This document shows positions 1 through 40,035 of a stretch of DNA of 40,035 bases, piece after piece. This stretch comes from a virus: the UHGV virus genome UHGV-0090445; one strand, written 5' to 3'. Positions within the stretch are counted from its first letter, which is position 1. Every line of letters begins with the position of its first letter. Below the pieces are notes generated by a model. That model saw nothing but the letters and a program-made list of their open reading frames with translations. It did no database searches and was not told where the DNA came from. Both the position numbers and the translations under genes were made by a program.

Positions 1-49
1 TGACGGGTAAAAAGTGGATAAAATAATTTTACCCACCGGATTTTTACCC

Positions 50-1207
50 ATGCTCACCGTTAAGCAGATTGAAGCAGCAAAGCCGAAAGAAAAACCATAC
101 CGCCTTCTCGATGGTAATGGCCTGTACCTTTATGTCCCTGTGTCAGGGAAAAAGGTATGGCAGCTTCGCTACAAGATTGACGGTAAGGAGAAAATCCTTA
201 CCGTCGGAAAATATCCGCTTATGACTTTACAGGAGGCAAGGGATAAAGCATGGACCGCGAGGAAAGACATCTCGGTTGGCATCGATCCGGTAAAAGCGAA
301 AAAGGCTTCGTCTAACAACAATTCCTTTAGTGCGATTTACAAGGAATGGTACGAGCACAAGAAGCAAGTATGGTCAGTAGGCTATGCAACTGAACTTGCC
401 AAAATGTTTGATGACGACATTTTACCCATCATCGGCGGCCTTGAGATTCAGGATATTGAGCCGATGCAACTGCTGGAAGTAATCCGCAGATTTGAAGATC
501 GCGGTGCAATGGAACGAGCCAACAAAGCACGCAGAAGATGCGGCGAGGTTTTCCGTTACGCTATTGTCACCGGAAGGGCTAAATATAACCCGGCACCTGA
601 TCTTGCTGACGCCATGAAGGGATACCGCAAGAAGAACTTCCCGTTTCTTCCTGCAGACCAGATCCCGGCATTCAACAAAGCACTGGCAACATTTTCAGGA
701 AGTATCGTATCGCTCATTGCGACCAAAGTTTTACGCTACACAGCCCTAAGAACGAAAGAGCTTCGTTCCATGCAATGGAAGAACGTCGATTTTGAAAACA
801 GGATTATCACTATCGACGCCAGTGTGATGAAGGGACGCAAGATTCATGTGGTCCCGATGTCGGACCAGGTGGTTGAACTTCTCACTACGTTAAGCTCCAT
901 CACCAAACCAGTATCAGAGTTTGTTTTTGCCGGGCGTAACGATAAGAAGAAGCCAATCTGCGAGAACGCGGTGCTACTTGTGATCAAACAAATCGGCTAT
1001 GAAGGTCTGGAAAGCGGTCACGGATTCAGGCATGAATTCAGCACGATTATGAACGAGCACGAATGGCCTGCTGACGCTATTGAAGTGCAACTGGCACATG
1101 CCAACGGCGGATCTGTGCGTGGAATTTACAACCATGCTCAGTATCTAGATAAGCGCAGAGAAATGATGCAGTGGTGGGCGGACTGGCTTGATGGGAAGGT
1201 GGTGTAA
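50..1207 (+). CDS. int: Tyrosine integrase, P4/CP4-57-like family
   Basis: ORF 14..1207 (GTG at 14; first ATG at 50 giving MLTVKQIEAAKPK...). N-terminal arm-binding-like region typical of P4-type integrases; C-terminal catalytic region with HGFRHEF...RGIYNHAQY (His/Arg/Tyr motif). Start choice between 14 and 50 is uncertain. Confidence 0.9.
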   Translation: MLTVKQIEAAKPKEKPYRLLDGNGLYLYVPVSGKKVWQLRYKIDGKEKILTVGKYPLMTLQEARDKAWTARKDISVGIDPVKAKKASSNNNSFSAIYKEWYEHKKQVWSVGYATELAKMFDDDILPIIGGLEIQDIEPMQLLEVIRRFEDRGAMERANKARRRCGEVFRYAIVTGRAKYNPAPDLADAMKGYRKKNFPFLPADQIPAFNKALATFSGSIVSLIATKVLRYTALRTKELRSMQWKNVDFENRIITIDASVMKGRKIHVVPMSDQVVELLTTLSSITKPVSEFVFAGRNDKKKPICENAVLLVIKQIGYEGLESGHGFRHEFSTIMNEHEWPADAIEVQLAHANGGSVRGIYNHAQYLDKRREMMQWWADWLDGKVV

Positions 1208-1255
1208 CGCCACCTTCTTTTCATTTAACAATTTATAATTAACCAGACAATTGAT

Positions 1256-3238
1256 TTAAGCGCTTGCAATAAAATCCATTTCGAATAGCTGTATTCTATC
1301 GTCTGTTATGTAGGCCTCGAAATATGTTCCATCATATGATGATAACTTAACTCCATTTATATGACCAGCATATGTATCATTGTGCATAATAATTAACTGC
1401 CCGTCACCCTTTCCTACATATTTGCACGTCCATGTCCCATTTGTTTTTGTGCTGTTAAGTAATGTAGTCGTTGACTGCACTCCATCCTTACATATTATAC
1501 CTTTTGCTTCATTTCCTATATACCTTATTCCAAAGTAATTTCCTGATTCCACGGAGCCACAAACTATAAAACCATTTAGTGAATTAACTCCAGATGTAAT
1601 TCCATAAGCAACAGCAAAACCAAGATAGTTAAATGTTTCATATTTTAATACAAGCCGTCGCTCTCTTTTATATCTTACAAGTGCCGTACCGCCAACAGTC
1701 CCCGCTCTTACAACTAATCCACCTTCTGCATAATATTCCAACCCTGAACCTGAGCCGGTTACTTTATTGGTAAATTTATCATAGTCTTGAAATTGAGTAT
1801 GGTGCCTTGTTGTCGCAAGCGTAAATGAAGATGTTACTCCATTAATTGATTTTGTAGCTGTTTCAGTTATAAGCCCTACCTGTACTCCATCAACCCTACT
1901 TTGCGCAACTTTACCAATGCACATACCAAAATCATTACCGATAATGATACCGCCTATCGAAACAGCAACCCAACTTTTTAGTGTGCCAGACATTGGCTTT
2001 AGCGCCTGTCCTATTCTTGTTGAGTTTGAGCTTAATACTCCTCCATGCTTTACAACCATCCCTTTATCATTAATTTCGTTACCGAAATCGCATGATTCAA
2101 CTGATATTGTACTATTATATGCCTCAATACACTTATCAACTCCTACCCCATTGAATGAACAATCATTAACAGCGCCAGATGTGCATCCATAAAATTCAAC
2201 TGAAGCATTTTCATCACTGTGTGTTCTATTTGTAAAGTTTAAAGCGTGCAACTCTGGGCTGTATGGTGTGCCTCCGCATGAAAATACCTGGGCTGACCTA
2301 ACATTAACTGTTGTTCTGTCGGTAGTTCTACTTACTATAACAATGTTTGCTTGTTGCGATGCGCCAGGTGGGAATAGAGGTGTGCACCCCCTCTTGCTTC
2401 TGATTACTATGTCTTCATCATAAGTTCCTGGTGCAATTGAGATAATAATTCTCTGCCAATAATTATTTGGGATATCGTCAATTGCTTCCTGAATGGTCCG
2501 GTAATCTTCCGGAACCATGAGTGTTACAGGCATCGTGTAAATACCCGCCACTGTTGACGAGTCAACGCCAAATGGATGGATGTAACCGCGATACGGATCA
2601 TTACCCCCGATAGTATTGATAAATCCTTCAATGCGTACTTTTGCTGAGTTAGTGTACAGATAACCACATTCACCAATATCTACGCGGAACTTCGCCGGGA
2701 TAGTCAGATCTTCTGTAAATTCCACTGGAACGTTGACAAAAACTCGTCCGTTACCAGAGGCGATGGCGCGTTTGAAAGCCTGCGTGTAGTCTGGAGCTGC
2801 TGGGTCTCCTGGCTCAACAAATGCGCGTAGGTCATAAAATCTTTCCTGCTGACCACCAGGGATTAAAAAACCTTTATCTCCTTCAAGCTCCTGCCTTAAC
2901 TGATCAGGGTCATACTTCAATACGTTTGGATAGTAAAATTGCTGTACGCCATATGCATCATATACAGCCATAGAATGGCCTTGCACAGTTACGAATTTGG
3001 CAATCTGTCCGTTATATACAGGATAACCAGCAGCGTTAATGATTATTGGTTGCGAAACAGGAACATGAGAACCATCTTCGTTTTCTACATAAACCTGAAT
3101 CTGGTTTTCAGGATTTACCGGGTCAGTGTCAATTTTACCGATATAAATTTTGCCATTGGCTACCGCTTTAAAAGAACGAGCCATAGTGAAGAGTTGCGAA
3201 GGCATCGATACGATCACATTGGCTGTAATGTCTGTCAT
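1256..3238 (-). CDS. Tailspike protein, P22 gp9 family (conserved N-terminal head-binding domain, divergent receptor-binding body)
   Basis: 660 aa; N-terminus [11 protein letters not shown]...[35 protein letters not shown]...[12 protein letters not shown] closely matches the remembered P22 tailspike head-binding domain; remainder is not P22-like. Confidence 0.9.
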
Positions 3239-3370
3239 TTAATTTGCTCCAGATACAAGGAATCACCGCAGCATGGCTACGGTTGGTGTTTGTTGCATAC
3301 CGAAATGGTACGATTGTTGATTTGTACAGTAGGTTTTACGATGCCATTCCACCCATTTGGTGAGGCATTG

Positions 3371-3628
3371 ATGATGTACAGCAAATACGATGAGGCGCAG
3401 TTCCACTTGAGGCTTACGCACGAGTTGCACGCTAAGATTAAGCAACGTGCAAAAATGAATAACAGGTCTATCAATTCCGAAATTGTGGCTACGATGGAAG
3501 AATCACTCTCCAAACCATCACCTGTAAGCGGGTATCGTGATGAAGAAGAGAGGCTGGCCTCATTAATCTCGGAACGAGTAAAAGAAGTTGTGGCTGATAT
3601 CCTTAGAAAAGAAAAAACCCGCGATTAA
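3371..3628 (+). CDS. Mnt-like ribbon-helix-helix repressor (second copy)
   Basis: Internal start of ORF 2939..3628 at ATG 3371 with SD GGTGAGG upstream; product ...NNRSINSEIVATMEESLSKPSPVSGYRDEEERLA... resembles P22 Mnt (NGRSMNSE...SKPSPVTGYRNDAERLA). The upstream part of the track ORF is antisense to the tailspike and rejected. Confidence 0.75.
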   Translation: MMYSKYDEAQFHLRLTHELHAKIKQRAKMNNRSINSEIVATMEESLSKPSPVSGYRDEEERLASLISERVKEVVADILRKEKTRD

Positions 3629-3636
3629 GCGGGTTT
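3605..3636 (-). terminator. Intrinsic terminator for the ant2-orf73 transcript (between convergent genes)
   Basis: Hairpin AAACCCGC-GATTAA-GCGGGTTT at 3615..3636; on the minus strand it is followed by a T-rich run (complement of 3604..3614). Confidence 0.45.
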
Positions 3637-3642
3637 AGTTGG

Positions 3643-3864
3643 TTAGTTATCAAAAAGTCCGTACGTTTCTTCTTCTTTAGGTGTAAGGGGAAGAATCTCT
3701 ACTCTATCTATAGATACCTTTTCAATGTACCCATGAGGTCTACTTAAAATTAAAGCTCTCTCATGCCACAGAACTCCAAGAATGTGATACCTTCCAGCAT
3801 CGCCTTTTACCCTGGCTCTTCCTTTGATTCTTGGCGGCATAATGCCATATTTTTTCTTTGCCAT
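3643..3864 (-). CDS. Hypothetical protein (73 aa), translationally coupled to upstream antirepressor gene
   Basis: ORF from track; its start overlaps the stop of the 3864..4643 ORF (ATGA); basic N-terminus MAKKKYG; no family recognised. Confidence 0.4.
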   Translation of the reverse strand: MAKKKYGIMPPRIKGRARVKGDAGRYHILGVLWHERALILSRPHGYIEKVSIDRVEILPLTPKEEETYGLFDN

Positions 3865-4592
3865 TATGCAACATTACTCCCATGAATCAGGTGTTGTAGT
3901 GCTTTAACACCCTCCGCATTGTAGCGGAATGCTTCCACCTGTTTGCTTGAATGCGCAGATTTATCCAAGAAGAACTTCCCGTACTGCTCAGTTTTGAGGT
4001 TGTTTGCGTTAGCAATGCGACCAATCTTGTTGGCCGTTACTCCAAGCTGCTCTGCAACCTCCCCTGCTGAGTAGTAATGCTCTTCTATTGCCGGAAGAGG
4101 TATTGCATTAAAACCAACGAGCGGGTTGATTATACTTGCTGCCGCTGTCTGCTTTGCCTCCGGCGCAAGATTTGGCATCAGATCGAACAGATTGGTAACA
4201 GCTTCAACCGTCATTTTCAATGTTCGCGCTTGACGATACTCAACAAGTCCACTCGCTGATTTACCGCTTTTAATGTGCGCTTCTTGCATACTTTCAAGTT
4301 GGTCTACCAGTGAGCGGCGAACGGCTTTTGACTCGCGAGCGGCAACTCGCAATGCTTGCTTGATTGACATCTCAATGATAACCATCGAAGTTTTGTTCGC
4401 TTTTTGCACTACACTTTTTGTGTAGTGCTCTCCATCCAATTCATCTTCAATTTTCTCGATGAATTTGTTATTACGAACCTCCGGCTCACCGCACTGTCTA
4501 CGAGCCTGATTTACCATCTCAAGCAGGCGCTGGCTGTCAATGGTTTTATCCGTGACAACGGATCCGATGTTTGCTACATTCTTAAAAGTCAT
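3864..4592 (-). CDS. Antirepressor-like protein (KilAC/ANT-like C-terminal region)
   Basis: Track ORF 3864..4643; likely start is ATG at 4592 (MTFKNVANIG...) with SD AAGGAA 6 nt upstream; C-terminal motif EVAEQLGVTANKIGRIANANNL resembles the KilAC/ANT region of the nin-region Rha protein in this window. Confidence 0.6.
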   Translation of the reverse strand: MTFKNVANIGSVVTDKTIDSQRLLEMVNQARRQCGEPEVRNNKFIEKIEDELDGEHYTKSVVQKANKTSMVIIEMSIKQALRVAARESKAVRRSLVDQLESMQEAHIKSGKSASGLVEYRQARTLKMTVEAVTNLFDLMPNLAPEAKQTAAASIINPLVGFNAIPLPAIEEHYYSAGEVAEQLGVTANKIGRIANANNLKTEQYGKFFLDKSAHSSKQVEAFRYNAEGVKALQHLIHGSNVA

Positions 4593-4661
4593 TAGGCATT
4601 CCTTATGTGGTAGTAAGGGTGTGACATAGGCCGCCAGCAGCACACTGGCGGTTTTCTTTTT
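4587..4661 (+). ncRNA. Candidate sar-like antisense RNA covering the ant2 translation start
   Basis: Plus-strand promoter-like -35 GTGACA (4552..4557), 17-nt spacer, -10 TACATT (4575..4580); strong intrinsic terminator CCGCCAG-cagcaca-CTGGCGG + TTTTCTTTTT at 4631..4661. No plus-strand gene precedes it; transcript would be antisense to the ant2 SD and start codon. Confidence 0.35.
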
Positions 4662-4680
4662 GCGCCGTCCGGCGCACCAA

Positions 4681-5403
4681 TCAATGAATCCATTCCTCGC
4701 CGCGAAGTTTTGCCAGCATTGGCTGAGCGTTCTTTACGACAAAATTGTTGGTATCAAGATTCTTCATTTCACGAAGAAGTGATTTCTTGGTTTCTTCTGA
4801 CATGTAGCGAGTCTCATATGCAATATCGTAAATCCTTCCTGAAAGCTCAGAACCAATTTGCTTCATTCCTGGGTAGATGTGTTTGCACATTTGTTGACTC
4901 TTCTCCATCCACAATTGTAAGTAGCAGAGATTAACCAGTTCTTCGTCAGTAAACTGTTTTGCAATCGGTGAGCATTCTGCCTGCCGATCCAAAATATCCA
5001 GCACCCAGCGGCGGAACTCTTTGGCCTTGGGCGTAGAAGCAAACATCGCCACCAAGTGAGCGCCTCGGAGCGAGTAAACTCTGACCGATTTGTTACGTAA
5101 GCTATTGTTTATTCCGTTGACCTTCATATTGAGGGTCAATGACATTGAGTCGGAAAATTCGTCAGCATTACGGGCATAAATTTGGCTGATGGCATCAGTT
5201 TTTTTATAGCCGAGAGCCTTAGCTAGTTCGGCGGAGGTGAACCAGATAGACCCGCCCTCTGTTACAGGGTTAAAAGTGAATCCTTGGAAGTTATAATCTG
5301 ATTTTGCTACAATATTCATGTTAGTTTCCTTGGGTACGGTTACTGACATAGAGGCCCGGTTTGTGTTCGCGCACTTCCGGGCTTCACTATTTTTACTGGG
5401 CAT
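4681..5403 (-). CDS. ant: Antirepressor with Bro-N domain
   Basis: Bro-N-like region FTFNPVTEGGSIWFTSAELAKALGYKK...VRVYSLRGAHLVAMFASTPKAKEFRRWVLDIL; start overlaps the Arc stop (coupling); position matches P22 immI arc-ant. Confidence 0.8.
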   Translation of the reverse strand: MPSKNSEARKCANTNRASMSVTVPKETNMNIVAKSDYNFQGFTFNPVTEGGSIWFTSAELAKALGYKKTDAISQIYARNADEFSDSMSLTLNMKVNGINNSLRNKSVRVYSLRGAHLVAMFASTPKAKEFRRWVLDILDRQAECSPIAKQFTDEELVNLCYLQLWMEKSQQMCKHIYPGMKQIGSELSGRIYDIAYETRYMSEETKKSLLREMKNLDTNNFVVKNAQPMLAKLRGEEWIH

Positions 5404-5584
5404 TAGCTCTTTCCTCTCTCAGGCTTTTAGCCAGTCGCTGCACAATCGCAGAGTTGATAGAAATTCCATCCATTTCAGCTACGCGTCTGATCTCCTCCTT
5501 CATTCGCGCTGGCAAACGAAGCTGGAAACTCTGACTTTTACGACCACTGTAAAGAACATCGCTCATCATCAATATCTCCGTCAT
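5393..5584 (-). CDS. arc: Arc-like ribbon-helix-helix repressor
   Basis: 63 aa; FQLRLPARMKEEIRRVAEMDGISINSAIVQRL resembles P22 Arc (FNLRWPREVLDLVRKVAEENGRSVNSEIYQRV). Confidence 0.8.
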   Translation of the reverse strand: MTEILMMSDVLYSGRKSQSFQLRLPARMKEEIRRVAEMDGISINSAIVQRLAKSLREERANAQ

Positions 5585-5585
5585 A

Positions 5586-5640
5586 ATGACATCACCGTGA
5601 TGTCATGACACCATTATGATGCCATTGCTCATAATGTCAA
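5586..5640. promoter_or_regulatory. immI control region: perfect 10-1-10 palindromic operator plus divergent Pant-like and Pmnt-like promoters
   Basis: ATGACATCAC-C-GTGATGTCAT at 5586..5606 immediately upstream of arc; minus-strand promoter -35 TTGACA (complement of 5635..5640), 17-nt spacer, -10 ATAATG (complement of 5612..5617); plus-strand -10 CATAAT near 5630..5635. Confidence 0.5.
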
Positions 5641-5689
5641 TATGATGCTACTGTGTTTTTTATTGCTCATATGCCTTGCGAATAAGAAA

Positions 5690-5941
5690 ATGTCAGAAAA
5701 AGACGAATCAAATTTCATAGAAAGATTTACGGTTAGAATGCCTGACGGCATGCGTAGTGCTATTGCGGAAAGGGCTAAACGAAACGGTCGATCTATGAAC
5801 TCAGAGATAGTTCAAATTCTTGAGGATGCGTTATCATCTGACGTCTCATCAGTAGACAAATCATTAGATCTTAAACAAATAAAATCTTTACTTGATAAAA
5901 TTTCCAACGAGTTACTGGATAGAATCCCAAAAGACACATAA
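5690..5941 (+). CDS. mnt: Mnt/Arc-family ribbon-helix-helix repressor, divergent from arc-ant
   Basis: Internal start at ATG 5690 of ORF 5642..5941; FTVRMPDGMRSAIAERAKRNGRSMNSEIVQILEDAL is an RHH motif; placement and orientation match P22 mnt. Confidence 0.7.
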   Translation: MSEKDESNFIERFTVRMPDGMRSAIAERAKRNGRSMNSEIVQILEDALSSDVSSVDKSLDLKQIKSLLDKISNELLDRIPKDT

Positions 5942-5991
5942 CAAAACATTATCATCCGGTGTTCTGCTCAAAACTAAGGAGTGGCTACTCA

Positions 5992-6630
5992 ATGAAAAAA
6001 ATAGATATATATAGCGATACATCAGCCTATGTCATAGGCTCATTGGGTTTTTTAATTTTTTTTGTTTGGCAGTACCAGTCACTATCTCCAGGATGGCGAT
6101 TTTTTGGGATGTCTTTGATATCACTTGGTGCAGGAATAGCAACGCAGGTGTTGATGTATCTCTTTAATGGATGGCTCTCAAAAAGAGTTGAGAAAAAAAG
6201 AGCTACTTCAATATGTAGAAGCCTAGCTATTCCAGAAGACTCTACAGATCAGGATGATATTGCAAAATGTTGGCGGTATATGATTGCAAGATACTCAAAT
6301 GAGTTACTGGCAAACAGACTGTCCGACTTAATCGGGGTCGTAGTTACCTCTGTTGGAACAATCATCAGTATAGGGATATCAATTTGGTATGTCGGGATGA
6401 TTGTCTATTTTGTTTGGAATAGAGACTTCAATGAACCTTCCCTTCTTTTTATACCTTTATTTTTCAGGGTATTAGCATTCATATGTGAGTTATTGCTCTC
6501 TTTTTTCTGCAATGTTTTGTTCAACAGATACCCAGGTGAAGCAAGAAAGTTTAATAAAAACTATGATGAGTTAAGGAGAACAGATCCTTTTCTATCAAGT
6601 AAAGAGTTCCGCGATTCCATTCGCAATTAA
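5992..6630 (+). CDS. AT-rich predicted 4-TM inner-membrane protein at the SieA position (candidate superinfection exclusion protein)
   Basis: Start ATG 5992 with SD AAGGAG (5977..5982); four hydrophobic segments; AT-rich by eye; sits between mnt and the gp16 homolog as sieA does in P22. Homology to SieA not verifiable here. Confidence 0.65.
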   Translation: MKKIDIYSDTSAYVIGSLGFLIFFVWQYQSLSPGWRFFGMSLISLGAGIATQVLMYLFNGWLSKRVEKKRATSICRSLAIPEDSTDQDDIAKCWRYMIARYSNELLANRLSDLIGVVVTSVGTIISIGISIWYVGMIVYFVWNRDFNEPSLLFIPLFFRVLAFICELLLSFFCNVLFNRYPGEARKFNKNYDELRRTDPFLSSKEFRDSIRN

Positions 6631-6651
6631 CAACATCCATGACATCAACCC

Positions 6652-8517
6652 TTAGCGATCAGTTGCATCATTGGCAAGTATTGGTCTGATGGCATTTGCG
6701 GCGTTATTCAGCGCTCTTTCATAAGCTGGCGTTCCAGCTTTAGTGTTTGCCAGACGTAAGAGCGCATTCCTAGCCATAGGGCTTTCATAAACCCTCGACA
6801 TAAGGCCAATCCCTGTTTCCCCAGCCAATAGCGCGCCTCCGGTTTTTAGGTTACCAATAACCCTTACCAAAGGCGCGAGTGTCATGCCAGTCTTCGTCAC
6901 AACATTAGCCTCAGATGCTCTTTTGGTAGCATCGAGAATAGATAACATCCCCTCTATCTCTTTTCCGTTCTTCCCACCAAATACAGTTTTAAACACCTGA
7001 CCATTTGCTTGTTTTTGCAGCTTGCCAAGCTCGGTCATCATTTTCTGAGGGCTGTCACCTACCTTGTCAGCTATTTTGCTGATATATGCCGCCCTTAGCA
7101 TGTCTTTACCTTTTTGATCGAGTTTCCCGTACAATCGAGCTATATCTGACCCATATTGTCCATACACAATGGTATTTACAGCCTCGGGAGTTAAATCTCC
7201 TTTGTTTAGAACGTTTTTAAGGCGCGTTTGAGTTGCATGTGTTGCCATTTTTGCATAATCAGCTTTTCCCGCCCTCCATGCTGAAGCATCTTTTGGGCTA
7301 AGTCCTTTCGCTATAGATTTACTAAGGCTATTGGTTAGCGAGTTGTAGACCCTGTCGACCATTGTTTGCGACATTGATGGCAGAACTGTACGATCGCCTT
7401 TTACGTCAATGCGGAACTGAGTTCTCAGCTTATCAAGTAACTCAAAGGCATCATCTCCATTTGTTATCTCCTGAATGGCATTCTTATAATCATTAAGCGC
7501 AGAAATGGTCTGGGTGTCAGAAACACCTTTAAGTTTCCCAAGTTCGTTTACTGCTCCGTCGATAGCTCTTATGGCGCCACTTGTATCAACTGGCTTTCCA
7601 ACCATTCTTCCTGACAGGTTGTTTAGTTTTGACTTGGCTAACGATTTTTCCCTTGCAACGCCTGACTTTAGACTATCAACGACTACAGATGGATCGTAGT
7701 CGCCGTATTTTTCGGTGAAGCGATTAACAAGCTTGGTTCTAGCATCCTGCTGTGCGGCTCTCATTGGTCCAGTCCCAGCTATGACTCCTTCTGAGTAACC
7801 CTGCAGTTGATTGCCAAGTTTTGTTTTTGGAGGAACTACATCCGATGTCATAACTGGTACATCTGCCGCAGCGGCACGCTTGAGCAATTGCTGATCTGCT
7901 GGTGATATTTCGCCACGAACAGCAGTAATTCCACGCCCTATTCCCTTTGCTGCTGCGGAAAGAACCCCCTGAGCGGCAAGGTTAACTCCGGCATTTTTAG
8001 CTGCATTTTGTGCGAAATCGCCTTTCTGATTTGCGGCTTCTGCCAGTGATCCAATAGCCATGCTTCCTGCCGTTCCAACTCCTGGAACTAAATACCCGCC
8101 AATTGTTTCTCCAGCTTGAGCGTAGGGGTCTGTCGGTCGATCGACTGGACGATAGACATCATCCAATACTTTTGGCCCACCAAGCCCCTGGCTGATTGCA
8201 TTAATCAGACTTGCGCCACCCTGCAATACGTCAAATGGTATGTTTACCAGACCACGACCAGCCTGCTCTGCAATTTGCCCTGCACTTTGACCACCAGTGA
8301 GCCAATCGCCAGCTTGTTGCATCAATGATGGTTCTTCTTTCTGCTGCTGAGTCGGAGGGTATGCTGCATAAAACTGATCTCTTGCTTCAGCCCATTTGTC
8401 ACCAGCCTTAGGAGCAACAACCTCATCAAAATATTGCGCTTGAGCCTGTGCTTTCTGTTCTTCAGTTAACGCCTGATACTGTGGAGAGGCGATAACATCT
8501 TTCCATGCTTTAGCCAT
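6652..8517 (-). CDS. Ejection (DNA-transfer) protein, P22 gp16-like
   Basis: 621 aa (P22 gp16 about 609 aa); gene order gp7-gp20-gp16 ahead of immI/tailspike; Ala/Gly-rich. Confidence 0.8.
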   Translation of the reverse strand: MAKAWKDVIASPQYQALTEEQKAQAQAQYFDEVVAPKAGDKWAEARDQFYAAYPPTQQQKEEPSLMQQAGDWLTGGQSAGQIAEQAGRGLVNIPFDVLQGGASLINAISQGLGGPKVLDDVYRPVDRPTDPYAQAGETIGGYLVPGVGTAGSMAIGSLAEAANQKGDFAQNAAKNAGVNLAAQGVLSAAAKGIGRGITAVRGEISPADQQLLKRAAAADVPVMTSDVVPPKTKLGNQLQGYSEGVIAGTGPMRAAQQDARTKLVNRFTEKYGDYDPSVVVDSLKSGVAREKSLAKSKLNNLSGRMVGKPVDTSGAIRAIDGAVNELGKLKGVSDTQTISALNDYKNAIQEITNGDDAFELLDKLRTQFRIDVKGDRTVLPSMSQTMVDRVYNSLTNSLSKSIAKGLSPKDASAWRAGKADYAKMATHATQTRLKNVLNKGDLTPEAVNTIVYGQYGSDIARLYGKLDQKGKDMLRAAYISKIADKVGDSPQKMMTELGKLQKQANGQVFKTVFGGKNGKEIEGMLSILDATKRASEANVVTKTGMTLAPLVRVIGNLKTGGALLAGETGIGLMSRVYESPMARNALLRLANTKAGTPAYERALNNAANAIRPILANDATDR

Positions 8518-9812
8518 TAATCACCCCATAGTGAAGAAAAGTTACTGCCAGTAGTAGATTGTTGCCCTGGCATATTCTGAACCGGCTCCTGATAATCAAA
8601 CTGTTTTTTAACAGTGCTCAACTTGCTTTCAAGCTGATTTCTAATCTTTCCGATAGAGTCACGAAAAGCCTTTTCACTCATTTTGGGGCTTAGGGCACCA
8701 ACCGCATCGGATAATTTTTTACCCTCAGCATCTGAAAGAGCGCCCATACCCTTCAGGGACTGCACCATAGGAAGGAATGTTTGAGCTTTAAAGGTGTCGA
8801 GCCTTGCTTCAAAGTTAGCCGCATCAGAGCCAGGAACTGTCGGAAACGCTGAGCGAATTCCTACTGCTTTTGAAAGGCCGGGGCTTTGCTCTATCTCGTT
8901 GAGAGAATCAAGCGCGGTGCTGAACGTATCAACTGCACCCTGAGCGGAGGCCTGCCTGTCAGCGCGGGCTATGTCAGCCTTTTGCCGAACATCTGCCTGT
9001 TTCTGTTTTAGCTCTTCAAGCTTTAACTGATTGCTTTCTCTGGCTATCTGTCTGTCCAGAGCCTTTTCTTGTAATTCTGCTCTTTGTATTTCTCGGGAAA
9101 GAGCAGCATTCTGTGCGCTGATGTTCTGTCCACGTATCTGGATGTCCTGACCTCGAGCTGTTAGTGCTTCTCCGGCCTGATTGCTGCGGATTGTCTCTGC
9201 CAGCCTGCCTCGGTCAATCTCACGACCAGCCATCTTGTCCTGAACATTGAAGTAGTCAATCGGACCGAGAGCAGCCATCCCAAGGTGATCAACAAACTCA
9301 CCAAATCCTGAAGGATTCTGCTGATACATCTGAGCAACGCTGTTAGGGTCAACACCTACGCGAGTCAGTTCCTTGGCGTTGTTTTGCAGCCATGATTGCA
9401 TTGCTTCTGGAGACGAGGCAGCAAGGCGTGCGCCAGCCGCTAAGGTGCCGATAGAATTGCGCTGGTCTTCATCAATGAATCCCATGCCTTTACGAACGGA
9501 TTCAATCTGGTCTGGATATTGAGTAGCCAACTGACGCAAAGCACCGCGATCACCAGACGCATAAGCATTAGCGTATGCCTGCTGAAATTCTTTCTGCCGC
9601 TGAGCCTGCTTTTCCTGCTGAAACACCCCCGCAATACCTGAAAGGCCTTGCAAAGCAGTCAGCCCAACATTGTTAGCGCCTGAACGCTCAATATCATTGT
9701 TCTGCCTGATAAGCTGAAGCGTATTGCCGATGTCATTTACGCTCGGAGCGTTTGAGTTGACGCCGCCGATACCAGCCAACAATCCGCCGTTTGTTCCTTG
9801 CCAAGTAGCCAT
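8517..9812 (-). CDS. Ejection protein, P22 gp20-like
   Basis: 431 aa; synteny between gp7 and gp16 homologs; start overlaps stop of upstream gene. Confidence 0.8.
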   Translation of the reverse strand: MATWQGTNGGLLAGIGGVNSNAPSVNDIGNTLQLIRQNNDIERSGANNVGLTALQGLSGIAGVFQQEKQAQRQKEFQQAYANAYASGDRGALRQLATQYPDQIESVRKGMGFIDEDQRNSIGTLAAGARLAASSPEAMQSWLQNNAKELTRVGVDPNSVAQMYQQNPSGFGEFVDHLGMAALGPIDYFNVQDKMAGREIDRGRLAETIRSNQAGEALTARGQDIQIRGQNISAQNAALSREIQRAELQEKALDRQIARESNQLKLEELKQKQADVRQKADIARADRQASAQGAVDTFSTALDSLNEIEQSPGLSKAVGIRSAFPTVPGSDAANFEARLDTFKAQTFLPMVQSLKGMGALSDAEGKKLSDAVGALSPKMSEKAFRDSIGKIRNQLESKLSTVKKQFDYQEPVQNMPGQQSTTGSNFSSLWGD

Positions 9813-9821
9813 GATTACCCC

Positions 9822-10514
9822 TTAAAACAACGAGCCAAGCAATCCGATACCAGCACCAATGCCAGCGCCCCAAGGCGTTGATGTTCCCAAAAGGCTGGCA
9901 AGACCTGCACCGGCAATCGCACCAGACGTGCCACCGCTAATTGCAGTCTGAAGACTTGATGGTTTATTGGCATTAGCAGCGGCAAGAGCTGCGCTTTGCT
10001 GTGCAATGCTGCTCATGTTGTTGGCGTACGTCTGCCCGGCGTTTGCCTGCCCCTGAAGAGCGCCAAGACCGATATTTGCCAGGTTGTTGTAATTGTTCAT
10101 TTGTCCAGATAGCCATTGCTGACCAAGCGTTGGTGCGATTGTTGCTAACTGATTACTGGTTGCGGTGGAACCCAATCCACCTGTTGCTTCCGCTGCCGCC
10201 AGACTCTGGTAACGAGCCTGACCTGCAAGGTCTTTATACTGCTGAGAGTTGTAATACTGATTAAGTGCCTGCCCCTGACCTTCTAAACTGGAAAGGTTCT
10301 GAAGCTGGTTAACATACTGCTCCGCAAGCGGCGTGAACGGAGCAAGGTTTTTCATGATCGTCTGCCACTGCTTATTTTGCAGGTCTGCGGCATACTTCTG
10401 AGATTCTGCTGCATACTTTGCGCTTTTATCAGAGCTGCCACCTTTCCCGCCTTTTTCAGGGCAATAAGGTTCCTCGCCGCGCAGTTTTCTGCCCAGCTTA
10501 AATGCATATAACAT
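9822..10514 (-). CDS. Ejection protein, P22 gp7-like
   Basis: 230 aa (P22 gp7 229 aa); Gln/Ala/Gly-rich with glycine-rich hydrophobic C-terminus; synteny. Confidence 0.75.
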   Translation of the reverse strand: MLYAFKLGRKLRGEEPYCPEKGGKGGSSDKSAKYAAESQKYAADLQNKQWQTIMKNLAPFTPLAEQYVNQLQNLSSLEGQGQALNQYYNSQQYKDLAGQARYQSLAAAEATGGLGSTATSNQLATIAPTLGQQWLSGQMNNYNNLANIGLGALQGQANAGQTYANNMSSIAQQSAALAAANANKPSSLQTAISGGTSGAIAGAGLASLLGTSTPWGAGIGAGIGLLGSLF

Positions 10515-10516
10515 GG

Positions 10517-10975
10517 CTATCTCCCGTGATTCAGGAAGTCGATTAGTTCTTCGCGTGTGGCGCTGTAAAACGTCACGTCATCCACGCCTTTGAAGTATTT
10601 CTTGATGGTTCCTACACGCTTAAGGCCAATCATTACGCAGTAAATCTGCCCGTGGCGGAATTTGCGTGCAGCGAACGATGTGACGCACTGAACGGTGGTG
10701 TTAGTCAGAATGTATCGCCAGAACGCCAGCCCGATTTCCTTGCTGAAGCCGCGAATCTCTGGCAGGTACATGGCGTGGCAATCGAATGTCAGCGGCTGAA
10801 TCTCCTGATAGTAAACAATGCCTCCAAACTGCCCGTGCACGTTCACCTCAAAGTAACGGCATTCAGGTTTGTAGTCGTATCCATCACCGTTGTTGCTTCC
10901 GGCAATAATGTCAGGGTGATTTCCGACTGCTTCGATCAGGTCGATGTTTCGCGTTGGTTTGAACTGAGTCATCAC
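10517..10975 (-). CDS. P22 gp14-like virion/assembly protein
   Basis: 152 aa ORF between tail needle and gp7 homologs; assigned mainly by synteny. Confidence 0.6.
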
Positions 10976-11925
10976 TGCTCCGCGATTATCTTGATGGTTG
11001 TGGCAGTAAACGCCGCACCATTTGACTGAATGGTTAACGTACTTCCATTTGTGGCAAGAAAGCCGTCTTTATCCACGCTGAAGAACGTAGCTAACAGGAT
11101 ATTGTCGGTTGTTGTCGCCGAGTTGCGACTGCTTACCAGTGTGTCAGGAACAGAACCGGAAAATGTTAGCTGCATTGACCTGTTGGCGGTTCCGCTGGGC
11201 CACGTCCCGACGATCGACAGCTTGAAGAACAAGGTTTTGTTCTCGTTGAACACAACCATCTTGTTGTTAACGGTGTCGAAGAATGGTGCCAACGTGCCGG
11301 ATGACGGCGTGAGCGTTTTCAGCAGGCTAACAAGGTTGGTAGGCGCTGTCGGAATTGTTACCGATACCCCTGAGTAAACAACCTCTGATTTCTTGCGCGT
11401 GGTGGCATACTGAAGCGCAGATATTCTTGTTGAGTGATCACCAACTGTGCTTTGTAGCGTCGAAATACTTCCCTCTGCCGCTGTGAGCCTGGTATCAAGT
11501 GCGTCGATATCGGTTGTATTCTGAGTTATGCGCGCATCATGGTTTGCTAACTCAGATTCATTGGCAGCAATTCGCGTATCGTGATCAGCCAGCTCTGTTT
11601 CAGCAGCCGTAATCCTTGTTTCATGATCTGCAAGAGTGCTTTCCGCTGTTGCAATTCTATGTTCATGATTGATGAGAGTTGCTTCAGCAGCTTCAATTCT
11701 GGATTCATGGTCTGCAAGGGTGACATCCTGCTCATCGTTCCTGACCTGTGCATCATAAGCGCCCTGTCCGGCCTCGTTGGCTTTGTTAGCCACGTTACCA
11801 ACATCAGTGCCCTGTGCGATAACGTAAAGCAGATACGACTGCGAGAAGATATTGCGTGGAAGGACTGATGTGTCGAGCCGTGTAGCCTGAATGATTACCG
11901 GCACATTGAGATTCGAATCCGCCAT
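10972..11925 (-). CDS. Tail needle (cell-envelope penetrating) protein, P22 gp26-like with C-terminal knob
   Basis: 317 aa; N-terminal tip [13 protein letters not shown], then tandem ~14-aa repeats ([42 protein letters not shown]) consistent with a trimeric coiled coil; about 150 aa C-terminal extension as in Sf6/HK620-type needles. Confidence 0.85.
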
Positions 11926-13343
11926 TACTCAATCCTTATCTGAGCGCCAGACAGAGTGACAGGTGACTTCGTGATAACGCGCAATTTGAAACCAATGTTT
12001 TTCCTGATGCGCCCTACTTTCTTCCACAAAACGCGTTTGTCGTAAACGAACGGTTCATTCTGCTCAATCATCTGCTCACGTCCGTAATTGATGCCGTCAG
12101 TGGTTGCCGATAGGAACAGGCGGTCAGCGTACTGCGCAACGCCAGTTGAAGATTCAACCTCAAAGTCGAAAACTCTGGCGTTATCCGCTTTGAACAACGG
12201 AGTAAACAGCAGGTGTTCCTGTTGCTTGTCGTACTGGCTGCTGATGTCGAATTGCAATTTCCCGGTCACGGACTCCAGCTTATCGCCGCACGTTATCTGA
12301 TTGCCTTCGTAAATGAAGTCGATAGCGCGGTACACATCGTCATACAAGCCTGTTTTCAGCACACACCATTGCGGACCATTGGCGCTTGAAGATGCGTCGT
12401 ACACCAGAACATGACGCGGAAGGTGGATAATCAGCAACTCATGCGCATCAAATCGCAACGATTCCATCACGCCATCAGCCAGTTCATCAGCAGTGTAGGA
12501 GCGAAGGATTTTCTCAATGCTCGCGCTGGCGATTGGTGATACCTGACCGGAGCCGATGATGTATACAGACGGTGCACCTGTTGCCGGATTGCTGATGAAC
12601 GCATAAGAATCAGCGAATGGCGTTTTGCAGTAAGTCCCGGCAATACCTTTCTGCACCATCAGCGATGGCTGTGCGACATACAAAGCAGCACCAACGGTGG
12701 TTGCACCAGTCAGGGAGAAATATTCAATCGTCGATGAACCAAAGCAGATGATGAAGTCTCGCCATGTTCCGATGCCGAGGATACCGTCCGGCTGAGACTC
12801 GGCACGATATTGTGCGCTGTAACGGTCAGGATGCGATTCGTCTTCAAGATCAGTGATAAACCATGAATCTGTACCGTCTTTTGACCACGCATAACGCCCG
12901 CGTAAGCGCGTAATGTCACGAACAGAACCTAACTCATACTGCGTGAATCCGCTGTCTGTAGGCCAGTTTGAGACTGTTTTAACCGTGCCATCATAGCGAT
13001 ACTCGACCAGTTGACCATTAACGCCTACCGCCTGAGATGTTCGACCATGCGCCATTGATACGCGACCACTTCCGGCGACGTCACCGACTTCACTTTCGCC
13101 CTTATACAGCTTGCCACCACATACGCGATAAACAGCATTCTGCGCCATGTTGTACTCAACGCCGCGAGATACACCGTTCACATCAGAACGTTTGGCAATG
13201 CCCGGGAATGAGCGAAGATATCCGCTGCTGTTCAGGATTTCTTTGGGTGTAGCCAACATATTCACTGGCAGATAGTCGATATAGTCGGCGTTTAGGAAGT
13301 CTTTGCCGACACCTTTCATAAGTGGAAGTTGCTGAATCGGCAT
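11925..13343 (-). CDS. Tail hub/accessory protein, P22 gp10-like
   Basis: 472 aa (same as P22 gp10); synteny gp4-gp10-gp26. Confidence 0.8.
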
Positions 13344-13352
13344 TTATTCACC

Positions 13353-13814
13353 TCACGTACTCGGATCATCTTTCTCGATGTAAAACCGATTCCACGTAAA
13401 CGCGCTTTTGTTACCACTACCGCGAGGCATGTCATTTCGTCGCTCAAGTGGTGGTATTTTGGTTAAAGCGATACAGATTGTCTGATATGCACTGTCAGCA
13501 GCGGTCAGGAGAGCATCCGACGGCTGAATGACGTTATCCATGCACACCTGCACAGCGAGCTTCAAAGCGACGCCATCATTTGCCCATGCAGGGATACCTG
13601 AATCATCGTCAGGTAACGGCATGATGCCGTTTTCTGTATCAGCAAACTGATATCCAAGCTCGATACCTTTCGCCTGCCATGCTGCCATCATGTCTTCGAG
13701 GTCATTAATGGCATCTTCAATTGCCTGAGGGTCGGCATCTGTCAACGTGGCATTGGAATACAGCCCGGCTTTTCGTAAAGCCTTAAGAACGAGATCACCC
13801 TTCGTTTTCGCCAT
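13353..13814 (-). CDS. Tail accessory protein, P22 gp4-like
   Basis: 153 aa; synteny downstream of coat and upstream of gp10 homolog. Confidence 0.75.
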   Translation of the reverse strand: MAKTKGDLVLKALRKAGLYSNATLTDADPQAIEDAINDLEDMMAAWQAKGIELGYQFADTENGIMPLPDDDSGIPAWANDGVALKLAVQVCMDNVIQPSDALLTAADSAYQTICIALTKIPPLERRNDMPRGSGNKSAFTWNRFYIEKDDPST

Positions 13815-13983
13815 CTTCTTCTGCCTTAGCCACTTTTTGCTTCGTTGCGGTTTCTTCAGGAGTTTTTACCCAGCCTTTTTTCAGGTGAGATTTAACTTCT
13901 TCGTCATCAACAATGATGTAATCGACAGCAAACTGACCACAGGTGATCATGTTTCCCGGCTTATAGAGCATTGTTCGTGCCAT
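13795..13983 (-). CDS. Small conserved hypothetical protein between coat and gp4
   Basis: Internal start at ATG 13983 (MARTMLYKPG...) with SD GGGAGAAG; the upstream part of track ORF 13795..14022 overlaps a terminator hairpin and is rejected. Confidence 0.5.
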   Translation of the reverse strand: MARTMLYKPGNMITCGQFAVDYIIVDDEEVKSHLKKGWVKTPEETATKQKVAKAEEDGENEG

Positions 13984-13993
13984 TGTCTTCTCC

Positions 13994-14020
13994 CAATAAA
14001 AATGGGGCCGAAGCCCCACC
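13994..14020 (-). terminator. Hairpin terminator/stabiliser immediately after the coat gene
   Basis: Minus strand reads TGGGGC-TTCG-GCCCCA followed by TTTTTATTG, directly after the coat stop codon. Confidence 0.5.
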
Positions 14021-14024
14021 AAAA

Positions 14025-15278
14025 TTACTGCCCGGCAATAACGATGCCCGTATATTCAGGAACAAGTACAGAGCAACCGTACAGAGTGGTGAAACGAGCA
14101 GTGGTTACGCCTTTGATGTGGTCGAAGGCGTAAGACATGATCAGCGTAGCGCCCTGCTCGGTGGTTGCTGTCATTACCTGTGGACCCTGACCAGTCGGGA
14201 ACGCCAGTTTGCCGTACATCAGTTCAACAGAACCATCAGCCCAGAACAGGTTAGCCGGTGCGGCATTTTTGTTGAGAATGGTGATTGCTGCGCTACTTGC
14301 CGCATTAGCATCAACGTTTGCATATGGACGGCTGGCGACATCCGCGTTGTCAGGCGGCAGAATTTTCGGGGAGATAGTTACTGTCGTTCCGCTTACTGCC
14401 AGAACGCGGAATACCTGCGGCTGCCCGGTGGTATCTTTGGTGATCTGGTGTACAGAATTCACCCCTGCAATGGTAAACGCATCGCCAACCTGCAAACCTT
14501 CAGTAGATACCGTAATGGTCCCCTGTCGGTTATCAACTGGCATATCGTTAGCATCTTTCGCTTCAACTTTGTGCGCAGGTGCTGCTGCCAGCGTAATGGA
14601 AGTTGCTGTCCCTTTCGGAACACGACCAGAAATATCAGTCTTGTAGCTATCAAAGGAAGCAACCGGAGGGATCTGCGCTTTTTCGTATGCTGTCAGGGTT
14701 GCACCCTGAGCGTAGGCACGGTGACCAAGCTCGCCAGCAAGGTCTTTGTAGTTGAAGGGGTTCCAGAAAGAGCGACGGTTGATACCCTGCGGTACACCAA
14801 TCGCCGTCATGGTGGCATCAATACCTGCCGCACAGTTCCACAAATCACGGCCCTGTGAACCAGTGGTTGAGTCAGCCATCGTGATCACGTTAGTAGCACG
14901 CTGCGTAACCATGGAAATCAGGTCAGAGTCAATCTGTGCAGCAAGGCGCATACCTGCGGCGCGACCAGCTTCAGTTTTATGTTCCGGGTCACGCATTTCA
15001 CGCGCATCCAGAGTGTACAGAATGTTTTTCGGTTCCTTGAACACAGAAGGAACAAGGCGCTGAACCAGTGCTGTTGGCGTTTTGCCGCTGAGGTCTAGGC
15101 CTTCCTCAATGTTCATGTGGTAATGCTGCGGACGATACAGAACATCACCTGCTCGCTGCATTGCTGTATCACCGGGACGGAATTTTTTAGCGTTACGGGA
15201 AACTACGCAGGCGGCCTCAAAGCCTTCAACGTAGTTTTCGAACATGATTTCAAGGTCTTTTGCTAATTGGTTAGCCAT
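14025..15278 (-). CDS. Major capsid (coat) protein, P22 gp5-like
   Basis: 417 aa (P22 coat 430 aa); between scaffold and gp4 homologs; followed by hairpin. Confidence 0.85.
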   Translation of the reverse strand: MANQLAKDLEIMFENYVEGFEAACVVSRNAKKFRPGDTAMQRAGDVLYRPQHYHMNIEEGLDLSGKTPTALVQRLVPSVFKEPKNILYTLDAREMRDPEHKTEAGRAAGMRLAAQIDSDLISMVTQRATNVITMADSTTGSQGRDLWNCAAGIDATMTAIGVPQGINRRSFWNPFNYKDLAGELGHRAYAQGATLTAYEKAQIPPVASFDSYKTDISGRVPKGTATSITLAAAPAHKVEAKDANDMPVDNRQGTITVSTEGLQVGDAFTIAGVNSVHQITKDTTGQPQVFRVLAVSGTTVTISPKILPPDNADVASRPYANVDANAASSAAITILNKNAAPANLFWADGSVELMYGKLAFPTGQGPQVMTATTEQGATLIMSYAFDHIKGVTTARFTTLYGCSVLVPEYTGIVIAGQ

Positions 15279-15296
15279 GCTTAATGCTCCGATAGG

Positions 15297-16190
15297 TTAT
15301 TTTTTTGCCTTTTTAGCAGCGAAATACGGCGTCCAGTCACCAGTTTCCAGCGCCTTGGCTTTCAGTTTGTCGAGGTTATTGATTACTGCGCCGTTGCTCC
15401 CCTTAACTGTCGGGGTTGTGGCTGCCGTGGTTTTTGCTTTTGGCATGATTCTGGCCTTCGATTCGATACGTTCCAGCAGACGACCAATTGCTACGGGGTT
15501 GGTAGCTTCTGCCAGTTGCTTGCGCAGTTCAGCGTTGCGACCGAGTGCCAGAACAACGATTTCCGGCTTCTCTGACTCAAACAGGATCGCGTTTTGTGTC
15601 TCGATGGGGATTTCCTCGAGTACGGCCTGCTCAGCTTCCTGATAGCCAGGAACTTTGAGAGCCTTAACACGTTGCTGATATTTGGATAATCGCTCTTGAT
15701 AGGCAGCCTGAAGCTCCTGCTCCTTCTGCTTGCGAGCCATCTCCTGTTGCTGGTACTTACCGTTATCCTCTGCCCACTTAGCCATGCGTTGCTGGTAGAT
15801 TTCTTCATCGAAACCGATGTCCTCATCATCCAGTTTTGGCATTCGCGGTGGTTGAGTGATTGCCGGCTGCTGCTCGACGGGTTTCTGAGACTGACGCATC
15901 AGCTCTTTCAGCTCGCGGTCTTTCTCTTTAATCGTCTTGCGCAGGTGTTTTACCAGTCCATGCTCAGCGCCATCTTCGCTGGTTGGCGAATCCAGCTTTT
16001 CGTCACCAAAGTAGAATTCCTGTTCTGATTCGTCGTCATCAGTTTCAGTAGCCTCCTCAGCATCATTGCCTGAGGACTCACTGCCATCTTCTGTTTCGAC
16101 TTCTTCAGCCAGTTCGACATCATCAGGAATCTGCTCTGACGCGTCGGTTTCTATTTCAACTTCTGGTGTGTTTTCTGCCATCTGGTCCAT
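15297..16190 (-). CDS. Scaffolding protein, P22 gp8-like
   Basis: 297 aa; highly acidic N-terminus, coiled-coil-like middle, basic C-terminus; between portal and coat. Confidence 0.8.
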   Translation of the reverse strand: MDQMAENTPEVEIETDASEQIPDDVELAEEVETEDGSESSGNDAEEATETDDDESEQEFYFGDEKLDSPTSEDGAEHGLVKHLRKTIKEKDRELKELMRQSQKPVEQQPAITQPPRMPKLDDEDIGFDEEIYQQRMAKWAEDNGKYQQQEMARKQKEQELQAAYQERLSKYQQRVKALKVPGYQEAEQAVLEEIPIETQNAILFESEKPEIVVLALGRNAELRKQLAEATNPVAIGRLLERIESKARIMPKAKTTAATTPTVKGSNGAVINNLDKLKAKALETGDWTPYFAAKKAKK

Positions 16191-16280
16191 TTGTTACCCC
16201 TGTTTACTCGATGTTCAGCCCATCGGAAGGCAATAGGGTGCCAGGCCTCATAAAGACAGCCATTGCACGTTATGGGTTAA

Positions 16281-18479
16281 TTACTGCTGTGGTTGTTGCT
16301 GAGTTGATTTTTGCAGGATGCTGCTGATGTCCATGCGCTGCGCATGACCCTGTGCCTGACTTTTCAGGACAAGCTCTGCATCAGCACGGGCATTGTCTCC
16401 TTGCTGTTGCTGGAACTGTCCGAGCAGTTTCAGAGCCTCGCGGATATCAGATTTCTGCTGGCTATCGGCAGATGCGAGGATTTTCACAACGTTTGCCGCT
16501 GCAACCTGAGCATCAGTCTGTGCCTGGAATGCTTTAACCTGAATGGCTGCCTGTTCGTTCTGCGCTTTCTGCAATTCAGCCTGACCTGCAAGAAGCTGAC
16601 CTTGCGCTGCAACCATAGCCGGATCTGGCTGACTGGCCTGTTGTTGTTTCGCCTGCTCAACCATTTGCTGTTCTTCAGGCGTTCTCGGCTTGATAACGCC
16701 AGACAGAAGCAACTGATTGCGGTTGTATTCTTTCAGGTCGTCCATCCCTTCGCCGTCCATATTGTCGAGAATCATCGATGATACAAGGTCATGCTTCGGC
16801 GTTCCTGGCGGGATAAGTGCCAGCATGGAAAGTAACGACTTAACCGTTGCATCACGGCGAGTAGCGAACGACTGACCGACATCGACAGTCACTTCATAGT
16901 TACCCTGCGAAAGGTCGTTAAGCGCGATAACCTTCCCTGTCTGACGGTCAACCACTTCACCAGTCATCAGCGCCACGTCATCGCTGCCATCCTCATTAAC
17001 GATGCGCATTGGCGTATCGCTGCCATAGACTTCACGAGCCATAGAAAGCCACACGACGCCAGCACGGCGCATGGATTTAGCCATGTTGTCCATGTAGATA
17101 TAGGACTGCGTGTCCATCCGGTTAAAGATGCTATCAACGGTATCGGTAGCGACGTTGCTCGGCATGTTCTCAAGCTGCGACGCACCTGTAATTTGCTGAA
17201 TAGCCGTTCCGGTGTACTGCAATAGCCCAGCAAGAGCAGGAGGCATTTGTGTCGGAGGTGTCCAGCCAGCAACCTGAGCCTCTGAAATGACCGTTCCGTT
17301 TTTGTCCTTCTTGCTGGTCATGGGAAGAACTGCAGGTCTTTTCTTATTCCTCTCTGCCCAGTGATTCATTAATGGACCGGGAATGAAATCAACATCCACG
17401 ATAGGAATGCCATCGCCGCCAGCCTGAGTAGCGTTATCTGCAATCATGGAAACCATCAGGTTCTCAAGACGCTGTGCATCCATCGCTTTTGCTGCGTGGC
17501 CTTCGATTCGCTCCTGATTATCAACAAATGAACGACGCCCATATACCGGGATGAGAGGAATATGTTCGCCCGGAATACGCTTCGGTTCTTCCAGCCATTC
17601 AGCGCCAGACAGAAGACCGCAATAAACTCGGCGTTTCTTCACCGTTCGCTCGCCAATCAGTTCGAATGCACCATCGGTCAGCTCGTCGACAATATCTTTG
17701 ATTTGCTCTTCATCATAGATTGCCGTTTCTCCGCTGACAGGGTTACGCCATGCTGTGAGCTTCACCTTCTCTATGCGGACTTCGTAGTAGCGTCCAACAT
17801 AGATGGCGTCAGGCGTTGACCAGTCATACTGAGTACCAGTGTCATCACGAGAAAGGCTTGCCGCGATGGAATCAGGGTATTCAGCCTCGAACGCTTTAGG
17901 CGTCATGGAGAACATTTCCATAGCCCACATGGCATCAGAGCGGTCATATTGCTTGCTGTCCTGATCGAAGAAGACGCATGTCGCCGGGTCGTAAACAGGA
18001 AGAAGGCTGATGCGTCGCTGCTCGTTACTCGGATCCATTTCATCTTCGTAATCAGCACACATGCGGAAACAACCGAATCCGCCCGTTACAGCATCATCAA
18101 ATGCGTTATCACACGCTTCGCCACCGGATGTTTCCTGATAATCAGCGCGGAATTTGCCGTTCATCTTTTCGGCTAACGCTTCCGATGCCTTGTCATCCTT
18201 CGGCCTGAATTTAACGCTGATGCGATTCTGTCGATACTCGCCAATGATGCGATCACATTCACGGGCAATCTTATTCAGTTCAAAGCGCGGGTAATGCTCA
18301 AACCTGCCTTCATCAAATGAGTAACCAGCGTTTGTGCTGCCTTCCCACTGTGCGCCGGACACCCGGACGAAACGTTGAGCCTCAATAATCTGCTTACGCA
18401 TATCCTGCGTTGCTGACCAGGCATTATCAAAGTTGCACAGCACCTTGCGATGCCAGTCAGTCATCTTTTTTTCTGCCAT
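16281..18479 (-). CDS. Portal protein, P22 gp1-like
   Basis: 732 aa (P22 portal 725 aa) with Gln-rich C-terminal barrel-like tail; directly downstream of TerL. Confidence 0.9.
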   Translation of the reverse strand: MAEKKMTDWHRKVLCNFDNAWSATQDMRKQIIEAQRFVRVSGAQWEGSTNAGYSFDEGRFEHYPRFELNKIARECDRIIGEYRQNRISVKFRPKDDKASEALAEKMNGKFRADYQETSGGEACDNAFDDAVTGGFGCFRMCADYEDEMDPSNEQRRISLLPVYDPATCVFFDQDSKQYDRSDAMWAMEMFSMTPKAFEAEYPDSIAASLSRDDTGTQYDWSTPDAIYVGRYYEVRIEKVKLTAWRNPVSGETAIYDEEQIKDIVDELTDGAFELIGERTVKKRRVYCGLLSGAEWLEEPKRIPGEHIPLIPVYGRRSFVDNQERIEGHAAKAMDAQRLENLMVSMIADNATQAGGDGIPIVDVDFIPGPLMNHWAERNKKRPAVLPMTSKKDKNGTVISEAQVAGWTPPTQMPPALAGLLQYTGTAIQQITGASQLENMPSNVATDTVDSIFNRMDTQSYIYMDNMAKSMRRAGVVWLSMAREVYGSDTPMRIVNEDGSDDVALMTGEVVDRQTGKVIALNDLSQGNYEVTVDVGQSFATRRDATVKSLLSMLALIPPGTPKHDLVSSMILDNMDGEGMDDLKEYNRNQLLLSGVIKPRTPEEQQMVEQAKQQQASQPDPAMVAAQGQLLAGQAELQKAQNEQAAIQVKAFQAQTDAQVAAANVVKILASADSQQKSDIREALKLLGQFQQQQGDNARADAELVLKSQAQGHAQRMDISSILQKSTQQQPQQ

Positions 18480-18480
18480 A

Positions 18481-19896
18481 TCAACCTACACCACAAGGAA
18501 TTGAGTAACTGGAATAGTCGGGTTGCGCAGCCGACTCCGGGCAATGCATACACATCATCAGCGCATCAGCCAGGTTAGGAGATGGAATACCGAGCTTCTG
18601 CTTCATTTCGACCTTAGTCATAAGCTCCAGCTTCCCGTTGTTATTGAATTTGCGCTGAATCTGCGTCAGTTCTGCAAACAGCTTCTCCAGCATCTTCTCG
18701 CCTATCGCTTCTTTGTCGAAGCTCAGCATGTCGTCGGGGTCTGCATACTCACCGTGGACAACCGCCCGATATGTCAGATACAGCCTGTCAGCCAGCGCGT
18801 AATAGAATTGCGCTCGCTTATTGCGGAACACATCACCAATAGTGCGAACGTTGTCACCCTGTACGACTTCATCAGCCCATGCTCCGGCCTGATACGGCGC
18901 ATCTTCATCGAATGGCGATTCACTTCCCTTGAACATCGTGGCGGTGATTTTCTTGCCGGAGAACGCTTCCGTTGTCTGTCTGCGTAGGCCCGCACCGACG
19001 CCATCACCGTCCCACAGGTAATGGTCAGCGCCGTCTTCAATCGCCAGCGAAGTAGCCCAGTCAGCACCCTCGTTGATGTCCATCAGCAGACCTTCGGCAA
19101 TACGCTTAACTACCGAACCGTGACGCGATGCGTAACCTTTAGCATCTGGACCTGTATCTGACGGGTCATGCGCAGAGACAACGGCGCCTTTCGCCTTCCA
19201 TCCGAGTTTCTTGTGCGCATCGGTTGCGGCTTCAAGCCATTCACGTTTGATGATTGCCATATCACTTGCGCTTACCGGCTCACCAAGCCAGATGTGACGA
19301 TACAGTGTCGGATTTCTGCGTTTACACTCTTCCATCTCCAGACGGAGAACTTCAGGAAAGTGCGGGTTGTCGGTGTAGTTCACCGTCAGCAGACAAATAT
19401 CATCGGGAGGATTTACGACGAATCGCTGATAGGTATCGTCGAGGATGTTCTTAGGGTTAAAGCTCACCCATATTTCGGAAAACGGCTTGCGGATGGTTGG
19501 TATCAGGATATCCCATGATTCCTTCGTTACCGCTTCCGCTTCCTCCACCCAGCAGATATCAATACCTTCTAGCGATTTAATCTTCGTCGGGTTGTTTTTG
19601 ATGCCGTAGAACATGAACTCAGCATTCGTTCCGAGATGACGAATCATGGAACGCTGAATTTCAAACTCAGCCGAATACCCTTCACGCTCGATGGTATCTT
19701 CAAGCAACCGGATTACCGAATCGCTGATACTGTTTTGCAGTTCACGAGCGCAGAGAATACGCACAGGCTGCCGACGTGCCGCCTCAACAAGCAGCCTCGC
19801 AATTGCCCATGATTTACCGCTACCTCGACCGCCTTTGGCGACTTTGTAGCGATGCGCCTCAATGAACGGTTCAAAGATAGGATTAATCGAGGTCAT
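18481..19896 (-). CDS. Terminase large subunit
   Basis: 471 aa; Walker A KGGRGSGKS near N-terminus; followed by portal. Confidence 0.9.
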   Translation of the reverse strand: MTSINPIFEPFIEAHRYKVAKGGRGSGKSWAIARLLVEAARRQPVRILCARELQNSISDSVIRLLEDTIEREGYSAEFEIQRSMIRHLGTNAEFMFYGIKNNPTKIKSLEGIDICWVEEAEAVTKESWDILIPTIRKPFSEIWVSFNPKNILDDTYQRFVVNPPDDICLLTVNYTDNPHFPEVLRLEMEECKRRNPTLYRHIWLGEPVSASDMAIIKREWLEAATDAHKKLGWKAKGAVVSAHDPSDTGPDAKGYASRHGSVVKRIAEGLLMDINEGADWATSLAIEDGADHYLWDGDGVGAGLRRQTTEAFSGKKITATMFKGSESPFDEDAPYQAGAWADEVVQGDNVRTIGDVFRNKRAQFYYALADRLYLTYRAVVHGEYADPDDMLSFDKEAIGEKMLEKLFAELTQIQRKFNNNGKLELMTKVEMKQKLGIPSPNLADALMMCMHCPESAAQPDYSSYSIPCGVG

Positions 19897-20333
19897 TTTC
19901 CGAATAGAGTGCTCATCGGTGATGTTTCAATCTGAATTGCGCCGCCGTCTTTGCCTGTTAGCTCGTGGTCAACCTTGTCGCGCCATTTATCCTTCTGTCG
20001 GTTCTTAAGCCAGAAGATGGCGGCGGTTGTATCAGGCGGGTAATACTTCTCAAGCGGAGTTTCGACAATTCTGTTTTCAATAACACGAATATCGATGTCT
20101 GGAGCCACGAAGCCCATAGCGCGTTGATAAAGACGATCACTAACTTCTGCATCAGCGACGGCCTTACCCTTTTTTATGGACTCTAAAAACTCCGGATATT
20201 CCAATTTCCAATTGTTGATTGTTGCCTCGCTAACTTCAAAGAAGTCCGCGAGTTCGGCGTCTGTATAGCCCAGCAAGCACAGTTTGCGTGCCTGTTCGGC
20301 ATACGCCTCTTGATACTTCGTTGGGCGCGCCAT
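19893..20333 (-). CDS. Terminase small subunit (Sf6 gp1-like)
   Basis: 146 aa; C-terminus ELTGKDGGAIQIETSPMSTLFGK matches the remembered Sf6 small terminase C-terminus; overlaps TerL start. Confidence 0.85.
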   Translation of the reverse strand: MARPTKYQEAYAEQARKLCLLGYTDAELADFFEVSEATINNWKLEYPEFLESIKKGKAVADAEVSDRLYQRAMGFVAPDIDIRVIENRIVETPLEKYYPPDTTAAIFWLKNRQKDKWRDKVDHELTGKDGGAIQIETSPMSTLFGK

Positions 20334-20335
20334 GT

Positions 20336-20578
20336 TTATGCTCCGGTAGTGAACAGGTCTAACGCTTCCTTCGATTTACGCACCGCTTCGATAGTGCGGG
20401 TCGTGATATCTGAATTAGCGCCGCCTGACTGGAAGTGAATTTTGAATAGCTCAAGCTTCAGCTCGTCAGTGCCAATGAATTGAAATGCTTCTTCTGCGGC
20501 TGCGTTCTGGTTCATGACCAGCTTGTAAATCTCTAACTGGAATTTCTGTTCTTCAGTCATGGGAATAATCTCTGCCAT
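20336..20578 (-). CDS. Hypothetical protein (80 aa) upstream of terminase
   Basis: ORF from track, tightly packed against terS; no family recognised. Confidence 0.5.
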   Translation of the reverse strand: MAEIIPMTEEQKFQLEIYKLVMNQNAAAEEAFQFIGTDELKLELFKIHFQSGGANSDITTRTIEAVRKSKEALDLFTTGA

Positions 20579-20681
20579 TGTTGGCTCCGTTTATCCGTTA
20601 AAAGGGATATCAGTTAAGTTATCCCGTGTAGGGTATAAGCCATTGTCAAAGCCACTCTGTAGGGAATGGCTTTTGTAATAA

Positions 20682-21056
20682 CTACTGTTCGCTTAGCTTC
20701 TGCTTCAGCAAGTAACCTTCGAGCATCCAGATTTTGTTTACAGCATTCTGCCGGGCAATCTTCCGACCAATTTCTGCATCAAAGTTTTCCGGGCTTGCAC
20801 AGGCACTCTCTCCGGTAACGGTGAAGCCATTCTTCAGTACCAATACGCAGAAAGTGAGAAGGTGCAGAGCATCAGGGGTGGCTTCGACATAAGGCTCCGG
20901 ATTATAAATAAGGTCATCTTCTTTAGCCTGGTGGTCACCCTGCGCAGCAGTGAAAAAATGCTCACTGAAAATGAGGCCTTCAATTTTCTCGGGTGTTACA
21001 CGCGGAGCGGTTTTGCCTTTCTCAACGATTTCTTTTTCGATTTGCTGGTCGTTCAT
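20682..21056 (-). CDS. Hypothetical phage protein (124 aa)
   Basis: ORF from track between lysis accessory genes and terminase; family not recognised with confidence. Confidence 0.55.
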   Translation of the reverse strand: MNDQQIEKEIVEKGKTAPRVTPEKIEGLIFSEHFFTAAQGDHQAKEDDLIYNPEPYVEATPDALHLLTFCVLVLKNGFTVTGESACASPENFDAEIGRKIARQNAVNKIWMLEGYLLKQKLSEQ

Positions 21057-21132
21057 AATTATGACCTTGTTGGTTGTTAAAGATGTTTTTGTGATGGCGA
21101 TAAAAAGGCCGCCTGAGCGACCTGTTAGTTGT

Positions 21133-21321
21133 TCACAACTTCCATTGCTGAAGGTTCAGCATGTCGAAAAATGAGCCGCATTTAGGGATATTTTCCATTC
21201 TTGCCCTCTCTTCAGCCGCTTTGTAATAAGCCATTGGCCTTTTCACACCATCAGCACCAGTGATGTATTCAACGCCTTCCTTCTGGTCTTTGTTTACGGA
21301 AACCATCGCAACATCTTCCAC
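21133..21321 (-). pseudogene. Possible frameshifted small gene (62-aa GTG ORF plus overlapping 38-aa ORF)
   Basis: A 38-aa ATG ORF (MNLQPYGKKDSLWW...) overlaps the 5' end of the 62-aa ORF in a different frame, suggesting a disrupted or frameshifted gene. Confidence 0.3.
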
Positions 21322-21496
21322 TTGTTCGTTATCGATTCAGCGGATGTCTTTCCATCAGTCCGCCACCACAAAGAATCTTTTTTGCCATAAGGCTGGAGGT
21401 TCATCTTTCAGTGGCTGCCAGTGTTATTTCCCCACTTACTGGCTTGGGTTGTTTCGCTGTACTGCCGTAATGCAAAAACTGGATTAACCTGCGAAA

Positions 21497-22027
21497 TCAC
21501 ACCATTCCGGGCAAATACATTTGCACTTCATTTGCCGCTCTCTCACGTGCAACATGAAGCAATCTTTTTCGCCCACCAACGCCCCACTTAGCCATTTGGC
21601 TTGCGCACTGGCTTATCGCTTTGGTTTCAGTATTGATGATGTGATCGATTCTATTCAGACGGGACATTGCGCCAACGCCGAGACGGACAACCGTTTTGAA
21701 AACTTCATAAACTTCGATTTCAAATTCCGGCTTAATCCATGCTGCATATCTGATTGCCAGAAGTTCAACACCCCACACACCTGGTTCTGCACCACCTTTG
21801 ATTATTTTAAGTGGTTGAATTTGTTCCAAAGTGCTTTTTTGCACTTTGGCCTCCAGTGCTTTTATGAAGCGTTTTATCTGCGCGCTACGCAAAAACTGGC
21901 TTGGGCGCTGTTGCTCTGTAGCCTCTCCATTTGCAACTGCTGCTGCATGGAGATCGTTTAAGTTGTAGCGTCCATCCTCATTAACACGAACGGACACACC
22001 ATTGACAATAACTGTTGGGTGCTTCAT
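21497..22027 (-). CDS. KilA-N domain-like protein
   Basis: 176 aa; N-terminal TVIVNGVSVRVNEDGRYNLNDLH...GVWGVELLAIRYAAWIKPEFE resembles KilA-N/APSES-type DNA-binding domains. Confidence 0.55.
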   Translation of the reverse strand: MKHPTVIVNGVSVRVNEDGRYNLNDLHAAAVANGEATEQQRPSQFLRSAQIKRFIKALEAKVQKSTLEQIQPLKIIKGGAEPGVWGVELLAIRYAAWIKPEFEIEVYEVFKTVVRLGVGAMSRLNRIDHIINTETKAISQCASQMAKWGVGGRKRLLHVARERAANEVQMYLPGMV

Positions 22028-22172
22028 CAGTGATTACCTTTTAGTGATGAACCTTGTCACACAGGATTCCTGCCCACAGAAAGGCACCGATCACCAAACC
22101 GGCATCCTCAAGGGTCATCTGAAAGGTTCTGTGTTCAGAAGTCGCGCGTGTGAAGCGCGTTTGTTGCAGATA

Positions 22173-22199
22173 TAAAAAAGCCCCGCGAATGCGAGGCTA
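22173..22199 (-). terminator. Hairpin plus U-tract downstream of Rz
   Basis: Minus strand reads CCTCGC-ATTC-GCGGGG followed by CTTTTTT. Confidence 0.4.
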
Positions 22200-22371
22200 A
22201 ATCCTGGTGTTTGTGATGACTGGCTCTTATCTCAACGCAGCCCCTTACCGCGCGCAAGATGCTCAATATCAAGCATCAGCAATGAGATGTTTAATCTGGA
22301 TTCACTCCAGAAGTGATCACCACCCTGTCTACAGAGCCAGATGTGAAGGATGATGAGTAAAATTATCGCTA

Positions 22372-22809
22372 TCATCGAAGGCATTGCGTCATGATGTACT
22401 CCTGCAGGTAGTTAACCTGCGCGGTTATCCTGTCGATTCCGCTTCGGAGACGGTAATAATTGAGTTCAGCATCTGCTGTAAGTCTTGGGCTTTCTCCATC
22501 GCCCATGCTGCTGGCTCCGGTCGTTGACTTTGCACAGGTGGCGGCGACTTGCAGCCGCTTACGCCCAGCAGAAACATCATCACGGAGACTTTCGATAGTC
22601 GCGTTAGCATCAGCAAGCTCCTTTGTGTATCTGGCGTCGAGTTCTGCTACATCACGTTGACGCTTCTGCATGTCAGCGATTGTGGATGTGGCCTTATCGC
22701 GCTGCTCTTTGTAGGCGATTGCGTTATCACGGTAATGATTAACAGCCCATGACAGGCAGACGATGATACAGATAACCAGAGCAGAGATAATCGCGGTTAC
22801 TCTGCTCAT
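22372..22809 (-). CDS. Rz: Spanin inner-membrane subunit Rz (lambda-like)
   Basis: [31 protein letters not shown]... matches remembered lambda Rz N-terminus; follows endolysin with overlap. Confidence 0.9.
22425..22616 (-). CDS. Rz1: Spanin outer-membrane lipoprotein Rz1, embedded in Rz in the +1 frame
   Basis: 63-aa ORF wholly inside Rz; lipobox LLGVSGC followed by Pro-rich segment ([12 protein letters not shown]), as in lambda Rz1. Confidence 0.8.
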
Positions 22810-23282
22810 ACCTCAATCTCTCTGACCGCTCCGCCAGCCTCTTTGAATTTTGCAATCAGGCTGTCAGCCTTATGCTCGAACTGGCCATAACCAGCACCCG
22901 GCAGTGAAGCCCAGATATTGCTGCAACGGTCGATAGCCTGACGGATATCACCGCGATCAATCATCGGTAAAGCGCCACGCTCTTTAATCTGTTGCAGTGC
23001 CACAGCGTCCTGGCTTTTCGGAGAGAAATCTTTCAGGCCAAGCTGCTTACGATAGGCATCCCACCAACGGGAAAGAAGCTGGTAACGGCCTGCAGCTGTT
23101 GATTTGAGTTTGGGGTTTAGCGTGACAAGTTTGCGAGGGTGATCTGAGTAATCAGTGAATAGCTCTCCGCCTACAATGACGTCATAACCATGATTTCTGG
23201 TTTTCTGACGTCCGTTATCAGTTCCCTCTGACCACGCCAGCATATCGAGGAACGCCTTACGTTGATTATTGATTTCCACCAT
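22806..23282 (-). CDS. R: Endolysin, lambda R-type lytic transglycosylase
   Basis: 158 aa; [39 protein letters not shown]... near-identical to remembered lambda R. Confidence 0.95.
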
Positions 23283-23589
23283 CTTCTACTCCGGCTTTTT
23301 TAGCAGCGAAGCGTTTGATAAGCGAACCAATCGAGTCAGTACCGATGTAGCCGATGAACACGCTAGTTATATAAGCGAGATTGCTACTTAGTCCGGCGAA
23401 GTCGAGAAGGTCACGAATGAACCAGGCGATAATGGCGCACATCGTTGCGTCGATTACTGTTTTTGTAAACGCACCGCCATTATACCTGCCGCGAAGGTAC
23501 GCCATTGCAAACGCAAGGATTGCCCCGATGCCTTGTTCCTTTGCCGCGAGAATGGCGGCTAACAGGTCATGTTTTTCTGGCATCTTCAT
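23266..23589 (-). CDS. S: Holin, lambda S-type (dual start MKMPEK)
   Basis: 107 aa; [64 protein letters not shown] matches remembered lambda S. Confidence 0.95.
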
Positions 23590-23985
23590 GTCTTACCCCC
23601 AATAAGGGGATTTGCTCTATTTAATTAGGAATAAGGTCGATTACTGATAGAACAAATCCAGGCTACTGTGTTTAGTAATCAGATTTGTTCGTGGCCGATA
23701 TGCACGGGCAAAACGGCAGGAGGTTGTTAGCGCGACCTCCTGTCACCCGCTTTCACGAAGATCATGTGTAGAAGGCCGCAGCGTAACTATCACTGATGAA
23801 TTCAGGATAGCCAGTGGATACGGCTCAGTTTGGGTTGTGCTGTTGCTGGTCGGCGATGACGCCTGTACGCATTTGGTGATCCGGTTCTGCTTCCGGTATT
23901 CGCTTAATTCAGCACAACGGAAAGAGCACTCAATGCATTTAAGCCAAGCCCCATAAGGGAGAATGCTCTTACCTGTTGTGCAAAC

Positions 23986-24027
23986 AAAAAAAGCCACCGT
24001 TGCAACTTAAGAGTCACTAACGGCAGC
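23986..24027 (-). terminator. tR'-like intrinsic terminator in the late leader, 46 nt downstream of Q
   Basis: Minus strand GCUGCCGUU-(17-nt loop)-AACGGUGGC followed by TTTTTTTG; sequence after the T-tract resembles the remembered lambda tR'-to-S leader. Confidence 0.4.
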
Positions 24028-24072
24028 TTATGTGAATAGTGTTGCTCATTTGCTCAATGATGTCAATACGTT

Positions 24073-24561
24073 CTATGCTACATGTTTAATTTTCTCTACA
24101 CGTTTCCGGTTTTTAAACGCACTATCCAGAACCGGATAAATCATAAACAACGAGGCATTGAGGATTTCGTCAACTTCCCGGCGACAGGTTGCGAGCGATG
24201 GTTTTTGAATGCGCCCGCCGCCCCGGCATAACATCTTGCGAGGTCTTGCGACACGATGATAGTAAGATGCAATGGCGTGCTTGGAAGATCCATGAGCGTA
24301 GTAGCTGAGGAGGATGCCAAAGGCTTTCTTGTCAATGTACATGACGGAATCGACGACCTGAGAAATCAACATTCCATCATCATCATTACACATTGGCCTT
24401 GTCATAACTCTTCCCGGCTCTACGCTCTCCATGAACTTCGCTATTACGCTGCTCATGCGCTTTTCCAGACGACCTGAATAAACCCATGCGCCCCACAGTT
24501 CAAGCCAGCCATTCAGCCACTCGTGCTGTTCTTTGGTGAGGTTTAGTTCTCTTATGCTCAT
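24073..24561 (-). CDS. Late-gene antiterminator Q (non-lambda type)
   Basis: 162 aa ORF immediately upstream of the late leader and S; Cys/His-containing C-terminal half; assigned by position and general Q-family resemblance. Confidence 0.75.
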   Translation of the reverse strand: MSIRELNLTKEQHEWLNGWLELWGAWVYSGRLEKRMSSVIAKFMESVEPGRVMTRPMCNDDDGMLISQVVDSVMYIDKKAFGILLSYYAHGSSKHAIASYYHRVARPRKMLCRGGGRIQKPSLATCRREVDEILNASLFMIYPVLDSAFKNRKRVEKIKHVA

Positions 24562-24746
24562 CGTCTTCCCCTCTTGCCCTGTTTGACCATCAGGACGCCG
24601 TTAACTATTACTTGACGCTCGCCTTTGCTGTCTCGGTTGTACTTGAGCACTGTTCCTCTTGCGCAGGAAAGCATCCTCGCCACTTCGGTCTGATTGCCTC
24701 GTGTCTGGATAAGAAGCTCTGGTATCGTTTGAATTGTGGCGTTCAT
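24558..24746 (-). CDS. ninH: NinH-like protein
   Basis: TIPELLIQTRGNQTEVARMLSCARGTVLKYNRD resembles lambda NinH (GNQTEVARRLKCSRGTVRKY). Confidence 0.8.
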   Translation of the reverse strand: MNATIQTIPELLIQTRGNQTEVARMLSCARGTVLKYNRDSKGERQVIVNGVLMVKQGKRGRR

Positions 24747-25105
24747 GCGTTCTCCAGTTCGGTGATTTTTATTCCAAGCCGTCCGCCTGGTACTTTCACG
24801 CCACGAATTACGCGAATGTCATCGAATTGCTCGTCATCTTCCGCAAATCCGGCGTGGATAAGGGAGTCGAGTAAACCTTTCAGGATGTTATCGAGGTCGC
24901 GGCGGCGGGAGTCTGGAACGTCTGCGATGACTTTGATGCGGAGTCGTGATTTGGTGAAAATGTCTAACTTAAGTTGGCGGATGATTTGCTGAACGTCTTT
25001 TCGGCATTTCTGGCCTTTATCGCTTATGTAATATTGGCTTCCCCGTCTTCGCCAGTAGGTATTCAGCGACGGTGGGTACGGAAGTGTGAATCTGTATTCT
25101 GCCAT
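24743..25105 (-). CDS. rusA: RusA-type Holliday junction resolvase
   Basis: 120 aa; FTLPYPPSLNTYWRR...DSRRRDLDNILKGLLDSLIHAGF...GGRLGIKITELE matches the RusA pattern. Confidence 0.85.
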   Translation of the reverse strand: MAEYRFTLPYPPSLNTYWRRRGSQYYISDKGQKCRKDVQQIIRQLKLDIFTKSRLRIKVIADVPDSRRRDLDNILKGLLDSLIHAGFAEDDEQFDDIRVIRGVKVPGGRLGIKITELENA

Positions 25106-25630
25106 TTATCCTCTCCCATGATTATGGTGATAGCCCAATCGTGATTCCGCCAATTTTCTGGCATTAACGGCTAGAGATATGTCATCGTATAATCCAAGAA
25201 ATATCTTTTTATTATCACTGTTTATATATGCACCCCACTTTTTATTCTTCTTATAGTAGGCAACACCAATTACTCCAGAGCGATTATTAATAGGCTTTTT
25301 TCTGTTCCTTGAGTTCTGTTTATCATCTACAACGCGCAAATTGCATATTCTGTTATCGCTTTTAATTCCATTTATGTGGTCAATTTCCCCATCAGGTTCA
25401 CTTCCATAAAAGGATATCCATGCGATTCTATGAGCTCGACAAACTTTTTTATTTACAGATATACGAACGTATCCTTTTTCATCTATAGAACCAGCAATCT
25501 TACCGGCATATGTTGAATTCCAGCACTCTCTTACACTTTCTCTTCTCTTGTATATAAACAAACCTGTTTCGCTATTATATTCATACAATTCATTGATTTC
25601 TTTTTGTGTTGGATATCTTTTACCGTTCAT
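25106..25630 (-). CDS. HNH homing endonuclease (HNH plus AP2-like region), AT-rich insertion
   Basis: 174 aa; HRIAWISFYGSEPDGEIDHINGIKSDNRICNLRVV (HNH motif), followed by GVIGVAYYKKNKKWGAYI (AP2-like); AT-rich by eye; wedged between ybcO-like and rusA. Confidence 0.8.
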   Translation of the reverse strand: MNGKRYPTQKEINELYEYNSETGLFIYKRRESVRECWNSTYAGKIAGSIDEKGYVRISVNKKVCRAHRIAWISFYGSEPDGEIDHINGIKSDNRICNLRVVDDKQNSRNRKKPINNRSGVIGVAYYKKNKKWGAYINSDNKKIFLGLYDDISLAVNARKLAESRLGYHHNHGRG

Positions 25631-25917
25631 GGCTTAATCTTCCCCTCCTTCAGCAGTATCGCCTGCGTCCTGATCACGCCTTCGAGGTGGTAAAGTCTGG
25701 CGTCTTTGTTGTCGAGAATCATTGTGCGTCGGTCGATTTCATCGTGACACGCGCTACAAGCCCATGCGCCGATCAGGTCGTCAGGCTTCATTCCAGTTCC
25801 GCAAATTCCAGCCATCCGGTAATGTGCCAGAACTGTGGTTTCAGGATTACCATTGCATACTCCGTAAATACGTACCTGGCATTCTCTGCCGCGCGCTTCT
25901 TTGCGTAGGTTAGCCAT
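25627..25917 (-). CDS. YbcO-like (DUF1364) nin-region protein
   Basis: 96 aa with Cys/His cluster (CQVRIYGVC...AHYR...WACSACHDEID); resembles remembered DLP12 YbcO family; neighbours RusA. Confidence 0.65.
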   Translation of the reverse strand: MANLRKEARGRECQVRIYGVCNGNPETTVLAHYRMAGICGTGMKPDDLIGAWACSACHDEIDRRTMILDNKDARLYHLEGVIRTQAILLKEGKIKP

Positions 25918-26639
25918 TAAGCAGCCTCCCCTGTTACTTTCAGCATTCCGTTATCGAGCAGCTTTCTGGTCAGCCACTGTTGACCACGCCCGGTGATTTT
26001 TGTGGTGAACGATATCTGTATTCCGTGATTTGTGTTGACCGCTGTTTCTTTCACTGTGAAATAGCCGCGATCCATATATTCCTGCATTGGCACATTGCGC
26101 CGGGAACCTGAAGCAATAAGGATTTTGTGATCGCGCATCCACGCAAACAGTTTGTTTTGACCAATTCCAACAACCTTTGCAAAGTTTCCAATCAAAATTC
26201 CACTGGCCTCGCCAACGCGATCGGCAAACTCAACTTTAGGTGCGGCAATTGCGAGCTGGTTTTCCAGTTGCATTTTCTGCTCAGCAAGGTCAGCAGCAAG
26301 GCGCAACGCTTCTGGTAGCGTTTTGGGGATATTAACCGCAGCTTCTTCAAGCTCTCGCCAACGGTCAACAAGACGAGCGGTGAACTCTGGCGACAACTGG
26401 GCCACAACGACAATACTGTCTCGCTTTCCTTGTTCGCCTTCGAATACATACACACAAAAACTTTGATTTAAGCCTAACCCATTGATTCTTCCACAATCCT
26501 CAATTTGAGGAAGCCGGATAACACCATTTTTAGCCAGCGTTTCGATGGTACGTTTAACATTGTCATGACGCTTACCAACCAACTCAGCGATTTCAATGCT
26601 TGTCATTTTTATGGCATTGCCATTTATTAACTCATTCAT
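25917..26639 (-). CDS. Rha-family antirepressor with KilAC/ANT C-terminal domain
   Basis: 240 aa; N-terminal SIEIAELVGKRHDNVKRTIETL (Rha-like HTH region); C-terminal GILIGNFAKVVGIGQNKLFAWMRDHKIL (ANT/KilAC-like). Confidence 0.8.
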   Translation of the reverse strand: MNELINGNAIKMTSIEIAELVGKRHDNVKRTIETLAKNGVIRLPQIEDCGRINGLGLNQSFCVYVFEGEQGKRDSIVVVAQLSPEFTARLVDRWRELEEAAVNIPKTLPEALRLAADLAEQKMQLENQLAIAAPKVEFADRVGEASGILIGNFAKVVGIGQNKLFAWMRDHKILIASGSRRNVPMQEYMDRGYFTVKETAVNTNHGIQISFTTKITGRGQQWLTRKLLDNGMLKVTGEAA

Positions 26640-26802
26640 CGTCTTCTTCCTCGTACATTGAGCTATTCGGATCGCTCATCAGTTCTGCGCAGCAGTGCTC
26701 ACACATGTGAACTTCCAGCACATGCAGCTTCTGACCGCAGTTAGCGCACGTTAAAGCTCGCTCGACACTTCCTTGTTCGTAACTTCGATTTTGGTCAATC
26801 AC
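26632..26802 (-). CDS. ninF: NinF-like small zinc-ribbon protein (GTG start; absent from the ORF track)
   Basis: 56 codons starting at GTG overlapping the ninE stop and ending in overlap with the Rha start; ...[45 protein letters not shown] resembles remembered lambda NinF. Confidence 0.5.
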
Positions 26803-26981
26803 CTTGTTTTCCTCGCACGTTCTCTAAGCCACCGGATATCCCACAGGTGAGCCGTGTAGTTGAAGGTTTTTACGTCAGATTCTTTTGGGATTGGCTTGCG
26901 TTTATTTCTGGAGCGTTTCGTTGGAAGGTATTTGCAGTTTTCGCAGATGATGTCGGTGAAACTTCGTCGCTGTCGTCTCAT
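26799..26981 (-). CDS. ninE: NinE
   Basis: [60 protein letters not shown] is near-identical to remembered lambda NinE (60 aa). Confidence 0.85.
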
Positions 26982-27394
26982 TCGTACCTCCTGTCGGTAA
27001 ATCTGACACCCTGACCAATAGCCCAGGCTGTTGTGTACTCGATCAGACTTGCCATGCGCTTCACGCTCATCTGCGCGCTGCTTTCGCGAATGTTGACGAA
27101 TTCTCCTTCAAGGCCGCGCAAAACATCAGCTTCCTGTTTTGTTGCCACTGCATGACCGCTAATCAACAAAACCTTCCATTGTTCTGGTTTTAACCATTTT
27201 CCGCACCATTGAACCTGACGAGCGATATCCGCCAGCATCGCGTGAAATTTTGCGTTCTGGTCAAGATTTCGCTTGTAGTCAGTAATGCGGATGGTGACTG
27301 GCTTGTCTTTATCGAGTGGTGTTGCGAGGATGGCATTTATTGCAGCTTGCTGTTGTTGCTTAGTTCGGAGGAAGATTGTTTGCTTCATTGTCAC
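26978..27394 (-). CDS. ninB: NinB (Orf-family recombination mediator)
   Basis: 138 aa; similarity to lambda NinB (LDQN.K....L.D..RQV.W.G.WL..E.WK pattern); lies after the tR2-like terminator. Confidence 0.8.
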
Positions 27395-27395
27395 C

Positions 27396-27602
27396 TCAAC
27401 TCACAAAACGCCACGCCACTTTTGCTACGACAACAGGCATAACACCGATAATCACCCACAGGAAAATGCTACCGAAAAGCACACCAACCAGGTCTTTACC
27501 TTCGCCTACCAGCCGGACAAAACTGCTGGCAACCACAATGAACGTCGCCACCATCCACATAGCACCGAGAATCCTCAATGCAGAAAAAATCAACTCAACC
27601 AC
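27396..27602 (-). CDS. Small predicted 2-TM membrane protein (GTG start) between tR2 and ninB
   Basis: 68 aa, two hydrophobic segments; SD GGAGAG upstream; no lambda counterpart at this position as far as I recall. Confidence 0.4.
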   Translation of the reverse strand: MVELIFSALRILGAMWMVATFIVVASSFVRLVGEGKDLVGVLFGSIFLWVIIGVMPVVVAKVAWRFVS

Positions 27603-27616
27603 GATTTACTCTCCCC

Positions 27617-27649
27617 CAAATAAAAAGGCCTGCGATTACCAGCAGGCCT
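27617..27649 (-). terminator. tR2-like intrinsic terminator
   Basis: Minus strand AGGCCTGC-TGGTAATC-GCAGGCCT followed by TTTTTATTTGGGGGAG, matching remembered lambda tR2 sequence ahead of ninB. Confidence 0.65.
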
Positions 27650-27678
27650 GTTACAAGCTCAGTGATGTAGATGGTCAT

Positions 27679-29559
27679 TTAATACTCTGTCACGTTTTCC
27701 TGTCGCCACGCCTCGTCATATTCCGATTTCGGCATATTGGCGATGTAGCTATATGGCGATCCTGATTCAAGTTGCAGGAACTGGTGCGATTGTTCATCAA
27801 GGAACAACGGGACACCACCTTCCCAACCTTCGCCGTTACGTTGTTTTTCTAGCATCAAAACAGATGCCGGAGACGCCAGTAGCTGTTCGTCCTTCTCTGA
27901 CATCTTTTCACCACTCTGAACTCTCTGTAACGCTCTCTCGCGAGCCTTGTTACGCCAGATGATGAAAAGGTTGTCTGTCAGGTCTGTTATCGCTCCAGAG
28001 CCTTTTACGTCCATTTTCCCGGTTGGTTTTTCTTCGCTGTCTCCTTTTCGCGAGTGAGTAACGAGAATGACGTGGGAGTTTGTTTTGTTTTTGAAGTCGC
28101 AAATCGAGTCAACAAACGCCTTCTGCCCGTTATAGTCATCGTCGCCTATGCCACATTTCATCAGGCTGTCGATGATGAATAACTGGATCCCGTATCGGCG
28201 GCGAGCGTAGTCGAATATTTCGATCAGCCTGTCGGCTTTCGCCGTTCCGGTCAGGCCAAACACCCAGAGTCTTTCGTCATAGAATTTAAATGCAGAGTCA
28301 ATTTCAAGCACTGGCGGCATCTTGCAGCACGTTGCCTGACGGGTAAGGCGCTTAAGGAGAATACCAGGCTTCAGCTCAAGTGACGCGATGCACGTCTTCA
28401 CACCCTGACGCATTGCCTCAAGTGCCATATGCCCGACAACCTCCGTTTTTCCGTGACCGTTCACACCATTGACCAGCGTCAACTCGGCCTCACGGAACTG
28501 GAATTTATCTGCCAGAGATTCCCACGGTGGATTAAACAGATACTGCTGCTTGCCGTAGAAAGCGTTGATAGTGTCCTGGTAAAACTCTCGCGCGCTGTAG
28601 AGTTCTTCAGGGTCGAAGTAGGATGCCGTGCCGATGTACTGCCAGATTTCATCCTCGGTAACACCGTTCATCAGGCATTCGTTGATGTCTTTGTACGGCA
28701 GAGTAACAAGACGGCAACGATGTTCACCGAGTCGGCTTGCGATTTCCCTTGCGGCTTCACGACCAACATCATCAACGTCCATCGAGATGAATATTTCCTC
28801 AAACCTGTCGAGGTTGTGATACTCAAACTCAATCCACTGTTGCTTAGCGCCTTTCCCGCCACCAAACGGCACGGATAACGCCGAGATGCCGTATTGCGCA
28901 TAGCTCATACAATCAATTTCGCCTTCGCAAAGTACAACCGCCCTCACGCCAGCGTCCAGAGCCTGCCATCCGAACAGACAAGGTTCGCAATCACCTTCTG
29001 CCATAATTACTTTCTTCCCGTCCGGGCGATCAGTGCTGATTCGCTTGACCTGCAACAACTCACCATCGCGTTTGTACGGAAGCACCAGAGCATCCAGTTC
29101 TCGCTCTCCATTCCACACCTTGCCGCTGACAACCTCGTAGCGCTTTACGACTTCTGGCGATATACCACGCGATTGCAGGTACTCAAGATGGGATTCTGTT
29201 CTGGTAACGTAGCGGGCGATTTTCTTGCGATCAGGTCTGGAGAATTTTTTCTCACGTTTGGCATCGAAATGGTGATCGTCATCCTTGATACCGAGAAATG
29301 CTTTCGCTTCCTGCATAGCCTGATGCAGGTTAATTCCACGACATGCCATCCACAAATCAAGCATGTCACCGCCGTCTCCCTCAGCGAAATCAGCCCATTT
29401 TTTCTTGCCGCTAAGGTTGACCTTAAGGCTGTTTCCCTTGTCACCGTTGACGTTACCGGCAACCCACTCATGCCCCTCTTTCTTGCCGTTTGGCAACAGG
29501 TGCGGAGCCACCCTGTCAACCTGCGCCCAAAGCAGGTCGCTCAGTTCACTTGGAGTCAT
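27679..29559 (-). CDS. Bifunctional primase-helicase (Toprim-type primase N-terminus, DnaB-like helicase C-terminus)
   Basis: 626 aa; Toprim-like acidic motifs (VVLCEGEIDCMS, FISMDVDDVGREAAREI); Walker A LVNGVNGHGKTE and DnaB-like FIIDSL...; downstream of the initiator gene. Confidence 0.85.
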   Translation of the reverse strand: MTPSELSDLLWAQVDRVAPHLLPNGKKEGHEWVAGNVNGDKGNSLKVNLSGKKKWADFAEGDGGDMLDLWMACRGINLHQAMQEAKAFLGIKDDDHHFDAKREKKFSRPDRKKIARYVTRTESHLEYLQSRGISPEVVKRYEVVSGKVWNGERELDALVLPYKRDGELLQVKRISTDRPDGKKVIMAEGDCEPCLFGWQALDAGVRAVVLCEGEIDCMSYAQYGISALSVPFGGGKGAKQQWIEFEYHNLDRFEEIFISMDVDDVGREAAREIASRLGEHRCRLVTLPYKDINECLMNGVTEDEIWQYIGTASYFDPEELYSAREFYQDTINAFYGKQQYLFNPPWESLADKFQFREAELTLVNGVNGHGKTEVVGHMALEAMRQGVKTCIASLELKPGILLKRLTRQATCCKMPPVLEIDSAFKFYDERLWVFGLTGTAKADRLIEIFDYARRRYGIQLFIIDSLMKCGIGDDDYNGQKAFVDSICDFKNKTNSHVILVTHSRKGDSEEKPTGKMDVKGSGAITDLTDNLFIIWRNKARERALQRVQSGEKMSEKDEQLLASPASVLMLEKQRNGEGWEGGVPLFLDEQSHQFLQLESGSPYSYIANMPKSEYDEAWRQENVTEY

Positions 29560-29669
29560 TACGCTGACCTCAGATCGAGACGGTTAAACCAGAACTCAAC
29601 GAATGCAGAACTAAGCCAGCCATGGTTATAGCCAGCGATAAGTAACGATTTGATTCTGGATTTCATGGT

Positions 29670-30467
29670 TCACCTGTCGAAAAACACGTAGCCAGTTTTC
29701 GATACGGTGATTGCGGATGATGGTTTGGATTGTGGTTGAATAGTTTCTGGCTTCTCGTCGTTCCAGCGTTGACCGTTCAGGTAGCTCGATGGTAACAACC
29801 TGTCGAACCCGAACTGCTTACCGAGCCTGCACGCAATGTCTTCTGCCAGCATCGTGGCAAACTCGCTTGCCGTCCCCCTGGTAGTTTTACGCCATTCCCT
29901 GAACTGTGTTCTGAATGCTGAAGCTGCGTTTTTCTTCCCGGCTTTCCGCATGCCTGCACACCAGAATATTTCCTCGAATGCCTTGTCGGTTTCTTCGTGA
30001 CGGTCAGGAGTTTTTTCACACTCTGTTCGGACATGTTCGAACATAATGTTTTTAGGTTCATTGACTGGTTCAAAAGAGTGATAGGTTCTGGGGGCAGCTC
30101 CTGCCCCACCCCCTAGGGCAGCTCCTGCCCCACCCCGGGCAGCTCCTGCCCCACCCCGGGCAGCTCCTGCCCCACCTGATTCTGGTTGGATTTGTTGTGC
30201 ATTATCCAGCGTCAGATAAAAAACGTTTGACTGGTTAAGCTCTCCTTTTCTTCTGAATTCCCTTTTCAAAAGCCCCATCTCTTCCAGTGCCCTAATGTGA
30301 CTTTTTACTGTCGATCTGCTCACCTCACACTGGTCAGCGACATGTTGATATGAAGGCCAGCATTCGCCATTATCATTGGCGTTATCGGCAAGTTTAATCA
30401 GAACCAGTTTTCTCAGTGGGTTGCCAACCTTTATATTCATGGCCTTAGCCATAAGATTCATGCTCAT
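29670..30467 (-). CDS. Replication initiator (O-like, winged-helix HTH N-terminal domain) containing the origin iterons
   Basis: 265 aa; N-terminal RKLVLIKLADNANDNGECWPSYQHVADQCEVSRSTVKSHIRALEEMGLLKR; internal peptide repeats GGAGAAR x4 encoded by the iterons. Confidence 0.75.
   Translation of the reverse strand: MSMNLMAKAMNIKVGNPLRKLVLIKLADNANDNGECWPSYQHVADQCEVSRSTVKSHIRALEEMGLLKREFRRKGELNQSNVFYLTLDNAQQIQPESGGAGAARGGAGAARGGAGAALGGGAGAAPRTYHSFEPVNEPKNIMFEHVRTECEKTPDRHEETDKAFEEIFWCAGMRKAGKKNAASAFRTQFREWRKTTRGTASEFATMLAEDIACRLGKQFGFDRLLPSSYLNGQRWNDEKPETIQPQSKPSSAITVSKTGYVFFDR
30094..30176. repeat. Origin of replication iterons: four dyad-symmetric repeats with 21-bp spacing
   Basis: GCAGCTCCTGCCCCACC at 30094, 30118, 30139, 30160; each contains GGGGCAG/CTGCCCC inverted arms; located inside the initiator coding sequence as ori-lambda is inside O. 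Confidence 0.7.
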
Positions 30468-30619
30468 TTTGACTTCTCCGAAGTTTTGTACCTGTTAAGT
30501 ATTTCTCTCAGTGGCACAGCTATTGCTGGATTAACCCCCTGATAAAACTGGTCACGTAGCACATCTTTTCGGTGATTAACGCGTTTATTTTCCTGCGTTT
30601 TTCGCATATAATTACCTCG

Positions 30620-30689
30620 TTGGATGTTGTTAAAATTCCATTTGTATTTGATCAGAACGCTCGGTCTTGCACACCGGGCGTTTTTTATT
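30620..30689 (+). ncRNA. oop-like antisense RNA overlapping the 3' end of cII
   Basis: 3' part CCATTTGTATTTGATCAGAACGCTCGGT-cttgcac-ACCGGGCG-TTTTTTATT resembles remembered lambda oop 3' region and terminator; -10 TATAAT at 30607..30612. The 5' end and promoter are less certain because upstream sequence diverges from lambda. Confidence 0.45.
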
Positions 30690-30926
30690 GGTGAGAATCG
30701 AAGCAACTTGTCGTGCCAATCGAGCCATGTCGTCGTCGACGACACCCCATTCAAGAACAGCAAGCAGCATTGAGAACTTTGGAATCCAGTCCCTCTTCCA
30801 CCTGCTGATCTGCGACTTATCAACTCCCACAGCTTCCGCTGTCTTCTCAGTTCCAAGCATTGCGATTTTGTTAAGCAACGCACTCTCGATTCGTAGAGCC
30901 TCGTTGCGTTTGTTTGCACGAACCAT
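30630..30926 (-). CDS. cII: CII transcriptional activator (lambda-type)
   Basis: Internal start Met21 of ORF 30630..30986; MVRANKRNEALRIESALLNKIAMLGTEKTAEAVGVDKSQISRWKRDWIPKFSMLLAVLEWGVVDDDMARLARQV... essentially identical to remembered lambda CII. Confidence 0.9.
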   Translation of the reverse strand: MVRANKRNEALRIESALLNKIAMLGTEKTAEAVGVDKSQISRWKRDWIPKFSMLLAVLEWGVVDDDMARLARQVASILTNKKRPVCKTERSDQIQMEF

Positions 30927-31005
30927 ATGTAAGTATTTCCTTAGATAACAATTGATTGAATGTATGCAAATAAATGCATACACCATAGGTGTGGTTTAAT
31001 TTGAT

Positions 31006-31037
31006 GCCCTTTTTCAGGGCTGGAATGTGTAAGAGCG
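31006..31037 (-). promoter_or_regulatory. nutR (boxB hairpin plus boxA), lambda-type
   Basis: Minus strand reads CGCTCTTACACATTCCA (boxA) then GCCCTGAAAAAGGGC (boxB), matching remembered lambda nutR; flanked by lambda-like tR1 region sequence. Confidence 0.8.
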
Positions 31038-31045
31038 GGAATGTC

Positions 31046-31261
31046 TTAAGCGGCTTTGTGTTCCGGAGGGAACACGTCATCAAGACTGACTTTTGCGCCT
31101 AACTTGTTTAGGCATGCAACAAGAGCGCGGCATGTTTTAAGGTCTGGGAAGCGACGACCAGATTCCCAATGTCCGATAGCTCCCTGTGTGCATCCAACTG
31201 CCTTAGCAAGTGTTGTTTGAGAGATATTCAGTGACTCTCGATATTTTCGTAGGTTGCTCAT
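31046..31261 (-). CDS. cro: Cro-like HTH repressor (XRE family, non-lambda immunity)
   Basis: Internal start at ATG 31261 (MSNLRKYRESLNISQTTLAKAVGCTQGAIGHWESGRR...) with SD GGAGGG; divergent from the repressor gene. Confidence 0.8.
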   Translation of the reverse strand: MSNLRKYRESLNISQTTLAKAVGCTQGAIGHWESGRRFPDLKTCRALVACLNKLGAKVSLDDVFPPEHKAA

Positions 31262-31287
31262 ATGCCCTCCATAGTAACCATGAAACA

Positions 31288-31316
31288 ATAATACGATATG
31301 TACTTTTAGAATGCAA
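31288..31316 (-). promoter_or_regulatory. pR-like promoter within the OR region
   Basis: Minus strand -35 TTGCAT, 17-nt spacer, -10 TATTAT upstream of cro; GTAC-containing dyad motifs nearby (operators not precisely defined). Confidence 0.45.
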
Positions 31317-31378
31317 ACAAAAAATACATCTTGTGCATGGATGGTTTTAGTACAGAGCGTAATAATAAGGGTATGAAA

Positions 31379-32032
31379 ATGAAATGGTATGAACTGGCTA
31401 GATCCAGAATGAAAGAGCTCGGCATAACTCAAGAGAAGTTAGCTGAAGAGCTTGGTATGACGCAGGGTGGAATTGGTCACTGGTTGCGCGGATCTCGTCA
31501 TCCATCTCTTGACGAGATTGGTGTGGTGTTTAAATACCTTGGTATTGATAATGTCTCATTCAACCACGACGGTACATTTTCACCTGTTGGCGAATACTCA
31601 TCTGCCCCCGTTAAAAAACAATATGAGTACCCTGTTTTTTCTCATGTTCAGGCCGGGATGTTCTCGCCTGAGCTTAGAACCTTTACCAAAGGTGATGCGG
31701 AGAGATGGGTCAGCACAACCAAAAAAGCCAGTGATTGTGCGTTTTGGCTTGAAGTTGAAGGTAATTCCATGACCGCGCCAACAGGATCCAAGCCAAGCTT
31801 TCCTGACGGGATGTTAATTCTCGTTGACCCTGAGCAGGCTGTTGAGCCAGGTGATTTCTGCATAGCCAGACTTGGTGGTGACGAGTTTACCTTCAAGAAA
31901 CTGATCAGGGATAGCGGTCAGGTGTTCCTACAGCCACTAAACCCGCAATATCCAATGATTCCATGCAATGATAGCTGTTCCGTAGTAGGGAAAGTTATCG
32001 CCAGCCAGTGGCCTGAAGAGACATTTAGTTAA
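31379..32032 (+). CDS. cI: CI/C2-type prophage repressor (HTH plus LexA-like S24 autocleavage domain)
   Basis: ORF 31331..32032, probable start ATG 31379 ([35 protein letters not shown]...); C-terminal S24-like region with GNSMTAPTG and catalytic-type Lys. Confidence 0.85.
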
Positions 32033-32157
32033 CAGCCTCACCACTCTAAAACACACAACAATAACCCGACCTTAGCGTCGGGTTTTCTTTTTCCAAAATA
32101 TAAACCCATTAAATACAAAGCGTTATAAAAAACCAATTATATTTAGAACATTTTGTA

Positions 32158-32186
32158 TTGACTCGATAAAGTACAAATCGTACTAT
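32158..32186 (+). promoter_or_regulatory. pL-like promoter
   Basis: -35 TTGACT (32158..32163), 17-nt spacer, -10 TACTAT (32181..32186), about 40 nt upstream of nutL; adjacent GTAC-containing dyad (AAGTAC-aaatc-GTACT). Confidence 0.5.
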
Positions 32187-32226
32187 TTAGCCATCAGCAG
32201 GACGCACTGACCACCATGAAGGTGAG

Positions 32227-32256
32227 GCTCTTAAAAATTAAGCCCTGAAGAAGGGC
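32227..32256 (+). promoter_or_regulatory. nutL (boxA plus boxB), lambda-type
   Basis: GCTCTTAAAAATTAA followed by GCCCTGAAGAAGGGC (32242..32256) then AGCATTCAAAGCAG, matching remembered lambda nutL. Confidence 0.85.
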
Positions 32257-32442
32257 AGCATTCAAAGCAGAAGTCTTTGGGATTGGATGAATGCGCAGGC
32301 TGATGCGCACACGAATGTAACTTGCTGGTCAAGTCTCCCCACAGCGACGGGGGTGCAACTGATTCATTTCGTGGCATGTCTAGCTAGCCGGGGTTCAGCG
32401 CCGGCCATCCAATCACCAAAGCTAACTGACTGGAGAATCCAG

Positions 32443-32769
32443 ATGGATGCACAAACACGCCGCCGCGAACGTCGCGCAGAGAAACAGGCTCAATGGAAAG
32501 CAGCAAATCCCCTGTTGGTTGGGGTAAGCGCAAAACCAGTTAACCGCCCTATTCTCTCGCTGAATCGCAAACCGAAATCACGAGTAGAAAGCGCACTGAA
32601 TCCGATAGACCTTACGGTGCTGGCTGAATACCACGAACAGATTGAAAGCAACCTGCAACGTATTGAGCGCAAGAATCAGCGCACATGGTACAGCAAGCCA
32701 CGCAGTGAAATGGGTGTGACTTGTGTTGGTCGCCAGAAAATGAAATTAGGCAGCAAACCACTTATTTGA
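32443..32769 (+). CDS. N: Antiterminator N (lambda-type)
   Basis: Internal start ATG 32443 of ORF 32287..32769; MDAQTRRRERRAEKQAQWKAANPLLVGVSAKPVNRPILSLNRKPKSRVESALNPIDLTVLAEYH... matches remembered lambda N arginine-rich motif and body. Confidence 0.9.
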   Translation: MDAQTRRRERRAEKQAQWKAANPLLVGVSAKPVNRPILSLNRKPKSRVESALNPIDLTVLAEYHEQIESNLQRIERKNQRTWYSKPRSEMGVTCVGRQKMKLGSKPLI

Positions 32770-32777
32770 GGTGATAT

Positions 32778-33029
32778 ATGGAGTTTCATGAAAGTGCGAT
32801 TTGTGATTTTCGCGCTAACGCAAATTCAGTAAAACCACAGCCAATTGCAGTTCTTTTTAAAACAATGGGTGCGTGGGCTGTTTTATGCTTCGCCGCTGAC
32901 GACACTGACGCAAGAATGGCAATAGGCCAAGAGATGGAGATGGACCCGACAAACGATGAATTCATAATTTATGGCGCTCCATCTAATTACTTACTTGATA
33001 CCTGCAACATTTACAACAAGGCTGCCTGA
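32778..33029 (+). CDS. Hypothetical early protein (83 aa)
   Basis: ORF from track immediately after N; no family recognised. Confidence 0.45.
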   Translation: MEFHESAICDFRANANSVKPQPIAVLFKTMGAWAVLCFAADDTDARMAIGQEMEMDPTNDEFIIYGAPSNYLLDTCNIYNKAA

Positions 33030-33069
33030 TGGTGGCCTTTATTTTTGGCATAAACAATATGGGGTAAAA

Positions 33070-33396
33070 ATGAAAGTTTTAATGGTTTATGAAAATGTTC
33101 CAGAGTCGACTGAAATCTATATTTTTGATGCCAATGAAGATGAAGTTAACGATTTGAAATTGTCTCACGGCAATTACACAAATGCTAATTGTGATGAAAG
33201 TATCGAAAAAGCACTATCACGTGTTCTTGTCAGAATTAGTGATCCAGAACATTGTGATGATGATTGGCTTTCTTATTGTGGAGCGGTAAAAACTGATGCA
33301 GGAAAATGGAGTAAAAGTAAAGTTGATAACTCAACTCCAATTATTATGAAAGATAGCGATATTGAAATGGTAATAATAACCGGAATGATTATGTAG
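33070..33396 (+). CDS. Acidic AT-rich hypothetical early protein (108 aa)
   Basis: Internal start ATG 33070 with SD GGGG; about 21 Asp/Glu vs 10 Lys/Arg by hand count; strongly AT-rich codons. Confidence 0.5.
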   Translation: MKVLMVYENVPESTEIYIFDANEDEVNDLKLSHGNYTNANCDESIEKALSRVLVRISDPEHCDDDWLSYCGAVKTDAGKWSKSKVDNSTPIIMKDSDIEMVIITGMIM

Positions 33397-33502
33397 GCTG
33401 CGAATAAGCACTGTGTATTCATTCCAACGAGTGAATACACGGAGCAATGTCGCTCGTAACTAAACAGGAGACGACTTGTTCTGATTATTGGAAATCTTCT
33501 TT

Positions 33503-33529
33503 GCCCTCCAATGTGAGGGCGATTTTTTA
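33503..33529 (+). terminator. Intrinsic terminator inside the pL operon
   Basis: GCCCTC-CAATGT-GAGGGC followed by GATTTTTTAT. Confidence 0.4.
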
Positions 33530-33548
33530 TCTGTGAGGATATGAACAG

Positions 33549-33917
33549 ATGTCAAACATCAAAAAATACATCATTGATTACGACTGGAAAGCATCAATAG
33601 AAATTGAAATCGACCATGACGTAATGACAGAGGAAAAACTTCACCAGATTAATAATTTCTGGTCAGACTCTGAATACCGACTCAATAAACACGGCGCTGT
33701 ATTAAATGCTGTATTAATCATGCTGGCGCAACATGCTCTGCTTATAGCAATTTCGAAAGACTTAAATGCATATGGTGTTGTTTGTGAGTTCGACTGGGAT
33801 GATGGAAATGGTCAGGAAGGATGGCCTCCAATGGATGGTAGTGAAGGAATAAGAATTACCGATATCGATACATCAGGAATATTTGATTCAGATGATATGA
33901 CTATCAAAGCCGCCTGA
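33549..33917 (+). CDS. Acidic hypothetical early protein (122 aa)
   Basis: ORF from track; about 23 Asp/Glu vs 9 Lys/Arg by hand count, acidic C-terminal region EFDWDDGNGQEGWPPMDGSEG...FDSDDM. Confidence 0.55.
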   Translation: MSNIKKYIIDYDWKASIEIEIDHDVMTEEKLHQINNFWSDSEYRLNKHGAVLNAVLIMLAQHALLIAISKDLNAYGVVCEFDWDDGNGQEGWPPMDGSEGIRITDIDTSGIFDSDDMTIKAA

Positions 33918-33951
33918 GAGCGTTTTTAAAGAATACAACGAAGGAGGATAT

Positions 33952-34920
33952 ATGAGTGAAGTAACAGATTTAGTTGTTATTGAAAAAGCAAATGCAATGA
34001 CTGTATTTCAGTCTGCCGACCAGATTGAAGAAATCCTTCAAAGGGTTGAACGTGAAGTTATGTCCTTTGTGCCTGATATCACAACGGCAAAGGGCAGAAA
34101 GGAGATCGCTTCTCTGGCGTATAAAGTTGCGCAGACGAAAACATATCTCGATGGTCTTGGCAAAGACCTTGTTGCTGAACTGAAGGAAATTCCAAAGCTA
34201 ATTGATGCCAACCGCAAGACAGTGCGTGATCGCCTTGATGAGCTGAAAGCCAAGGCGCGCCAGCCTCTTACTGATTATGAGGAGGAACAGGCACGGATTA
34301 AAGCCGAAGAAGAAGCTAAGGCAGCAGCTGAAGCTCTCGCAAAGCAAATTGAGTCTGACCATGAAATAGCGATTTTGATGGATCGCGAATTTGACCGCCA
34401 AAGAGAAGAGGCAAGACTCAAAGCGGAGCAGGAAAAGCGAGAGCATGAAGAACGCTTAAAAAGAGAAGCTGAAGAGAAAGCCAGAGCAGAAGCCGAAGCA
34501 AAGGCAAAAGCCGAAATTGAAGCAGCAGCAAGGAGAGAAGCAGAAGCTAAGGCCGCAGCGGAACGTGCAGAGCGTGAACGCATTGAAGCCGAGCAACGAG
34601 CACAGCGCGAAGCAAAAGAGGCAGCAGAACGAGCTGAAAGAGAAAAGCAGGCGGCAATTGAAGCAGAACGCCGAAAAGCACAGGAGGAGGCTGAACGAAT
34701 CCGGCGCGAAGCTGAAGCAAAAGAGCAAGCCAGAATAGCAGAAGAAAAAAGAATCAAGGACGAAGAAGAGCGTAGAGCAAAGGATAAAGCTCACCGGAAA
34801 GAAGTAAATAACAAAATACTTGCTGACCTTATCAAGGTTGGCGCATCAGAAGATGTTGCTAAAAATATCATAACAGCCATCGTAAAAGGCGAAGTATTCG
34901 CAACAAAAATAACCTACTAA
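33952..34920 (+). CDS. DUF1351-like coiled-coil protein with Ala/Glu/Lys/Arg-rich low-complexity centre
   Basis: 322 aa; conserved-looking N- and C-terminal regions flanking about 130 aa of AEAKAKAE/ERAERE repeats; lies in the recombination module upstream of the annealing protein. Family name from memory. Confidence 0.6.
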   Translation: MSEVTDLVVIEKANAMTVFQSADQIEEILQRVEREVMSFVPDITTAKGRKEIASLAYKVAQTKTYLDGLGKDLVAELKEIPKLIDANRKTVRDRLDELKAKARQPLTDYEEEQARIKAEEEAKAAAEALAKQIESDHEIAILMDREFDRQREEARLKAEQEKREHEERLKREAEEKARAEAEAKAKAEIEAAARREAEAKAAAERAERERIEAEQRAQREAKEAAERAEREKQAAIEAERRKAQEEAERIRREAEAKEQARIAEEKRIKDEEERRAKDKAHRKEVNNKILADLIKVGASEDVAKNIITAIVKGEVFATKITY

Positions 34921-34944
34921 TAAAACCAACATAAGGAACCACCC

Positions 34945-35076
34945 ATGATTTACGCAATCGCGGGAGGCGCTCGCATGGGTGCCTTCCAATTAAATGAATC
35001 TTTACTTGAACGAATCATCCGTAAATTACGTGACGGATGGAAAAGAGTTGAGGTCTTATTATGCGCAATGAAATAG
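34945..35076 (+). CDS. cIII: CIII-like protease inhibitor (small; absent from the ORF track)
   Basis: 43 aa MIYAIAGGARMGAFQLNESLLERIIRKLRDGWKRVEV...; ESLLERI.RKLRDGWKR matches remembered lambda CIII core; SD AAGGA upstream. Confidence 0.6.
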   Translation: MIYAIAGGARMGAFQLNESLLERIIRKLRDGWKRVEVLLCAMK

Positions 35077-35213
35077 CCATTAATCACCAGATGCTTCGTG
35101 CTGCACAGAACAAAGCAGTAATAGCCAGATTTATTGGTGATTCAAAAATGTGGCTTGAAGCAAATAAAGCGATGAAATCAGCTATCAACCTTCCGTGGTA
35201 TCGCAGGAAATGA
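35061..35213 (+). CDS. kil: Kil-like small protein (absent from the ORF track)
   Basis: 50 aa; VIARFIGDSKMWLEANKAMKSAI resembles remembered lambda Kil (TIATFIGDEKMFREA); overlaps cIII end as in lambda. Confidence 0.45.
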   Translation: MRNEIAINHQMLRAAQNKAVIARFIGDSKMWLEANKAMKSAINLPWYRRK

Positions 35214-35287
35214 GTTTTACAGATAACTGGTCAGACGAAGAATTCATTCTTCAGATGAAAGAATTAATCGGTAACGAAGGAGATATT

Positions 35288-35461
35288 CATGTCACTTGCA
35301 ACCACAGTGAAGGAGAGCAAGTTACAGAGACGCATGTACACGCAGAAAGCTCTCTGGTATCGCCATAATGGCGACCGCGAAGGAATGCGGGTATGCCTTA
35401 ATTTGTCCAGAGTCGAAGTATTAAATCAGCGTTATTTCCTTGGGCCGTGTCCATTCTGAGG
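35288..35461 (+). CDS. Small hypothetical protein (57 aa) with strong SD
   Basis: AAGGAG 5 nt upstream of ATG 35288; an alternative overlapping 52-aa ORF (35210..35368) in another frame cannot be excluded. Confidence 0.3.
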
Positions 35462-35467
35462 TGAATT

Positions 35468-36175
35468 ATGGATTTGAATAAATTCGATGAGCCATTCAGC
35501 CACGAAGATATCGAATGGCGAATACAGCAAAGCGGTAAAACACGCGATGGCAAGGTGTGGGCTATGGTGCTGGCTTATGTCACGAACCGGGCAATCATGA
35601 AACGCCTGGACGATGTTTGCGGCAAAGCAGGATGGCGCAATGAATACCGCGATATTCCCAACAACGGCGGAGTTGAATGCGGCATATCAATCAAGATTGA
35701 TTCCGAATGGGTAACCAAATGGGATGCTGCTGAAAACACGCAGGTAGAAGCCGTCAAAGGTGGTCGTTCCGGTGCAATGAAGCGCGCTGCCGTTCAGTGG
35801 GGAATCGGTCGGTATCTGTATAACCTTGAGGAAGGTTTCGCACAAACATCTCTCGATAAAAAGCATGGGTGGCACAGGGCAAAACTGAAGGATGGAACAG
35901 GATTTTACTGGCTCCCTCCATCGCTTCCGGGATGGGCAATCCCAGCATCAGATAACAAACCATCACCAGAAAATATCAACCAGAAATCTCCATCGGTTGA
36001 CTGCGAACAAATCCTGAAAGACTTCAGCGATTATGCGTCAACAGAAACTGACAAGAAAAAACTCATCGAGCGTTATCAGCATGACTGGCAATTAATGGCT
36101 GGCAATGAGGATGCGCAGGCTAAATGCGTTCAGGTAATGAACATCAGAGTTAACGAACTAAAACAGGCGGCATAA
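35468..36175 (+). CDS. Single-strand annealing protein: Rad52/Sak-like N-terminal domain fused to P22 Erf-like C-terminal tail
   Basis: 235 aa; N-terminal region (GKVWAMVLAYVTNRAIMKRLDDVCG...AMKRAAVQWGIGRYLYNL) Rad52/Sak-like; C-terminal ...QILKDFSDYASTETDKKKLIERYQHDWQLMAGNEDAQAKCVQVMNIRVNELKQAA matches remembered P22 Erf C-terminus. Confidence 0.8.
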   Translation: MDLNKFDEPFSHEDIEWRIQQSGKTRDGKVWAMVLAYVTNRAIMKRLDDVCGKAGWRNEYRDIPNNGGVECGISIKIDSEWVTKWDAAENTQVEAVKGGRSGAMKRAAVQWGIGRYLYNLEEGFAQTSLDKKHGWHRAKLKDGTGFYWLPPSLPGWAIPASDNKPSPENINQKSPSVDCEQILKDFSDYASTETDKKKLIERYQHDWQLMAGNEDAQAKCVQVMNIRVNELKQAA

Positions 36176-36643
36176 ATGTCTCACTTGGACGGAATTATTA
36201 AAAGATTCGAGTCCAGCTACAAAGTTAATGAAACAACAGGTTGCTGGGAGTCTACCTATTCAAAAAACAAAGGAGGATACACAAAATTTGTAGCCTTTGG
36301 CGTAACAATGCTTTCTCATCGGGTTGCTTTTGAGCTTTATCACTCCCCCATTCCATCTGGGAAGATGGTTTGCCACAAATGCGATAACCCATGCTGCGTT
36401 AATCCTGAACATCTCTTTTTAGGTAGCGCGCAAGAAAACATGGACGACAAGATAGCAAAAGGAAGGCATCGTGGAGCCAAGAAAGGTCATGCTCATCATG
36501 GTGCAAAATTAACAGAGTGGCAGGTTATAGAAATTAGGAAAAGACTCTCTGAAAAAGAGAGTCAGTACAAGATAGCAAAAGACATGGGTGTATCTCAATC
36601 AATTATAAGCAACATAAAAACTGGCAAGAGGTGGAGAAAATGA
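36176..36643 (+). CDS. HNH homing endonuclease with C-terminal HTH-like region, insertion between annealing protein and SSB
   Basis: 155 aa; Cys/His-rich HNH-like core ([26 protein letters not shown]); C-terminal [22 protein letters not shown]; stop overlaps ssb start (ATGA). Confidence 0.8.
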
Positions 36644-37146
36644 GTTCTCGCGGGATAAATAAGGTGATTATCCTTGGTCGGGTAGGACAAGACCCGGAAG
36701 TTCGATACTCACCATCAGGAACAGCGTTCGCTAACCTGACAATAGCCACGTCAGAACAATGGCGAGATAAAAATACTGGCGAGCAAAAGGAATTGACTGA
36801 ATGGCATCGTGTTGCTGTATCCGGGAAACTGGCTGAGGTCGTGGGGCAGTATGTGAAAAAAGGTGATCAGATTTATTTCGAGGGAATGCTGAGAACCAGA
36901 AAGTGGAAAGACCAGTCAGGGCAAGACCGTTACACAACCGAGGTTCATGTCGGAATTAATGGCGTGATGCAAATGCTTGGCAGCATTGGCGACAGCAAAC
37001 AACAAGCAGCCAGCAGGCAATCACAGAAGCCACAGCAGCAATCATCACCAGCACAACACAACGAACCTCCGATGGATTTTGACGACGATATACCCTTTGC
37101 ACCAGTAACTCTCCCCTTCCCTCGTCACGCTATTCACGCAATTTAA
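36640..37146 (+). CDS. ssb: Single-stranded DNA-binding protein with C-terminal extension past the DDDIPF tip
   Basis: [23 protein letters not shown]...[15 protein letters not shown]...[18 protein letters not shown] close to E. coli-type SSB; ends ...MDFDDDIPF then 15 further residues ([15 protein letters not shown]). Confidence 0.85.
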
Positions 37147-37159
37147 TCAGGAGAAAATC

Positions 37160-37456
37160 ATGCCAGCGCCTCAGTATGGTGCGGATGACCCGCGCCGCTG
37201 TTCCGGCAATTCCGTATCGGAGGTGCTGGATAAATTCAGGAAAAACTACGACCGGATAATGTCGCTACCGCAGGAAACGAAAGAGGAAAAGGAATTTCGC
37301 CATTGTATATGGCTTGCAGAGAAAGAAGAACGCGAGCGAATTTACCAGACATCAATCCGACCATTCCGCAAAGCCACATATACCAACTTCCCTGAATATA
37401 TCGACCCGCGCCTGCGTAATTACCGCTCACGATATGGCGCTATCAGTAATGACTGA
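37160..37456 (+). CDS. Hypothetical protein (98 aa)
   Basis: ORF from track, co-directional early-left gene; no family recognised. Confidence 0.5.
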
Positions 37457-37634
37457 GGAATTTACCATGAGAGGACTTGCATACAATCCCGGCATTCTTC
37501 CGGCAGAAATGATTATTCGCCAACGCGTAAAGCCAATGCCATCGAGAGAGGAATTGCTTAAGAGAAAGAGTTTCGGTTCTGTTAACGACAACAGATATCT
37601 GAATGCGACGTGGCGCAAAGGAGGCAACCAGTGA
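37449..37634 (+). CDS. Small hypothetical protein (about 55-61 aa)
   Basis: In-frame C-terminal part of track ORF 37314..37634; ATG at 37449 overlaps the previous stop, alternative ATG 37467 with SD GAGGA; its stop TGA overlaps the next GTG start. Confidence 0.4.
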
Positions 37635-37885
37635 GTAATTCAGCACGACTACAGCTTGGTTTTTCACCGCTATCAAAAACTATCATGCTGGCAAAAATGC
37701 GCGATGTTGAAGGTGGGCGTATGCGCGTTGGCAATGATCCAGGTCGTGATGTTACCAATGAGGCTGCTCAATTGGTGTGGCGACTGGTCATGGTTGAAGG
37801 TGGTGAGATCGCGTGGGAGCTGGATGATGGTTCTCGCATGGTGTTGAAGGCAGAAAAGCAGGAGGCAACCAGTGAGCCAGATTGA
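37631..37885 (+). CDS. Hypothetical protein (84 aa, GTG start)
   Basis: GTG at 37631 preceded by AAGGAGG (37618..37624) with 6-nt spacing; track ORF 37610..37885. Confidence 0.5.
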
Positions 37886-38408
37886 TTATCAGGCACTGCG
37901 TGCTAAGGCAGAAAAAGCAACGTGTGGCGAGTGGTCGCTCGAATATGGAGAGAGCCGATTTGATTGTGATGATGCGCTAATTCATCGTGACATTGTTGGA
38001 TATCTTCCCATTTGCAGAATTGAAGGAGCGCATCCTGAAAGCGGTTTCGATGAAGATTTCCAAACTGAACAGCAGGCCAATGCTGAATTCATCGCCGCAG
38101 CCAATCCGGCTACCGTGCTGGCACTACTGGATGAACGGGAAAGGAACCAGCAATACATCAAACTCCGCGATCAGGAGAACGAGGAAATTGCGCTAACGGT
38201 AGGGAAGCTGCGTGTTGAGCTGGAAGCCGCAGAGAAGCGCATTGCAGAACTGGAAGCACGGGAGGTTGTACTGCCGCGTGCGCACGATGTTCACCCATTA
38301 GGGCCGCAGTCGGCGAAAATTTTTTGTGAGTTTCACCGGAGTATCGTGAACAGATGCGCCGATGAGATTCGCAAGGTTGGCGTCAAAGTCAGCATCAAGG
38401 GGAATTAG
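37872..38408 (+). CDS. Ead/Ea22-like protein
   Basis: 178 aa, GTG start preceded by AGGAGG; motif QQANAEFIAAANPATVLALLDERE followed by coiled-coil-like segment, typical of Ea22-like proteins as I recall them. Confidence 0.65.
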   Translation: MSQIDYQALRAKAEKATCGEWSLEYGESRFDCDDALIHRDIVGYLPICRIEGAHPESGFDEDFQTEQQANAEFIAAANPATVLALLDERERNQQYIKLRDQENEEIALTVGKLRVELEAAEKRIAELEAREVVLPRAHDVHPLGPQSAKIFCEFHRSIVNRCADEIRKVGVKVSIKGN

Positions 38409-38412
38409 GGAT

Positions 38413-39123
38413 ATGGCTGAACTAACCAAAGAATGGCTGAAGCAAACTATCGCTGAATACGAAGCCAATCGTGATGAATTACCGTTTGGACTGGATACCA
38501 ACAGTGCCATTGGGCTTCAGGCGTTCAAGTTGGCGCTGGCATCACTGGAAGCAGAGCCGGTGGCGTGGAAGGCAACCTTCACGCAAATTAACCATGAATG
38601 TAATACGTTCACCCTTATGAATTCTGACAAAGCAGAAATCGAACGGTGGGTGCGACTGCATAAAGTAGGTGATTTTCGGGCAGAAATAACACCGCTTTAC
38701 GCAGCGCCGCCAGCGATGGTAGTGCCTGATGAAATGGATTTACTTACCTGCCATCTCGACGGTGTAACTGAAACATATGCTGATGGCTGGAACGCCTGCC
38801 GTGTCGCCATGCTTCAGTCCGGAAACTTTCGGGATAATAAGAATTCGTCAACCAACAATTTTCGGGAAATCCCGGAAACGTCAACCAGCTCTCCGGGAAC
38901 TCCGGCTGGCTGGATAAGCTGTAGTGAGCGAATGCCTGAAAAGAACCAGAACGTGCTTATTTCGGTGAATTTCGATAGCTCTCTGGTTGAACCGCTAATA
39001 TGCTCCGCACGCTATACCGGAAGCACCTTTCGACGCGGAGATGCAACGATTAAGCCGGGTAATGGTATTGAGCAAGCAACCCACTGGATGCCGCTACCAG
39101 AACCGCCGCAGGAGATGAAGTAA
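38413..39123 (+). CDS. Hypothetical protein with DUF551-like C-terminal region
   Basis: Internal start ATG 38413 (MAELTKEWLKQ...) of ORF 38362..39123; C-terminal WISCSERMPEKNQNVLISVNFD...WMPLPEPP resembles DUF551-type phage domains. Confidence 0.55.
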   Translation: MAELTKEWLKQTIAEYEANRDELPFGLDTNSAIGLQAFKLALASLEAEPVAWKATFTQINHECNTFTLMNSDKAEIERWVRLHKVGDFRAEITPLYAAPPAMVVPDEMDLLTCHLDGVTETYADGWNACRVAMLQSGNFRDNKNSSTNNFREIPETSTSSPGTPAGWISCSERMPEKNQNVLISVNFDSSLVEPLICSARYTGSTFRRGDATIKPGNGIEQATHWMPLPEPPQEMK

Positions 39124-39401
39124 TGGACTCCTTCGCGAAATATACGATTATTGACTGGATTGCCTTCCTTCAGGTTTTGCTCATCTGGTTTTATATGGCT
39201 TACAGGAGTGGGCAGTGGATTGTCAGTGTAGCCTGTAGCAAGGGATGGCGTTGGTGGAACAGAAAGAATAAAAAAGCACTGGCATTGGATTCGTTTTACG
39301 AAGCATTCAATCTTAACAGCCTTCAGCCTGGTTCTGTCATTGTAGTCCCCACTCAAAGCGGCATGACCATTCAGATTCATAAACCAAAAGAGGAAAAATG
39401 A
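39123..39401 (+). CDS. Hypothetical protein (92 aa) with one hydrophobic segment
   Basis: ORF from track; start overlaps preceding stop. Confidence 0.5.
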   Translation: MDSFAKYTIIDWIAFLQVLLIWFYMAYRSGQWIVSVACSKGWRWWNRKNKKALALDSFYEAFNLNSLQPGSVIVVPTQSGMTIQIHKPKEEK

Positions 39402-39487
39402 TGTGGCCTATATGTGTTAATTGCGGACGGATGTGCCTATCTGGATGGTGCCGAAAGTGCGACAAATGCACGAAGAAAAGACAATAA
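39398..39487 (+). CDS. Small Cys-rich ORF (29 aa), possible zinc-binding peptide
   Basis: ATG overlaps previous stop (ATGA); MMWPICVNCGRMCLSGWCRKCDKCTKKRQ; too short for the ORF track. Confidence 0.25.
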   Translation: MMWPICVNCGRMCLSGWCRKCDKCTKKRQ

Positions 39488-39490
39488 CAA

Positions 39491-39517
39491 TCCTCGCACT
39501 CGCGGGGATTTCTTTTA
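39491..39517 (+). terminator. Intrinsic terminator
   Basis: CCTCGC-ACTC-GCGGGG followed by ATTTCTTTTAT. Confidence 0.4.
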
Positions 39518-39559
39518 TCTGAACTCGCTACGGCGGGTTTTGTTTTATGGAGATGATAA

Positions 39560-39727
39560 ATGCACTTCCGAGTCACAGGTGAATGGAATGGAGAGCCATT
39601 CAACAGAGTTATCGAAGCAGAGGACATCAATGACTGCTATAACCACTGGATGATATGGGCGCAGATAGCAAATGCAGACGTAACCAATATTCGAATTGAA
39701 GAACTGAAAGAACACCAATCCGCCTGA
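39560..39727 (+). CDS. Small hypothetical protein (55 aa)
   Basis: SD GGAG 7 nt upstream of ATG 39560; stop lies inside a terminator hairpin. Confidence 0.35.
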   Translation: MHFRVTGEWNGEPFNRVIEAEDINDCYNHWMIWAQIANADVTNIRIEELKEHQSA

Positions 39728-39740
39728 TGGCGGTTTTTTA
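39720..39740 (+). terminator. Intrinsic terminator upstream of xis
   Basis: CCGCC-TGAT-GGCGG followed by TTTTTTATT. Confidence 0.5.
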
Positions 39741-39784
39741 TTGCCTGATTTGCAGGTTCGATTCCCTATTCGGAGATAGCACTC

Positions 39785-39985
39785 ATGCAACACGAACTAC
39801 AACCTGATTCACTGGTTGATTTGAAATTCATCATGGCTGATACTGGCTTTGGTAAAACCTTCATCTATGACCGGATTAAGTCCGGCGACCTGCCAAAAGC
39901 CAAAGTTATCCACGGGCGAGCAAGATGGTTATATCGTGACCATTGTGAATTCAAAAATAAGCTCTTAAGCCGCGCCAATGGGTAA
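39785..39985 (+). CDS. xis: AlpA-family excisionase / integrase regulator
   Basis: 66 aa; LVDLKFIMADTGFGKTFIYDRIKSGDLPKAKVIHGRARWLYRDHCEF is typical of AlpA/Xis-type winged-helix proteins encoded just upstream of P4-like integrases. Confidence 0.8.
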   Translation: MQHELQPDSLVDLKFIMADTGFGKTFIYDRIKSGDLPKAKVIHGRARWLYRDHCEFKNKLLSRANG

Positions 39986-40035
39986 AATAGCGGGTAAAAT
40001 ATTTCTCACATCTAAAAAACACCATTCCAATCAAT

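Follow-up and report, generated by a model that had tools for sequence, protein, structure and literature searches.

Does the 40,035-nt stretch of viral DNA analyzed here (hereafter the window) represent a complete, circularly permuted phage genome with contiguous ends, as the original prediction held, or part of an integrated element? All 40,035 of its 40,035 bases matched positions 452,151-492,185 of a gut-metagenome scaffold of E. coli (731 kb; ENA FENG15-1_SAMEA3136659_METAG-scaffold_1) at 100% identity with 0 mismatches. The match came from 3 overlapping pieces (window 1-13238, 11497-32027, and 26176-40035), each at 100.000% identity with 0 mismatches and 0 gaps and all with one offset (window x = scaffold 452150 + x). 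Left of window base 1, the scaffold holds 111 nt and then the argW 3' end (CTGCAGGGGACACCA; tRNA-Arg(CCT) by ARAGORN), with the host genes yfdC, mlaA, fadL, and fadIJ left of argW. Right of base 40035 are 23 nt, a second att core (CTGCAGGGGACACCA), and then the host csc sucrose genes and dsdA.

The window is very probably the interior of a P22-like, lambdoid-regulated temperate podovirus prophage (CUS-3/Sf6/HK620 group, Lederbergvirus), integrated at the 3' end of argW, tRNA-Arg(CCU), in E. coli via an IntS/TorI (KplE1-type) site-specific recombination module. Four observations underlie this reading: an integrated copy of identical sequence, att repeats on its flanks, a 150-bp gap relative to Sf6 and HK620, and gene content. 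Pattern scans of IMG/VR, GTDB representatives, and JGI metagenomes did not yield the exact window sequence, and neither the complete RefSeq E. coli genomes nor the INPHARED phages included one that covered at least 80% of the window.

Gene content and intactness

All plausible ORFs were phage-like, as predicted, and the expected P22-type morphogenesis set was present in full, its genes following the canonical order along the minus strand (terS, terL, portal, scaffold, coat, gp4, gp10, gp26, gp14, gp7, gp20, gp16, and tailspike; Table 1). The head and packaging proteins (14025-20333) were 94-100% identical in amino acids to those of CUS-3 and 22-55% to those of P22 or Sf6, except TerL (97% to Sf6). 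PDB sequence matches of the tailspike were confined to residues 1-126, and its receptor-binding part is rare, with 61% amino acid identity to phage CBA6 and otherwise approximately 30% to Vibrio phages. The immI-like region (3371-6630) had 98.8% nucleotide identity to an E. coli T2 prophage. The replication module encodes a Toprim/AAA_25 primase-helicase and an HTH_36 initiator and is not lambda O/P. In immunity type, the window groups with phages Dewey, 720R6, and phi458; relative to lambda, the cI C-terminal domain was identical at 133 of 136 residues, and the N-terminal domain had 24% identity. No tRNAs, Rfam matches, or PADLOC matches were identified in the 40,035-bp window.

Table 1. Features of the window in order of position.
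Feature	Position	Strand	Description
attL P' arm, inner part	1-49	+	upstream of intS; att core and 111 nt of arm outside window
intS	50-1207	+	tyrosine integrase, 385 aa; Pfam Arm-DNA-bind_3, Phage_int_M, Phage_integrase
tailspike	1256-3238	-	gp9 analogue, 660 aa; P22-type head-binding domain, PF09008 at 2e-66
Arc/Mnt-like	3371-3628	+	immI-like region
73-aa ORF	3643-3864	-	immI-like region
anti-repressor-family protein	3864-4592	-	immI-like region
Ant	4681-5403	-	immI-like region; Bro-N/P22_AR_C
Arc	5393-5569	-	immI-like region
second Arc/Mnt-like	5642-5941	+	immI-like region
SieA-like	5992-6630	+	immI-like region
gp16	6652-8517	-	ejection protein (block 6652-10514); Phage_P22_gp16 (Pfam)
gp20	8517-9812	-	ejection protein; Inj_translocase (Pfam); 97% aa to Sf6
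gp7	9822-10514	-	ejection protein; P22_gp7 (Pfam); 97% aa to Sf6
gp14	10517-10972	-	block 10517-13814
gp26	10972-11925	-	same block; tail needle with knob
gp10	11925-13343	-	same block
gp4	13353-13814	-	same block
coat	14025-15278	-	CUS-3-type; P22_CoatProtein (Pfam)
scaffold	15297-16190	-	CUS-3-type
portal	16281-18479	-	CUS-3-type; P22_portal (Pfam)
TerL	18481-19896	-	CUS-3-type; Terminase_3 (Pfam)
TerS	19893-20333	-	CUS-3-type
DUF2560	20336-20578	-	small gene between lysis and terS (block 20336-22027)
gp49/Sf6-gp66 family	20682-21056	-	small gene, same block
KilA-N protein	21497-22027	-	small gene, same block
Rz	22372-22809	-	lysis cassette (22372-23589); P22-type
Rz1	22425-22610	-	lysis cassette; P22-type, embedded in Rz
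R	22806-23282	-	lysis cassette; lambda-type
S	23266-23589	-	lysis cassette; lambda-type
Q	24073-24561	-	phage-21/82-type, not lambda Q (block 24073-27388)
HNH endonuclease	25106-25630	-	nin region, also with ninH, rusA, ybcO/hkbD, roi
ninF	26632-26802	-	nin region
ninE	26799-26981	-	nin region
ninB	26978-27388	-	nin region, block end
primase-helicase	27679-29559	-	replication module (27679-30467)
initiator	29670-30467	-	replication module
cII	30630-30926	-	98 aa
nutR	31006-31037	-	boxA CGCTCTTA, spacer, boxB GCCCTGAAAAAGGGC
cro	31046-31261	-	immunity region (31046-32032); OR between cro and cI
cI	31337-32032	+	immunity region
nutL	32226-32256	+	boxA GGCTCTTA; boxB GCCCTGAAGAAGGGC
N antiterminator	32443-32769	+	108 aa; residues 1-64 identical to lambda
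early-left operon	32778-39727	+	two small ORFs, then ea10 onward; also DUF2737, DUF7446
ea10/DUF2528	33549-33917	+	early-left operon; 97.5% aa to lambda
Sf6-gp33-like	33952-34920	+	early-left operon
cIII	34945-35076	+	early-left operon
kil	35061-35213	+	early-left operon
Rad52-type recombinase	35468-36175	+	early-left operon
HNH endonuclease	36176-36643	+	early-left operon
ssb	36640-37146	+	early-left operon
abc2	37160-37456	+	early-left operon
Ead/Ea22	37872-38408	+	early-left operon
DUF551	38362-39123	+	early-left operon
DUF4752	39123-39401	+	early-left operon
lambdap35 homologue	39560-39727	+	early-left operon
TTGCAGGTTCGATTCC	39750-39765	+	16 nt identical to part of argW T-arm; lies 20 nt upstream of torI
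torI/hkaC	39785-39985	+	recombination directionality factor (excisionase), 66 aa; 66/66 identical to PDB 1Z4H (E. coli K-12 TorI) and HK620 HkaC
attR P arm, inner part	39962-40035	+	GGGTAAAA at 39980 and 39992; att core starts 23 nt past window end

The genes for assembly, lysis, replication, and regulation were all full length relative to their CUS-3, Sf6, and phiv205-1 homologues, and the P22-like phage in the window is apparently gene-complete and intact, as judged from its sequence. KplE1/CPS-53, the cryptic prophage of E. coli K-12, shares with the window the argW attB, the 16-nt core, a 100% identical TorI, and the placement of intS and torI at the attL and attR ends, respectively. The window could likewise be a defective prophage that no longer excises or makes particles, and a point defect would escape the sequence comparisons used here. 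Such a state is nonetheless improbable: KplE1 is a remnant of 10.2 kb that lacks a repressor and morphogenesis genes, whereas the window is a full 40-kb phage with approximately 65 intact ORFs. Further, 13 of 13 assembly genes are full length relative to those of CUS-3, Sf6, and HK620, which are functional phages; cI, cro, N, Q, and the genes for replication and lysis are intact; the scaffold retains both att cores; and no IS elements were found.

Comparison with known phages

The best overall nucleotide matches to this apparently intact prophage were phiv205-1 (MN340231) and vB_EcoP-720R6 (ON470605), with 51-53% of the window matched at 85% identity or more, and neither covered at least 80% of it. 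The first shares the attL-intS ... torI-attR layout but differs in its IS insertions, tailspike, immunity, and replication module; the second matches in its immunity region (99.2%) and has a related primase-helicase but carries a lambda-type Int/Xis beside the bio operon. CUS-3 (CP000711), a prophage at argW in K1 E. coli RS218, shares the prophage orientation and site; 49% of the window matches it at 85% nucleotide identity or more, and TerS, TerL, portal, scaffold, coat, and gp4 were 94-100% identical in amino acids. In contrast, its immunity region, replication genes (O and a DnaB-type P), gp20, gp16, and needle differ; its tailspike is an endosialidase and it has the conversion gene neuO, both absent from the window, and the HNH insertions of the window are absent from it.

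In Shigella phage Sf6 (NC_005344) and coliphage HK620 (NC_002730), the torI-attP-intS module was 97-98% identical in nucleotides to that of the window, and both share its lambda-type S and R. The Sf6 needle, gp7, and gp20 had 92-97% amino acid identity, and Sf6 also shares the lambda-type N and nutL, while HK620 has the rusA-to-ninB part of the nin region in common with the window. However, the head genes of both are of another type (coat 22% amino acid identity to Sf6), and they differ in the receptor domains of their tailspikes and in their immunity and replication modules. Between int and tailspike, Sf6 carries oac and HK620 carries hkcF, whereas the window has only 48 bp.

Salmonella phage P22 (NC_002371) has the whole virion module in the same gene order and families, with 84-93% amino acid identity in gp10, gp14, and gp7 and a shared tailspike head-binding domain. 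Yet only 3% of the window matched P22 at 85% nucleotide identity or more, and the portal, coat, scaffold, and terminase were 27-36% identical in amino acids or unalignable. The P22 Int/Xis and thrW att site are unrelated to those of the window, the P22 attP lies downstream of int, and gtrABC is absent from the window.

Likeness to phage lambda

Only 3,861 nt (9.6%) of the window matched lambda (NC_001416) at 85% identity or more. Alignment to lambda gave 9 HSPs of 90.6-97.8% nucleotide identity. The predicted near-identity to lambda was borne out for nutR (identical over boxA, spacer, and boxB), nutL (boxB identical, boxA with one change common to Sf6), N (98/107 residues, 92%, with an identical arginine-rich motif), CII (93/97, 96%), NinE (54/60, 90%), S (106/107, 99%), and R (155/158, 98%). 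It failed for Rz (62.5% to lambda versus 88% to P22 gp15) and Rz1 (41% to lambda versus 92% to P22 Rz1). The 2 phages share N/nutL/nutR antitermination specificity, the overall lambdoid regulatory layout, and CII, the cI C-terminal domain, ea10, lambdap35, NinE/NinF, S, and R at 90-99% amino acid identity. No lambda virion genes are in the window, and Int/Xis, the att site, the cI DNA-binding domain, cro, the operators, O/P, Q, and Rz/Rz1 differ.

Direct, recent acquisition of these segments from lambda itself would fit the 9 HSPs, the identical nutR, and the S and R matches, but we consider it very unlikely. No segment is identical to lambda, and most are matched equally or better by other P22-like phages: N and nutL had 95.9-98% identity to Sf6 and 720R6, S/R 96.5% to 720R6, and ninE/ninF 96-97% to Sf6 and CUS-3, and the nutL boxA change recurs in Sf6. 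Among the 7 phages compared, lambda was the best match only for 33529-33936 (ea10) and one 91-nt stretch, and these comparisons do not indicate a direction of transfer. The description as lambda-derived modules was therefore overstated: since the shared pieces (92-98%) have equal or better matches in Sf6, CUS-3, and 720R6, they are, on these alignments, ordinary mosaic modules of a shared lambdoid gene pool.

Integration module and window ends

IntS was 99% identical to Sf6 Int (381/385) and matched HK620 Int at 379 of 385 residues, with 22-23% identity to the P22 and lambda integrases; its homologue is annotated as intS beside tRNA-Arg in RefSeq. The excisionase and integrase were located at the right and left edges, as predicted, with torI ending at 39985 and intS starting at base 50 (a GTG at 14 marks an upstream ORF extension). 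They occupy opposite ends because the phage attachment site sits between them. The expectation that they are true neighbors holds for the circular phage map, where they are adjacent but separated by attP. Nor do they form the normal operon envisaged: attP separates torI from intS in the known KplE1/HK620/Sf6 module, the two genes are not one operon in the lysogen, and in the experimentally studied KplE1 module intS has its own promoter overlapping attL, with int and RDF transcription uncoupled (PMC2951348). The KplE1 att core is CTGCAGGGGACACCAT, with conservation of the module across CUS-3, HK620, and Sf6 (PMC2951348); TorI matches HkaC and Sf6 P18 at 100% identity (PMC3509656).

Relative to both Sf6 and HK620, joining the two ends of the window leaves out exactly 150 bp (end and start match 18138 and 17987 in Sf6, 1407 and 1256 in HK620), with the annotated attP core inside the gap. 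The missing 150 bp equal 111 + 16 + 23, and attP rebuilt from the scaffold flanks aligned gap-free over 350 nt with Sf6 (98.3%) and HK620 (97.4%). The att core direct repeats lie just beyond both window ends, and the 16-mer was not present within the window, whose ends lie 111 nt inward of the attL core and 23 nt inward of the attR core and which holds all genes but neither att core. In the attL arm, GGGTAAAA repeats occur at 5-12(+), 27-34(-), and 42-49(-); the published 220-bp attL substrate of KplE1 extends to window position 73 (primer matching 50-73), and the published attR substrate primer matches 39962-39981. The argW-intS ... torI-host layout was also identified in RefSeq E. coli chromosomes and in the CUS-3 and phiv205-1 prophage records.

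A free phage genome that is complete, whether from a virion or a circular replicon, and was linearized arbitrarily between xis and int with contiguous ends would account for the presence of all phage genes and for xis and int at the right and left edges on one strand but is extremely improbable, as the end-to-start join lacks 150 bp of Sf6/HK620 including the attP core, without which a phage could not integrate, and the identical sequence is chromosomally integrated. The claimed contiguity of end and start gives way to the host genes and att repeats flanking that copy, a finding named beforehand as grounds for refuting it; of the predicted complete, circularly permuted genome, the full P22-like gene set stands, whereas completeness and contiguous ends do not. 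Because the identical copy is integrated with host flanks and att repeats, we read the linear order of the prophage in the window as the Campbell (integration) permutation opened at attP, neither arbitrary nor headful.

Proposed cycle and mosaic origin

With attP between torI and intS, Campbell integration opens the circle between these 2 genes. The prophage then begins at attL with intS, which is transcribed inward from a promoter of its own within attL, and torI, the final gene of the PL operon, comes to lie at the opposite, attR end. By analogy with work on KplE1, HK620, and lambda, N acting at the lambda-type nutL upon induction would allow PL transcription to reach torI, and TorI, IntS, and IHF would recombine attL with attR into a circle of approximately 40,185 bp with a normal attP. 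On the same analogy, Q would then switch on lysis and the P22-type morphogenesis operon, and DNA would probably be packaged by headful from a pac site. By alignment, the head genes of this prophage are CUS-3-type, and the needle and ejection genes are Sf6-type; mosaics of this sort have long been described, and the finding is an ordinary one.

Integrated copy and attachment sites

Exact-protein look-ups with the tailspike, one HNH endonuclease, and the KilA-N protein converged on ENA scaffold FENG15-1_SAMEA3136659_METAG-scaffold_1, a 731-kb E. coli scaffold from a gut metagenome. Three pieces of this scaffold aligned without a mismatch or gap to window 1-13238, 11497-32027, and 26176-40035, all at a single offset (window x = scaffold 452150 + x). 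The original prediction had described a complete, circularly permuted genome; the identical copy is integrated, with att repeats and intact genes, and is flanked by host genes on both sides. The left flank comprised, going upstream, an attL arm of 111 nt, the tRNA-Arg(CCT) gene argW ending in CTGCAGGGGACACCA, yfdC, mlaA, fadL, and fadI/J. The right flank comprised 23 nt past base 40035, a second CTGCAGGGGACACCA, and then the csc sucrose-utilization cluster (cscB, cscK, cscA, and cscR-like genes), a short GntP-permease fragment, and dsdA (13861-20468 of the right-flank sequence, L017). In other E. coli (L007 and L011), dsdC-dsdX adjoins the same prophage type. The order argW-intS ... torI-host was also found in RefSeq E. 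coli chromosomes and in the CUS-3 and phiv205-1 prophage records.

The window encodes both proteins of the KplE1/HK620/Sf6 module, the IntS-type tyrosine integrase and the TorI-type recombination directionality factor (RDF; PMC3509656), and the attP core is annotated between torI and intS in the genomes of Sf6 and HK620. Window position 40035 aligned to Sf6 18138 and HK620 1407, and position 1 to Sf6 17987 and HK620 1256, so that passing from the window end to its start skips exactly 150 bp of both phages. The skipped stretch holds the annotated core CTGCAGGGGACACCAT, a 16-mer absent from both strands of the window, so that a normal xis-attP-int region is not restored when the ends are joined, as it would be in a complete circular genome. 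The same 16-nt core, the 3' end of argW, is given for the KplE1 module (PMC2951348). On the scaffold, it is duplicated at the prophage ends, with one copy 111 nt to the left of the window and another, matching at 15/16 positions, 23 nt to the right, and the attP rebuilt from the scaffold flanks was colinear over 350 nt with Sf6 (98.3%) and HK620 (97.4%). What had been read as circular permutation is the prophage order opened at attP, not an arbitrary opening. Judging by the primer positions of the published KplE1 att substrates, no more than the inner 73-74 nt of each att region lie within the window, and GGGTAAAA repeats are clustered at both ends, within the outermost 50 nt. A 150-bp deletion in a free phage was rejected, because both att cores are present in the identical integrated copy and their distances are exactly those expected.

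The sequence TTGCAGGTTCGATTCC, 20 nt upstream of the torI start, reproduces 16 nt of the argW tRNA T-arm exactly. The same 16-mer occurs in Sf6 and HK620, where it is annotated as the pI promoter and cII site, and the CUS-3 GenBank record (L003) labels it as the attL/attR core (1-16 and 40192-40207), so that this record stops upstream of torI and the real attR position. We rejected this copy as the true attachment site; in the scaffold, Sf6, HK620, and phiv205-1, and also in the published work on KplE1, the core lies downstream of torI. The expectation that xis and int would form a normal operon once joined does not hold for this family, in which the answer is known: transcription of integrase and RDF is uncoupled, unlike that of lambda int-xis, the own promoter of intS overlaps attL, and IntS and TorI repress intS (PMC2951348). 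The module is conserved in CUS-3, HK620, and Sf6 (PMC2951348).

Features of the window and their coordinates (lambda identities by BLASTN at the nucleotide level)
Feature	Position	Strand	Observation
intS block	far left	+	ORF map
Tailspike, immI-like, ejection, tail, head, terminase, lysis, Q, nin, replication, cII, cro	1256 to about 31260	-	ORF map
cI, N, early-left operon, excisionase	31337 to 39985	+	ORF map
intS	50-1207		381/385 (99%) identical to Sf6 Int
KplE1 attL primer	50-73
intS stop to tailspike stop	1207-1256		48 bp only
terS down to tailspike	19893-20333 down to 1256-3238	-	colinear
Tailspike receptor-binding part	1256-2881	-	residues 120-660
Rz	22372-22809	-	P22 gp15-type beyond roughly codon 35
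Rz1, embedded	22425-22610		P22-type
S, R, 5' part of Rz	22550-23930		92.4% to lambda
HNH_3 endonuclease gene	25106-25630	-	between rusA and ybcO
ninE, ninF	26637-26974		95.9% to lambda
cII and nutR	30634-31039		96.8% to lambda
Repressor (cI)	31337-32032	+	domain chimera relative to lambda cI
cI C-terminal half	31622-32026		93.6% to lambda
nutL	32192-32281		97.8% to lambda
N	32414-32744		93.7% to lambda
ea10	33408-33936		97.2% to lambda
HNH_3 endonuclease gene	36176-36643	+	between Rad52-type recombinase and ssb
ea22 fragment	38115-38231		90.6% to lambda
lambdap35 region	39484-39747		95.8% to lambda
argW T-arm copy	39750-39765		TTGCAGGTTCGATTCC
torI ORF	39785-39985		66/66 identical to E. coli TorI (PDB 1Z4H) and HK620 HkaC
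KplE1 attR primer	39962-39981

Gene content and relationship to known phages

Approximately 65 densely packed genes were arranged in 3 blocks, and all sizeable ORFs were assigned to a known phage family (Pfam, PHROGs, and precomputed Pfam calls on identical contigs). A megablast search of 50,697 phage records gave matches at 90-97% identity to P22-like and lambdoid phages in the hundreds, with phiv205-1, CUS-3, vB_EcoP-720R6, Kapi1, JEP4, Sf101, Sf6, and HK620 as the best matches. Coverage of at least 80% of either window half or end was reached by none of the INPHARED phages or complete RefSeq E. coli genomes, and therefore no named phage is equivalent to the window. ARAGORN identified no tRNA within the window, so the tRNA-Asn/Thr pair located downstream of Q in Sf6 and 720R6 is absent. 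Rfam at gathering thresholds gave no match in the window, with sar, oop, and similar RNAs undetected by that route, and PADLOC matched none of 10 accessory proteins to a defence system. The G+C content was unremarkable (37-53%).

An exact-pattern scan with a 55-nt tailspike segment returned nothing from GTDB representative genomes or JGI metagenomes, and its sole yield from IMG/VR was an 8.3-kb fragment at 99% identity. Logan contig ERR688624_221 (21,598 nt) equals window 1153-22750 exactly; its ends, inside the 3' end of intS and inside Rz, fit assembly breaks at sequences common to other prophages of the sample. The vB_EcoP-720R6 record (ON470605.1) opens with approximately 7.6 kb of host chromosome (1-7628), including uvrB, bioDCFBA, and a kinase inhibitor gene, and ends with a lambda-type xis-int; it therefore represents a prophage region whose boundaries were drawn to include adjoining host DNA.

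P22-type virion genes

The original prediction of a full P22-type morphogenesis set was borne out. All 13 assembly genes are present in canonical order and at full length, matching the lengths of CUS-3 or Sf6 homologues, with terS-terL-portal-scaffold-coat-gp4-gp10-gp26-gp14-gp7-gp20-gp16 followed by the immI region and the tailspike. Virion matches in Pfam included P22_CoatProtein, P22_portal, P22_Tail-4, Phage_stabilise, Phage_tail_NK, P22_gp7, Inj_translocase, and Phage_P22_gp16. TerS, TerL, portal, scaffold, coat, and gp4 shared 94-100% amino acid identity with CUS-3 and only 22-55% with P22 or Sf6, except TerL (97% to Sf6), which assigns the head genes to the CUS-3 sequence type, not that of P22 or Sf6. 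Further, gp10 and gp14 were conserved across all phages compared, the needle (knob domain), gp7, and gp20 were 92-97% identical to Sf6, and gp16 was nearest to phiv205-1 (98% nt); the morphogenesis block is itself mosaic. The label P22-like is right, and a phage of the CUS-3/Sf6/HK620 group is the more precise assignment because only 3% of the window reached at least 85% nucleotide identity to P22. A short tail, pac-initiated headful packaging, and circularly permuted, terminally redundant DNA are predicted from TerS and TerL, which are 97-100% identical to CUS-3.

Lambda-like modules and chimeric genes

Comparison with lambda by BLASTN yielded 12 HSPs, 9 of them at least 80 nt long, with 90.6-97.8% identity over 3,861 nt (9.6% of the window). 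The near-identity to lambda claimed for N, nutL, nutR, CII, NinE, S, and R held, and that claimed for Rz/Rz1 did not. Identical residues numbered 98/107 in N, 93/97 in CII, 54/60 in NinE, 52/56 in NinF, 106/107 in S, 155/158 in R, and 119/122 in ea10. The lambda-specific parts of N/nut antitermination were all present: residues 1-64 of N, including the arginine-rich motif, equal those of lambda, nutR is the lambda sequence throughout boxA, spacer, and boxB, and nutL differs by one boxA base, a change also present in Sf6. Each lambda boxB sequence occurred exactly once in the window, with 0 expected by chance.

Describing these modules as lambda-derived was an overstatement. Most of the lambda-like segments had an equal or better match in another P22-like phage and belong to a shared lambdoid pool, already indicated by how the HK620 and Sf6 records are annotated, and do not argue for derivation from lambda. 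Lambda 1-29000 had no nucleotide match to the window except ea-region fragments; Q, cro, ninB, Int, Xis, and the replication genes were not lambda-like, and the cI N-terminal domain, cro, and Int were only 24%, 30%, and 23% identical to their lambda counterparts. On these comparisons, the window neither belongs to phage lambda (Lambdavirus lambda) nor carries lambda immunity.

The lysis cassette is a hybrid in which S and R are lambda-type (98-99% amino acid identity) and Rz/Rz1 are not, with Rz 88% identical to P22 gp15 versus 62.5% to lambda Rz, and Rz1 92% identical to P22 versus 41% to lambda. In the chimeric repressor, the C-terminal dimerization/cleavage domain matched lambda cI at 133/136 residues, and it is the N-terminal DNA-binding domain that diverges. 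The whole immunity region was 99% identical to those of Dewey, 720R6, 683R2, Louie, and phi458 and about 93% identical to those of Stx phages Nil2 and 2851.

Tailspike and accessory genes

The tailspike carries a P22-type N-terminal head-binding domain (PF09008, E=2e-66, residues 1-113), and its N-terminus matched those of the Sf6, P22, and HK620 tailspikes in the PDB. The receptor-binding part had no sequence relative in the PDB. Its only close phage relative was Escherichia phage CBA6 (61% amino acid identity), other matches being to Vibrio phages at about 30%, and it gave a weak Pectinesterase/pectin-lyase-fold signal. The exact protein was found on only 5 contigs. Between intS and the tailspike, where relatives carry a conversion gene (Sf6 oac, HK620 hkcF, CUS-3 neuO, and P22 gtrABC), the window has no O-antigen- or capsule-modifying gene. 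Both free-standing HNH genes look like homing-endonuclease insertions, since neither position had a nucleotide match in CUS-3, Sf6, or HK620.

A tentative joint reading, which we consider rather unlikely as a whole, is that the window represents a functional, undescribed Lederbergvirus species (no phage record covers at least 80% of it), with a tailspike perhaps suited to a new O-antigen receptor and an argW T-arm copy that is perhaps the relic of an older att junction. Were this so, the tailspike may target an O-antigen that P22-like phages have so far not been known to use, the missing O-antigen-modifying gene next to int would be unusual for the group, and the T-arm copy may show how the IntS/TorI module was captured, and not only a pI element.

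Proposed life cycle

Upon loss of the repressor, N acting at the lambda-type nutL would allow PL transcription to extend as far as torI, which is the final gene ahead of attR. TorI, IntS, and IHF would then excise a circle of about 40,185 bp; dependence on TorI and IntS is proposed because both proteins match those of KplE1 and HK620, which have been studied experimentally. The circle would be replicated by the HTH_36 initiator together with the Toprim/AAA_25 primase-helicase, a Q that is not lambda-type would switch on S/R/Rz/Rz1 and the P22-type assembly genes, and the CUS-3-type terminase would carry out headful packaging.

Implications

The observation behind the original prediction is largely real and its interpretation is in need of correction, the window being a new mosaic phage of a kind that is already very well known. 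The main value of the analysis is this correction: int and xis at opposite ends of the window are the signature of an integrated prophage with attP between both genes, as in the KplE1/HK620/Sf6 arrangement, and not of an arbitrarily opened circle. A prophage record of this kind is without the att core, and trimming prophages to gene boundaries in annotation pipelines costs the att sites. Biologically, the window adds another to the mosaic P22-like prophages of gut E. coli, and only its rare tailspike receptor domain and its pair of free-standing HNH endonuclease insertions are mildly distinctive.

Follow-up and report, generated by a model that had tools for sequence, protein, structure and literature searches.

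Octamer repeats beside intS and torI in a P22-like phage genome as very probable IntS arm-type sites of the KplE1/HK620/Sf6 argW module

Which protein is served by a cluster of octamer repeats that lies beside the integrase gene at one end of a phage sequence and beside the excisionase gene at the other, and do the two ends belong together? The window, a stretch of 40,035 nucleotides of one strand of UHGV-0090445, raises both questions, with GGGTAAAA-type repeats in its outermost parts (Table 1). The initial annotation read the cluster as arm-type or AlpA-binding sites controlling int and as a sign that the window ends are contiguous. Its repeat coordinates, and the ATG of int, were all correct when the letters of the window were read again.

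Table 1. Features at the two ends of the window, with the basis for each
Feature	Position	Strand	Basis or remark
GGGTAAAA, very probable IntS arm-type site P'1, P' arm (attL side), invariant in 12 species-level relatives	5..12	+	identical to K-12 KplE1 attL
-10 hexamer TAAAAA of PintS	8..13	+	PMC2951348 gives the -10 as TAaAAa; within the first repeat
GGATAAAA, very probable second direct P'-arm copy (own numbering)	16..23	+	11 bp from the first copy
TTTTACCC, very probable inverted third P'-arm copy, in the intS 5' leader	27..34	-	invariant in 12 relatives
TTTTACCC, very probable inverted fourth P'-arm copy, abutting the int ATG	42..49	-	invariant in 12 relatives
intS, tyrosine integrase, N-terminal arm-DNA-binding domain at residues 2-86	50..1207	+	Pfam
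torI/hkaC, winged-helix recombination directionality factor (Xis)	39785..39985	+	identity to TorI
GGGTAAAA, very probable first P-arm copy (attR side)	39980..39987	+	identical to K-12 attR
GGGTAAAA, very probable second P-arm copy	39992..39999	+	12 bp from the first; identity to K-12 attR, HK620 annotation
A-tract plus AATCAA, putative P-arm IHF site, truncated where the window stops	40014..40035	+	letters

The genome is P22-like, of the HK620/Sf6/CUS-3 type, with its genes in prophage order, and its recombination module is of the IntS/TorI type, with the argW tRNA gene as target. From 1 to 1300, on the int side, the window matches HK620, Sf6, CUS-3, N7, Kapi1 and other P22-like coliphages at 96-97.5%, and the xis side matches the same group of phages. 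Over at least its first 190 nt the window is identical to K-12 KplE1 attL/intS, and over at least its last 151 nt to K-12 attR/torI; the same int-side arm is present in 1897 of 5426 complete E. coli genomes (about a third). The integrase, 99% identical to E. coli IntS, matches the Pfam families Arm-DNA-bind_3 (PF13356, residues 2-86, E=2.2e-25), Phage_int_M (PF22022) and Phage_integrase (PF00589, 1.7e-39). The excisionase is identical to K-12 TorI in 66 of 66 residues and matches PDB entry 1z4h, 'Tor inhibition protein', over its full length (E=6.6e-43). RefSeq names the two genes 'prophage integrase IntS' and 'response regulator inhibitor TorI'. The label AlpA-type, which had been given to xis, is not upheld by Pfam for this protein: Phage_AlpA (PF05930) scores 12.7 bits against a gathering threshold of 21 (E=0.12), and HTH_17 scores 16.9 against a threshold of 27. 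As TorI it is still a winged-helix recombination directionality factor (RDF).

Counts set the cluster apart from background. Exact GGGTAAAA occurs 10 times on the two strands of the window against 0.83 expected, a number reached in none of 100 shuffles, and half of these copies are packed into some 105 nt at the ends of the window. The looser GGRTAAAA occurs 12 times against 2.31 expected, with six occurrences in the same 105 nt or so. A chance aggregation of an A-rich octamer could draw on the five other exact copies scattered elsewhere in the window, one of which is coincidental; against the shuffles, the five exact copies packed into the ends and the conservation across genera described below, its probability is next to nil. 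The coincidental copy is TTTTACCC at 420..427 inside int, which corresponds to GGGTAAAA on the minus strand and is an attP repeat according to the HK620 record. It was rejected because it encodes a conserved I-L-P whose synonymous positions vary freely in every relative examined, near-identical E. coli included. The HK620 GenBank record (2001) also has attP repeats at the window equivalents of 4..25, 25..50 and 39979..40001, with the core placed between them.

The six GGGTAAAA-type repeats are very probably IntS arm-type sites of the KplE1/HK620/Sf6 argW module. IntS binding to arm repeats has been reported for KplE1, in a sequence identical to that of the window (PMC2951348), and the copies seen here coincide with the IntS sites mapped in KplE1 attL and attR, which upholds the arm-type half of the initial proposal. 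The resemblance to the attP of KplE1 (CPS-53), HK620, Sf6 and CUS-3 extends to arms identical to those of K-12, an identical TorI, an IntS 99% identical, and the same -10 box, ATG and repeat layout. Two differences stand beside it: the 150 bp at the centre, with the core, five TorI sites and the -35 box, are not in the window, and KplE1 is a 10-kb remnant whereas the module here sits in a full P22-like genome. Binding, promoter, start site and repression come from experiments on KplE1 and are carried over to the window by identity and comparison; the number of P and P' sites, and their names beyond P'1, are a reading of the sequence and are to be taken as provisional. The first P-arm copy overlaps the stop codon of torI (TAA, 39983..39985).

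The P' repeats also lie within a promoter. In KplE1, P'1 overlaps the -10 box of the intS promoter (PintS), the -35 box is TTGACA, and all P' IntS arm-type sites share TAAA, according to the study of KplE1 attL and of the control of PintS by IntS and TorI (Panis et al. 2010 PLoS Genet, PMC2951348). K-12 and HK620 read TTGACA-18 nt-TAAAAA, and the -35 box falls outside the window. By primer extension, intS transcription begins 28-31 nt before the ATG (PMC2951348). In window coordinates this falls at about 19..22, within the second repeat, and more exactly at 19/20 or 21/22 according to which ATG coordinate is used; the 30-nt intS leader takes in the remaining two P' repeats. A PintS-gfp fusion is repressed about 5-fold by IntS (6368 vs 1270 units), and this repression is not relieved in KplE1 mutants of single P' sites (PMC2951348). 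The control of int that had been claimed for the repeats is thus borne out to the extent that they match the KplE1 promoter sites at which IntS represses intS. A simple sigma-70 scanner proposed a different promoter, ATGACG-16-AATAAT, which was rejected in favour of the primer-extension data; the scanner missed TTGACA/TAAAAA because it requires a T at position 6 of the -10.

A rival reading gives the motifs no protein-docking role and takes them for ordinary parts of int, either an A/T-rich -10 box and UTR or codons of an Int extended from GTG 14. One copy does supply the -10 box, two lie in the leader, and the ORF from GTG 14 is open. However, the 8-mer also has two copies past torI, in a place without an int promoter, and in the second group of integrases described below both arms switch together to another repeat. 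The initial annotation had allowed for an int start at GTG 14, with the motifs then merely coding, and this start is excluded: GTG 14 is upstream of the mapped transcription start, 10 of 12 aligned relatives have a 1-nt deletion between its position and the ATG, most of the relatives carry an in-frame TAA there, and K-12 IntS is annotated from the ATG equivalent to position 50. The motifs are therefore noncoding, and a role limited to promoter or coding sequence is extremely unlikely.

Comparison with int upstream regions of related phages and prophages finds the repeats at homologous junctions. Sixty-one IntS-related loci were taken from species-representative genomes. The closest 26, all more than 55% identical, have tRNA-Arg(CCT) upstream in 24 cases, usually ending about 160 nt before the ATG; locus L012 begins too near int to include the tRNA, and tRNA-Arg(CCT) was not found at L018. 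Group A consists of loci with an Int 67-99% identical, from Citrobacter, Dryocola, Pantoea, Edwardsiella, Rouxiella, Erwinia, Serratia, Tatumella and others. Twelve group A relatives (11 species-representative loci and Klebsiella phage Chronis), which all have tRNA-Arg(CCT) or the attP core alongside except the contig-truncated L012, share the full P' layout TTGACA-18 nt-GGGTAAAAA-G[GA][GA]TAAA-TTTACCC-TTTACCC-ATG. Order, orientation and spacing are kept in all 12 and the repeats are invariant or nearly so, with G[GA][GA]TAAA retained at the position of the second P' copy; free divergence is seen in the 8 nt that follow the -35 box and in the central segment of attL. The layout varies in the five most divergent group A loci (Mixta, Pantoea latae, Tatumella saanichensis and two Xenorhabdus), two of which have only three copies. 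On the P arm, the first copy is kept in Chronis, Midgardsormr38 and EhrS_49 and is replaced by GGGCATAA in g341c and phiEt88, and the second copy behaves likewise. As a whole the repeat layout is conserved across Enterobacterales.

More distant integrases retain this layout with a different repeat. Group B comprises seven genomes with an Int 58-72% identical (L017, L025-L028, L032 and L059) and the phages g341c and phiEt88, and was read upstream of position 701 in the genomic loci, at 540..805 in g341c (L068) and at 405..703 in phiEt88 (L124). Its P' arm carries GGGCAT(A)/ATGCCC, as does the P arm wherever attP is available. The equivalent of 42..49 is ATGCCC(A)C throughout the group; that of 27..34 is ATGCCC in phiEt88 and is weak or unrecognisable in g341c and several other group B loci. 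The integrase of phiEt88 is informative, as it is about 80% identical to that of the window from residue 91 to the end, whereas its residues 1-90 are 54% identical to the window and 67% to g341c. The phiEt88 arms are GGGCAT. A group B N-terminal domain and GGGCAT arms are thus combined with a group A-like body, and from the sequences compared the repeat type appears to follow the N-terminal arm-binding domain of Int and neither its catalytic body nor Xis. Tested as a covariation, GGGTAAA goes with group A N-terminal domains and GGGCAT with those of group B. The corresponding covariation with the RDF is not seen in g341c and phiEt88, which have GGGCAT arms in common even though their Xis proteins are only 46% identical and their RDF-type motifs differ; the motifs (GATGTAAC/GCGTTAC) and the Xis of phiEt88 are distinct from those of both the window and g341c.

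Because the repeat type follows the arm-binding domain, the sites are better understood as arm-type than as AlpA-binding. Operators through which TorI, or an AlpA-type Xis-like protein, controls int transcription would suit the position of the repeats between xis and int on a circular map, the 11-12 bp spacing of the direct copies, which resembles the phasing of RDF sites, and the fact that TorI does repress intS in KplE1. That repression acts via I4 and I5, sites of the GTTCG type beside the -35 box (PMC2951348), and these lie in the 150 bp that the window does not include. The mapped TorI motifs are GTTCG, GATCG and GTCCG (PMC2951348), none of which matches the repeats (G[GA][GA]TAAA), and the published site map implies that TorI leaves the GGGTAAAA copies unprotected. 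With g341c and phiEt88 sharing one arm repeat despite unlike Xis proteins and RDF-type motifs, and with TorI itself below the Pfam AlpA threshold, the AlpA-binding half of the initial proposal is very unlikely.

As IntS arm-type sites, the repeats may contribute to both recombination and regulation. Two direct copies on the P arm after torI, and four copies on the P' arm before intS, two of them direct and two inverted, would be docked by the N-terminal domain of IntS, with its C-terminal domains holding the core CTGCAGGGGACACCAT. Arms and core, together with IHF and, for excision, TorI, would form the intasome for integration at argW and excision from it. The P' arm would double as intS promoter and leader, making the P' copies the intS operator in the prophage. 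Because this arm carries the promoter, bound IntS would repress its own gene by about 5-fold and could thereby hold IntS within the narrow range in which excision is efficient; in vitro, KplE1 excision is efficient in a narrow range of IntS concentrations only (PMC2951348). For this window, intasome assembly and the operator role are predictions.

The contiguity of the window ends does not survive the comparison. In all relatives examined (HK620, Sf6, N7, Kapi1 and others), 150 bp separate the match to window 40035 from the match to window 1. This segment contains an inverted core-type repeat, CCCCTGC/GCAGGGG, the 16-nt core CTGCAGGGGACACCAT (the argW 3' end), and five GTTCG/GTCCG/GATCG motifs (TorI sites) plus the TTGACA -35 box; K-12 attL and attR carry the same halves of it. 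The core between the arms is absent from the window, and in relatives it lies 23 nt past window 40035 and 111 nt before window 1. A direct join of 40035 to 1 was sought in IMG/VR contigs and none was found: the 56-nt P arm continues with CCCCTGC or a close variant at 55 of 55 loci. The intact core CTGCAGGGGACACCA follows 23 nt after the P arm at 48 of these, and the remaining seven have a variant or contig-truncated core. The 55 loci include four attP junctions and at least 41 attR junctions.

The missing core reflects where the window was cut and not the module itself. With the P' arm and int first and torI and the P arm last, the window has the order of a prophage, and so it was most likely taken from one, with its boundaries 111 nt inside attL and 23 nt inside attR. 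Its two ends are then most likely the arms of one attP that stood about 40 kb apart in the source as attL and attR. If so, argW, the core and then 111 nt reading TTTATCAGTTCG...TTGACAGCCGCACTCCA should directly precede window 1, and CCCCTGCTGCTTCAAGTAGATGT plus CTGCAGGGGACACCAT should directly follow 40035. A true join of 40035 to 1 would mean that 150 bp of attP are deleted and that the phage should fail to integrate; a real deletion of this kind is unlikely. The last letters of the window (40014..40035) resemble WATCAANNNNTTR after an A-tract and continue as tccccTGc in relatives; judged by this sequence, they are probably the IHF site of the P arm.

Two observations concern the same junction. 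In most IMG/VR attR proviruses (L069-L123) the core is followed by GATACCCTTCAAAC..., as against TCCTTGTGTTTATCC in the K-12 flank, which suggests another host flank or a second tandem element at argW. Separately, the ATG at 39978 opens a small hkaB-like ORF (39978..40035, plus strand), 46 aa long in HK620, that spans the P-arm repeats and, in relatives, the attP core. Integration would split this ORF, and it is probably not a real gene.

The sites, the protein that binds them, the overlapping promoter and the autoregulation are already known from KplE1 and HK620 (2001 to 2010). The IntS arm-type sites of the KplE1-type attP and an autoregulated PintS are reportedly also treated by Panis et al. 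in 2007 (JBC) and 2010 (Virology), and a later review-type text describes the att organisation of only a few systems, KplE1 included, as 'fully characterised'. For the window itself the value is one of annotation: it carries neither the attP core nor the TorI sites nor the PintS -35 box, and int starts at the ATG at position 50. Two arm-site types that track the N-terminal domain of Int are a modest addition to the known system. That argW integrases have at least two such types set by a swappable N-terminal module of ~90 residues, with phiEt88 (Erwinia) as a natural chimera, has about an even chance of being right; if true and undescribed, it would provide a ready pair for reading out or re-engineering the arm specificity of a heterobivalent integrase.

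Comparable arrangements exist elsewhere. Phage lambda (arm sites P1, P2 and P'1-P'3) likewise has a heterobivalent tyrosine integrase whose N-terminal domain occupies both arms, assisted by IHF and Xis, but the sequence, number and orientation of its repeats differ, and its int is expressed from PI and PL. The lambda arms do not overlap the int promoter, whereas here the P' arm is int promoter and leader. In satellite phage P4, int is repressed by its own product, bound near the int transcription start, and the RDF Vis also lowers Int (Piazzolla et al., in PMC2951348). Vis is proposed to act on the mRNA, whereas TorI works on the DNA, at the -35 box; P4 also has another tRNA target and other repeats.

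The region upstream of torI holds several further elements. A tRNA scan of the window returned zero genes, and an Rfam scan of 39500..40035 gave nothing near threshold. Just upstream of the torI ATG, TTGCAGGTTCGATTCC at 39750..39766 equals the argW T-arm/T-loop segment that precedes the attP core; it may be left over from a tRNA, or serve as a core-type Int site or as an operator. In the HK620 record, this stretch is named as a cII-activated pI promoter. The 12-mer GGTTCGATTCCC occurs once in the window and also about 20 nt upstream of xis in phiEt88; Midgardsormr38 has two tandem copies about 20 nt upstream of the xis start, and the 11-nt core of this motif, GTTCGATTCCC, is found at about the same distance upstream of xis in g341c. 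The motif is absent from EhrS_49 and Chronis. Finally, between the ORF at 39560..39727 and the torI promoter region, the sequence at 39720..39739 forms a hairpin, CCGCC-TGAT-GGCGG, followed by TTTTTT, and looks like an intrinsic terminator.

Follow-up and report, generated by a model that had tools for sequence, protein, structure and literature searches.

In tailspikes, genus-specific anchors carry receptor-binding domains that are passed horizontally among Lederberg-, Uetake-, Kutter- and other viruses (Pas et al. 2023, PMC10408124; Sorensen et al. 2021, PMC8432352), and the spikes of Lederbergvirus and Uetakevirus prophages are clearly linked to host O-serogroup (Pas et al. 2023, PMC10408124). 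The anchor of the HK620 tailspike is taken as the first 124 amino acids (PMC10408124), and phage host-interaction proteins are documented to shuffle at the level of fragments (PMC10684548). Here we analyze a tailspike gene in the 40,035-nucleotide virus genome UHGV-0090445 (hereafter the window, meaning this whole stretch of DNA). Sequence comparison resolves the gene as a mosaic with at least three junctions, a finer structure than a two-piece fusion of anchor and body.

The tailspike gene is a single intact open reading frame of 660 codons plus a stop codon, with an ATG start and a GGAG ribosome-binding site 9 nt 5′ of the ATG. E. coli contigs with matching P22-like prophage surroundings encode an exact copy of the protein, and an NCBI cluster 99% identical to it is named 'phage tailspike protein [Escherichia coli]'. 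Pfam matches and gene calls reveal a P22-like module with gp16, gp20 and gp7 homologues, SieA, Arc and an antirepressor upstream of the tailspike and an integrase downstream, such that the tailspike lies at the end of the virion and ejection-protein module, near immI and int:

1256..3238, minus strand: complete tailspike gene (ORF list; exact protein on E. coli contigs)
14..1207, plus strand: tyrosine integrase (Pfam Phage_integrase, Phage_int_M, Arm-DNA-bind_3)
3371..3628, plus strand: Arc-like ribbon-helix-helix gene (PF03869, E=1e-14), divergent from the tailspike start and within the immI-like region
3371-3628 (plus), 5393-5584 (minus), 5642-5941 (plus) and 4681-5403 (minus): genes of the immI-like region upstream of the tailspike (Pfam), the first three Arc-like ribbon-helix-helix genes and the last a Bro-N/P22_AR_C antirepressor

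Two further ORFs in the immI-like region, 3643-3864 (minus) and 3864-4643 (minus), have no Pfam match. The integrase and tailspike genes are convergent with a stop-to-stop gap of 48 bp that contains no O-antigen modification gene. At 1193-1219, a hairpin with a 12-bp stem overlaps the integrase stop codon and reaches into this gap, with a weak T-run on the plus strand only. On the E. coli contigs that carry the exact tailspike, the integrase is followed by host genes of the Pfam families Form_Nir_trans, MlaA and Toluene_X (FadL-type), which we take to be the argW attachment region on the K-12 map. The tailspike belongs to an apparently complete P22-like (Lederbergvirus-type) prophage.

The N-terminus of the protein is a P22-type anchor:

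2900..3238, minus strand: P22-type head-binding (tail-anchor) domain, aa 1-113 (PF09008)

Residues 1-113 match the Pfam Head_binding profile PF09008 over its full length (profile positions 1-113 of 113, E=2e-66), and residues 2-113 are 76% identical to P22 gp9 and 91% identical to Sf6 gp14. A phmmer search of PDB sequences returned Sf6 gp14 (7sg7, E=3e-64) and P22 gp9 (8tvr/2xc1, E~1e-50), with all matches ending at residue 118-126 and those to P22 chains at 124-126. PHROG matches of the full protein (E<=0.01) are confined to the first ~113-190 residues. Among 50,697 phage records, 28, almost all of them annotated P22-like phages, match only nt 1 to ~350 of the gene at 86-93% DNA identity, and across 5,426 complete E. 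coli genomes the anchor part occurs in 1,127 and at least 80% of the gene in none. Residues 1-113 would attach the tailspike to the tail as they do in P22 and Sf6. At the extreme 5′ end of the gene, nt 1-60 (window 3179-3238) are only 88% identical to the allele of an E. coli VTB96777v prophage and the next ~800 nt are ~100% identical, a pattern that hints at an extra small recombination patch.

Beyond the anchor we found no homology to P22 gp9 residues ~125-666, the endorhamnosidase receptor-binding domain, and no solved tailspike among PDB sequences shares sequence similarity with the body. None of the 50,697 phage records contains a spike with full-length collinear similarity, and over its full length the tailspike matches nothing but its own allele in E. 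coli assemblies. Searched alone, the body returned only weak matches to phrog_1627 (E=4e-13) and phrog_4577 (E=2e-10). The only body match among the phage records at the DNA level is Kuttervirus CBA6 (89% over nt 357-792), and the CBA6 tailspike aligns with the whole body in tblastn at 60.7% protein identity over 543 of 544 residues, revealing collinear homology over the entire length of the CBA6-type body. Full-length relatives number 22 and range from 52 to 99% identity. Besides the anchor of the window gene, relatives of the body use at least four others: the body occurs on other P22-type anchors in P22-like prophages, on an epsilon15-type anchor 84% identical to those of the epsilon15 and TL-2011b spikes, on Kuttervirus-type anchors with PF18668, in a spike on a 144-kb myovirus contig carrying several spikes, and on other tail-fibre-type N-termini.

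The body family is rare. Of the 116 hits that a full HMMER scan of 1.84 billion cluster representatives returned at E<=1e-3, just four span most or all of the body, and sensitive blastn with the distal 1,083 nt matched nothing in complete E. coli genomes. IMG/VR contains one locus with the body, which is the same allele, and GTDB (185,579 species representatives) likewise contains one. The GTDB locus is a 6.9-kb contig in a metagenome-assembled genome binned as Advenella kashmirensis, where an epsilon15-type anchor precedes a body of 63% identity that is cut by the contig end; this contig is probably a mis-binned phage or enterobacterial contig.

Alignment of the tailspike gene with its relatives places the following boundaries and the proximal piece between them:

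2876..2899, minus strand: junction 1, aa 114-121 (QLRQELEG), from DNA alignment of the window gene, CUS-3, CBA6 and VTB96777v and from BLAST match ends
2519..2875, minus strand: proximal body subdomain, aa 122-240, from codon-aligned sliding nucleotide identity, segment identities and the AF2 model
2339..2369, minus strand: junction 3, gene nt ~870-900 (aa ~290-300), from sliding DNA identity to VTB96777v

At junction 1, similarity to P22-like anchors stops and similarity to the Kuttervirus CBA6 spike starts, with a short LRxEL-coding microhomology common to the CUS-3-type anchor, the CBA6 spike and the window gene. The position agrees with the published 124-aa anchor of HK620 (PMC10408124). 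We rejected the CUS-3 'boundary sequences' as a marker of this junction, as they are located upstream of the gene and not at the domain junction. In the proximal subdomain, nucleotide identity to CBA6 is 88-94% (aa 121-240), and identity to a Citrobacter epsilon15-type prophage is 76% over aa 121-150 and 90-93% over aa 151-240. A second step occurs at codon ~240, where codon-aligned DNA identity to CBA6 and the Citrobacter braakii prophage drops from ~90% over most of codons 121-240 to 50-72% beyond, a step seen in the codon-aligned comparison with three further relatives. At junction 3, identity to VTB96777v is ~100% over nt 61-870 and 40-72% thereafter, falling in sliding windows from 1.00 up to nt 840 to 0.88 over nt 841-900 and 0.55 over nt 901-960. 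A segment table of 23 relatives further separates two types of proximal segment (aa 117-290) and two of distal segment (aa 401-660) that are combined differently; the region between them comprises a variable patch (aa 291-340) followed by the conserved core (aa 341-400). Outside this gene, the distal piece (aa 300-660) is confined to its own allele cluster.

These patterns suggest how the gene would have been assembled. Recombination would have acted in the linker between anchor and body (aa 117-121, at the LRxEL microhomology) and at two or more points inside the body (~aa 240 and ~aa 290-300), and the resulting allele would combine a P22-type anchor, a proximal piece that Kuttervirus and epsilon15-type spikes carry almost unchanged, and the distal piece of its own cluster. 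The original prediction had described the first ~110 residues as a P22 head-binding domain, the remainder as unrelated to P22 and the whole as carrying a swapped receptor-binding module. The PF09008 match and the 76% and 91% identities to P22 and Sf6 bear out the first point; the end of the P22 alignments at residue 124-126 and Foldseek TM-scores of 0.12-0.13 bear out the second; and the presence of the same body behind other anchors, together with abrupt identity steps, supports the third, but with at least three junctions in place of one.

Base composition follows a different outline. At a GC content of 0.406, the tailspike gene falls below the window mean of 0.472 and is the lowest of all 1983-nt windows, and the same prediction's impression of an AT-rich 3′ end holds by measurement, as the 3′ 600 nt have a GC content of 0.365 and only 7 of 789 600-nt windows are equal or lower. 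The N-terminal domain (0.407) and the body (0.406) are equally AT-rich, and composition is therefore no marker of the anchor-body boundary; we rejected GC content as an indicator of junction 1, and only the last ~600 nt of the gene stand out. Further low-GC islands (0.35-0.37) comparable to the tailspike 3′ end occur at ~5600-6600, spanning a SieA-like ORF (5959-6630), and at ~32900-33750, spanning an ORF at 32971-33396 with no Pfam match and a DUF2528 gene (33549-33917).

We next consider the predicted fold of the body. An AF2 model built from a 24-sequence alignment has pLDDT values mostly of 80-96 over most of aa 134-445 and 476-660 and is poor for the anchor and aa 445-474; within the proximal subdomain pLDDT is mostly ~84-91, with 60-76 over aa 211-230. 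The model predicts a small N-terminal subdomain, a short right-handed β-helix of ~200 aa and a C-terminal ConA-like β-sandwich, with these parts distal to the proximal subdomain:

1904..2518, minus strand: main right-handed β-helix, aa 241-445, opening with a pectinesterase-like cap motif
2039..2224, minus strand: conserved core, aa 339-400 (CIEAYNS ... VKHGG), with candidate groove residues E343, E348, Y350, Y374, S376, K397 and H398
1259..1813, minus strand: C-terminal ConA-like (lectin/glucanase-fold) β-sandwich, aa 476-660, the most AT-rich part, varying between alleles

The predicted helix is of the right-handed parallel type, and the predicted C-terminal β-sandwich is superposable on GH16 and legume-lectin domains. 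Foldseek also finds the CBA120 TSP2 and K2-2 tailspikes at low TM-scores. Distant relatives of the helix core (aa 237-410) come from Vibrio phages (29-34% identity) and from Halorubrum virus CGphi46 (28%; BFVD R9TQ80, E=6e-12), in a comparison that used phage records MG592644, OZ196140 and HQ332141. Reaching from enterobacterial prophages to Vibrio phages and a haloarchaeal virus, this small family has an unusually broad range of hosts. These analyses establish the domain content, fold class and junction positions of the locus and the distribution of the module.

Sequence conservation in the body is concentrated in the core. Residues 341-400 are 77-92% identical in all 22 close relatives, and in the segment table of 23 relatives in every one but the most distant, with variable flanks on either side. 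Across 30 sequences, extending down to ~21% identity, the core residues are 80-100% conserved and K397 is invariant; the conserved polar residues in this set are Q250, Q262, E275, E343, E348, Y350, Y374, S376, K397, H398 and R525, the last also invariant. Residues E343, E348, Y374, S376, K397 and H398 likely mark an active groove. E348, Y374/S376 and K397/H398 recur every 23-26 residues, a spacing that would correspond to stacked positions on successive rungs of the helix. The original prediction had anticipated a β-helix glycosidase or lyase fold: a β-helix is indeed predicted, but the enzyme class could not be assigned.

Taken as a whole, the locus is best explained as the tailspike of a P22-like prophage that carries a recombined cassette whose body would recognize and probably process a host polysaccharide, a reading in which we have good confidence. 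It would be displaced if the gene were a vertically diverged P22-family tailspike, built by no recombination, whose body has drifted past recognition. P22 gp9 and this tailspike do share a layout in which a β-helix body is followed by a beta-rich C-terminal part. Gradual drift is nonetheless very hard to reconcile with DNA identity that falls from 100% to 55% within 60 nt and from ~90% to ~70% at aa 240, with the occurrence of the same body (60-90% identity) in Kuttervirus, epsilon15-type and other phages whose anchors are unrelated, or with a Foldseek TM-score to P22 gp9 of only 0.12-0.13, and we regard vertical descent as extremely improbable.

What the recombined body does to its polysaccharide is a separate matter, and two alternatives to backbone cleavage deserve weight. 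The body could be a binding-only receptor module in which the conserved residues serve folding, trimer packing or sugar binding, as would suit a short helix of ~200 aa, a C-terminal domain with a predicted lectin-type fold, and the lack of a recognized catalytic motif of any known family. The strongest conservation nevertheless falls on charged and polar residues within the 60-residue stretch aa 341-400 between variable flanks, which counts against mere binding because an active site would be expected to look like this. To our knowledge, nearly all characterized β-helix spikes of P22-like, epsilon15-like and Kuttervirus phages are enzymes, and we consider a purely binding role unlikely. Alternatively, the body could be a carbohydrate esterase of the CE8 lineage that removes O-acetyl or methyl-ester groups from O-antigen and leaves the backbone uncut. 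Matches to this lineage exist: the body hits PF01095 at E=1e-5 (25.0 bits against a cut-off of 27, covering only profile positions 11-88 of 298) and the YbhC-type NCBIfam model NF007822 at E=8e-5 (21 bits against 436), and nine of ten relatives scanned share a weak pectinesterase match. These pectinesterase matches are limited to the cap motif that opens the helix, as are those of the family profile to PDB sequences, and hhalign against E. coli YbhC aligned 56 cap columns at 2% probability. Neither sequence alignment nor hhalign to YbhC revealed the CE8 catalytic Gln/Gln-Asp/Asp/Arg set on successive rungs, and the acids nearest the expected Asp positions, D368 and D384, are not conserved. With scores below the Pfam and NCBIfam thresholds, alignment at the cap only and the catalytic residues not seen, we therefore reject CE8 (PF01095) membership and retain an esterase as a minority mechanism, one we rate slightly below the binding-only role. 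In a rough apportioning of body function, a hydrolase leads at somewhat under an even chance, a lyase and a binding-only module follow as equally minor options, and an esterase comes a little behind them.

Returning to the favored reading of a polysaccharide-processing body, we infer its substrate, its catalysis and the chemistry involved. The body would recognize a host surface polysaccharide, most probably O-antigen, and by analogy with the characterized spikes of P22-like, epsilon15-like and Kuttervirus phages it most likely binds and processes host O-antigen; O-antigen or capsule specificity and a glycosidase or lyase activity would fit this role. The polysaccharide would probably be processed in the groove of stacked rungs lined by E343/E348, Y374/S376 and K397/H398, and the variable distal helix and lectin-like domain would tune specificity. 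There is a slim chance that the body defines an uncharacterized β-helix polysaccharide-processing family, either a distant offshoot of the CE8 cap architecture or convergent with it, and equipped with a different catalytic set (Glu343/Glu348, Tyr374/Ser376, Lys397-His398), in which case its chemistry or glycan target might be undescribed among tailspikes. Our searches turned up no phage that both carries this body and has an assigned receptor; the only phage record with it, CBA6, goes unmentioned in Pas et al. (PMC10408124).

Genes adjacent to related spikes may act on the same polysaccharide. In the Citrobacter braakii prophage, the epsilon15-anchored spike relative is followed directly by a 637-aa Acyl_transf_3+SGNH protein (8311-10224 of the retrieved locus, minus strand) and then by holin and endolysin genes; this protein resembles OafA/Oac-type O-antigen acetyltransferases in architecture. 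In E. coli VTB96777v, the related tailspike is closely followed by an EpsG-family (Wzy-like) gene (8029-9147 of the retrieved locus, minus strand), located where the prophage ends beside ybhB/bioA; this gene may serve in lysogenic conversion and has no counterpart in the window. The acyltransferase and EpsG-family genes that follow these relatives are probable O-antigen modification genes.

Tailspike bodies decide which surface polysaccharide is recognized, and each new body type might thus serve as a typing reagent, a depolymerase or a part for engineering. This locus points to one such rare body family and shows, in a well-resolved natural case, where exchange junctions lie, once in the anchor linker and twice inside the body, which is useful for the design of chimeric spikes. 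Exchange of tailspike bodies is itself already documented, and what is specific to this locus is the rare body family and the cleanly resolved set of three junctions. It leaves the understanding of P22-like tailspikes unchanged and stands as an ordinary but clear example of recombination.

Comparison with described systems defines both the shared and the distinct features of this tailspike. P22 gp9, Sf6 gp14, HK620 gp9 and the CUS-3 endosialidase spike resemble it in the PF09008 domain and in gene position, where the virion module ends by an immI-like region and integrase, and Lederbergvirus spikes share its plan of anchor, linker, β-helix and C-terminal beta domain, with the junction at the same place (~aa 115-124). 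Unlike the Lederbergvirus spikes, it has a body with no detectable sequence similarity to theirs, a much shorter helix (~200 aa) and a C-terminus predicted as a ConA-like sandwich. The CE8 pectin methylesterases, represented by E. coli YbhC, are likewise distinct, as the body scores below their family thresholds, aligns at the cap only and yielded no Gln/Asp/Asp/Arg set. The only isolated-phage protein with this body is the tailspike of Kuttervirus (Ackermannviridae) CBA6 (KM389302, a record marked 'unverified'; 921-984 aa; 4487-7441 of the retrieved locus), which is 60.7% identical over aa 117-660 and 88-94% identical in DNA over aa 121-240. It differs in its Kuttervirus TSP-type anchor (PF18668 and upstream domains), and past aa ~240 identity is ~50% in DNA and 32-44% in protein, such that its distal part represents the other allele type. 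Other close spikes are those of the P22-like E. coli VTB96777v prophage (WP_446497352.1), the best E. coli match, integrated by ybhB/bioA with its EpsG-family gene after the spike, and of the P0014 cluster: aa 1-290 are identical except for I9V, giving the same anchor and the same proximal body, but from aa ~295 onward protein identity is only 37-77%. Set against published modular exchange (PMC10408124, PMC8432352), the tailspike of this P22-like prophage presents the same phenomenon, with extra junctions inside the body that are specific to this body family.

Follow-up and report, generated by a model that had tools for sequence, protein, structure and literature searches.

Gene content and distribution of the ant moron

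We identify the 40,035-nucleotide stretch of DNA analyzed here, called the window below, as a P22-like (Lederbergvirus) E. coli prophage. Its "ant moron", the segment running from gene 16 to the tailspike gene, is the region at 3371..5941. Annotation comparison revealed that gene order matches that of P22 (16, sieA, mnt / arc, ant, 9). The right-hand boundary is the tailspike gene at the P22 gene 9 position (1256..3238, minus strand), which matched Pfam Head_binding over residues 1-113 (2e-66) and has upstream of it a conserved leader/boundary sequence common to P22 and CUS-3. The left-hand context, as in P22, is a SieA-like superinfection-exclusion gene downstream of mntB (5992..6630, plus strand; PHROG 7745, 2e-20), whose product shares 28% identity with P22 SieA over 148 aa. 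The phage CI-type repressor, an HTH + S24 protein, is encoded at 31379..32032.

We detected all six ORFs listed in the first-pass annotation, each on the strand and in the family given there: profile searches placed the two Mnt-like proteins, Arc, and Ant1 in Pfam families, and Ant2 and orf73 in PHROGs. Three starts (ant1, arc, and mntB) were trimmed relative to the listed ORFs. The general description also holds: the region is immI-like and has the P22 layout, in which an mnt-like gene diverges from arc-ant, and three genes extend it, namely a second gene of the antirepressor type, a small ORF translationally coupled to it, and another Mnt-like gene. Of the proposal that this is a duplicated or composite switch, the composite part stands and the duplicated part does not: sequence comparison found no detectable similarity between Ant1 and Ant2, and MntA and MntB have the ribbon-helix-helix (RHH) domain alone in common (about 44% identity over 38 aa).

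The six reading frames are all intact, with pN/pS of 0.05-0.28 wherever divergence suffices for measurement. The values for MntA against VSe13 (0.05 at pS 0.60) and Ant2 against strain OkiPb01711 (0.21 at pS 0.28) indicate purifying selection on the ORFs. That the whole region might instead be a decaying, non-functional immI relic is suggested by the rapid flux and often degraded genes of P22-like ant morons (PMC2629481), by the PGAP pseudogene label on MntB in several genomes, and by the IS elements that break the region in some strains. However, besides the intact and constrained reading frames, the mntB ORF is itself intact in T2, pB1.H1.18.c6, and OkiPb01711 despite that label, MntB homologs of the same length occur across genera (81-83 aa, 54-79% identity, in Salmonella, Citrobacter, Hafnia, and Cronobacter), and the block is carried by the viable isolated phage JEP4 and 25 complete genomes. 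We consider a relic very improbable.

The arrangement had been regarded as unusual, which the distribution of its parts contradicts. Among 5,426 complete E. coli genomes, 25 contain at least 80% of 3371..5941 at 80% or higher DNA identity; JEP4 matches the block 3226..5399 at 96% identity, and a lone mnt gene is known from other phages. We recovered 11 full-length Ant2 loci from one-genome-per-species contigs, and all 11 carry the Ant1-Ant2 tandem behind an RHH control region; the genera include Serratia, Pantoea, Citrobacter, Kluyvera, Buttiauxella, Proteus, Dryocola, Intestinirhabdus, and others. The tandem behind an Arc/Mnt-type control region is found in prophages of about ten Enterobacterales genera. 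Ant1 and Ant2, unrelated to each other by sequence, are carried together by many Enterobacterales prophages.

The antirepressor operon and its control region

At the P22 mnt position lies mntB, which encodes an RHH repressor (listed ORF 5642..5941, plus strand; Pfam Arc 1.4e-17). Its start is most likely at 5690 (5690..5941, 83 aa), because homologs in other genera are 81-83 aa; the ribosome-binding site is weak (AAGAAA). MntB is 55% identical to P22 Mnt over residues 7-44 only and its C-terminal half is non-P22, a point that escaped the earlier annotation, as did the identity of the distal, convergent MntA as the full-length P22 Mnt homolog. Divergent from mntB, the ant operon opens with arc (listed ORF 5393..5584, minus strand; Pfam Arc 1.1e-11), whose product is 42% identical to P22 Arc and whose start most likely lies at 5566/5569 (57-58 aa; 5393..5566), with GGAG 6-9 nt upstream of the ATG.

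The next gene, ant1 (4681..5319, minus strand), encodes a 212-aa BRO-N + P22AR_C antirepressor candidate (Pfam BRO-N 1.4e-10, P22AR_C 2.6e-13; PHROG 245 'anti-repressor Ant', 1e-63). It shares 31% identity with P22 Ant in the C-terminal domain only and 95% DNA identity with the Ant of Salmonella phage SPN3UB. Its earlier coordinates, 4681..5403, overrun a sar-homologous spacer; we place the start at 5319 because PGAP annotates it there and because the first codons and upstream spacer are homologous to P22 ant. The upstream in-frame extension is closed or has no start codon in P22 and in four other loci (L016, L020, L025, and L041).

The second antirepressor candidate, ant2 (3864..4592, minus strand), encodes a P1-Ant-like protein of 242 aa (PHROG 1726 'anti-repressor', 5e-101) with no Pfam match in the profile search. 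Residues 14-106 share 66% identity with Ant1/Ant2 of phage P1. We found 2,078 homologs, and full-length homologs at 59-63% identity carry an antirepressor annotation in Stx2a phages. Its AlphaFold model (pLDDT 68) matches KilAC/antirepressor/KilA proteins in BFVD (1e-9 to 1e-5). The ant2 stop codon overlaps the ATG of orf73 (TAATG), a sign of translational coupling. This last gene (3643..3864, minus strand; 73 aa; PHROG 4977, 2.9e-53) forms just 8 clusters at the 90% identity level, all of them E. coli or Salmonella wherever the source names an organism, and a search of 1.8 billion representatives gave 10 matches at E <= 0.001, of which one is a close relative. The Ant1-Ant2 loci of other genera lack it. 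Its relatives conserve an N-terminal motif, and its AlphaFold model is a five-strand SH3/Tudor-like barrel (pLDDT 78) with no significant match in the PDB. The terminator scan placed a hairpin at 3615..3636 that is common to orf73 and the convergent mntA, 14 bp apart; it is predicted to be a strong terminator for the ant operon (minus strand, then TTTTCTTTTCT) and a weaker one for mntA. The same hairpin lies 3' of the mntA-like gene in Buttiauxella locus L019.

Promoter and repeat scans of the divergent control region (5567..5689) identified a Pant-like promoter with 11/12 matches (TTGACA 5640..5635, CATAAT 5618..5613, minus strand) and a Pmnt-like promoter on the plus strand (5619..5646). One 21-bp palindrome, TTATGATGCCATTGCTCATAA (5614..5634), extends across the spacer and -10 of the Pant-like promoter at the P22 Oarc position, and a perfect 21-bp palindrome, ATGACATCACCGTGATGTCAT (5586..5606), sits at +1, the P22 Omnt position. 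The Pant palindrome is unique in the window, its geometry relative to the promoter agrees with the annotated Pant/Oarc/Omnt of P22, and Yersinia locus L029, the bearer of the closest MntB and Arc relatives, retains the half-sites (A/G)CATCA. We infer the pairing of MntB and Arc with these palindromes, and the activity of the promoters is likewise predicted.

This module (about 3643..5941) may thus work as a P22-style antirepression switch with two outputs, in which the strong predicted Pant-like promoter would transcribe arc, ant1, ant2, and orf73. The divergent MntB would bind the +1 palindrome and keep Pant shut in the lysogen, and Arc from the operon itself would re-close Pant after a burst, probably at the spacer/-10 palindrome. 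Strain MDR_56 combines essentially the same Arc with a Pant/operator region that is entirely different, which means that either the hybrid is wired incorrectly or our Arc-site assignment is wrong. E. coli sister variants keep the ant1-ant2-mntA block but have another protein in the place of MntB, which may be a 127-aa RHH protein, an HTH protein, a LexA-family protein, or a C2-like repressor.

Predicted antisense units over the antirepressor genes

The arc-ant1 spacer (5320..5392) is a homolog of the P22 arc-ant spacer that encodes sar. The unit, which we call sar1 (5284..5393, plus strand), comprises a predicted promoter (TTGGAA-18-TACAAT, 5284..5313) and an RNA from 5320 to about 5393 whose terminator overlaps the arc stop codon, and it is homologous in position and sequence to the annotated P22 Psar and sar. 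Its terminator shows compensatory changes in 4/7 pairs across 16 loci including P22. Against Rfam RF00262 (sar), sar1 aligned end to end (model 1-68) at 5320..5388 with 17.3 bits, below the gathering score of 43; P22 itself scored 97.8 bits. In sequence, this spacer is homologous to P22 sar RNA but has diverged from it.

We also detected a candidate sar-like antisense unit over the start of ant2, which we call sar2 (4552..4662, plus strand; promoter and terminator scan). Its predicted promoter (GTGACA-17-TACATT, 4552..4580) lies within ant2 codons, with a start near 4587, and a terminator hairpin (4628..4654) with T-run is preceded by an anti-AUG and an anti-Shine-Dalgarno segment. All of these elements (-35, -10, hairpin, and T-run) recur on the antisense strand at 12 loci representing about ten genera, the core stem shows compensatory changes in 3/7 pairs with none broken, and the anti-SD UCCU falls in the 5' hairpin loop in 8/12 MFE folds. 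We found no description of an ant2 sar-like cassette in the literature and regard sar2 as a newly recognized candidate sar-like RNA for ant2.

These features could instead be by-products, with the hairpin stabilizing or processing the ant1 mRNA 3' end and the hexamers kept for Ant2 residues, and with no antisense RNA made. The -35 GTGACA and the -10 do overlap conserved codons (SVVTE, NVAN), so their conservation could be partly protein-driven; the -10 varies (TACATT, TAAAGT, TAAATT, TACAGT), and no Rfam family matches sar2. However, the T-run follows the hairpin on the antisense strand only, in 12/12 loci, whereas on the sense strand an A-run precedes the hairpin and no U-run follows, and this asymmetry indicates an element oriented as an antisense terminator. 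The design also copies that of the experimentally established P22 sar (a first-codon promoter, a start just past the anti-AUG, the anti-SD in a loop, and a terminator), and there is weak residual similarity between the two cassettes of the window (z = 4.7). We therefore hold the by-product reading to be unlikely, though it keeps some weight, and favor an antisense RNA.

Each antirepressor gene is apparently gated by its own small antisense RNA. We suggest that sar1 and sar2 would be constitutive cis-antisense RNAs with promoters within the first codons of each gene, each covering the AUG and Shine-Dalgarno of its antirepressor gene, and that late-operon read-through transcripts would as a result yield no antirepressor.

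The second Mnt gene and the position of the region among known systems

The remaining gene, mntA (3371..3628, plus strand; 85 aa; Pfam Arc 9.9e-15; PGAP start 3374), encodes a protein with 48% identity to P22 Mnt over 73 aa (residues 7-79), including the C-terminal tetramerisation part, and 64-67% identity to the Sf101 and IME10 proteins, with which the upstream palindrome is shared. The mntA-tailspike spacer corresponds by homology to the Pmnt/Omnt region of P22 but lacks arc-ant. It contains a weak predicted promoter, PmntA (TTGTTG 3314..3319, 17-nt spacer, TACGAT 3337..3342), and directly upstream of it a candidate MntA operator, ATACCGAAATGGTAC (3297..3311), at the P22 Omnt position in the mnt-upstream alignment. 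This palindrome differs by Mnt allele (AGGTCCACGGTGGACCT in P22, AGACCACTGTGGTCT in Gally, ATACC-5-GGTAC in the MntA group), and its sole perfect copy in the window is the one upstream of mntA. The MntA-group form lies upstream of mntA in JEP4, T2, MDR_56, E100341, A10, VSe13, Sf101, and IME10, and was not found in the Pant regions of the window, JEP4, E100341, A10, MDR_56, and L019.

A lone mnt divergent from the tailspike gene is the described state in phages L, ST64T, and ST104 (PMC2629481, PMC8022706), and we also found it in Sf101, IME10, and Gally, and in VSe13 with just a truncated antirepressor fragment. The segment 3239..3628 would accordingly be a second module, the lone mnt unit common next to the tailspike in P22-like phages, with its own candidate operator and weak promoter. 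A lambda-like Buttiauxella prophage that has no P22 tailspike (L019) carries an mntA-like gene convergent after ant2, which hints that MntA may be a functional part of the ant module and not a leftover that stands on its own.

That prophage is one reason to consider whether MntA, acting in trans at Pant, is the maintenance repressor of the ant operon, with MntB mainly driving or regulating an mntB-sieA unit. MntA is moreover the only full-length P22 Mnt homolog, tetramerisation half included, and stays linked to ant1-ant2 even where one of four other types takes the place of the divergent repressor. Nevertheless, the allele-varying palindrome is upstream of mntA only and absent from the six Pant regions examined, these regions are mutually unrelated although MntA is about 97% conserved, and the Pant palindrome half-sites track MntB/Arc relatives, as in the Yersinia locus, all of which makes this reading improbable. 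We judge it equally doubtful that MntA controls the tailspike, through a relic Pant-type promoter into gene 9 or as a roadblock modulating late-operon read-through. In every P22-like phage possessing mntA, even those without any ant gene, mntA is divergent from the tailspike gene, and the spacer is homologous to the P22 Pant/Pmnt region, but the promoter scan found no acceptable sigma-70 promoter toward the tailspike gene in 3239..3370, and the positional equivalent of the Pant -10/-35 is, in our reading, degenerate (ATGGCA, about 13-15 nt spacer, TACAAA). Most likely, MntA regulates only the mntA-tailspike spacer and has no control of Pant.

The closest known system is P22 immI (mnt / arc-sar-ant, between 16/sieA and 9), with which the region shares its genomic slot and gene order, an RHH repressor divergent from an operon opening with an Arc homolog, a strong promoter (predicted for the window) that carries a palindrome at its spacer/-10 and a further one at +1, an antisense unit of the sar type (likewise predicted) over the ant ribosome-binding site, and a terminator preceding the tailspike gene. 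P22 has one antirepressor gene and the window two: Ant1 retains only the C-terminal domain of P22 Ant behind a BRO-N N-terminus, and Ant2 is unrelated to it. The window further adds a candidate second sar-like unit and the coupled 73-aa ORF, its MntB has no P22 Mnt C-terminal half, and a second, full-length Mnt gene lies at the far end. Sixteen P22-like genomes were previously sorted into ten ant moron types, and putative antirepressor genes were recorded in HS-1 (Villafane et al. 2008, PMC2629481). The same variable slot is used in JEP4 (MT740315) and in HS-1, the prophage of E. coli HS, and the mntA-orf73-ant2-ant1 block of the window occurs at 92-96% DNA identity on the HS chromosome and in JEP4; JEP4 differs in its Arc allele and has a C2-like repressor instead of MntB, and the HS prophage bears an IS3 insertion. 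We came across no published work analyzing the two-antirepressor layout or the antisense units predicted here.

Like the lone-mnt phages, the window has a full-length Mnt homolog divergent from the tailspike with no cognate arc-ant between, but here it stands back to back with a complete, different antirepression operon, and the phage therefore encodes two Mnt-type proteins. In P1 immI (c4 antisense RNA, icd, ant1/ant2), related to the region through the Ant2 N-terminal segment, an antisense RNA also blocks antirepressor translation (predicted for the window) and two Ant polypeptides act together. The P1 polypeptides are in-frame products of one gene, whereas those of the window come from two unrelated genes; no c4 or icd homolog was found in the window, its predicted antisense RNA is unlike that of P1 in being cis-encoded and sar-like, and the Ant2 C-terminal half differs from P1 Ant. 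The antirepressor route of repressor inactivation would be shared with the trans-acting Gifsy antirepressors, which can act on the repressors of other prophages (Lemire et al. 2011, PMC3121763), and with multi-ant Stx2a phages, of which Stx2a_F451 has a 63%-identical Ant2 homolog adjoining further antirepressor genes. Gifsy antirepressor genes are LexA-repressed (PMC7067206), whereas the window uses RHH repressors and predicted antisense RNAs, and LexA-family or CI-like repressors take the MntB place in sister variants alone, among them E. coli A10 and Buttiauxella L019.

The region is mosaic but essentially ordinary, consisting of one repressor-controlled operon with two unrelated antirepressor genes and a stand-alone second Mnt gene. 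The explanation we favor as a whole, and hold to be moderately probable, is that of a secondary-immunity ('immI' / 'ant moron') segment built from two separate modules. The sequence data establish gene content, homologies, layout, conservation, covariation, and purifying selection; the binding assignments, the promoter activities, the presence of both RNAs in vivo, and the antirepressor function are predictions. Under this explanation, Ant1 and Ant2 would presumably bind and inactivate CI-type repressors, either the phage's own S24-type CI or those of co-resident prophages, or both.

The immI-like region of a P22-like prophage

The window is an E. coli prophage of the P22-like type (Lederbergvirus), oriented opposite to the P22 map. 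Among annotated sequences it is closest to E. coli prophages (up to 99% DNA identity over 3200..6700), and of the phages, Lederbergvirus members such as CUS-3 and JEP4 come nearest in DNA sequence, JEP4 being 96% identical over 3226..5399. The region under study is situated between the gene 16 homolog (6652..8517, minus strand), with a SieA-like gene (5992..6630, plus strand), and the tailspike gene (1256..3238, minus strand), which encodes a P22 head-binding domain; this is the slot of immI, or the ant moron, in P22-type phages. The P22 order 16, sieA, mnt / arc, ant, 9 is kept, with extra genes. The first-pass annotation had described six ORFs here, including two Mnt-like repressors, Arc, and two antirepressor genes, and Pfam and PHROG matches from HMM searches of each protein confirmed this, with gene starts corrected: MntA (3371..3628, plus strand; 1e-14), Arc (5393..5566, minus strand; 1.1e-11), and MntB (5690..5941, plus strand; 1.4e-17) all matched Pfam Arc, Ant1 (4681..5319, minus strand) carried BRO-N and P22AR_C domains, Ant2 (3864..4592, minus strand) had no Pfam domain and matched PHROG 1726 'anti-repressor' (5e-101), and the 73-aa orf73 (3643..3864, minus strand) matched PHROG 4977.

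The slot was named the 'ant moron' by Villafane et al. 2008 (PMC2629481), who distinguished ten types among sixteen genomes and included the E. coli HS prophage in their drawings; at 92% identity, the window block matches the HS chromosome. We found no paper that analyses two antirepressors in this layout or another RNA of the sar type. IS1203/IS3 elements are inserted in the region in E. coli O111:H- 110512 and E. coli HS, and the annotation of 110512 gives separate BRO-N and P22AR_C proteins on either side of the element, suggesting that it splits ant1. A phage of this kind was also entered as a circular plasmid in two E. coli assemblies from hospital wastewater (NZ_CP146561.1 and NZ_CP146567.1). 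The first of these records, the 39,940-bp P22-like pB1.H1.18.c6 (L005), matches 94% of window 3200..6700 at 98.6% identity, carries a frameshift in cI, and probably represents a phage genome that was excised or replicating. At the tailspike end, the receptor-binding part of the protein did not match the P22 endorhamnosidase and gave a weak, sub-threshold pectinesterase-like match, and the leader of about 45 bp upstream of the gene is a conserved 'boundary sequence' common to P22 and CUS-3.

Two unrelated antirepressor genes and their candidate antisense units

Ant1 resembles P22 Ant only in the C-terminal P22AR_C domain (2.6e-13; 31% identity over 62 aa), its N-terminus being BRO-N. Its gene starts at 5319, which is also the choice of PGAP, and the 73 bases from 5320 to 5392 are homologous to the sar-encoding arc-ant spacer of P22. 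The longer ORF beginning at 5403 was rejected on three grounds: its added 5' part lies on top of the sar homolog, in P22 and in four comparison loci (L016, L020, L025, and L041) that stretch of the frame is either closed or without a start codon, and the apparent 'conserved peptide' encoded there varies by non-synonymous substitutions that track the RNA stem.

Ant2 showed no similarity to P22 Ant; instead, it matches phage P1 Ant1/Ant2 with 66% identity across residues 14-106 (E = 6e-31) and has a different C-terminal half. Full-length homologs with 59-63% identity occur in Stx2a phages, where they are annotated as antirepressors. An AlphaFold model of Ant2 (pLDDT 68) has a winged-helix-like N-terminal domain and a winged HTH at the C-terminus, and its matches in BFVD were antirepressor, KilAC, and KilA proteins (E = 1e-9 to 1e-5), while a sequence search of the PDB returned no match. 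Antirepressor activity, that is, binding and inactivating a CI/C2-type repressor, is on these resemblances a candidate function of both proteins.

The first-pass annotation had proposed a duplicated or composite switch, of which composite stands and duplicated does not. A duplication of ant was rejected because Ant1 and Ant2 share no similarity, and a duplication of mnt was rejected on the finding that MntA and MntB have only the RHH domain in common. Scanning one genome per species recovered 11 full-length Ant2 loci in other genera, including Serratia, Pantoea, Citrobacter, Kluyvera, Buttiauxella, Proteus, Dryocola, and Intestinirhabdus, and all 11 had an antirepressor gene directly upstream of ant2, of the BRO-N type in ten and of the P22-Ant type in one (Pantoea), preceded by an Arc-like gene and a repressor gene in divergent orientation. 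The two antirepressor genes thus form a heterologous unit that has been conserved, and their pairing is not a local oddity. Within E. coli, at least 80% of 3371..5941 was present at 80% or higher DNA identity in 25 of 5,426 complete genomes, with parts of it in larger numbers, and the earlier description of the layout as unusual is not upheld by these distributions.

In P22, sar is a 68-70-nt antisense RNA that blocks ant translation (PMC13397905; P22 annotation). The corresponding unit at the start of ant1, sar1, has a predicted plus-strand promoter within the first ant1 codons (5284..5313; TTGGAA-18-TACAAT), a predicted start at 5320 right after the anti-AUG, and two hairpins, with the terminator ending at the arc stop codon; its position, promoter, and both stems correspond to annotated features of P22 sar. 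Across 16 loci including P22, four of the seven pairs of the terminator show compensatory changes. Rfam model RF00262 aligned to 5320..5388 (plus strand) over model positions 1-68 with 17.3 bits (E = 0.23 in a 116-nt search), compared with a gathering threshold of 43 bits and 97.8 bits for P22 itself, and a 3.8-kb search reported no sar1 hit at E <= 5. The alignment runs end to end, and we consider sar1 a diverged homolog rather than a formal member of the family.

A second candidate unit, sar2, lies antisense to the start of ant2 (4552..4662, plus strand) and follows the same design as sar1: a promoter within the first ant2 codons (4552..4580, plus strand; GTGACA-17-TACATT), an anti-AUG/anti-Shine-Dalgarno stretch, and a terminator-like hairpin (4628..4654) with a T-run after it that is present solely on the antisense strand. 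Twelve loci, drawn from about ten genera, preserve every one of these elements. Compensatory changes affect three of the seven core stem pairs, no pair is broken, and in 8 of the 12 folds the anti-Shine-Dalgarno UCCU falls in a hairpin loop. The two cassettes retain a weak residual similarity (z = 4.7), and neither matched an Rfam family at threshold. Control of P1 Ant involves c4 RNA and icd coupling, but the spacer upstream of ant2 holds no icd- or c4-like feature and has the sar-like cis-antisense unit in their place. By P22 biology, it is plausible that each ant cistron would need a translational block of its own, because late-operon transcripts cross the region en route to the tailspike gene. 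We regard sar2 as a credible new detail of the region and a candidate small-RNA family not covered by Rfam.

Repressors and candidate operators at the two ends

MntB occupies the position of P22 mnt and resembles P22 Mnt in the RHH domain only (55% identity over 38 aa): just residues 12-49 align, leaving no Mnt-type homology over the C-terminal tetramerisation domain. Arc is 42% identical to P22 Arc, and the two genes diverge across 5567..5689, with arc most likely starting at 5566/5569 downstream of a GGAG and mntB most likely at 5690. PGAP labels MntB an incomplete pseudogene in three near-identical prophages (L002, L005, and L069). The 83-codon ORF is intact in all three, and homologs of 81-83 aa with 54-79% identity are found in Salmonella, Citrobacter, Hafnia, and Cronobacter, which rules out pseudogene status; the call is probably an annotation artefact arising from the non-P22 C-terminus. 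The SieA-like gene starts 50 bp past mntB behind a good Shine-Dalgarno sequence, with no terminator-like site in between. The two genes may form an operon expressed in the lysogen, unlike P22, where sieA has its own promoter.

Between the divergent genes, we detected a putative minus-strand promoter like Pant, the P22 ant operon promoter (5640..5613; TTGACA-16-CATAAT), that matches the consensus at 11 of 12 positions. A 21-bp palindrome across its spacer and -10 (5614..5634) sits where P22 has Oarc, and a perfect 21-bp palindrome, ATGACATCACCGTGATGTCAT, present in a single copy in the window, lies at the +1 (5586..5606), the position of P22 Omnt. The closest relatives of both MntB (87%) and Arc (80%) are from Yersinia, where the same promoter and the (A/G)CATCA half-sites are kept. 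From position and analogy, we infer that MntB would serve as maintenance repressor and Arc as feedback repressor. In E. coli MDR_56, Arc is that of the window with two substitutions and the operator region is unrelated, a sign that either this locus is a mis-wired recombinant or the assignment of the Arc site is wrong, both being possible; a promoter/operator with ACCAA/TTGGT palindromes occurs at 3990..4115 of the MDR_56 locus.

Among E. coli variants, the ant1-ant2-orf73-mntA block is constant and the left end varies, with matching changes in Arc. MntB is replaced by a 127-aa RHH protein in MDR_56, a 213-aa HTH protein in E100341, a 287-aa LexA-family protein in A10, and a C2-like repressor in JEP4. 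The LexA-family protein suggests that antirepression may be under SOS control in some variants. Ant1 is also exchanged in A10, for a P22-type Ant.

MntA, at the other end, is 48% identical to P22 Mnt over residues 4-76, a span that includes both the RHH and the C-terminal tetramerisation domain. Its gene converges on the ant operon and points away from the tailspike gene, and comparison with phage VSe13 revealed strong purifying selection (pN/pS 0.05 at pS 0.60; Sf101 was left out of this estimate as an out-of-frame slice). The mntA-tailspike spacer aligns with the Pmnt/Omnt region of P22, and the palindrome at the Omnt position varies with the Mnt allele, being AGGTCCACGGTGGACCT in P22, AGACCACTGTGGTCT in Gally, and ATACC-5-GGTAC (3297..3311) in the MntA group. 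No convincing promoter facing the tailspike gene was found in 3239..3370. In the window and seven variants, perfect copies of the MntA palindrome were located only upstream of mntA, with none at Pant or elsewhere; allowing one mismatch, the pattern occurs five times in the window against 0.8 expected. Sf101, IME10, and Gally have the mntA / tailspike unit and lack arc and ant, VSe13 has the unit with only an ant fragment, and lone mnt genes have been described for phages L, ST64T, and ST104 (PMC2629481, PMC8022706). Because the palindrome is confined to the sequence upstream of mntA, the unit occurs alone, and the left end varies separately, we read MntA as a separate module that would regulate its own spacer. 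A lambda-like prophage of Buttiauxella has an mntA-like gene with the same terminator after ant2, so MntA may alternatively be tied functionally to the ant operon. A Citrobacter locus holds an 89% identical MntA ortholog (4797..5051 of that locus) with an in-frame stop at codon 5, which may be a pseudogene or have a later start.

The intervening orf73 matched nothing in Pfam or NCBIfam. It has eight close clusters of relatives, from E. coli or Salmonella where the source names an organism, and about ten remote relatives, and was absent from the 11 Ant1-Ant2 loci of other genera. Its predicted fold is a generic five-strand barrel, SH3/Tudor-like. A one-mismatch MntA palindrome (AGACCTCATGGGTAC) lies inside the gene (3727..3741, minus strand) and is conserved wherever orf73 is present.

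A possible modular family of antirepression switches

By strong analogy, we infer that the mechanism of the region, in all its functional steps, would be P22-like. Taking the arrangement as a whole, we tentatively put forward arc-sar-ant1-sar2-ant2 as a two-output antirepression module with a portable sar cassette and an independent MntA layer, a reading that is possible and that we think rather doubtful. Each unrelated antirepressor may be gated by its own sar-type RNA and may target a different class of repressor, the phage's own CI in one case and those of co-resident prophages in the other, and one round of derepression would then be enough to cross-induce several prophages. The sar cassette, comprising a promoter in the first codons, an anti-RBS segment, and a terminator, would serve at the 5' end as a portable control element that has become joined to at least three unrelated antirepressor families (BRO-N, P22, and P1 type). 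The distal MntA would supply a further layer that is independent of these, such as control of read-through into the tailspike gene.

At the level of annotation, the ant1 start belongs at 5319, MntB is no pseudogene, and the 'hypothetical protein' Ant2 is P1-Ant-like. These findings extend the well-studied P22 paradigm and do not overturn existing ideas. If the joint reading is true, the classical P22 immI circuit would be one member of a wider modular family in which the repressor type at the control end and the antirepressors at the output end, one or two with different folds, are exchanged independently and every antirepressor gene reuses a sar-type antisense cassette, and it would yield testable predictions for prophage induction and cross-induction in polylysogenic E. 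coli, independent of RecA cleavage.

Follow-up and report, generated by a model that had tools for sequence, protein, structure and literature searches.

A candidate sar-type cis-antisense RNA gene over the ribosome-binding site of ant2 in a P22-like antirepressor operon

Results

The ribosome-binding site (RBS) of ant2, the second antirepressor-type gene of a P22-like arc-ant operon, is probably covered by a sar-type gene for a small cis-antisense RNA. In the 40,035-nt window, which is the whole stretch of DNA that was analyzed, the candidate elements of such a gene, an extended -10 promoter within ant2 and an intrinsic terminator in the ant1-ant2 spacer, are present and are under selection on the antisense strand. 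From the sequence, we infer that the unit is transcribed, where the RNA begins and ends, that it pairs with the mRNA in vivo, and that it represses its target. The ant2 RNA was previously undescribed and probably silences ant2 post-transcriptionally.

Operon layout and target gene

The region is related to that of the Lederbergvirus (P22-like) Escherichia phage JEP4, with a sequence match of 95.6% over 1.8 kb. It has the arrangement of P22 immI, with arc, ant1, and ant2 on the minus strand, which is that of the late genes. This operon lies inside the late operon, flanked by ejection protein genes on one side (gp16, 6652-8517, minus) and the tailspike gene on the other (1256-3238, minus). Its first gene, arc (5393-5584, minus), encodes an Arc-like RHH repressor with the Pfam domain Arc. 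It is followed by ant1 (4681-5319, minus), whose 212-aa product contains the antirepressor domains Bro-N and P22_AR_C, by ant2 (3864-4592, minus), and by orf73 (3643-3864, minus). A terminator at 3636-3615 (minus) closes the arc-ant1-ant2-orf73 operon. The plus strand carries an RHH gene at 3371-3628, an Mnt/Arc-like RHH gene at 5693-5941, and a SieA-like gene at 5959-6630. Divergent from the Mnt/Arc-like gene, a strong Pant-like promoter with 11 of 12 matches (TTGACA-16-CATAAT, 5640-5613, minus) precedes the operon. Scanning the sequence of the ant1-ant2 interval revealed no minus-strand promoter-like or terminator-like site, on which basis we take ant2 to be the third cistron in the arc operon, cotranscribed with ant1. 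The layout indicates that it is exposed to read-through from the late operon as well.

The 242-aa product of ant2 has no Pfam domain and is predicted to consist of a KilA-N/APSES-like N-terminal domain and a MerR-like winged-helix C-terminal domain. Its identity as an antirepressor is only an annotation, given by the phrog_1726 label ("anti-repressor") and the gene context; the family is annotated as hypothetical everywhere. A PDB sequence search with the protein returned no meaningful match. Homology to the ORF6N protein of Salmonella phage SPN3UB was rejected, as BLASTP gave no match and the two share just a phrog_1726 match. The ant2 homologs are preceded in all cases by another ant-type gene at a gap of 69 to 90 nt, which is of the Bro-N/P22_AR_C type at 133 loci and P22 Ant at 9. 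A few homologs with a different N terminus and another gene context are missing the antisense unit.

Antisense promoter within ant2

The promoter-like element that the original prediction had placed on the plus strand, GTGACA and TACATT separated by 17 nt, was found at 4552-4580. The -35 hexamer GTGACA (4552-4557, plus) shares five of six bases with TTGACA and lies over ant2 codons 12 to 14. A TG at 4572-4573, which the prediction had not mentioned, turns the TACATT hexamer (4575-4580) into an extended -10 element, TGcTACATT (4572-4580, plus), over codons 5 to 7. Promoters and terminators were scanned, and shuffles counted, in the first 20 kb of the window. There, the hexamer match was not above chance, with 26 sites compared with 25.8 ± 5.2 in shuffles, and it was rejected as stand-alone evidence on account of this frequency.

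A promoter match that by itself is at chance level would also be expected if no discrete RNA were made. The terminator could then serve only to stop stray antisense transcription, for example, from the RHH gene at 3371-3628, thereby shielding ant1 and arc, and the hexamers would be a by-product of a conserved N-terminal peptide. Val13 and Thr14 of this peptide are indeed invariant residues. The pattern of conservation across relatives bears on this point. Two IMG/VR scans with ant2-family proteins yielded 155 loci with 85 unique upstream regions, and the promoter footprint was determined from a codon alignment of 120 unique ant2-homolog coding sequences, read on the antisense strand. It should be noted that these related sequences do not represent independent samples.

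Zero entropy was obtained for T-15 and G-14 (third and second positions of codon 7), T-12 and A-11 (third and second positions of codon 6), and A-9 and T-7 (third and first positions of codon 5). The same applied to five of the six -35 bases, covering codon 13 and the first two positions of codon 14; the sixth, the third position of codon 12, had an entropy of 0.29 bits, and GTGACA as a whole was unchanged in 114 of the 120 sequences. Positions -13, -10, and -8 varied, as did all of the 17-nt spacer, at 1 to 1.7 bits. Third positions were thus fixed at codons 5, 6, 7, and 13; gene-wide, about 4% of the ant2 third positions were invariant, and their mean entropy was 1.19 bits. Codon 6 encodes Val or Leu, yet it is always NTA (GTA/TTA), and codon 7 encodes Ala, Pro, Thr, or Ser, yet it is always NCA (GCA/CCA/ACA/TCA). 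At codon 12, which encodes Val, Ile, Leu, Asn, or Ser, the final base is T in nearly all sequences. The Val13 codon is GTC only (0 bits), but at Val27, a residue that is just as invariant, all four valine codons occur (1.81 bits).

The element therefore has the makeup of a sigma-70 extended -10 promoter, TGnTAnnnT with fixed T-12, A-11, and T-7 and a -35-like hexamer at a distance of 17 nt. Coding constraint would account for some of the -35/-10 conservation, given that the invariant Val13 and Thr14 overlap the promoter. The whole footprint goes beyond such constraint and can be attributed to selection on the promoter. A by-product of the peptide would not be invariant exactly at the TG, T-12, A-11, T-7, and the -35, at synonymous or amino-acid-variable sites, next to a spacer that varies.

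Terminator in the ant1-ant2 spacer

The strong plus-strand terminator that had been predicted to end at 4661 is present. Its stem, AGGCCGCCAG/CTGGCGGTTT (4628-4637/4645-4654, plus), comprises 10 pairs, of which six are G-C; it encloses the loop CAGCACA (4638-4644) and leads into the tail TTTTCTTTTT, with the T-run at 4652-4661. A G+C-rich hairpin directly followed by a U-run on the plus strand represents an intrinsic terminator, and in the first 20 kb only one terminator-like site is stronger than that at 4628-4661. Bidirectional action on behalf of ant1 was rejected, as the minus strand has no T-run after the hairpin.

No plus-strand gene appears to need this terminator, as the prediction had stated, since the nearest one upstream (3371-3628) is 1 kb away and has a hairpin of its own at 3615-3636. 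The T-run on the plus side of that hairpin is weak, so some read-through into the operon is conceivable, and an insulating terminator would then have transcripts to stop. Such a function does not explain why promoter and terminator stay at a constant distance in very different downstream contexts, including siphoviruses: a hairpin and T-run start 32 to 43 nt past the predicted 5' end in all 152 loci that have the homologous ant2 start codon. Nor does it explain the equal unit at ant1, which in P22 is a proven RNA gene. Insulation without a discrete RNA is disfavored by the promoter footprint, and we regard it as improbable.

The stem itself has been maintained by compensatory change. In an alignment of 35 sequences, 100% of the cells of the conserved 9-pair stem were paired, and compensatory double changes were observed at three stem pairs. 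One position occurs as five pair types (C-G, A-U, G·U, G-C, and U-A), and the stem variants found among relatives are CCGCCAG/CTGGCGG, CCGGUAG/CUACCGG, CCGAUAG/CUAUCGG, CCAGCAG/CUGCUGG, and CCGUCAG/CUGACGG. The loops vary freely. No shuffled or slid control matched these pairing and compensation values, and RNAalifold, unaided, predicted the identical terminator helix.

A conserved hairpin at this position could alternatively act in the ant mRNA, as an RNase III or RNase E site, as a stabilizer, or by sequestering the Shine-Dalgarno (SD) sequence, rather than as a terminator of antisense transcription. Most stem variants pair on the complementary strand too, and the mRNA leader is predicted to fold with its SD partly paired. 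When the two strands of 49 unique sequences were folded, the antisense strand folded better than its complement in 35, which is modest support, and the sense strand folded at least slightly better in 13. The strands differ in two other respects. G·U pairs occur at three stem positions, in 11, 18, and 4 of the 35 sequences, and become C·A mismatches on the mRNA. The T-run lies 3' of the hairpin on the plus strand only; its mRNA counterpart is a run of A that precedes the hairpin and has no known role. Because the G·U pairs and the 3' T-run are valid on the antisense strand only, this is the strand under selection. A sense-strand element would in addition leave the promoter footprint unexplained. 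The asymmetry of the G·U pairs and the T-run disfavors it, and we consider a function of the hairpin in the mRNA to be very improbable.

Similarity from locus to locus ends directly after the T-run. In SPN3UB, an identical terminator is found beside the same ant1 3' end, but a different gene lies downstream of it. In this case, the terminator could be counted as an ant1 flank; the SPN3UB gene nonetheless has an equivalent internal promoter.

Predicted antisense RNA and its target site

According to the original prediction, promoter and terminator enclose about 75 nt that lie opposite the SD and start codon of the minus-strand gene at 4592, and the coordinates bear this out. With the 5' end placed at A4587, 7 nt past the -10 element according to the spacing of P22 sar, geometry, fold, and covariance model point to an RNA of approximately 72 to 75 nt (4587-4661, plus) with its 3' end in the T-run. 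It would cover the ant2 start codon ATG (4592-4590, minus), whose homologous start is annotated in phage JEP4, and it contains the anti-SD sequence TTCCTT (4599-4604, plus), the complement of the ant2 SD AAGGAA (4604-4599), which lies 6 nt before the ATG. The predicted RNA is complementary to codon 2, the ATG, the full SD, and the remaining ant1-ant2 spacer. Its coding capacity is limited to AUG-UGG-UAG, and a small ORF in the RNA was rejected. The plus-strand ORF at 4404-4595 was taken as spurious, since its start precedes the promoter and it runs antisense to part of ant2. Literature searches gave no match for the exact RNA sequence or for a second sar.

The RNA is predicted to fold into two hairpins with a free energy of -25.1 kcal/mol (z = -2.8). 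The first, 5' stem-loop I (4588-4625, plus), holds the anti-SD and is formed by pairing of GUC (4588-4590) with GAC (4623-4625) and of CCUUAU (4601-4606) with GUAAGG (4613-4618). Across relatives, the anti-RBS segment of approximately 30 to 35 nt falls into six types that differ in length. Since these types do not align, the 5' stem-loop was judged by per-sequence folds and the modest strand asymmetry in folding. An analogous 5' hairpin was predicted in nearly all 35 representative relatives, and in almost all of them the first nucleotides of the RNA are predicted to pair with a UGAC-like motif, as in P22 sar.

Given complete complementarity to the SD and AUG, occlusion of the RBS is the simplest expectation. 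A real RNA may instead act mainly in another mode, either through transcriptional interference and polymerase collision, which would set the ratio of ant1 to ant2, or in trans as immunity against superinfecting relatives. The operon promoter at 5640-5613 and the antisense promoter are convergent, which would suit interference. With regard to immunity, six unalignable anti-RBS types between a conserved promoter and a conserved terminator form a pattern of specificity diversification, and sar is listed as trans-acting in P22 (PMC12197685). Discrete types are, however, also expected from mosaic recombination at conserved flanks, and the present data do not separate interference or trans modes from a translational block. 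Parsimony disfavors these modes, and either of them as the main one seems unlikely to us, less so than the two alternatives discussed above.

Distribution of the unit

The combination of a TG-extended -10 element and a terminator is very rare. We searched both strands of 136 unique 2.3-kb regions for TGnTAnnnT followed by a terminator 35 to 70 nt on. On the antisense strand, the unit occurred solely at the 5' ends of ant2 (135) and ant1 (84), and on the sense strand it occurred once. A covariance model built from the relatives gave a single match in the window, at the unit itself (4587-4670, 70.9 bits), and matched neither P22 sar nor the ant1 unit. Weak matches of the model at 32019-32101 of the window and in the oop region of P22 were rejected as merely similar terminators.

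The unit is retained in the Klebsiella phages KP12 and KpnBHU6 and in one Serratia and one Morganella prophage; in the two prophages, the operon lies between siphovirus tail genes. The Morganella unit has the promoter GTGACA-17-TGaTAAAGT and a variant stem, GCCAACAG/CTGTTGGC (also given as GCCAACAG/CUGUUGGC). Seventy-seven of 5,426 complete Escherichia coli genomes contain the unit, and their annotation at this place consists of the two proteins and nothing else. Carriers of the element include phage JEP4 (MT740315) and the E. coli strains MS1657 (NZ_CP135957, about 1,578,241-1,578,481) and HS. The ORF6N-type gene of SPN3UB has the internal promoter TCGACA-17-TGcTACATT and scored 47.9 bits in the relatives' covariance model.

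Sister unit at ant1

The same operon carries a homolog of P22 sar over the ant1 RBS (5284-5394, plus). Its promoter is TTGGAA-18-TGcTACAAT (5284-5313), and the RNA is predicted to extend from about 5320 to 5394, with a terminator stem at 5351-5385. Homology of the arc-ant1 junction to P22 sar includes the TGcTACAAT element (5306-5313), the start at about 5320, the UUACUGAC motif, and the terminator, which reaches to 5394.

The Rfam sar model RF00262, which recovered P22 sar as a positive control with 97.8 bits, had no match in the whole window at its gathering threshold (43 bits) and no sar match in 4300-4900 even at an E value of ≤10. It also missed the ant1 sar homolog. A model that misses even this obvious homolog is narrow. 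The ant2 unit would accordingly form a new sequence family outside the Rfam sar family, sar-like in that it is predicted to work by translational repression. A permissive Rfam scan of 4300-4900 returned chance-level matches only, among them SgrS, with 13 bits from the terminator.

Discussion

Proposed mechanism

In the mechanism that we propose, RNA polymerase would start at the extended -10 promoter in ant2 codons 5 to 14 and transcribe against the operon as far as the intrinsic terminator between ant1 and ant2, where a two-hairpin RNA of approximately 72 to 75 nt would be released. This RNA would pair with the polycistronic arc-ant1-ant2 mRNA and block ribosome binding at ant2, and the resulting duplex is probably a substrate of RNase III. 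Antirepressor synthesis would be held down by such an RNA at each ant cistron, which is the role described for P22 sar. There, the RNA represses ant translation by pairing with the ant mRNA (PMC12197685, PMC13397905), and its targets are transcripts initiated at PLATE (PMC12111858). It is needed despite the protein repressors, and it acts on transcripts from the late promoter (PMC12197685, PMC12111858, PMC13397905). The position of the ant operon as a moron within the late operon, among tail genes in the siphoviral relatives, means that read-through transcripts would escape Arc and Mnt, and this escape would provide a rationale for a separate RNA lock on each ant cistron. Together with the sar homolog at ant1, this would give the operon two antisense locks in tandem.

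Whether a prophage remains silent is determined by antirepressors, and sar is the textbook case of RNA control over one of these proteins. If the ant2 RNA is real, the sar principle would be a modular and widespread device rather than a peculiarity of P22, with approximately 2,100 homologs of the target protein in the database. Its hosts would include E. coli, Salmonella, Klebsiella, Serratia, Morganella, and Proteus, and both podoviral and siphoviral prophages would carry it. There would be one antisense RNA per antirepressor cistron and hence two in tandem in some operons. It would also mean that a new RNA family has gone unannotated, as both Rfam and PGAP miss the ant2 unit and the ant1 sar homolog, and the RNA would flag the Pfam-less ant2 protein family as a regulated factor in the lysis-lysogeny decision.

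A broader reading is speculative and, in our view, unlikely. The unit might be part of a locked antirepressor cassette that is portable among temperate phages of enterobacteria, in which each ant cistron within a late operon brings its own sar-type RNA. The conserved promoter (TGnTAnnnT) and terminator (CCGCCAG/CTGGCGG-UUUUUCUUUUU) might double as recombination joints, between which the anti-RBS segment of approximately 30 to 35 nt would have split into six or more specificity types that do not cross-react. Acting in trans from prophages, these types might confer an RNA heteroimmunity over antirepressors comparable to that of c4 in P1 and P7, where sequence types of the c4 RNA define heteroimmunity (PMC12197685).

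Comparison with known antisense systems

The c4 RNA is encoded upstream on its target's own transcript, is processed from it, and acts via short complementary patches. In common with c4 of P1 and P7, which blocks the ribosome-binding region of the icd-ant antirepressor mRNA, the ant2 candidate would be a small RNA directed at such a site. It lies, however, on the opposite strand with its own promoter and terminator, and it is therefore not of the c4 type. The oop RNA of lambda and P22 is likewise a lambdoid phage product, a short (approximately 77 nt) cis-antisense RNA that is constitutively terminated and has a promoter and an intrinsic terminator of its own. Unlike the ant2 candidate, oop is found at another locus, overlaps the 3' end of cII/c1, and functions through RNase III-dependent decay rather than RBS occlusion.

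The ant1 sar homolog shares with the ant2 unit the operon, the strand, the design, the TGcTACAxT -10 element, and the UGACAUAG motif before the terminator. In contrast to the ant2 unit, it can be aligned with P22 sar and, like the latter, extends at its 3' end to the stop codon of arc, and its terminator has the stem GAGGCCCGG.../...CCGGGCUUC with a long loop. The target-specific parts of the two RNAs cannot be aligned.

With respect to P22 sar, the original prediction of a mirrored geometry was borne out in all respects open to sequence analysis, namely, promoter site, -10 element, hairpins, terminator, and SD pairing. The differences are as follows. The body of the candidate is unalignable with sar, and there is no detectable sequence or covariance model similarity outside the promoter core. 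While sar is located at the arc-ant junction, where its 3' end meets the stop codon of arc, the candidate occupies the ant1-ant2 spacer, and the arc-proximal position in the window is taken by the ant1 unit (5320-5394). The ant2 promoter lies two codons deeper in its gene, so the RNA would also extend over the AUG and codon 2, and the ant2 protein is unrelated to P22 Ant. P22 sar has been proven by experiment, whereas the ant2 RNA is predicted from the sequence.

What the two have in common is the design, the promoter core TTTGCTACATT, and the UGACAUAG motif before the terminator. The P22 record (NC_002371) annotates sar at 15021-15090, with a promoter inside the initial codons of ant (15097-15125) and a terminator between arc and ant. 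Psar (GTGTTA-17-TGcTATACT) spans ant codons 3 to 12, and transcription starts 7 nt after the -10 element. P22 sar is, and the candidate is predicted to be, an antisense RNA of some 70 nt that is encoded in cis opposite the RBS of a gene in the immI operon, with a promoter in the first codons of the target that converges with Pant and has a TGnTAnnnT extended -10 element and a 17-nt spacer; the start about 7 nt past the -10 is predicted in the case of ant2. The structure of sar, and that predicted for the candidate, consists of two stem-loops, of which the second is a Rho-independent terminator, with lengths of 68 to 69 nt for sar and a predicted 72 to 75 nt for the candidate. The 5' end of sar, and by prediction that of the candidate, pairs with a motif of the UGAC type that immediately precedes the terminator hairpin. 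In either case, the terminator lies in the upstream intercistronic spacer of an operon that is embedded in the late operon. At the level of the system, what stands out is the predicted presence of two tandem antisense RNAs in one antirepressor operon.

Gene context of the antisense unit

The promoter-terminator unit predicted on the plus strand over the ribosome-binding site (RBS) of ant2 was also found in front of a different gene. In Salmonella phage SPN3UB (NC_019545; locus positions 2915-3033, plus strand in the locus), the ant1 3' end and the terminator, both the same as in the window, are followed by an ORF6N-domain gene whose similarity to ant2 was undetectable by BLASTP. Since this gene also has an equivalent antisense promoter within it (TCGACA-17-TGcTACATT), different downstream genes have the antisense unit in common. 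The codons for "NVA...VV" at the N-terminus seem to move along with the unit. Four IMG/VR loci (L072 to L075; gene start at approximately 2492) encode ant2 homologs with a different N-terminus (GTG start, MVNNIANH...). Their upstream neighbor is an unrelated 184-amino-acid gene, and the promoter-terminator unit is absent from them. They represent a natural contrast group on whether the antisense RNA goes with the late-operon context.

At one ant2-family locus (L017, 2427-2453) and eight similar loci, in which ant2 is preceded by a P22-type Ant gene, an extra CTGGCGG arm was noticed just past the T-run of the antisense terminator. This arm could pair with the CCGCCAG arm to form an alternative hairpin whose loop would contain the T-run; it may reflect either such alternative folding or a scar left by recombination. 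In the window, the T-run is directly followed by the palindrome GCGCCGTCCGGCGC (4663-4676), which ends 5 nt short of the ant1 stop codon. This palindrome is probably not functional, since its sequence is degenerate in many close relatives (e.g., GCGCCGTCCTGTGCAC). The covariance model built from relatives of the ant2 antisense RNA yielded a weak match at 32019-32101 on the plus strand (19 bits, E = 0.2), because the terminator there has the same tail (AACCCGAC...GTCGGGTT TTCTTTTT).

Proteins of the operon and the immI region

Across Enterobacterales, the database contains about 2,100 members of the ant2 family (3864-4592, minus strand in the window), which are annotated as "hypothetical" throughout and in which no Pfam domain was found. 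Structure prediction points to a KilA-N/APSES-like N-domain and a MerR-like winged-helix C-domain. The orf73 gene (3643-3864, minus strand; phrog_4977, unknown function) is probably translationally coupled to ant2, since its start coincides with the ant2 stop at 3864, and would come under the same antisense control.

Between the gp16 gene and the immI promoters, a plus-strand gene (5959-6630) gave a match (E = 2e-20) to phrog_7745, a family of SieA-like superinfection-exclusion proteins; it also gave weak matches of a predicted membrane-protein-like kind. The label "repressor protein C2" borne by its homolog in Escherichia phage JEP4 looks like a misannotation. An Arc/Mnt-family ribbon-helix-helix gene (5693-5941, plus strand) adjoins Pant in the Mnt position. 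A second, separate gene of this family (3371-3628, plus strand) is convergent with the arc-ant operon and has the hairpin at 3615-3636 in common with it.

A sar homolog at ant1

The RBS of ant1 is likewise covered by a plus-strand unit (5284-5394). Its promoter, TTGGAA-18-TGcTACAAT, places the RNA start at approximately 5320, and its terminator consists of a stem at 5351-5385 and a T-run that reaches 5394, overlapping the arc stop. Rfam model RF00262 gave no match to this unit, even at E ≤ 10, and is therefore too narrow for the annotation of sar in many P22-like phages. Judged by position and sequence, the ant1 unit is clearly a homolog of P22 sar.

Follow-up and report, generated by a model that had tools for sequence, protein, structure and literature searches.

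The palindrome at 5586-5606 is most likely an operator of the O_mnt type, a known kind of element, here with what appears to be a new DNA specificity. The window, meaning the whole stretch of 40,035 nucleotides that was analysed, comes from a P22-like E. coli prophage, and the palindrome lies in the gap between the arc-ant operon and a divergent RHH gene. We argue that it is the strongest of three related sites (O1, O2 and O3) for the RHH repressor encoded at 5690-5941, and that this repressor corresponds to P22 Mnt in position and function. We consider this reading probable from comparisons among related loci, in which the sites covary with the beta-strand of the Mnt-like protein.

Table 1. 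Coordinates of the features in and around the divergent gap, with P22 counterparts numbered as in the original immI record (X01916)
Feature	Position	Strand	Description	P22 counterpart
Small ORF	3643-3864	-
Second anti-repressor-family gene	3864-4592	-	phrog_1726 anti-repressor, 5e-101; downstream, same orientation
Antirepressor gene (ant)	4681-5319	-	regulated cargo; Bro-N + P22_AR_C; phrog_245 anti-repressor Ant, 2.9e-50
Arc-like RHH gene	5393-5569	-	first gene of the operon; Pfam Arc 8.7e-12; best PDB relatives are P22 Arc entries
O1	5586-5606		reported palindrome; about +1 to +21 of the predicted arc-ant promoter; O_mnt-like position	O_mnt, 337-353, AGGTCCACGGTGGACCT
O2	5605-5625		ATGACAcCAT-T-ATGATGcCAT; 2 mismatches to the O1 pattern; covers the predicted arc-ant -10
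Pant-like promoter (predicted)	5640-5613	-	TTGACA 5640-5635, N16, CATAAT 5618-5613; 11/12 consensus matches	Pant -35, 302-307 (window 5640-5635); Pant -10, 325-330 (window 5618-5613)
Candidate Arc-like operator	5623-5636		CATT-N6-AATG in the Pant spacer; half-site spacing as in P22 O_arc (TAGA-N6-TCTA)	O_arc, 308-328, ATGATAGAAGCACTCTACTAT (window: candidate only)
Best candidate mnt-side promoter	5625-5654	+	TTGCTC 5625-5630, N18, TG(5646-5647)-c-TACTGT 5649-5654; putative start ~5661
Alternative mnt-side promoter called by the scan	5619-5646	+	ATGCCA 5619-5624, N16, TATGAT 5641-5646; 9/12
O3 (degenerate)	~5631-5651		ATAATGTCAATATGATGCTAC; overlaps both predicted divergent promoters
Divergent Mnt-like RHH repressor gene	5690-5941	+	83 aa; beta-strand ERFTVRMP; C-terminal helix; proposed O1-O3 binder
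SieA-like membrane protein gene	5992-6630	+

Three related sites across two predicted divergent promoters

A 21-bp palindrome had been reported here by the first-pass annotation, and it is present. The sequence ATGACATCACCGTGATGTCAT consists of two perfectly complementary 10-bp arms, ATGACATCAC and GTGATGTCAT, around a single central C. It is the longest palindrome of the window and the only one with arms of at least 9 bp and a loop of at most 1. Its length alone is weakly significant, because first-order Markov simulation of the window, run 300 times, gave an arm of at least 10 bp somewhere in 23 cases (7.7%). The weight is carried by the location in a divergent intergenic gap of about 120 bp between two RHH genes.

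The palindrome is perfect in this window but not elsewhere. All 15 other copies examined have A rather than G at 5597 (six E. coli replicons, L001 and L102-L106, and nine viral contigs, L007-L015), and two of these also have T at 5596. The near-identical copy in strain AR_0058 differs from the window over 581 bp only in the change of G5597 to A. None of the 24 complete E. coli genomes carrying the region is 100% identical to the window over 5560-5700. The centre reads TTT or CTT in more distant relatives. Judged from these copies, the perfect symmetry is due to a rare allele at one base, conservation does not extend to the three central bases, and the conserved unit is ATGACATCA-N3-TGATGTCAT (9-N3-9). 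The central three bases are probably uncontacted. A search of IMG/VR for the exact 21-mer gave no match, but this is because every other copy has A at 5597, so it is not proof of uniqueness.

The same annotation treated the palindrome as a lone operator. The site exists, but it is one of three. When the pattern ATGACATCANNNTGATGTCAT (18 specified bases) is searched with up to 3 mismatches it matches the window twice, at O1 and O2, against an expectation of 0.02. Window-wide searches with the half-sites ATGACATCAC and CATCANNNTGATG, each with at most one mismatch, gave counts that were not above chance. The full 21-mer pattern is informative and the half-site searches are not. O2 abuts O1 with a 2-bp overlap, and it is the O2 position, not O1, that carries the perfect palindrome in relatives L021, L025 and L035. 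O3 has a good half-site on the right, TGATGCTA, and on the left it consists of the -35 TTGACA itself. O3 is invariant across the 17 class-A (ERFTVRMP) sequences, and between Mnt classes its right half varies in unchanged columns.

The three sites are spaced at 19 and 26 bp, and the distance between the O1 and O2 centres is 19 bp in the window and 18 bp in relatives. Neither O1-O2 distance corresponds to a whole number of helical turns, and cooperative binding of two tetramers on the same face is therefore not obvious. The half-site centres would fall near 5591, 5601, 5610 and 5620, at intervals of 9-10 bp, a spacing that by analogy recalls RHH proteins on site arrays.

The predicted arc-ant promoter agrees with what had been claimed for it. 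The TTGACA-N17-ATAATG noted earlier is the Pant-like promoter of Table 1 shifted by one base, and the scan scores it near consensus. The palindrome was also said to lie at the predicted arc-ant start, and 7 nt past the -10 is 5606, its first base on that strand. The -35 is conserved in most beta-strand classes. We infer that this promoter drives the arc-like gene, ant and the second anti-repressor gene.

The earlier plus-strand promoter, with a -35 overlapping the palindrome, does not hold up. Its elements, ATGACA at 5605-5610 and CATAAT at 5630-5635, pair only across a 19-bp spacer, and the scan is silent on them. The proposed -10 is not conserved either, since 11 of the 17 closest relatives have G at its second position. 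The best candidate for the mnt-side promoter has its -10 further along, at 5649-5654. The TA...T there and the TG before it are invariant in the 17 class-A sequences, and the same columns read TACAAT, TATTGT, TATCAT, CATAAT or CATGAT in other classes, so they are -10-like in most classes. Both ATGACA-N19-CATAAT and the scan's ATGCCA-N16-TATGAT are disfavoured because only TTGCTC-N18-TGcTACTGT has a -10 conserved class-wide. The divergent promoters would then have interdigitating -35 regions and starts about 55 bp apart.

Which protein probably reads the sites

The relevant comparison is between prophages that have exchanged one protein but not the others. In nineteen further E. coli genomes, similarity to the window continues through arc at 91-93% identity and breaks off at 5579-5589, which is the left edge of O1. 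Between the window and E. coli 55989 the Arc-like protein is identical at 55 of 57 residues (96%) with the same beta-strand, and the second Mnt-like protein, encoded at 3341-3628, is identical at 83 of 84. The divergent Mnt-like proteins are identical at 33 of 45 residues in the RHH domain and their tails are unrelated. The N-arm and strand read SNFIERFTVRMP in the window versus SHEMDRFNIRLP in 55989, which takes ERFTVRMP to DRFNIRLP. The intergenic sites of 55989 are of the CCAA/TTGG type in place of the CATCA/TGATG type, and all the repeated sites are changed. The sites swap with the divergent Mnt-like gene and not with the Arc-like or the second Mnt-like gene, which points to the divergent Mnt-like protein as the probable partner.

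The same pattern holds across a wider family. Aligning the upstream regions of 94 loci that encode relatives of the Mnt-like protein, with the common -35 as anchor, gave 55 distinct sequences. These make up about ten beta-strand classes, each with its own repeated half-site at three common positions. The site centres fall near columns 24-26, 42-43 and 69 in every class (column 1 is window 5573). The ERFTVRMP class of this window has the half-site motif CATCA-N3-TGATG, DRFN(I/V)RLP has CCAA-N-TTGG, DKFM(L/V)RFP has TCAC-N-GTGA, EKFVVRFP has GGCAT/ATGCC and DKFTVRFP has AGGCA/TTGCC. De novo 5-mer counts agree with this. CATCA has a frequency of 4.7 per 68 bp in the ERFTVRMP class and of at most 2.0 in every other, and ACCAA is confined to the DRFN classes, with 3-4 occurrences. 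The ERFTVRMP class has 17 distinct sequences from several enterobacterial genera, including Yersinia, Klebsiella and Lonsdalea contigs. Within it the CATCA-N3-TGATG cores are kept, and the central three bases and the flanks diverge.

The divergent protein has the features of such a repressor. Its match to the Pfam Arc family (PF03869) has an E-value of 1.4e-17 and scores 63.7 bits against a cut-off of 20.4, which makes it a member of the RHH proteins. Against the PDB it matches Mnt (1mnt) at 2.5e-7 and AmrZ (3qoq) at 7e-8, the latter being the best match by sequence to a solved structure. Its RHH domain is 55% identical to that of P22 Mnt. The AlphaFold2 monomer has helices at residues 21-32 and 36-50 and a separate C-terminal one at 61-77, with a mean pLDDT of 74.6. 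Sequence comparison found no similarity between the C-terminal tail and the tetramerisation domain of P22 Mnt. The tail is kept across proteins of different strand classes. Together these features suggest an exchangeable oligomerisation module like that of P22 Mnt but unrelated to it in sequence; with a tail so unlike that of P22 Mnt, a tetramer held by a C-terminal coiled-coil is a guess.

Some observations on this gene bear on its annotation. A 99-aa version starting at an ATG at 5642 is predicted by some gene callers, but the extension is not conserved in relatives. PGAP calls it a pseudogene ('missing C-terminus') in related genomes despite an intact 83-aa ORF and a conserved tail, so that a functional-looking gene is carried as a pseudogene fragment. 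P0015 is a natural chimera, with the N-terminus of the second Mnt-like type and a C-terminal tail of the 5690-5941 type.

One can imagine that the Arc-like protein instead uses the palindrome as its operator and so autoregulates the arc-ant operon. The palindrome adjoins the arc-like gene, and the same promoter in P22 is autoregulated by Arc, an RHH repressor (PMC11016777). The first-pass annotation called the element an Arc/Mnt-type operator and left the binder open. A switch control region of the P22-immI type is borne out, but the module swap argues against the Arc-like protein as binder. Its strand SFQLRLP is constant over three Mnt classes with wholly different sites, and the 55989-type prophage has an Arc-like protein 96% identical to this one without any CATCA-type site. 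The position is also wrong, since P22 O_arc is between the -35 and the -10 and not at +1. It must be noted that in one locus, L090 from Pectobacterium polonicum, the Arc-like and Mnt-like proteins share the strand KFMLR, which makes shared sites possible in some phages. The L090 sites (TCAC-N-GTGA) are almost unchanged relative to those of L006 (listed alongside L055), whose Arc-like strand is SFQLR. Judged from the strands, both repressors may read common sites in phages such as L090. For the window we consider the Arc-like protein improbable as the reader of the palindrome, though it is the best of the alternatives.

If the Arc-like protein has an operator of its own it should be conserved across Mnt classes that have a common Arc-like strand. 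A search on this basis turned up only the CATT-N6-AATG of Table 1. It is kept in classes A and B, in which the Arc-like strand is SFQLRLP, and is altered in L054, in which the strand is VFNLRLP. However, the Arc strand of L090 differs and its spacer is almost unchanged. We put forward CATT-N6-AATG as the Arc-like operator with low confidence.

The second Mnt-like protein is a better match to P22 Mnt and could be thought the true binder. It is the closer full-length homologue, with 48% identity over 73 residues including the C-terminal tetramerisation region, and recombinants between the two Mnt-like types exist, such as P0015. But it is nearly unchanged in the 55989 prophage, whose sites differ entirely, and its strand, QFHLRL, is unlike that of the divergent gene. 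This makes it very unlikely that it reads the palindrome. The protein is 99% conserved in prophages of different immI specificity, and nothing convincing in the way of an operator-like palindrome was found upstream of its gene (3180-3345). The gene, on the plus strand, is convergent with the end of the ant operon and sits beside an HNH gene and the tailspike; in JEP4 it is annotated 'regulatory protein mnt'. The lesson for annotation is that the positional 'mnt' is not the closest homologue of P22 Mnt, and the second Mnt-like gene is.

A role in RNA has just as little probability. The palindrome would be transcribed from about +1 and could form a 9-bp hairpin of -9.7 kcal/mol at the 5' end of the arc-ant mRNA, for stabilisation, attenuation or masking of translation. 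This fold is not exceptional (z = -0.29), with an equally good fold in 72 of 200 shuffles. The stem is not followed by a U-run, no terminator was called in 5300-6000 and there is no Rfam match. The Shine-Dalgarno sequence GGAG (5576-5573) is outside the stem. The motif is also repeated at O2 and O3, upstream of the start and outside the arc-ant transcript, which argues that it acts as DNA and not as RNA.

The weakest alternative is that the palindrome is due to chance or a by-product of local repeats with no function of its own, as its frequency in simulated windows and its rare tenth base pair might allow, but it is hard to credit for a 9-N3-9 unit that is conserved across genera, repeated next door well beyond expectation and covarying with the adjacent repressor.

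The prophage and the proposed switch

The window is a P22-like E. coli prophage with a tailspike, ejection proteins, a SieA-like gene, and an arc-like and two anti-repressor genes opposite an Arc-family gene. The SieA-like and mnt-like genes are on the plus strand and the arc-like gene, ant and ant2 on the minus strand, followed by the tailspike; the ejection proteins are on the other side. The repressor gene diverges from the arc-ant operon, as in the 'ant moron' of P22-like phages. The Arc-like gene encodes 57-58 aa from an ATG ATG at 5569/5566 behind the Shine-Dalgarno sequence, and PGAP uses the 57-aa form. In AR_0058 the neighbours of this region are the integrase IntS, a tailspike, gp16-type ejection proteins and gp10. 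Of 5426 complete E. coli genomes, at least 24 carry the region. Variability is high in the ant moron, or immI, of P22-like phages, and the P22 version alone has been studied (PMC2629481, the epsilon34 genome paper).

Some related records are worth describing. NZ_CP146561.1 and NZ_CP146567.1 (L102) are 39.9-kb circular 'plasmid' records from hospital-wastewater E. coli that carry the region; rather than plasmids, they probably represent the phage genome in circular or excised form. In Escherichia phage JEP4 (L107, 4590-5504; window ~5399 onward) both anti-repressor genes are 96% identical to those of the window. From the arc stop codon onward the first gene of JEP4 is a different one, small and RHH-like, and in place of the Mnt-like gene there is a repressor gene of the C2/CI type. 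This layout implies that the antirepressor cargo can be driven by unrelated control modules.

Two other structures in the region were noted. A palindrome on the plus strand at 6024-6040, AGCCTATG-T-CATAGGCT, has 8-bp arms and is the window's next-longest, with GGGTTTTTTAATTTTTTTTG within 7 nt after it. It is 83 bp past the stop codon of the mnt-like gene, where it could terminate the mnt-side transcript, although this is within the predicted SieA-like ORF. On the other side there is a possible plus-strand promoter, TTAAAA-N16-TATAAT at 5270-5297 (10/12). A transcript from it would cross the ant start codon (5319-5317) and its Shine-Dalgarno sequence and end at a strong hairpin at 5351-5385, with UUCACUAUUUUU after it; folding of 5294-5400 gives z = -3.5. 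A sar-like antisense RNA from the plus strand of 5270-5400 is possible on these features. No Rfam family, sar included, was found in 3000-6700 at E <=1.

The mechanism we propose is as follows. In a lysogen the Mnt-like protein would be made from a weak promoter with its -10 at about 5649-5654. It would probably be a dimer of dimers joined by the C-terminal helix. Two dimers would sit on the half-sites ATGACATCA and TGATGTCAT, at +1 to +21 of the strong arc-ant promoter. Occupancy of O2 would extend the complex over the -10, so that RNA polymerase is excluded and both antirepressor genes stay silent. Since the divergent promoters overlap, the mnt-side promoter should, as in P22, become available once the arc-ant promoter is silenced. 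At high repressor levels O3, over the arc-ant -35 and the mnt-side spacer and -10, would give negative autoregulation.

The layout itself could be a new variant, in which three sites are combined with the exchange of arm, strand and sites as a cassette. Multi-site Mnt-type operators or this module were not described in the literature searched, which covered few of the 1980s P22 papers. We suggest, tentatively and at somewhat less than even confidence, that this is an undescribed and widespread layout of enterobacterial phages. It would have three sites, or six half-sites, over both promoters, with N-arm, beta-strand and the three sites exchanged as an immunity cassette on a near-constant scaffold. 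If that is true the roughly ten strand and half-site pairs amount to a recognition table for RHH proteins and an orthogonal set of repressors and operators. In the related loci helices A and B are near constant and the N-arm, beta-strand and half-sites change together. Such covarying loci can be mined for rules of RHH DNA recognition and for orthogonal repressor/operator parts. If the operator is confirmed, it defines the specificity of the secondary (immI-type) control of this prophage. That specificity decides which co-resident or superinfecting phages derepress each other through their antirepressors.

Comparison with P22 and other repressor systems

The closest known system is Mnt and O_mnt of P22. 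In both, an RHH gene diverges from arc-ant, a two-fold symmetric operator of odd length lies at +1 of a strong TTGACA promoter, and the repressor has an RHH domain followed by a C-terminal helix. The distance from the operator centre to the first base of the -35 is 43 bp in P22 and 44 bp in the window (centre 5596, -35 start 5640). This geometry places the palindrome in the O_mnt position and not that of O_arc.

The specificity is where the two part. The first-pass annotation had expected a specificity different from P22 from the operator sequence, and we agree. P22 O_mnt is 17 bp whereas ATGACATCA-N3-TGATGTCAT is 21 bp, and the two have in common only a central CAC-N-GTG that is not conserved in the window's relatives. 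The recognition residues of the strand are H6, N8 and R10 in P22 and R, T and R in the window protein. Since both operator and recognition residues are unlike those of P22, they belong to a different specificity class. P22 has one GGTCCAC/GTGGACC pair in the region, whereas the window and all related classes have three related sites, and the mnt-side promoter is apparently placed differently in the window.

The Arc-like protein has the same fold as P22 Arc and is in the same operon, as its first gene, with a possible spacer site at the O_arc position. O_arc lies between the -35 and -10, whereas the window palindrome is downstream of the -10 and shows no covariation with the Arc-like protein. 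P22 Mnt is the repressor of arc and ant; P22 Arc keeps ant and mnt expression down, and the ant mRNA is the pairing target of sar RNA (PMC11016777). For Kapi1, a related E. coli phage, lysogens are reported not to express the annotated mnt (PMC12922286), so the P22 logic may not transfer fully.

Other RHH repressors offer a partial parallel. Recognition by these proteins is through a two-stranded beta-sheet (PMC3413123). The window would share with AmrZ and with MetJ, CopG, omega and ParG both this beta-sheet recognition and the placing of several dimers side by side. These are not antirepressor switches, and simultaneous binding of four dimers in the window is a guess by analogy. MetJ, CopG, omega and ParG are RHH repressors that act on arrays of tandem sites.

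The immC region of lambda and P22 has tripartite operators, OR1-OR2-OR3, between divergent promoters. The likeness here is one of analogy and not homology. The immC repressors are HTH proteins and that of the window is RHH. The sites of the window also abut or overlap, at 19- and 26-bp spacing. Even so, in both cases three unequal sites lie across two divergent overlapping promoters with the repressor gene on one side, and in both the repressor and its operators appear to be exchanged whole as an immunity module.

What the first reader, a model, noticed from the sequence alone, without database searches (positions are those of the whole stretch)
5992..6630. AT-rich four-TM membrane protein at the SieA position: candidate superinfection exclusion gene
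A 212-aa protein with four hydrophobic segments and much lower GC by eye than neighbouring structural genes sits between mnt and the gp16 ejection gene, co-oriented with mnt, exactly where P22 carries sieA. Such moron genes commonly block DNA entry of superinfecting phages or act as abortive-infection effectors.
Basis: inference. Interest (0 to 1): 0.6.

Follow-up and report, generated by a model that had tools for sequence, protein, structure and literature searches.

The report
Known type B SieA exclusion gene

Summary
Window 5992-6630 (+) is an intact 212-aa ORF with a good Shine-Dalgarno sequence and four hydrophobic helices. Its GC is 36.5%, against 47.1% for the whole window. It lies between an mnt homologue (same strand) and the convergent gene-16 ejection-protein homologue of a P22-like E. 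coli prophage, which is the slot that sieA occupies in P22.

The protein is a true though distant homologue of P22 SieA (28% identity, BLASTP E 2e-24; PHROG 7745 'SieA-like', E 2e-20). It carries the family motif FxRYPxEAxxFNK. It is 209/212 identical to the 'type B' SieA of prophage HS1 in E. coli HS. Leavitt et al. (mBio 2024, PMC10883804) expressed that HS1 protein in Salmonella and showed that it fully excludes P22, L, MG40, MG178 and LP7.

The gene is therefore already known. [quoted passage not shown] An abortive-infection role is not supported.

Side observations:
- The slot is a cassette-exchange site with a shared leader and SD.
- SieA-like proteins reach far beyond P22-like prophages.
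- Two invariant motifs both face the cytoplasm.

The parts
5992..6630 (+). sieA (type B) coding sequence, 212 aa, stop TAA at 6628-6630
   Evidence: ORF. 209/212 aa identical to E. coli HS prophage HS1 ECHS_RS01600. PHROG 7745 SieA-like at E 2e-20. 28% identity to P22 SieA, E 2e-24.
5976..5981 (+). Shine-Dalgarno AAGGAG, 10 nt before the ATG
   Evidence: Read directly from the sequence. Conserved in HS1, and also in prophages that carry other cargo in this slot.
5946..5991 (+). Conserved 46-nt leader shared with HS1. It contains a -10-like CATTAT at 5947-5952.
   Evidence: Homology with HS1 starts at 5946. In HS1 the scan finds TTGATA-17-CATTAT. In the window the corresponding -35 is ATCCCA, 3 of 6 matches, so a dedicated promoter here is uncertain.
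6028..6096 (+). Predicted TM1 (residues about 13-35). This is the N-terminal extra helix that distinguishes type B from type A.
   Evidence: Uncharged hydrophobic stretch. AF2 helix 9-26. Absent from P22 SieA in the alignment. The paper describes an extra N-terminal TM in types B and C.
6112..6177 (+). Predicted TM2 (residues about 41-62)
   Evidence: KD at or above 1.6. AF2 helix 33-77.
6295..6336 (+). Conserved cytoplasmic motif S-x5-NR(L/I/V)(S/T)DxxG (residues 102-115), just before TM3
   Evidence: S102, N108, R109, D112 and G115 are invariant across types A and B, a Morganella homologue, a Vibrio homologue and beta-proteobacterial relatives. The loop 63-111 holds 10 K+R, so it is predicted to be cytoplasmic.
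6325..6411 (+). Predicted TM3 (residues about 112-140)
   Evidence: KD maximum 2.24. AF2 helix 103-142.
6442..6519 (+). Predicted TM4 (residues about 151-176)
   Evidence: KD maximum 2.41. AF2 helix 149-177.
6520..6558 (+). SieA family motif FxRYPxEAxxFNK, here FNRYPGEARKFNK (residues 177-189), predicted cytoplasmic
   Evidence: Sequence. The motif is defined in PMC10883804. R179, Y180, P181, E183, A184 and K189 are invariant.
5690..5941 (+). mnt homologue (83 aa, Arc/RHH repressor), upstream and co-oriented. It probably supplies read-through transcription into sieA.
   Evidence: Pfam Arc at 2e-17. 55% identity to the P22 Mnt RHH domain. No terminator-like site between mnt and sieA. In Salmonella, Yersinia and Serratia homologous prophages the mnt-sieA spacing is a 4-nt gap, a 17-nt overlap and a 42-nt gap respectively.
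5613..5646 (.). Overlapping divergent promoter-like sites: Pant-like on the minus strand (TTGACA-16-CATAAT, 11/12) and Pmnt-like on the plus strand (ATGCCA-16-TATGAT, 9/12)
   Evidence: Consensus scan. The architecture matches the annotated P22 immI region. These are consensus matches only.
6652..8517 (-). Gene 16 homologue (ejection protein, 621 aa), convergent with sieA. It belongs to the class of protein that SieA exclusion acts on.
   Evidence: 54% identity to P22 gp16. phrog_770 at 1e-242. Escape mutations map to P22 gp16 G532 and P546; here these positions are G544 (conserved) and K558.
8517..9812 (-). Gene 20 homologue (ejection protein, 431 aa)
   Evidence: phrog_2534 at 4e-216. 50% identity to P22 gp20 over the N-terminal 239 aa only.

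Best explanation
The gene is sieA of sequence type B. It is a prophage-expressed superinfection-exclusion gene of a P22-like (Lederbergvirus-like) E. coli prophage.

Its product is a small protein with four predicted transmembrane helices, presumably in the inner membrane, with both termini and both conserved motifs predicted to face the cytoplasm. In a lysogen it stops incoming P22-like podophages after adsorption, at the step where DNA crosses the inner membrane. It most likely does so by interfering with assembly or function of the conduit built from the ejected proteins gp20 and gp16. Phages that do not use this ejection machinery are not affected.

What is shown elsewhere: the 99%-identical HS1 protein has the exclusion phenotype. 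For the type A protein of P22, inner-membrane location, the block of K+ release and DNA entry, and escape mutations in gp16/gp20 have all been shown.

What is inferred here:
- that this 3-residue variant behaves the same way;
- the N-in/C-in four-TM topology;
- that in this prophage the gene is transcribed mainly by read-through from the mnt promoter.
For: Homology:
- 209/212 aa identical to the HS1 protein ECHS_RS01600. The three differences (F38L, L62I, V116I) are conservative and lie at positions that vary among homologues.
- HS1 sieA (EcHS_A0321) is the paper's type B example. It fully excluded P22, L, MG40, MG178 and LP7, and P22 hybrids carrying L, Sf6 or CUS-3 ejection proteins. HK620 hybrids escaped partially (PMC10883804).
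- Distant but significant similarity to P22 SieA: tblastn 3e-11, BLASTP 2e-24 over 148 aa, PHROG 7745 at 2e-20.
- Cluster relatives are precomputed as Pfam PF26849 'SIEA'.
- The motif FNRYPGEARKFNK matches the published FxRYPxEAxxFNK.

Architecture:
- About 30 extra N-terminal residues carry an extra TM helix, as described for type B.

Synteny:
- The order mnt -> sieA <- gene 16 <- gene 20 <- gene 7 holds in the window, in P22 and in Salmonella, Yersinia and Serratia prophages.

Selection:
- pN 0.138 against pS 0.77 versus the Salmonella homologue.

Mechanism, from the paper:
- P22 SieA is in the inner membrane.
- There is no K+ release in sieA+ cells.
- Escape mutations lie in the gp16 and gp20 C-terminal regions.
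- P22 SieA works in E. coli against CUS-3.
Against: - Nothing was tested on this exact protein or in its native E. coli host. The HS1 protein was assayed only in Salmonella.
- Inner-membrane location and the K+ assay were done for type A, not type B.
- The direct SieA-to-ejection-protein contact is a model. The authors themselves note that it is hard to reconcile with the diversity of both partners, and they offer a host-factor alternative.
- Almost all non-membrane mass and both invariant motifs are predicted to be cytoplasmic. That fits poorly with a contact to periplasmic gp20.
- The promoter-like site seen upstream of HS1 sieA keeps only its -10 hexamer in the window, so expression in this prophage is inferred, not shown.
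- No structural analogue was found to inform the mechanism.
Confidence: 0.92

Rival explanations
1. The protein is the same SieA with the same phenotype, but the mechanism differs. It does not bind the ejection proteins. Instead it masks or sequesters a host inner-membrane factor, such as YajC, that the distal end of the conduit needs.
For: - The authors raise this as their alternative.
- YajC is required for P22 injection, and SieA-escape mutants still need it.
- Types A and B are only about 25% identical, yet they exclude the same set of phages with very different gp16/gp20. That is easier to explain with a conserved host target.
- The two invariant motifs are predicted cytoplasmic.
- SieA-like proteins occur in Polaromonas, Variovorax, Methylococcales and others with no detectable P22-type ejection genes within 8 kb.
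Against: - Escape mutations map to gp16 and gp20.
- HK620 ejection proteins confer partial resistance, which shows specificity on the phage side.
- High multiplicity of infection partly overcomes exclusion, which the authors read as titration of SieA by ejection proteins.
- No interaction data exist for either model.
Confidence: 0.25
2. The protein is an abortive-infection or toxic membrane effector. It would depolarise or kill the infected cell after phage entry rather than blocking entry.
For: It is a small, AT-rich, multi-TM prophage moron, a class that includes membrane-disrupting Abi effectors. Hofer et al. reported slower growth on multicopy overexpression of P22 SieA, as cited in the paper's supplement.
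Against: - In sieA+ cells P22 causes almost no K+ release, and lysogeny drops 10^5-fold, which places the block at or before DNA entry.
- A single-copy sieA has little effect on growth.
- PADLOC has no defence-system model that matches.
- The HS1 protein gives the same exclusion phenotype as P22 SieA.
Confidence: 0.03
3. The gene is intact but silent or inactive in this particular prophage. The cause would be either loss of the promoter's -35 element at the mosaic junction with mnt, or the three substitutions.
For: The TTGATA -35 hexamer seen in HS1 is replaced by ATCCCA in the window. The junction with HS1 homology lies only 46 nt upstream of the ATG.
Against: - The ORF is intact in all 21 E. 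coli genomes that carry it, at 98.3% nucleotide identity or better.
- The mnt-sieA arrangement is the commoner one. It is conserved with tighter spacing in Salmonella, Yersinia and Serratia, and no terminator lies between the two genes. mnt is a prophage-expressed gene, so read-through is plausible.
- The substitutions are conservative.
Confidence: 0.05

Closest known systems
SieA type B of prophage HS1, E. coli HS (locus EcHS_A0321 / ECHS_RS01600; Leavitt et al., mBio 2024, PMC10883804)
   Same: - 209/212 aa identical and the same length.
- Same 46-nt leader and SD, and the same convergent junction with the 3' end of gene 16. DNA is 99.2% identical over window 5946-6774.
- Same kind of P22-like prophage.
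   Different: - Three conservative substitutions (F38L, L62I, V116I).
- The upstream neighbour differs: here an mnt homologue, in HS1 a helix-turn-helix protein gene, so the region upstream of -46 is unrelated.
- The middle of gene 16 is diverged, 56% identity overall.
SieA of Salmonella phage P22 (type A; NP_059639)
   Same: - Homologous, with 28% identity over 148 aa and E 2e-24.
- Same three core TM helices and the same C-terminal FxRYPxEAxxFNK motif.
- Same genome slot and orientation, convergent on gene 16 with a gap of about 21-22 nt.
- Same exclusion spectrum where the two types were compared.
   Different: - 212 aa against 164 aa, with about 30 extra N-terminal residues carrying a fourth TM helix and about 16 extra C-terminal residues.
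- P22 has orf59a, a terminator and its own annotated PsieA promoter between mnt and sieA. The window has only 50 nt and no terminator.
- Type A is found in sequenced Salmonella phages. Type B is absent from the 50,697 phage records searched.
Other injection-blocking membrane exclusion proteins (HK97 gp15, Tuc2009 Sie2009, TP-J34 Ltp)
   Same: They work alike. All are prophage-encoded membrane proteins that block DNA entry and are overcome by changes in the phage's DNA-delivery proteins, as discussed in PMC10883804.
   Different: There is no sequence or fold relationship. Nothing of this kind turned up in the PHROG, Pfam or Foldseek results. Those proteins act on long-tailed phages through the tape-measure protein, not on P22-type ejection proteins.

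Membership tests
SieA (Pfam PF26849 SIEA / PHROG 7745), type B | Significant sequence similarity to P22 SieA | tested here: met
   PHROG 7745 at E 2e-20. tblastn to P22 sieA at 3e-11. BLASTP at 2e-24, 28% identity over 148 aa. The 99%-identical cluster representative P0001 is precomputed as PF26849, named SIEA. The local Pfam copy lacks this model, so it gave no hit.
SieA (Pfam PF26849 SIEA / PHROG 7745), type B | Conserved motif FxRYPxEAxxFNK after the last TM helix | tested here: met
   FNRYPGEARKFNK at residues 177-189. The motif is as defined in PMC10883804, and its core is invariant in alignment A5.
SieA (Pfam PF26849 SIEA / PHROG 7745), type B | Type B architecture: about 30-aa N-terminal extension with an additional TM segment relative to type A, and close relationship to HS1 SieA | tested here: met
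   Window residue 44 aligns to P22 residue 14. The extra hydrophobic helix lies at about 13-35. 99% identity to HS1 SieA.
SieA (Pfam PF26849 SIEA / PHROG 7745), type B | Located in a P22-like prophage between the gene 16 and gene 9 (tailspike) homologues | tested here: met
   Gene 16 homologue at 6652-8517. Tailspike with P22-type head-binding N-terminus at 1256-3238. The window is about 95% identical to phiv205-1 and CUS-3 over the structural genes. The criterion is stated.
SieA (Pfam PF26849 SIEA / PHROG 7745), type B | Integral inner-membrane protein | not testable with these tools
   Only predicted here, from four hydrophobic helices and a positive-inside charge distribution. Fractionation was done for P22 SieA only.
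SieA (Pfam PF26849 SIEA / PHROG 7745), type B | Excludes P22-like phages by blocking DNA injection, with escape through gp16/gp20 | not testable with these tools
   The phenotype is published for the 99%-identical HS1 protein. The injection block and escape mutants are published for P22 SieA. This allele has not been assayed.
Abortive-infection / known defence systems (PADLOC-DB) | Match to any defence-system protein model | tested here: not met
   0 families at E up to 1.

The most novel reading that the evidence does not exclude
SieA may be one member of a much larger family of small membrane proteins that reaches well beyond P22-like prophages.
- A profile search finds 176 clusters at 50% identity.
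- Members occur in Vibrio, Aeromonas, Polaromonas, Variovorax, Methylococcales and others.
- Some are fused to DnaJ, trypsin-like or Sel1 domains.
- The only invariant residues form two motifs on the cytoplasmic face (NRxxDxxG and RYPxEA).

If so, the family may act on a conserved host inner-membrane component rather than on the hypervariable ejection proteins.

Separately, the mnt-proximal slot in E. coli P22-like prophages looks like a cassette-exchange site with a shared leader and SD. Several uncharacterised small envelope proteins swap in there: a 62-aa protein with two TM helices, a 122-aa secreted-looking protein and a 129-aa protein with four TM helices. These could be alternative exclusion factors.
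Probability: 0.25. Interest if true: 0.5.

Novelty: already known. Interest (0 to 1): 0.15.

Why it matters
For this window it matters little. The gene can simply be annotated as sieA (type B), where RefSeq currently calls it 'hypothetical protein' in all 21 complete E. coli genomes that carry it. It predicts that lysogens of this prophage resist other P22-like phages at the DNA-injection step. That is relevant to phage typing, phage therapy and transduction in E. coli.

The SieA mechanism is still unsolved. The side observations could help design experiments that discriminate between a phage-protein target and a host target:
- two invariant motifs on the cytoplasmic face;
- a far wider family than the three published types;
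- a cassette-exchange slot holding other small envelope proteins.

Tried and rejected
- Local Pfam-A, NCBIfam and PADLOC scans of the protein gave nothing significant. The relevant Pfam model, PF26849, is newer than the local copy.
- Foldseek of the AF2 model against PDB and BFVD gave no match better than E 0.6, so the fold gave no mechanistic lead.
- Megablast against 50,697 phage records found no phage carrying this gene. Only the gene 16 3' end matched.
- The first search for related loci attempt, with a 32-sequence alignment, failed for lack of a conserved stretch. A narrower alignment worked.
- The GTG at 5959 was rejected as the start because it has no SD and the homologues and RefSeq use the ATG.
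- The terminator-like hairpin inside the ORF at 6024-6040 and the antisense promoter-like site at 6395-6367 are at chance frequency and are not interpreted.
- A 2026 bioRxiv preprint on the in situ P22 translocation channel mentions SieA but could not be opened.
- The abortive-infection reading was rejected on the published K+ and growth data.

Full report
**1. The observation**

The six-frame ORF list shows an ORF at 5959..6630 (+) starting from a GTG. AAGGAG at 5976-5981 lies 10 nt upstream of that ATG, and the GTG has no such site. RefSeq calls the same 639-nt CDS in identical prophages, and every homologue begins at the equivalent Met.

GC is 0.365, against 0.471 for the window, 0.467 for the gene 16 homologue and 0.495 for the gene 20 homologue. 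That places the ORF in the lowest 0.8% of all 639-bp windows. The upstream mnt homologue is equally AT-rich (0.361), so the two genes together form the low-GC island.

Kyte-Doolittle analysis gives three clear hydrophobic segments at about 37-58, 110-142 and 149-178. A weaker, uncharged one lies at about 13-35. An AlphaFold2 model built on 12 homologues (pLDDT 76.8) places helices at 9-26, 33-77, 103-142 and 149-177.

Two anti-repressor genes and an arc homologue lie on the minus strand. An 83-aa Arc/RHH mnt homologue is at 5690-5941 on the plus strand. The gene 16, gene 20 and gene 7 ejection-protein homologues then converge on the minus strand. The annotated P22 record has sieA in the same place and orientation.

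**2. What the gene is**

The protein is a real SieA homologue, not just a positional analogue.
- PHROG 7745 'superinfection exclusion SieA-like' matches at E 2e-20.
- tblastn against 50,697 phage records returns only P22-type sieA genes, at 27% identity and E 3e-11.
- A direct BLASTP to P22 SieA gives 28% identity over 148 residues at E 2e-24.

Searching complete E. coli genomes found the gene in 21 of 5,426, always at 98.3% nucleotide identity or better and always annotated 'hypothetical protein'. One of these genomes is E. coli HS. The HS protein ECHS_RS01600 is 209/212 identical to the window protein.

Leavitt et al. [quoted passage not shown] They name the prophage HS1 gene of E. coli HS (EcHS_A0321) as their type B example. 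They inserted it with 106 bp of upstream DNA into the Salmonella chromosome. It fully excluded P22, L, MG40, MG178 and LP7, and P22 hybrids carrying L, Sf6 or CUS-3 ejection proteins. HK620 hybrids plated at about 10%. E. coli HS has a single copy of this gene, located between the gene 16 homologue and the immI region. I did not see the old and new locus tags side by side, so equating ECHS_RS01600 with EcHS_A0321 rests on that uniqueness and position.

The window protein has the published family motif FxRYPxEAxxFNK as FNRYPGEARKFNK. It also has the type B hallmark of an N-terminal extension of about 30 residues carrying an extra TM helix. The three differences from HS1 (F38L, L62I, V116I) are conservative and fall at positions that vary among homologues.

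**3. Context and family**

The window is a P22-like E. coli prophage, about 95% identical to phiv205-1 and CUS-3 over the structural genes. It has an integrase at 14-1207 and a tailspike at 1256-3238.

Type B homologues of 51-99% identity occur in E. coli, Salmonella, Yersinia and Serratia, and all are precomputed as Pfam PF26849. That model is named SIEA in the gene tables and is missing from the local Pfam copy. In Salmonella, Yersinia and Serratia the order mnt -> sieA <- gene 16 <- gene 20 <- gene 7 is conserved. The mnt-sieA spacing there is a 4-nt gap, a 17-nt overlap and a 42-nt gap respectively.

Against the Salmonella homologue, pN is 0.138 and pS is 0.77, which is saturated. The gene is therefore under purifying selection.

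**4. How it most likely works**

For P22 SieA (type A) the paper shows the following:
- exclusive inner-membrane location;
- almost no K+ release and a 10^5-fold drop in lysogenisation in sieA+ cells, which places the block at DNA entry;
- specificity for P22-like phages, and activity in E. coli;
- escape mutations only in the C-terminal regions of gp16 (G532W, P546S) and gp20 (T338I, T341I, A348T, G350D), with three changes needed for near-full escape.

The authors conclude that SieA interferes with assembly or function of the gp20/gp16 conduit. As an alternative, they propose that it occludes a host factor such as YajC. Type B gave an indistinguishable phenotype. I therefore assign the same mechanism to the window gene.

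The charge distribution adds a topology inference. K+R counts are 2, 1, 10, 1 and 9 for the N-terminus, loop 1, loop 2, loop 3 and the C-tail. This predicts an N-in/C-in topology with periplasmic loops of only about 5 and 10 residues.

Across types A and B, a Morganella homologue, a Vibrio homologue and beta-proteobacterial relatives, only a few residues are invariant. They are S102, N108, R109, D112 and G115, just before TM3, and R179, Y180, P181, E183, A184 and K189, just after TM4. Both clusters are on the predicted cytoplasmic face. That fits action at the membrane or cytoplasmic exit of the conduit (gp16 or a host partner) better than contact with periplasmic gp20. This is inference.

In the resident prophage, gp16 is 54% identical to P22 gp16, with G532 conserved (G544) and P546 replaced by K558. 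Its gp20 aligns with P22 gp20 only over the first 239 residues. Whether this prophage's own virions are excluded cannot be judged from the sequence.

**5. Expression**

P22 has orf59a, a terminator and an annotated PsieA promoter between mnt and sieA. The window has only 50 nt and no terminator-like site there.

Homology with HS1 begins 46 nt upstream of the ATG. In HS1 the scan finds TTGATA-17-CATTAT, with the -10 hexamer inside the shared 46 nt. In the window the matching -35 is ATCCCA, 3 of 6.

Promoter-like sites resembling the divergent Pant/Pmnt pair lie at 5613-5646. I infer that sieA here is transcribed mainly by read-through from the mnt promoter. The tight mnt-sieA spacing in other genera is consistent with this. 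It is not shown.

**6. Rivals**

- An abortive-infection or toxic effector is contradicted by the published K+ and growth data and by the absence of any PADLOC match.
- A silent or inactive allele is unlikely, given the intact and conserved ORFs, the purifying selection and the conservative substitutions.
- The host-factor variant of the mechanism remains open.

**7. Comparison and novelty**

The gene meets every defining SieA type B feature that can be tested by sequence. Membrane location and phenotype rest on the literature. It is already known and is not a new member or variant.

The fold search gave no analogue.

Other membrane exclusion proteins, HK97 gp15, Sie2009 and Ltp, work in a similar way but are unrelated.

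**8. Things seen in passing**

(a) Cassette exchange at this slot. Related E. coli prophages share the window's DNA up to 5981, that is through the SD, and again from 6662, but carry different ORFs in between.
- One carries an unannotated 62-aa protein with two TM helices.
- One carries a 122-aa phrog_2651 protein with a signal-like N-terminus.
- One carries that 122-aa protein plus a 61-aa protein and a 129-aa protein with four TM helices.

(b) A wider family. A profile of type B sequences finds 176 clusters at 50% identity in 1.84 billion representatives.
- Most are about 165-175 aa with the motif LTGRYPGEAK..RK.
- Some are fused to DnaJ, trypsin-like or Sel1 domains.
- Named sources include Vibrio, Aeromonas, Morganella and Serratia.
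- Genome hits include Polaromonas, Variovorax, Methylococcales, Rubrivivax and Ectothiorhodospiraceae, with no P22-type structural genes detectable within 8 kb. In the Polaromonas contig the downstream neighbours are housekeeping genes.

(c) PGAP labels the mnt homologue a C-terminally truncated pseudogene in several genomes. The 83-aa ORF is nevertheless the same length as P22 Mnt.

**Verdict**

The gene is the already characterised type B sieA, and interest is low.

Noticed in passing
window 5946-5981 and 6662 onward; loci L004 2082-2305, L005 2082-3101, L006 2082-2513: The sieA slot behaves as a cassette-exchange site. Related E. coli P22-like prophages are 97-99.9% identical to the window up to 5981 (through the SD AAGGAG) in all three loci. 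They match again from 6662 at 97% in L004 and L005 and 87% in L006. In between they carry different cargo: an unannotated 62-aa ORF with two TM helices (L004 2089-2277), a 122-aa phrog_2651 protein with a signal-like N-terminus (L006), or that protein plus a 61-aa protein and a 129-aa protein with four TM helices (L005). None has a known function, and they could be alternative exclusion factors.
   Followed up: partly
proteins P0013-P0162; loci L013-L017: The SieA-like family is far larger than the three published types. There are 176 clusters (50% identity) at E up to 1e-3, mostly 3-TM proteins of 165-175 aa with the motif LTGRYPGEAK..RK. Some are fused to DnaJ (P0041), a trypsin-like protease (P0079) or Sel1 repeats (P0073). 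Members are present in Vibrio, Aeromonas, Polaromonas, Variovorax, Methylococcales, Rubrivivax and Ectothiorhodospiraceae, with no P22-type ejection or structural genes detectable within 8 kb.
   Followed up: partly
window 6295-6336 (residues 102-115): A second invariant motif, S-x5-NR(L/I/V)(S/T)DxxG, lies just before TM3. It is conserved across all SieA types and distant relatives, alongside the published RYPxEA motif. Both are predicted to lie on the cytoplasmic face.
   Followed up: partly
window 5690-5941; L003 3291-3443, L004-L006 1791-1943: RefSeq/PGAP annotates the mnt homologue as a C-terminally incomplete pseudogene (153 nt) in several E. coli genomes. The ORF is nevertheless an intact 83 codons, the same length as P22 Mnt, with 55% identity over the RHH domain. 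This is probably an annotation artefact.
   Followed up: partly
window 6024-6062: A terminator-like hairpin, AGCCTATGTCATAGGCT followed by a T-rich run, lies inside the 5' end of sieA (codons 11-24) and is conserved in HS1. The T-run coincides with Phe/Leu/Ile codons of TM1, and the count of such sites is at chance level, so it is probably not functional.
   Followed up: no
window 32641-34210, 24911-25830 and 1001-2480: These are the other low-GC islands, with GC minima of 0.351, 0.369 and 0.357. The first holds three ORFs of unknown function next to the N-like antiterminator (phrog_4658, phrog_646, phrog_1376) and may be further morons. The second holds an HNH endonuclease next to RusA. The third is the tailspike receptor-binding part.
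   Followed up: partly
window 3864-4643 and 4681-5403: Two different anti-repressor genes sit in tandem downstream of arc: one with BRO-N plus P22_AR_C domains, and one matching phrog_1726. P22 has a single ant gene.
   Followed up: no
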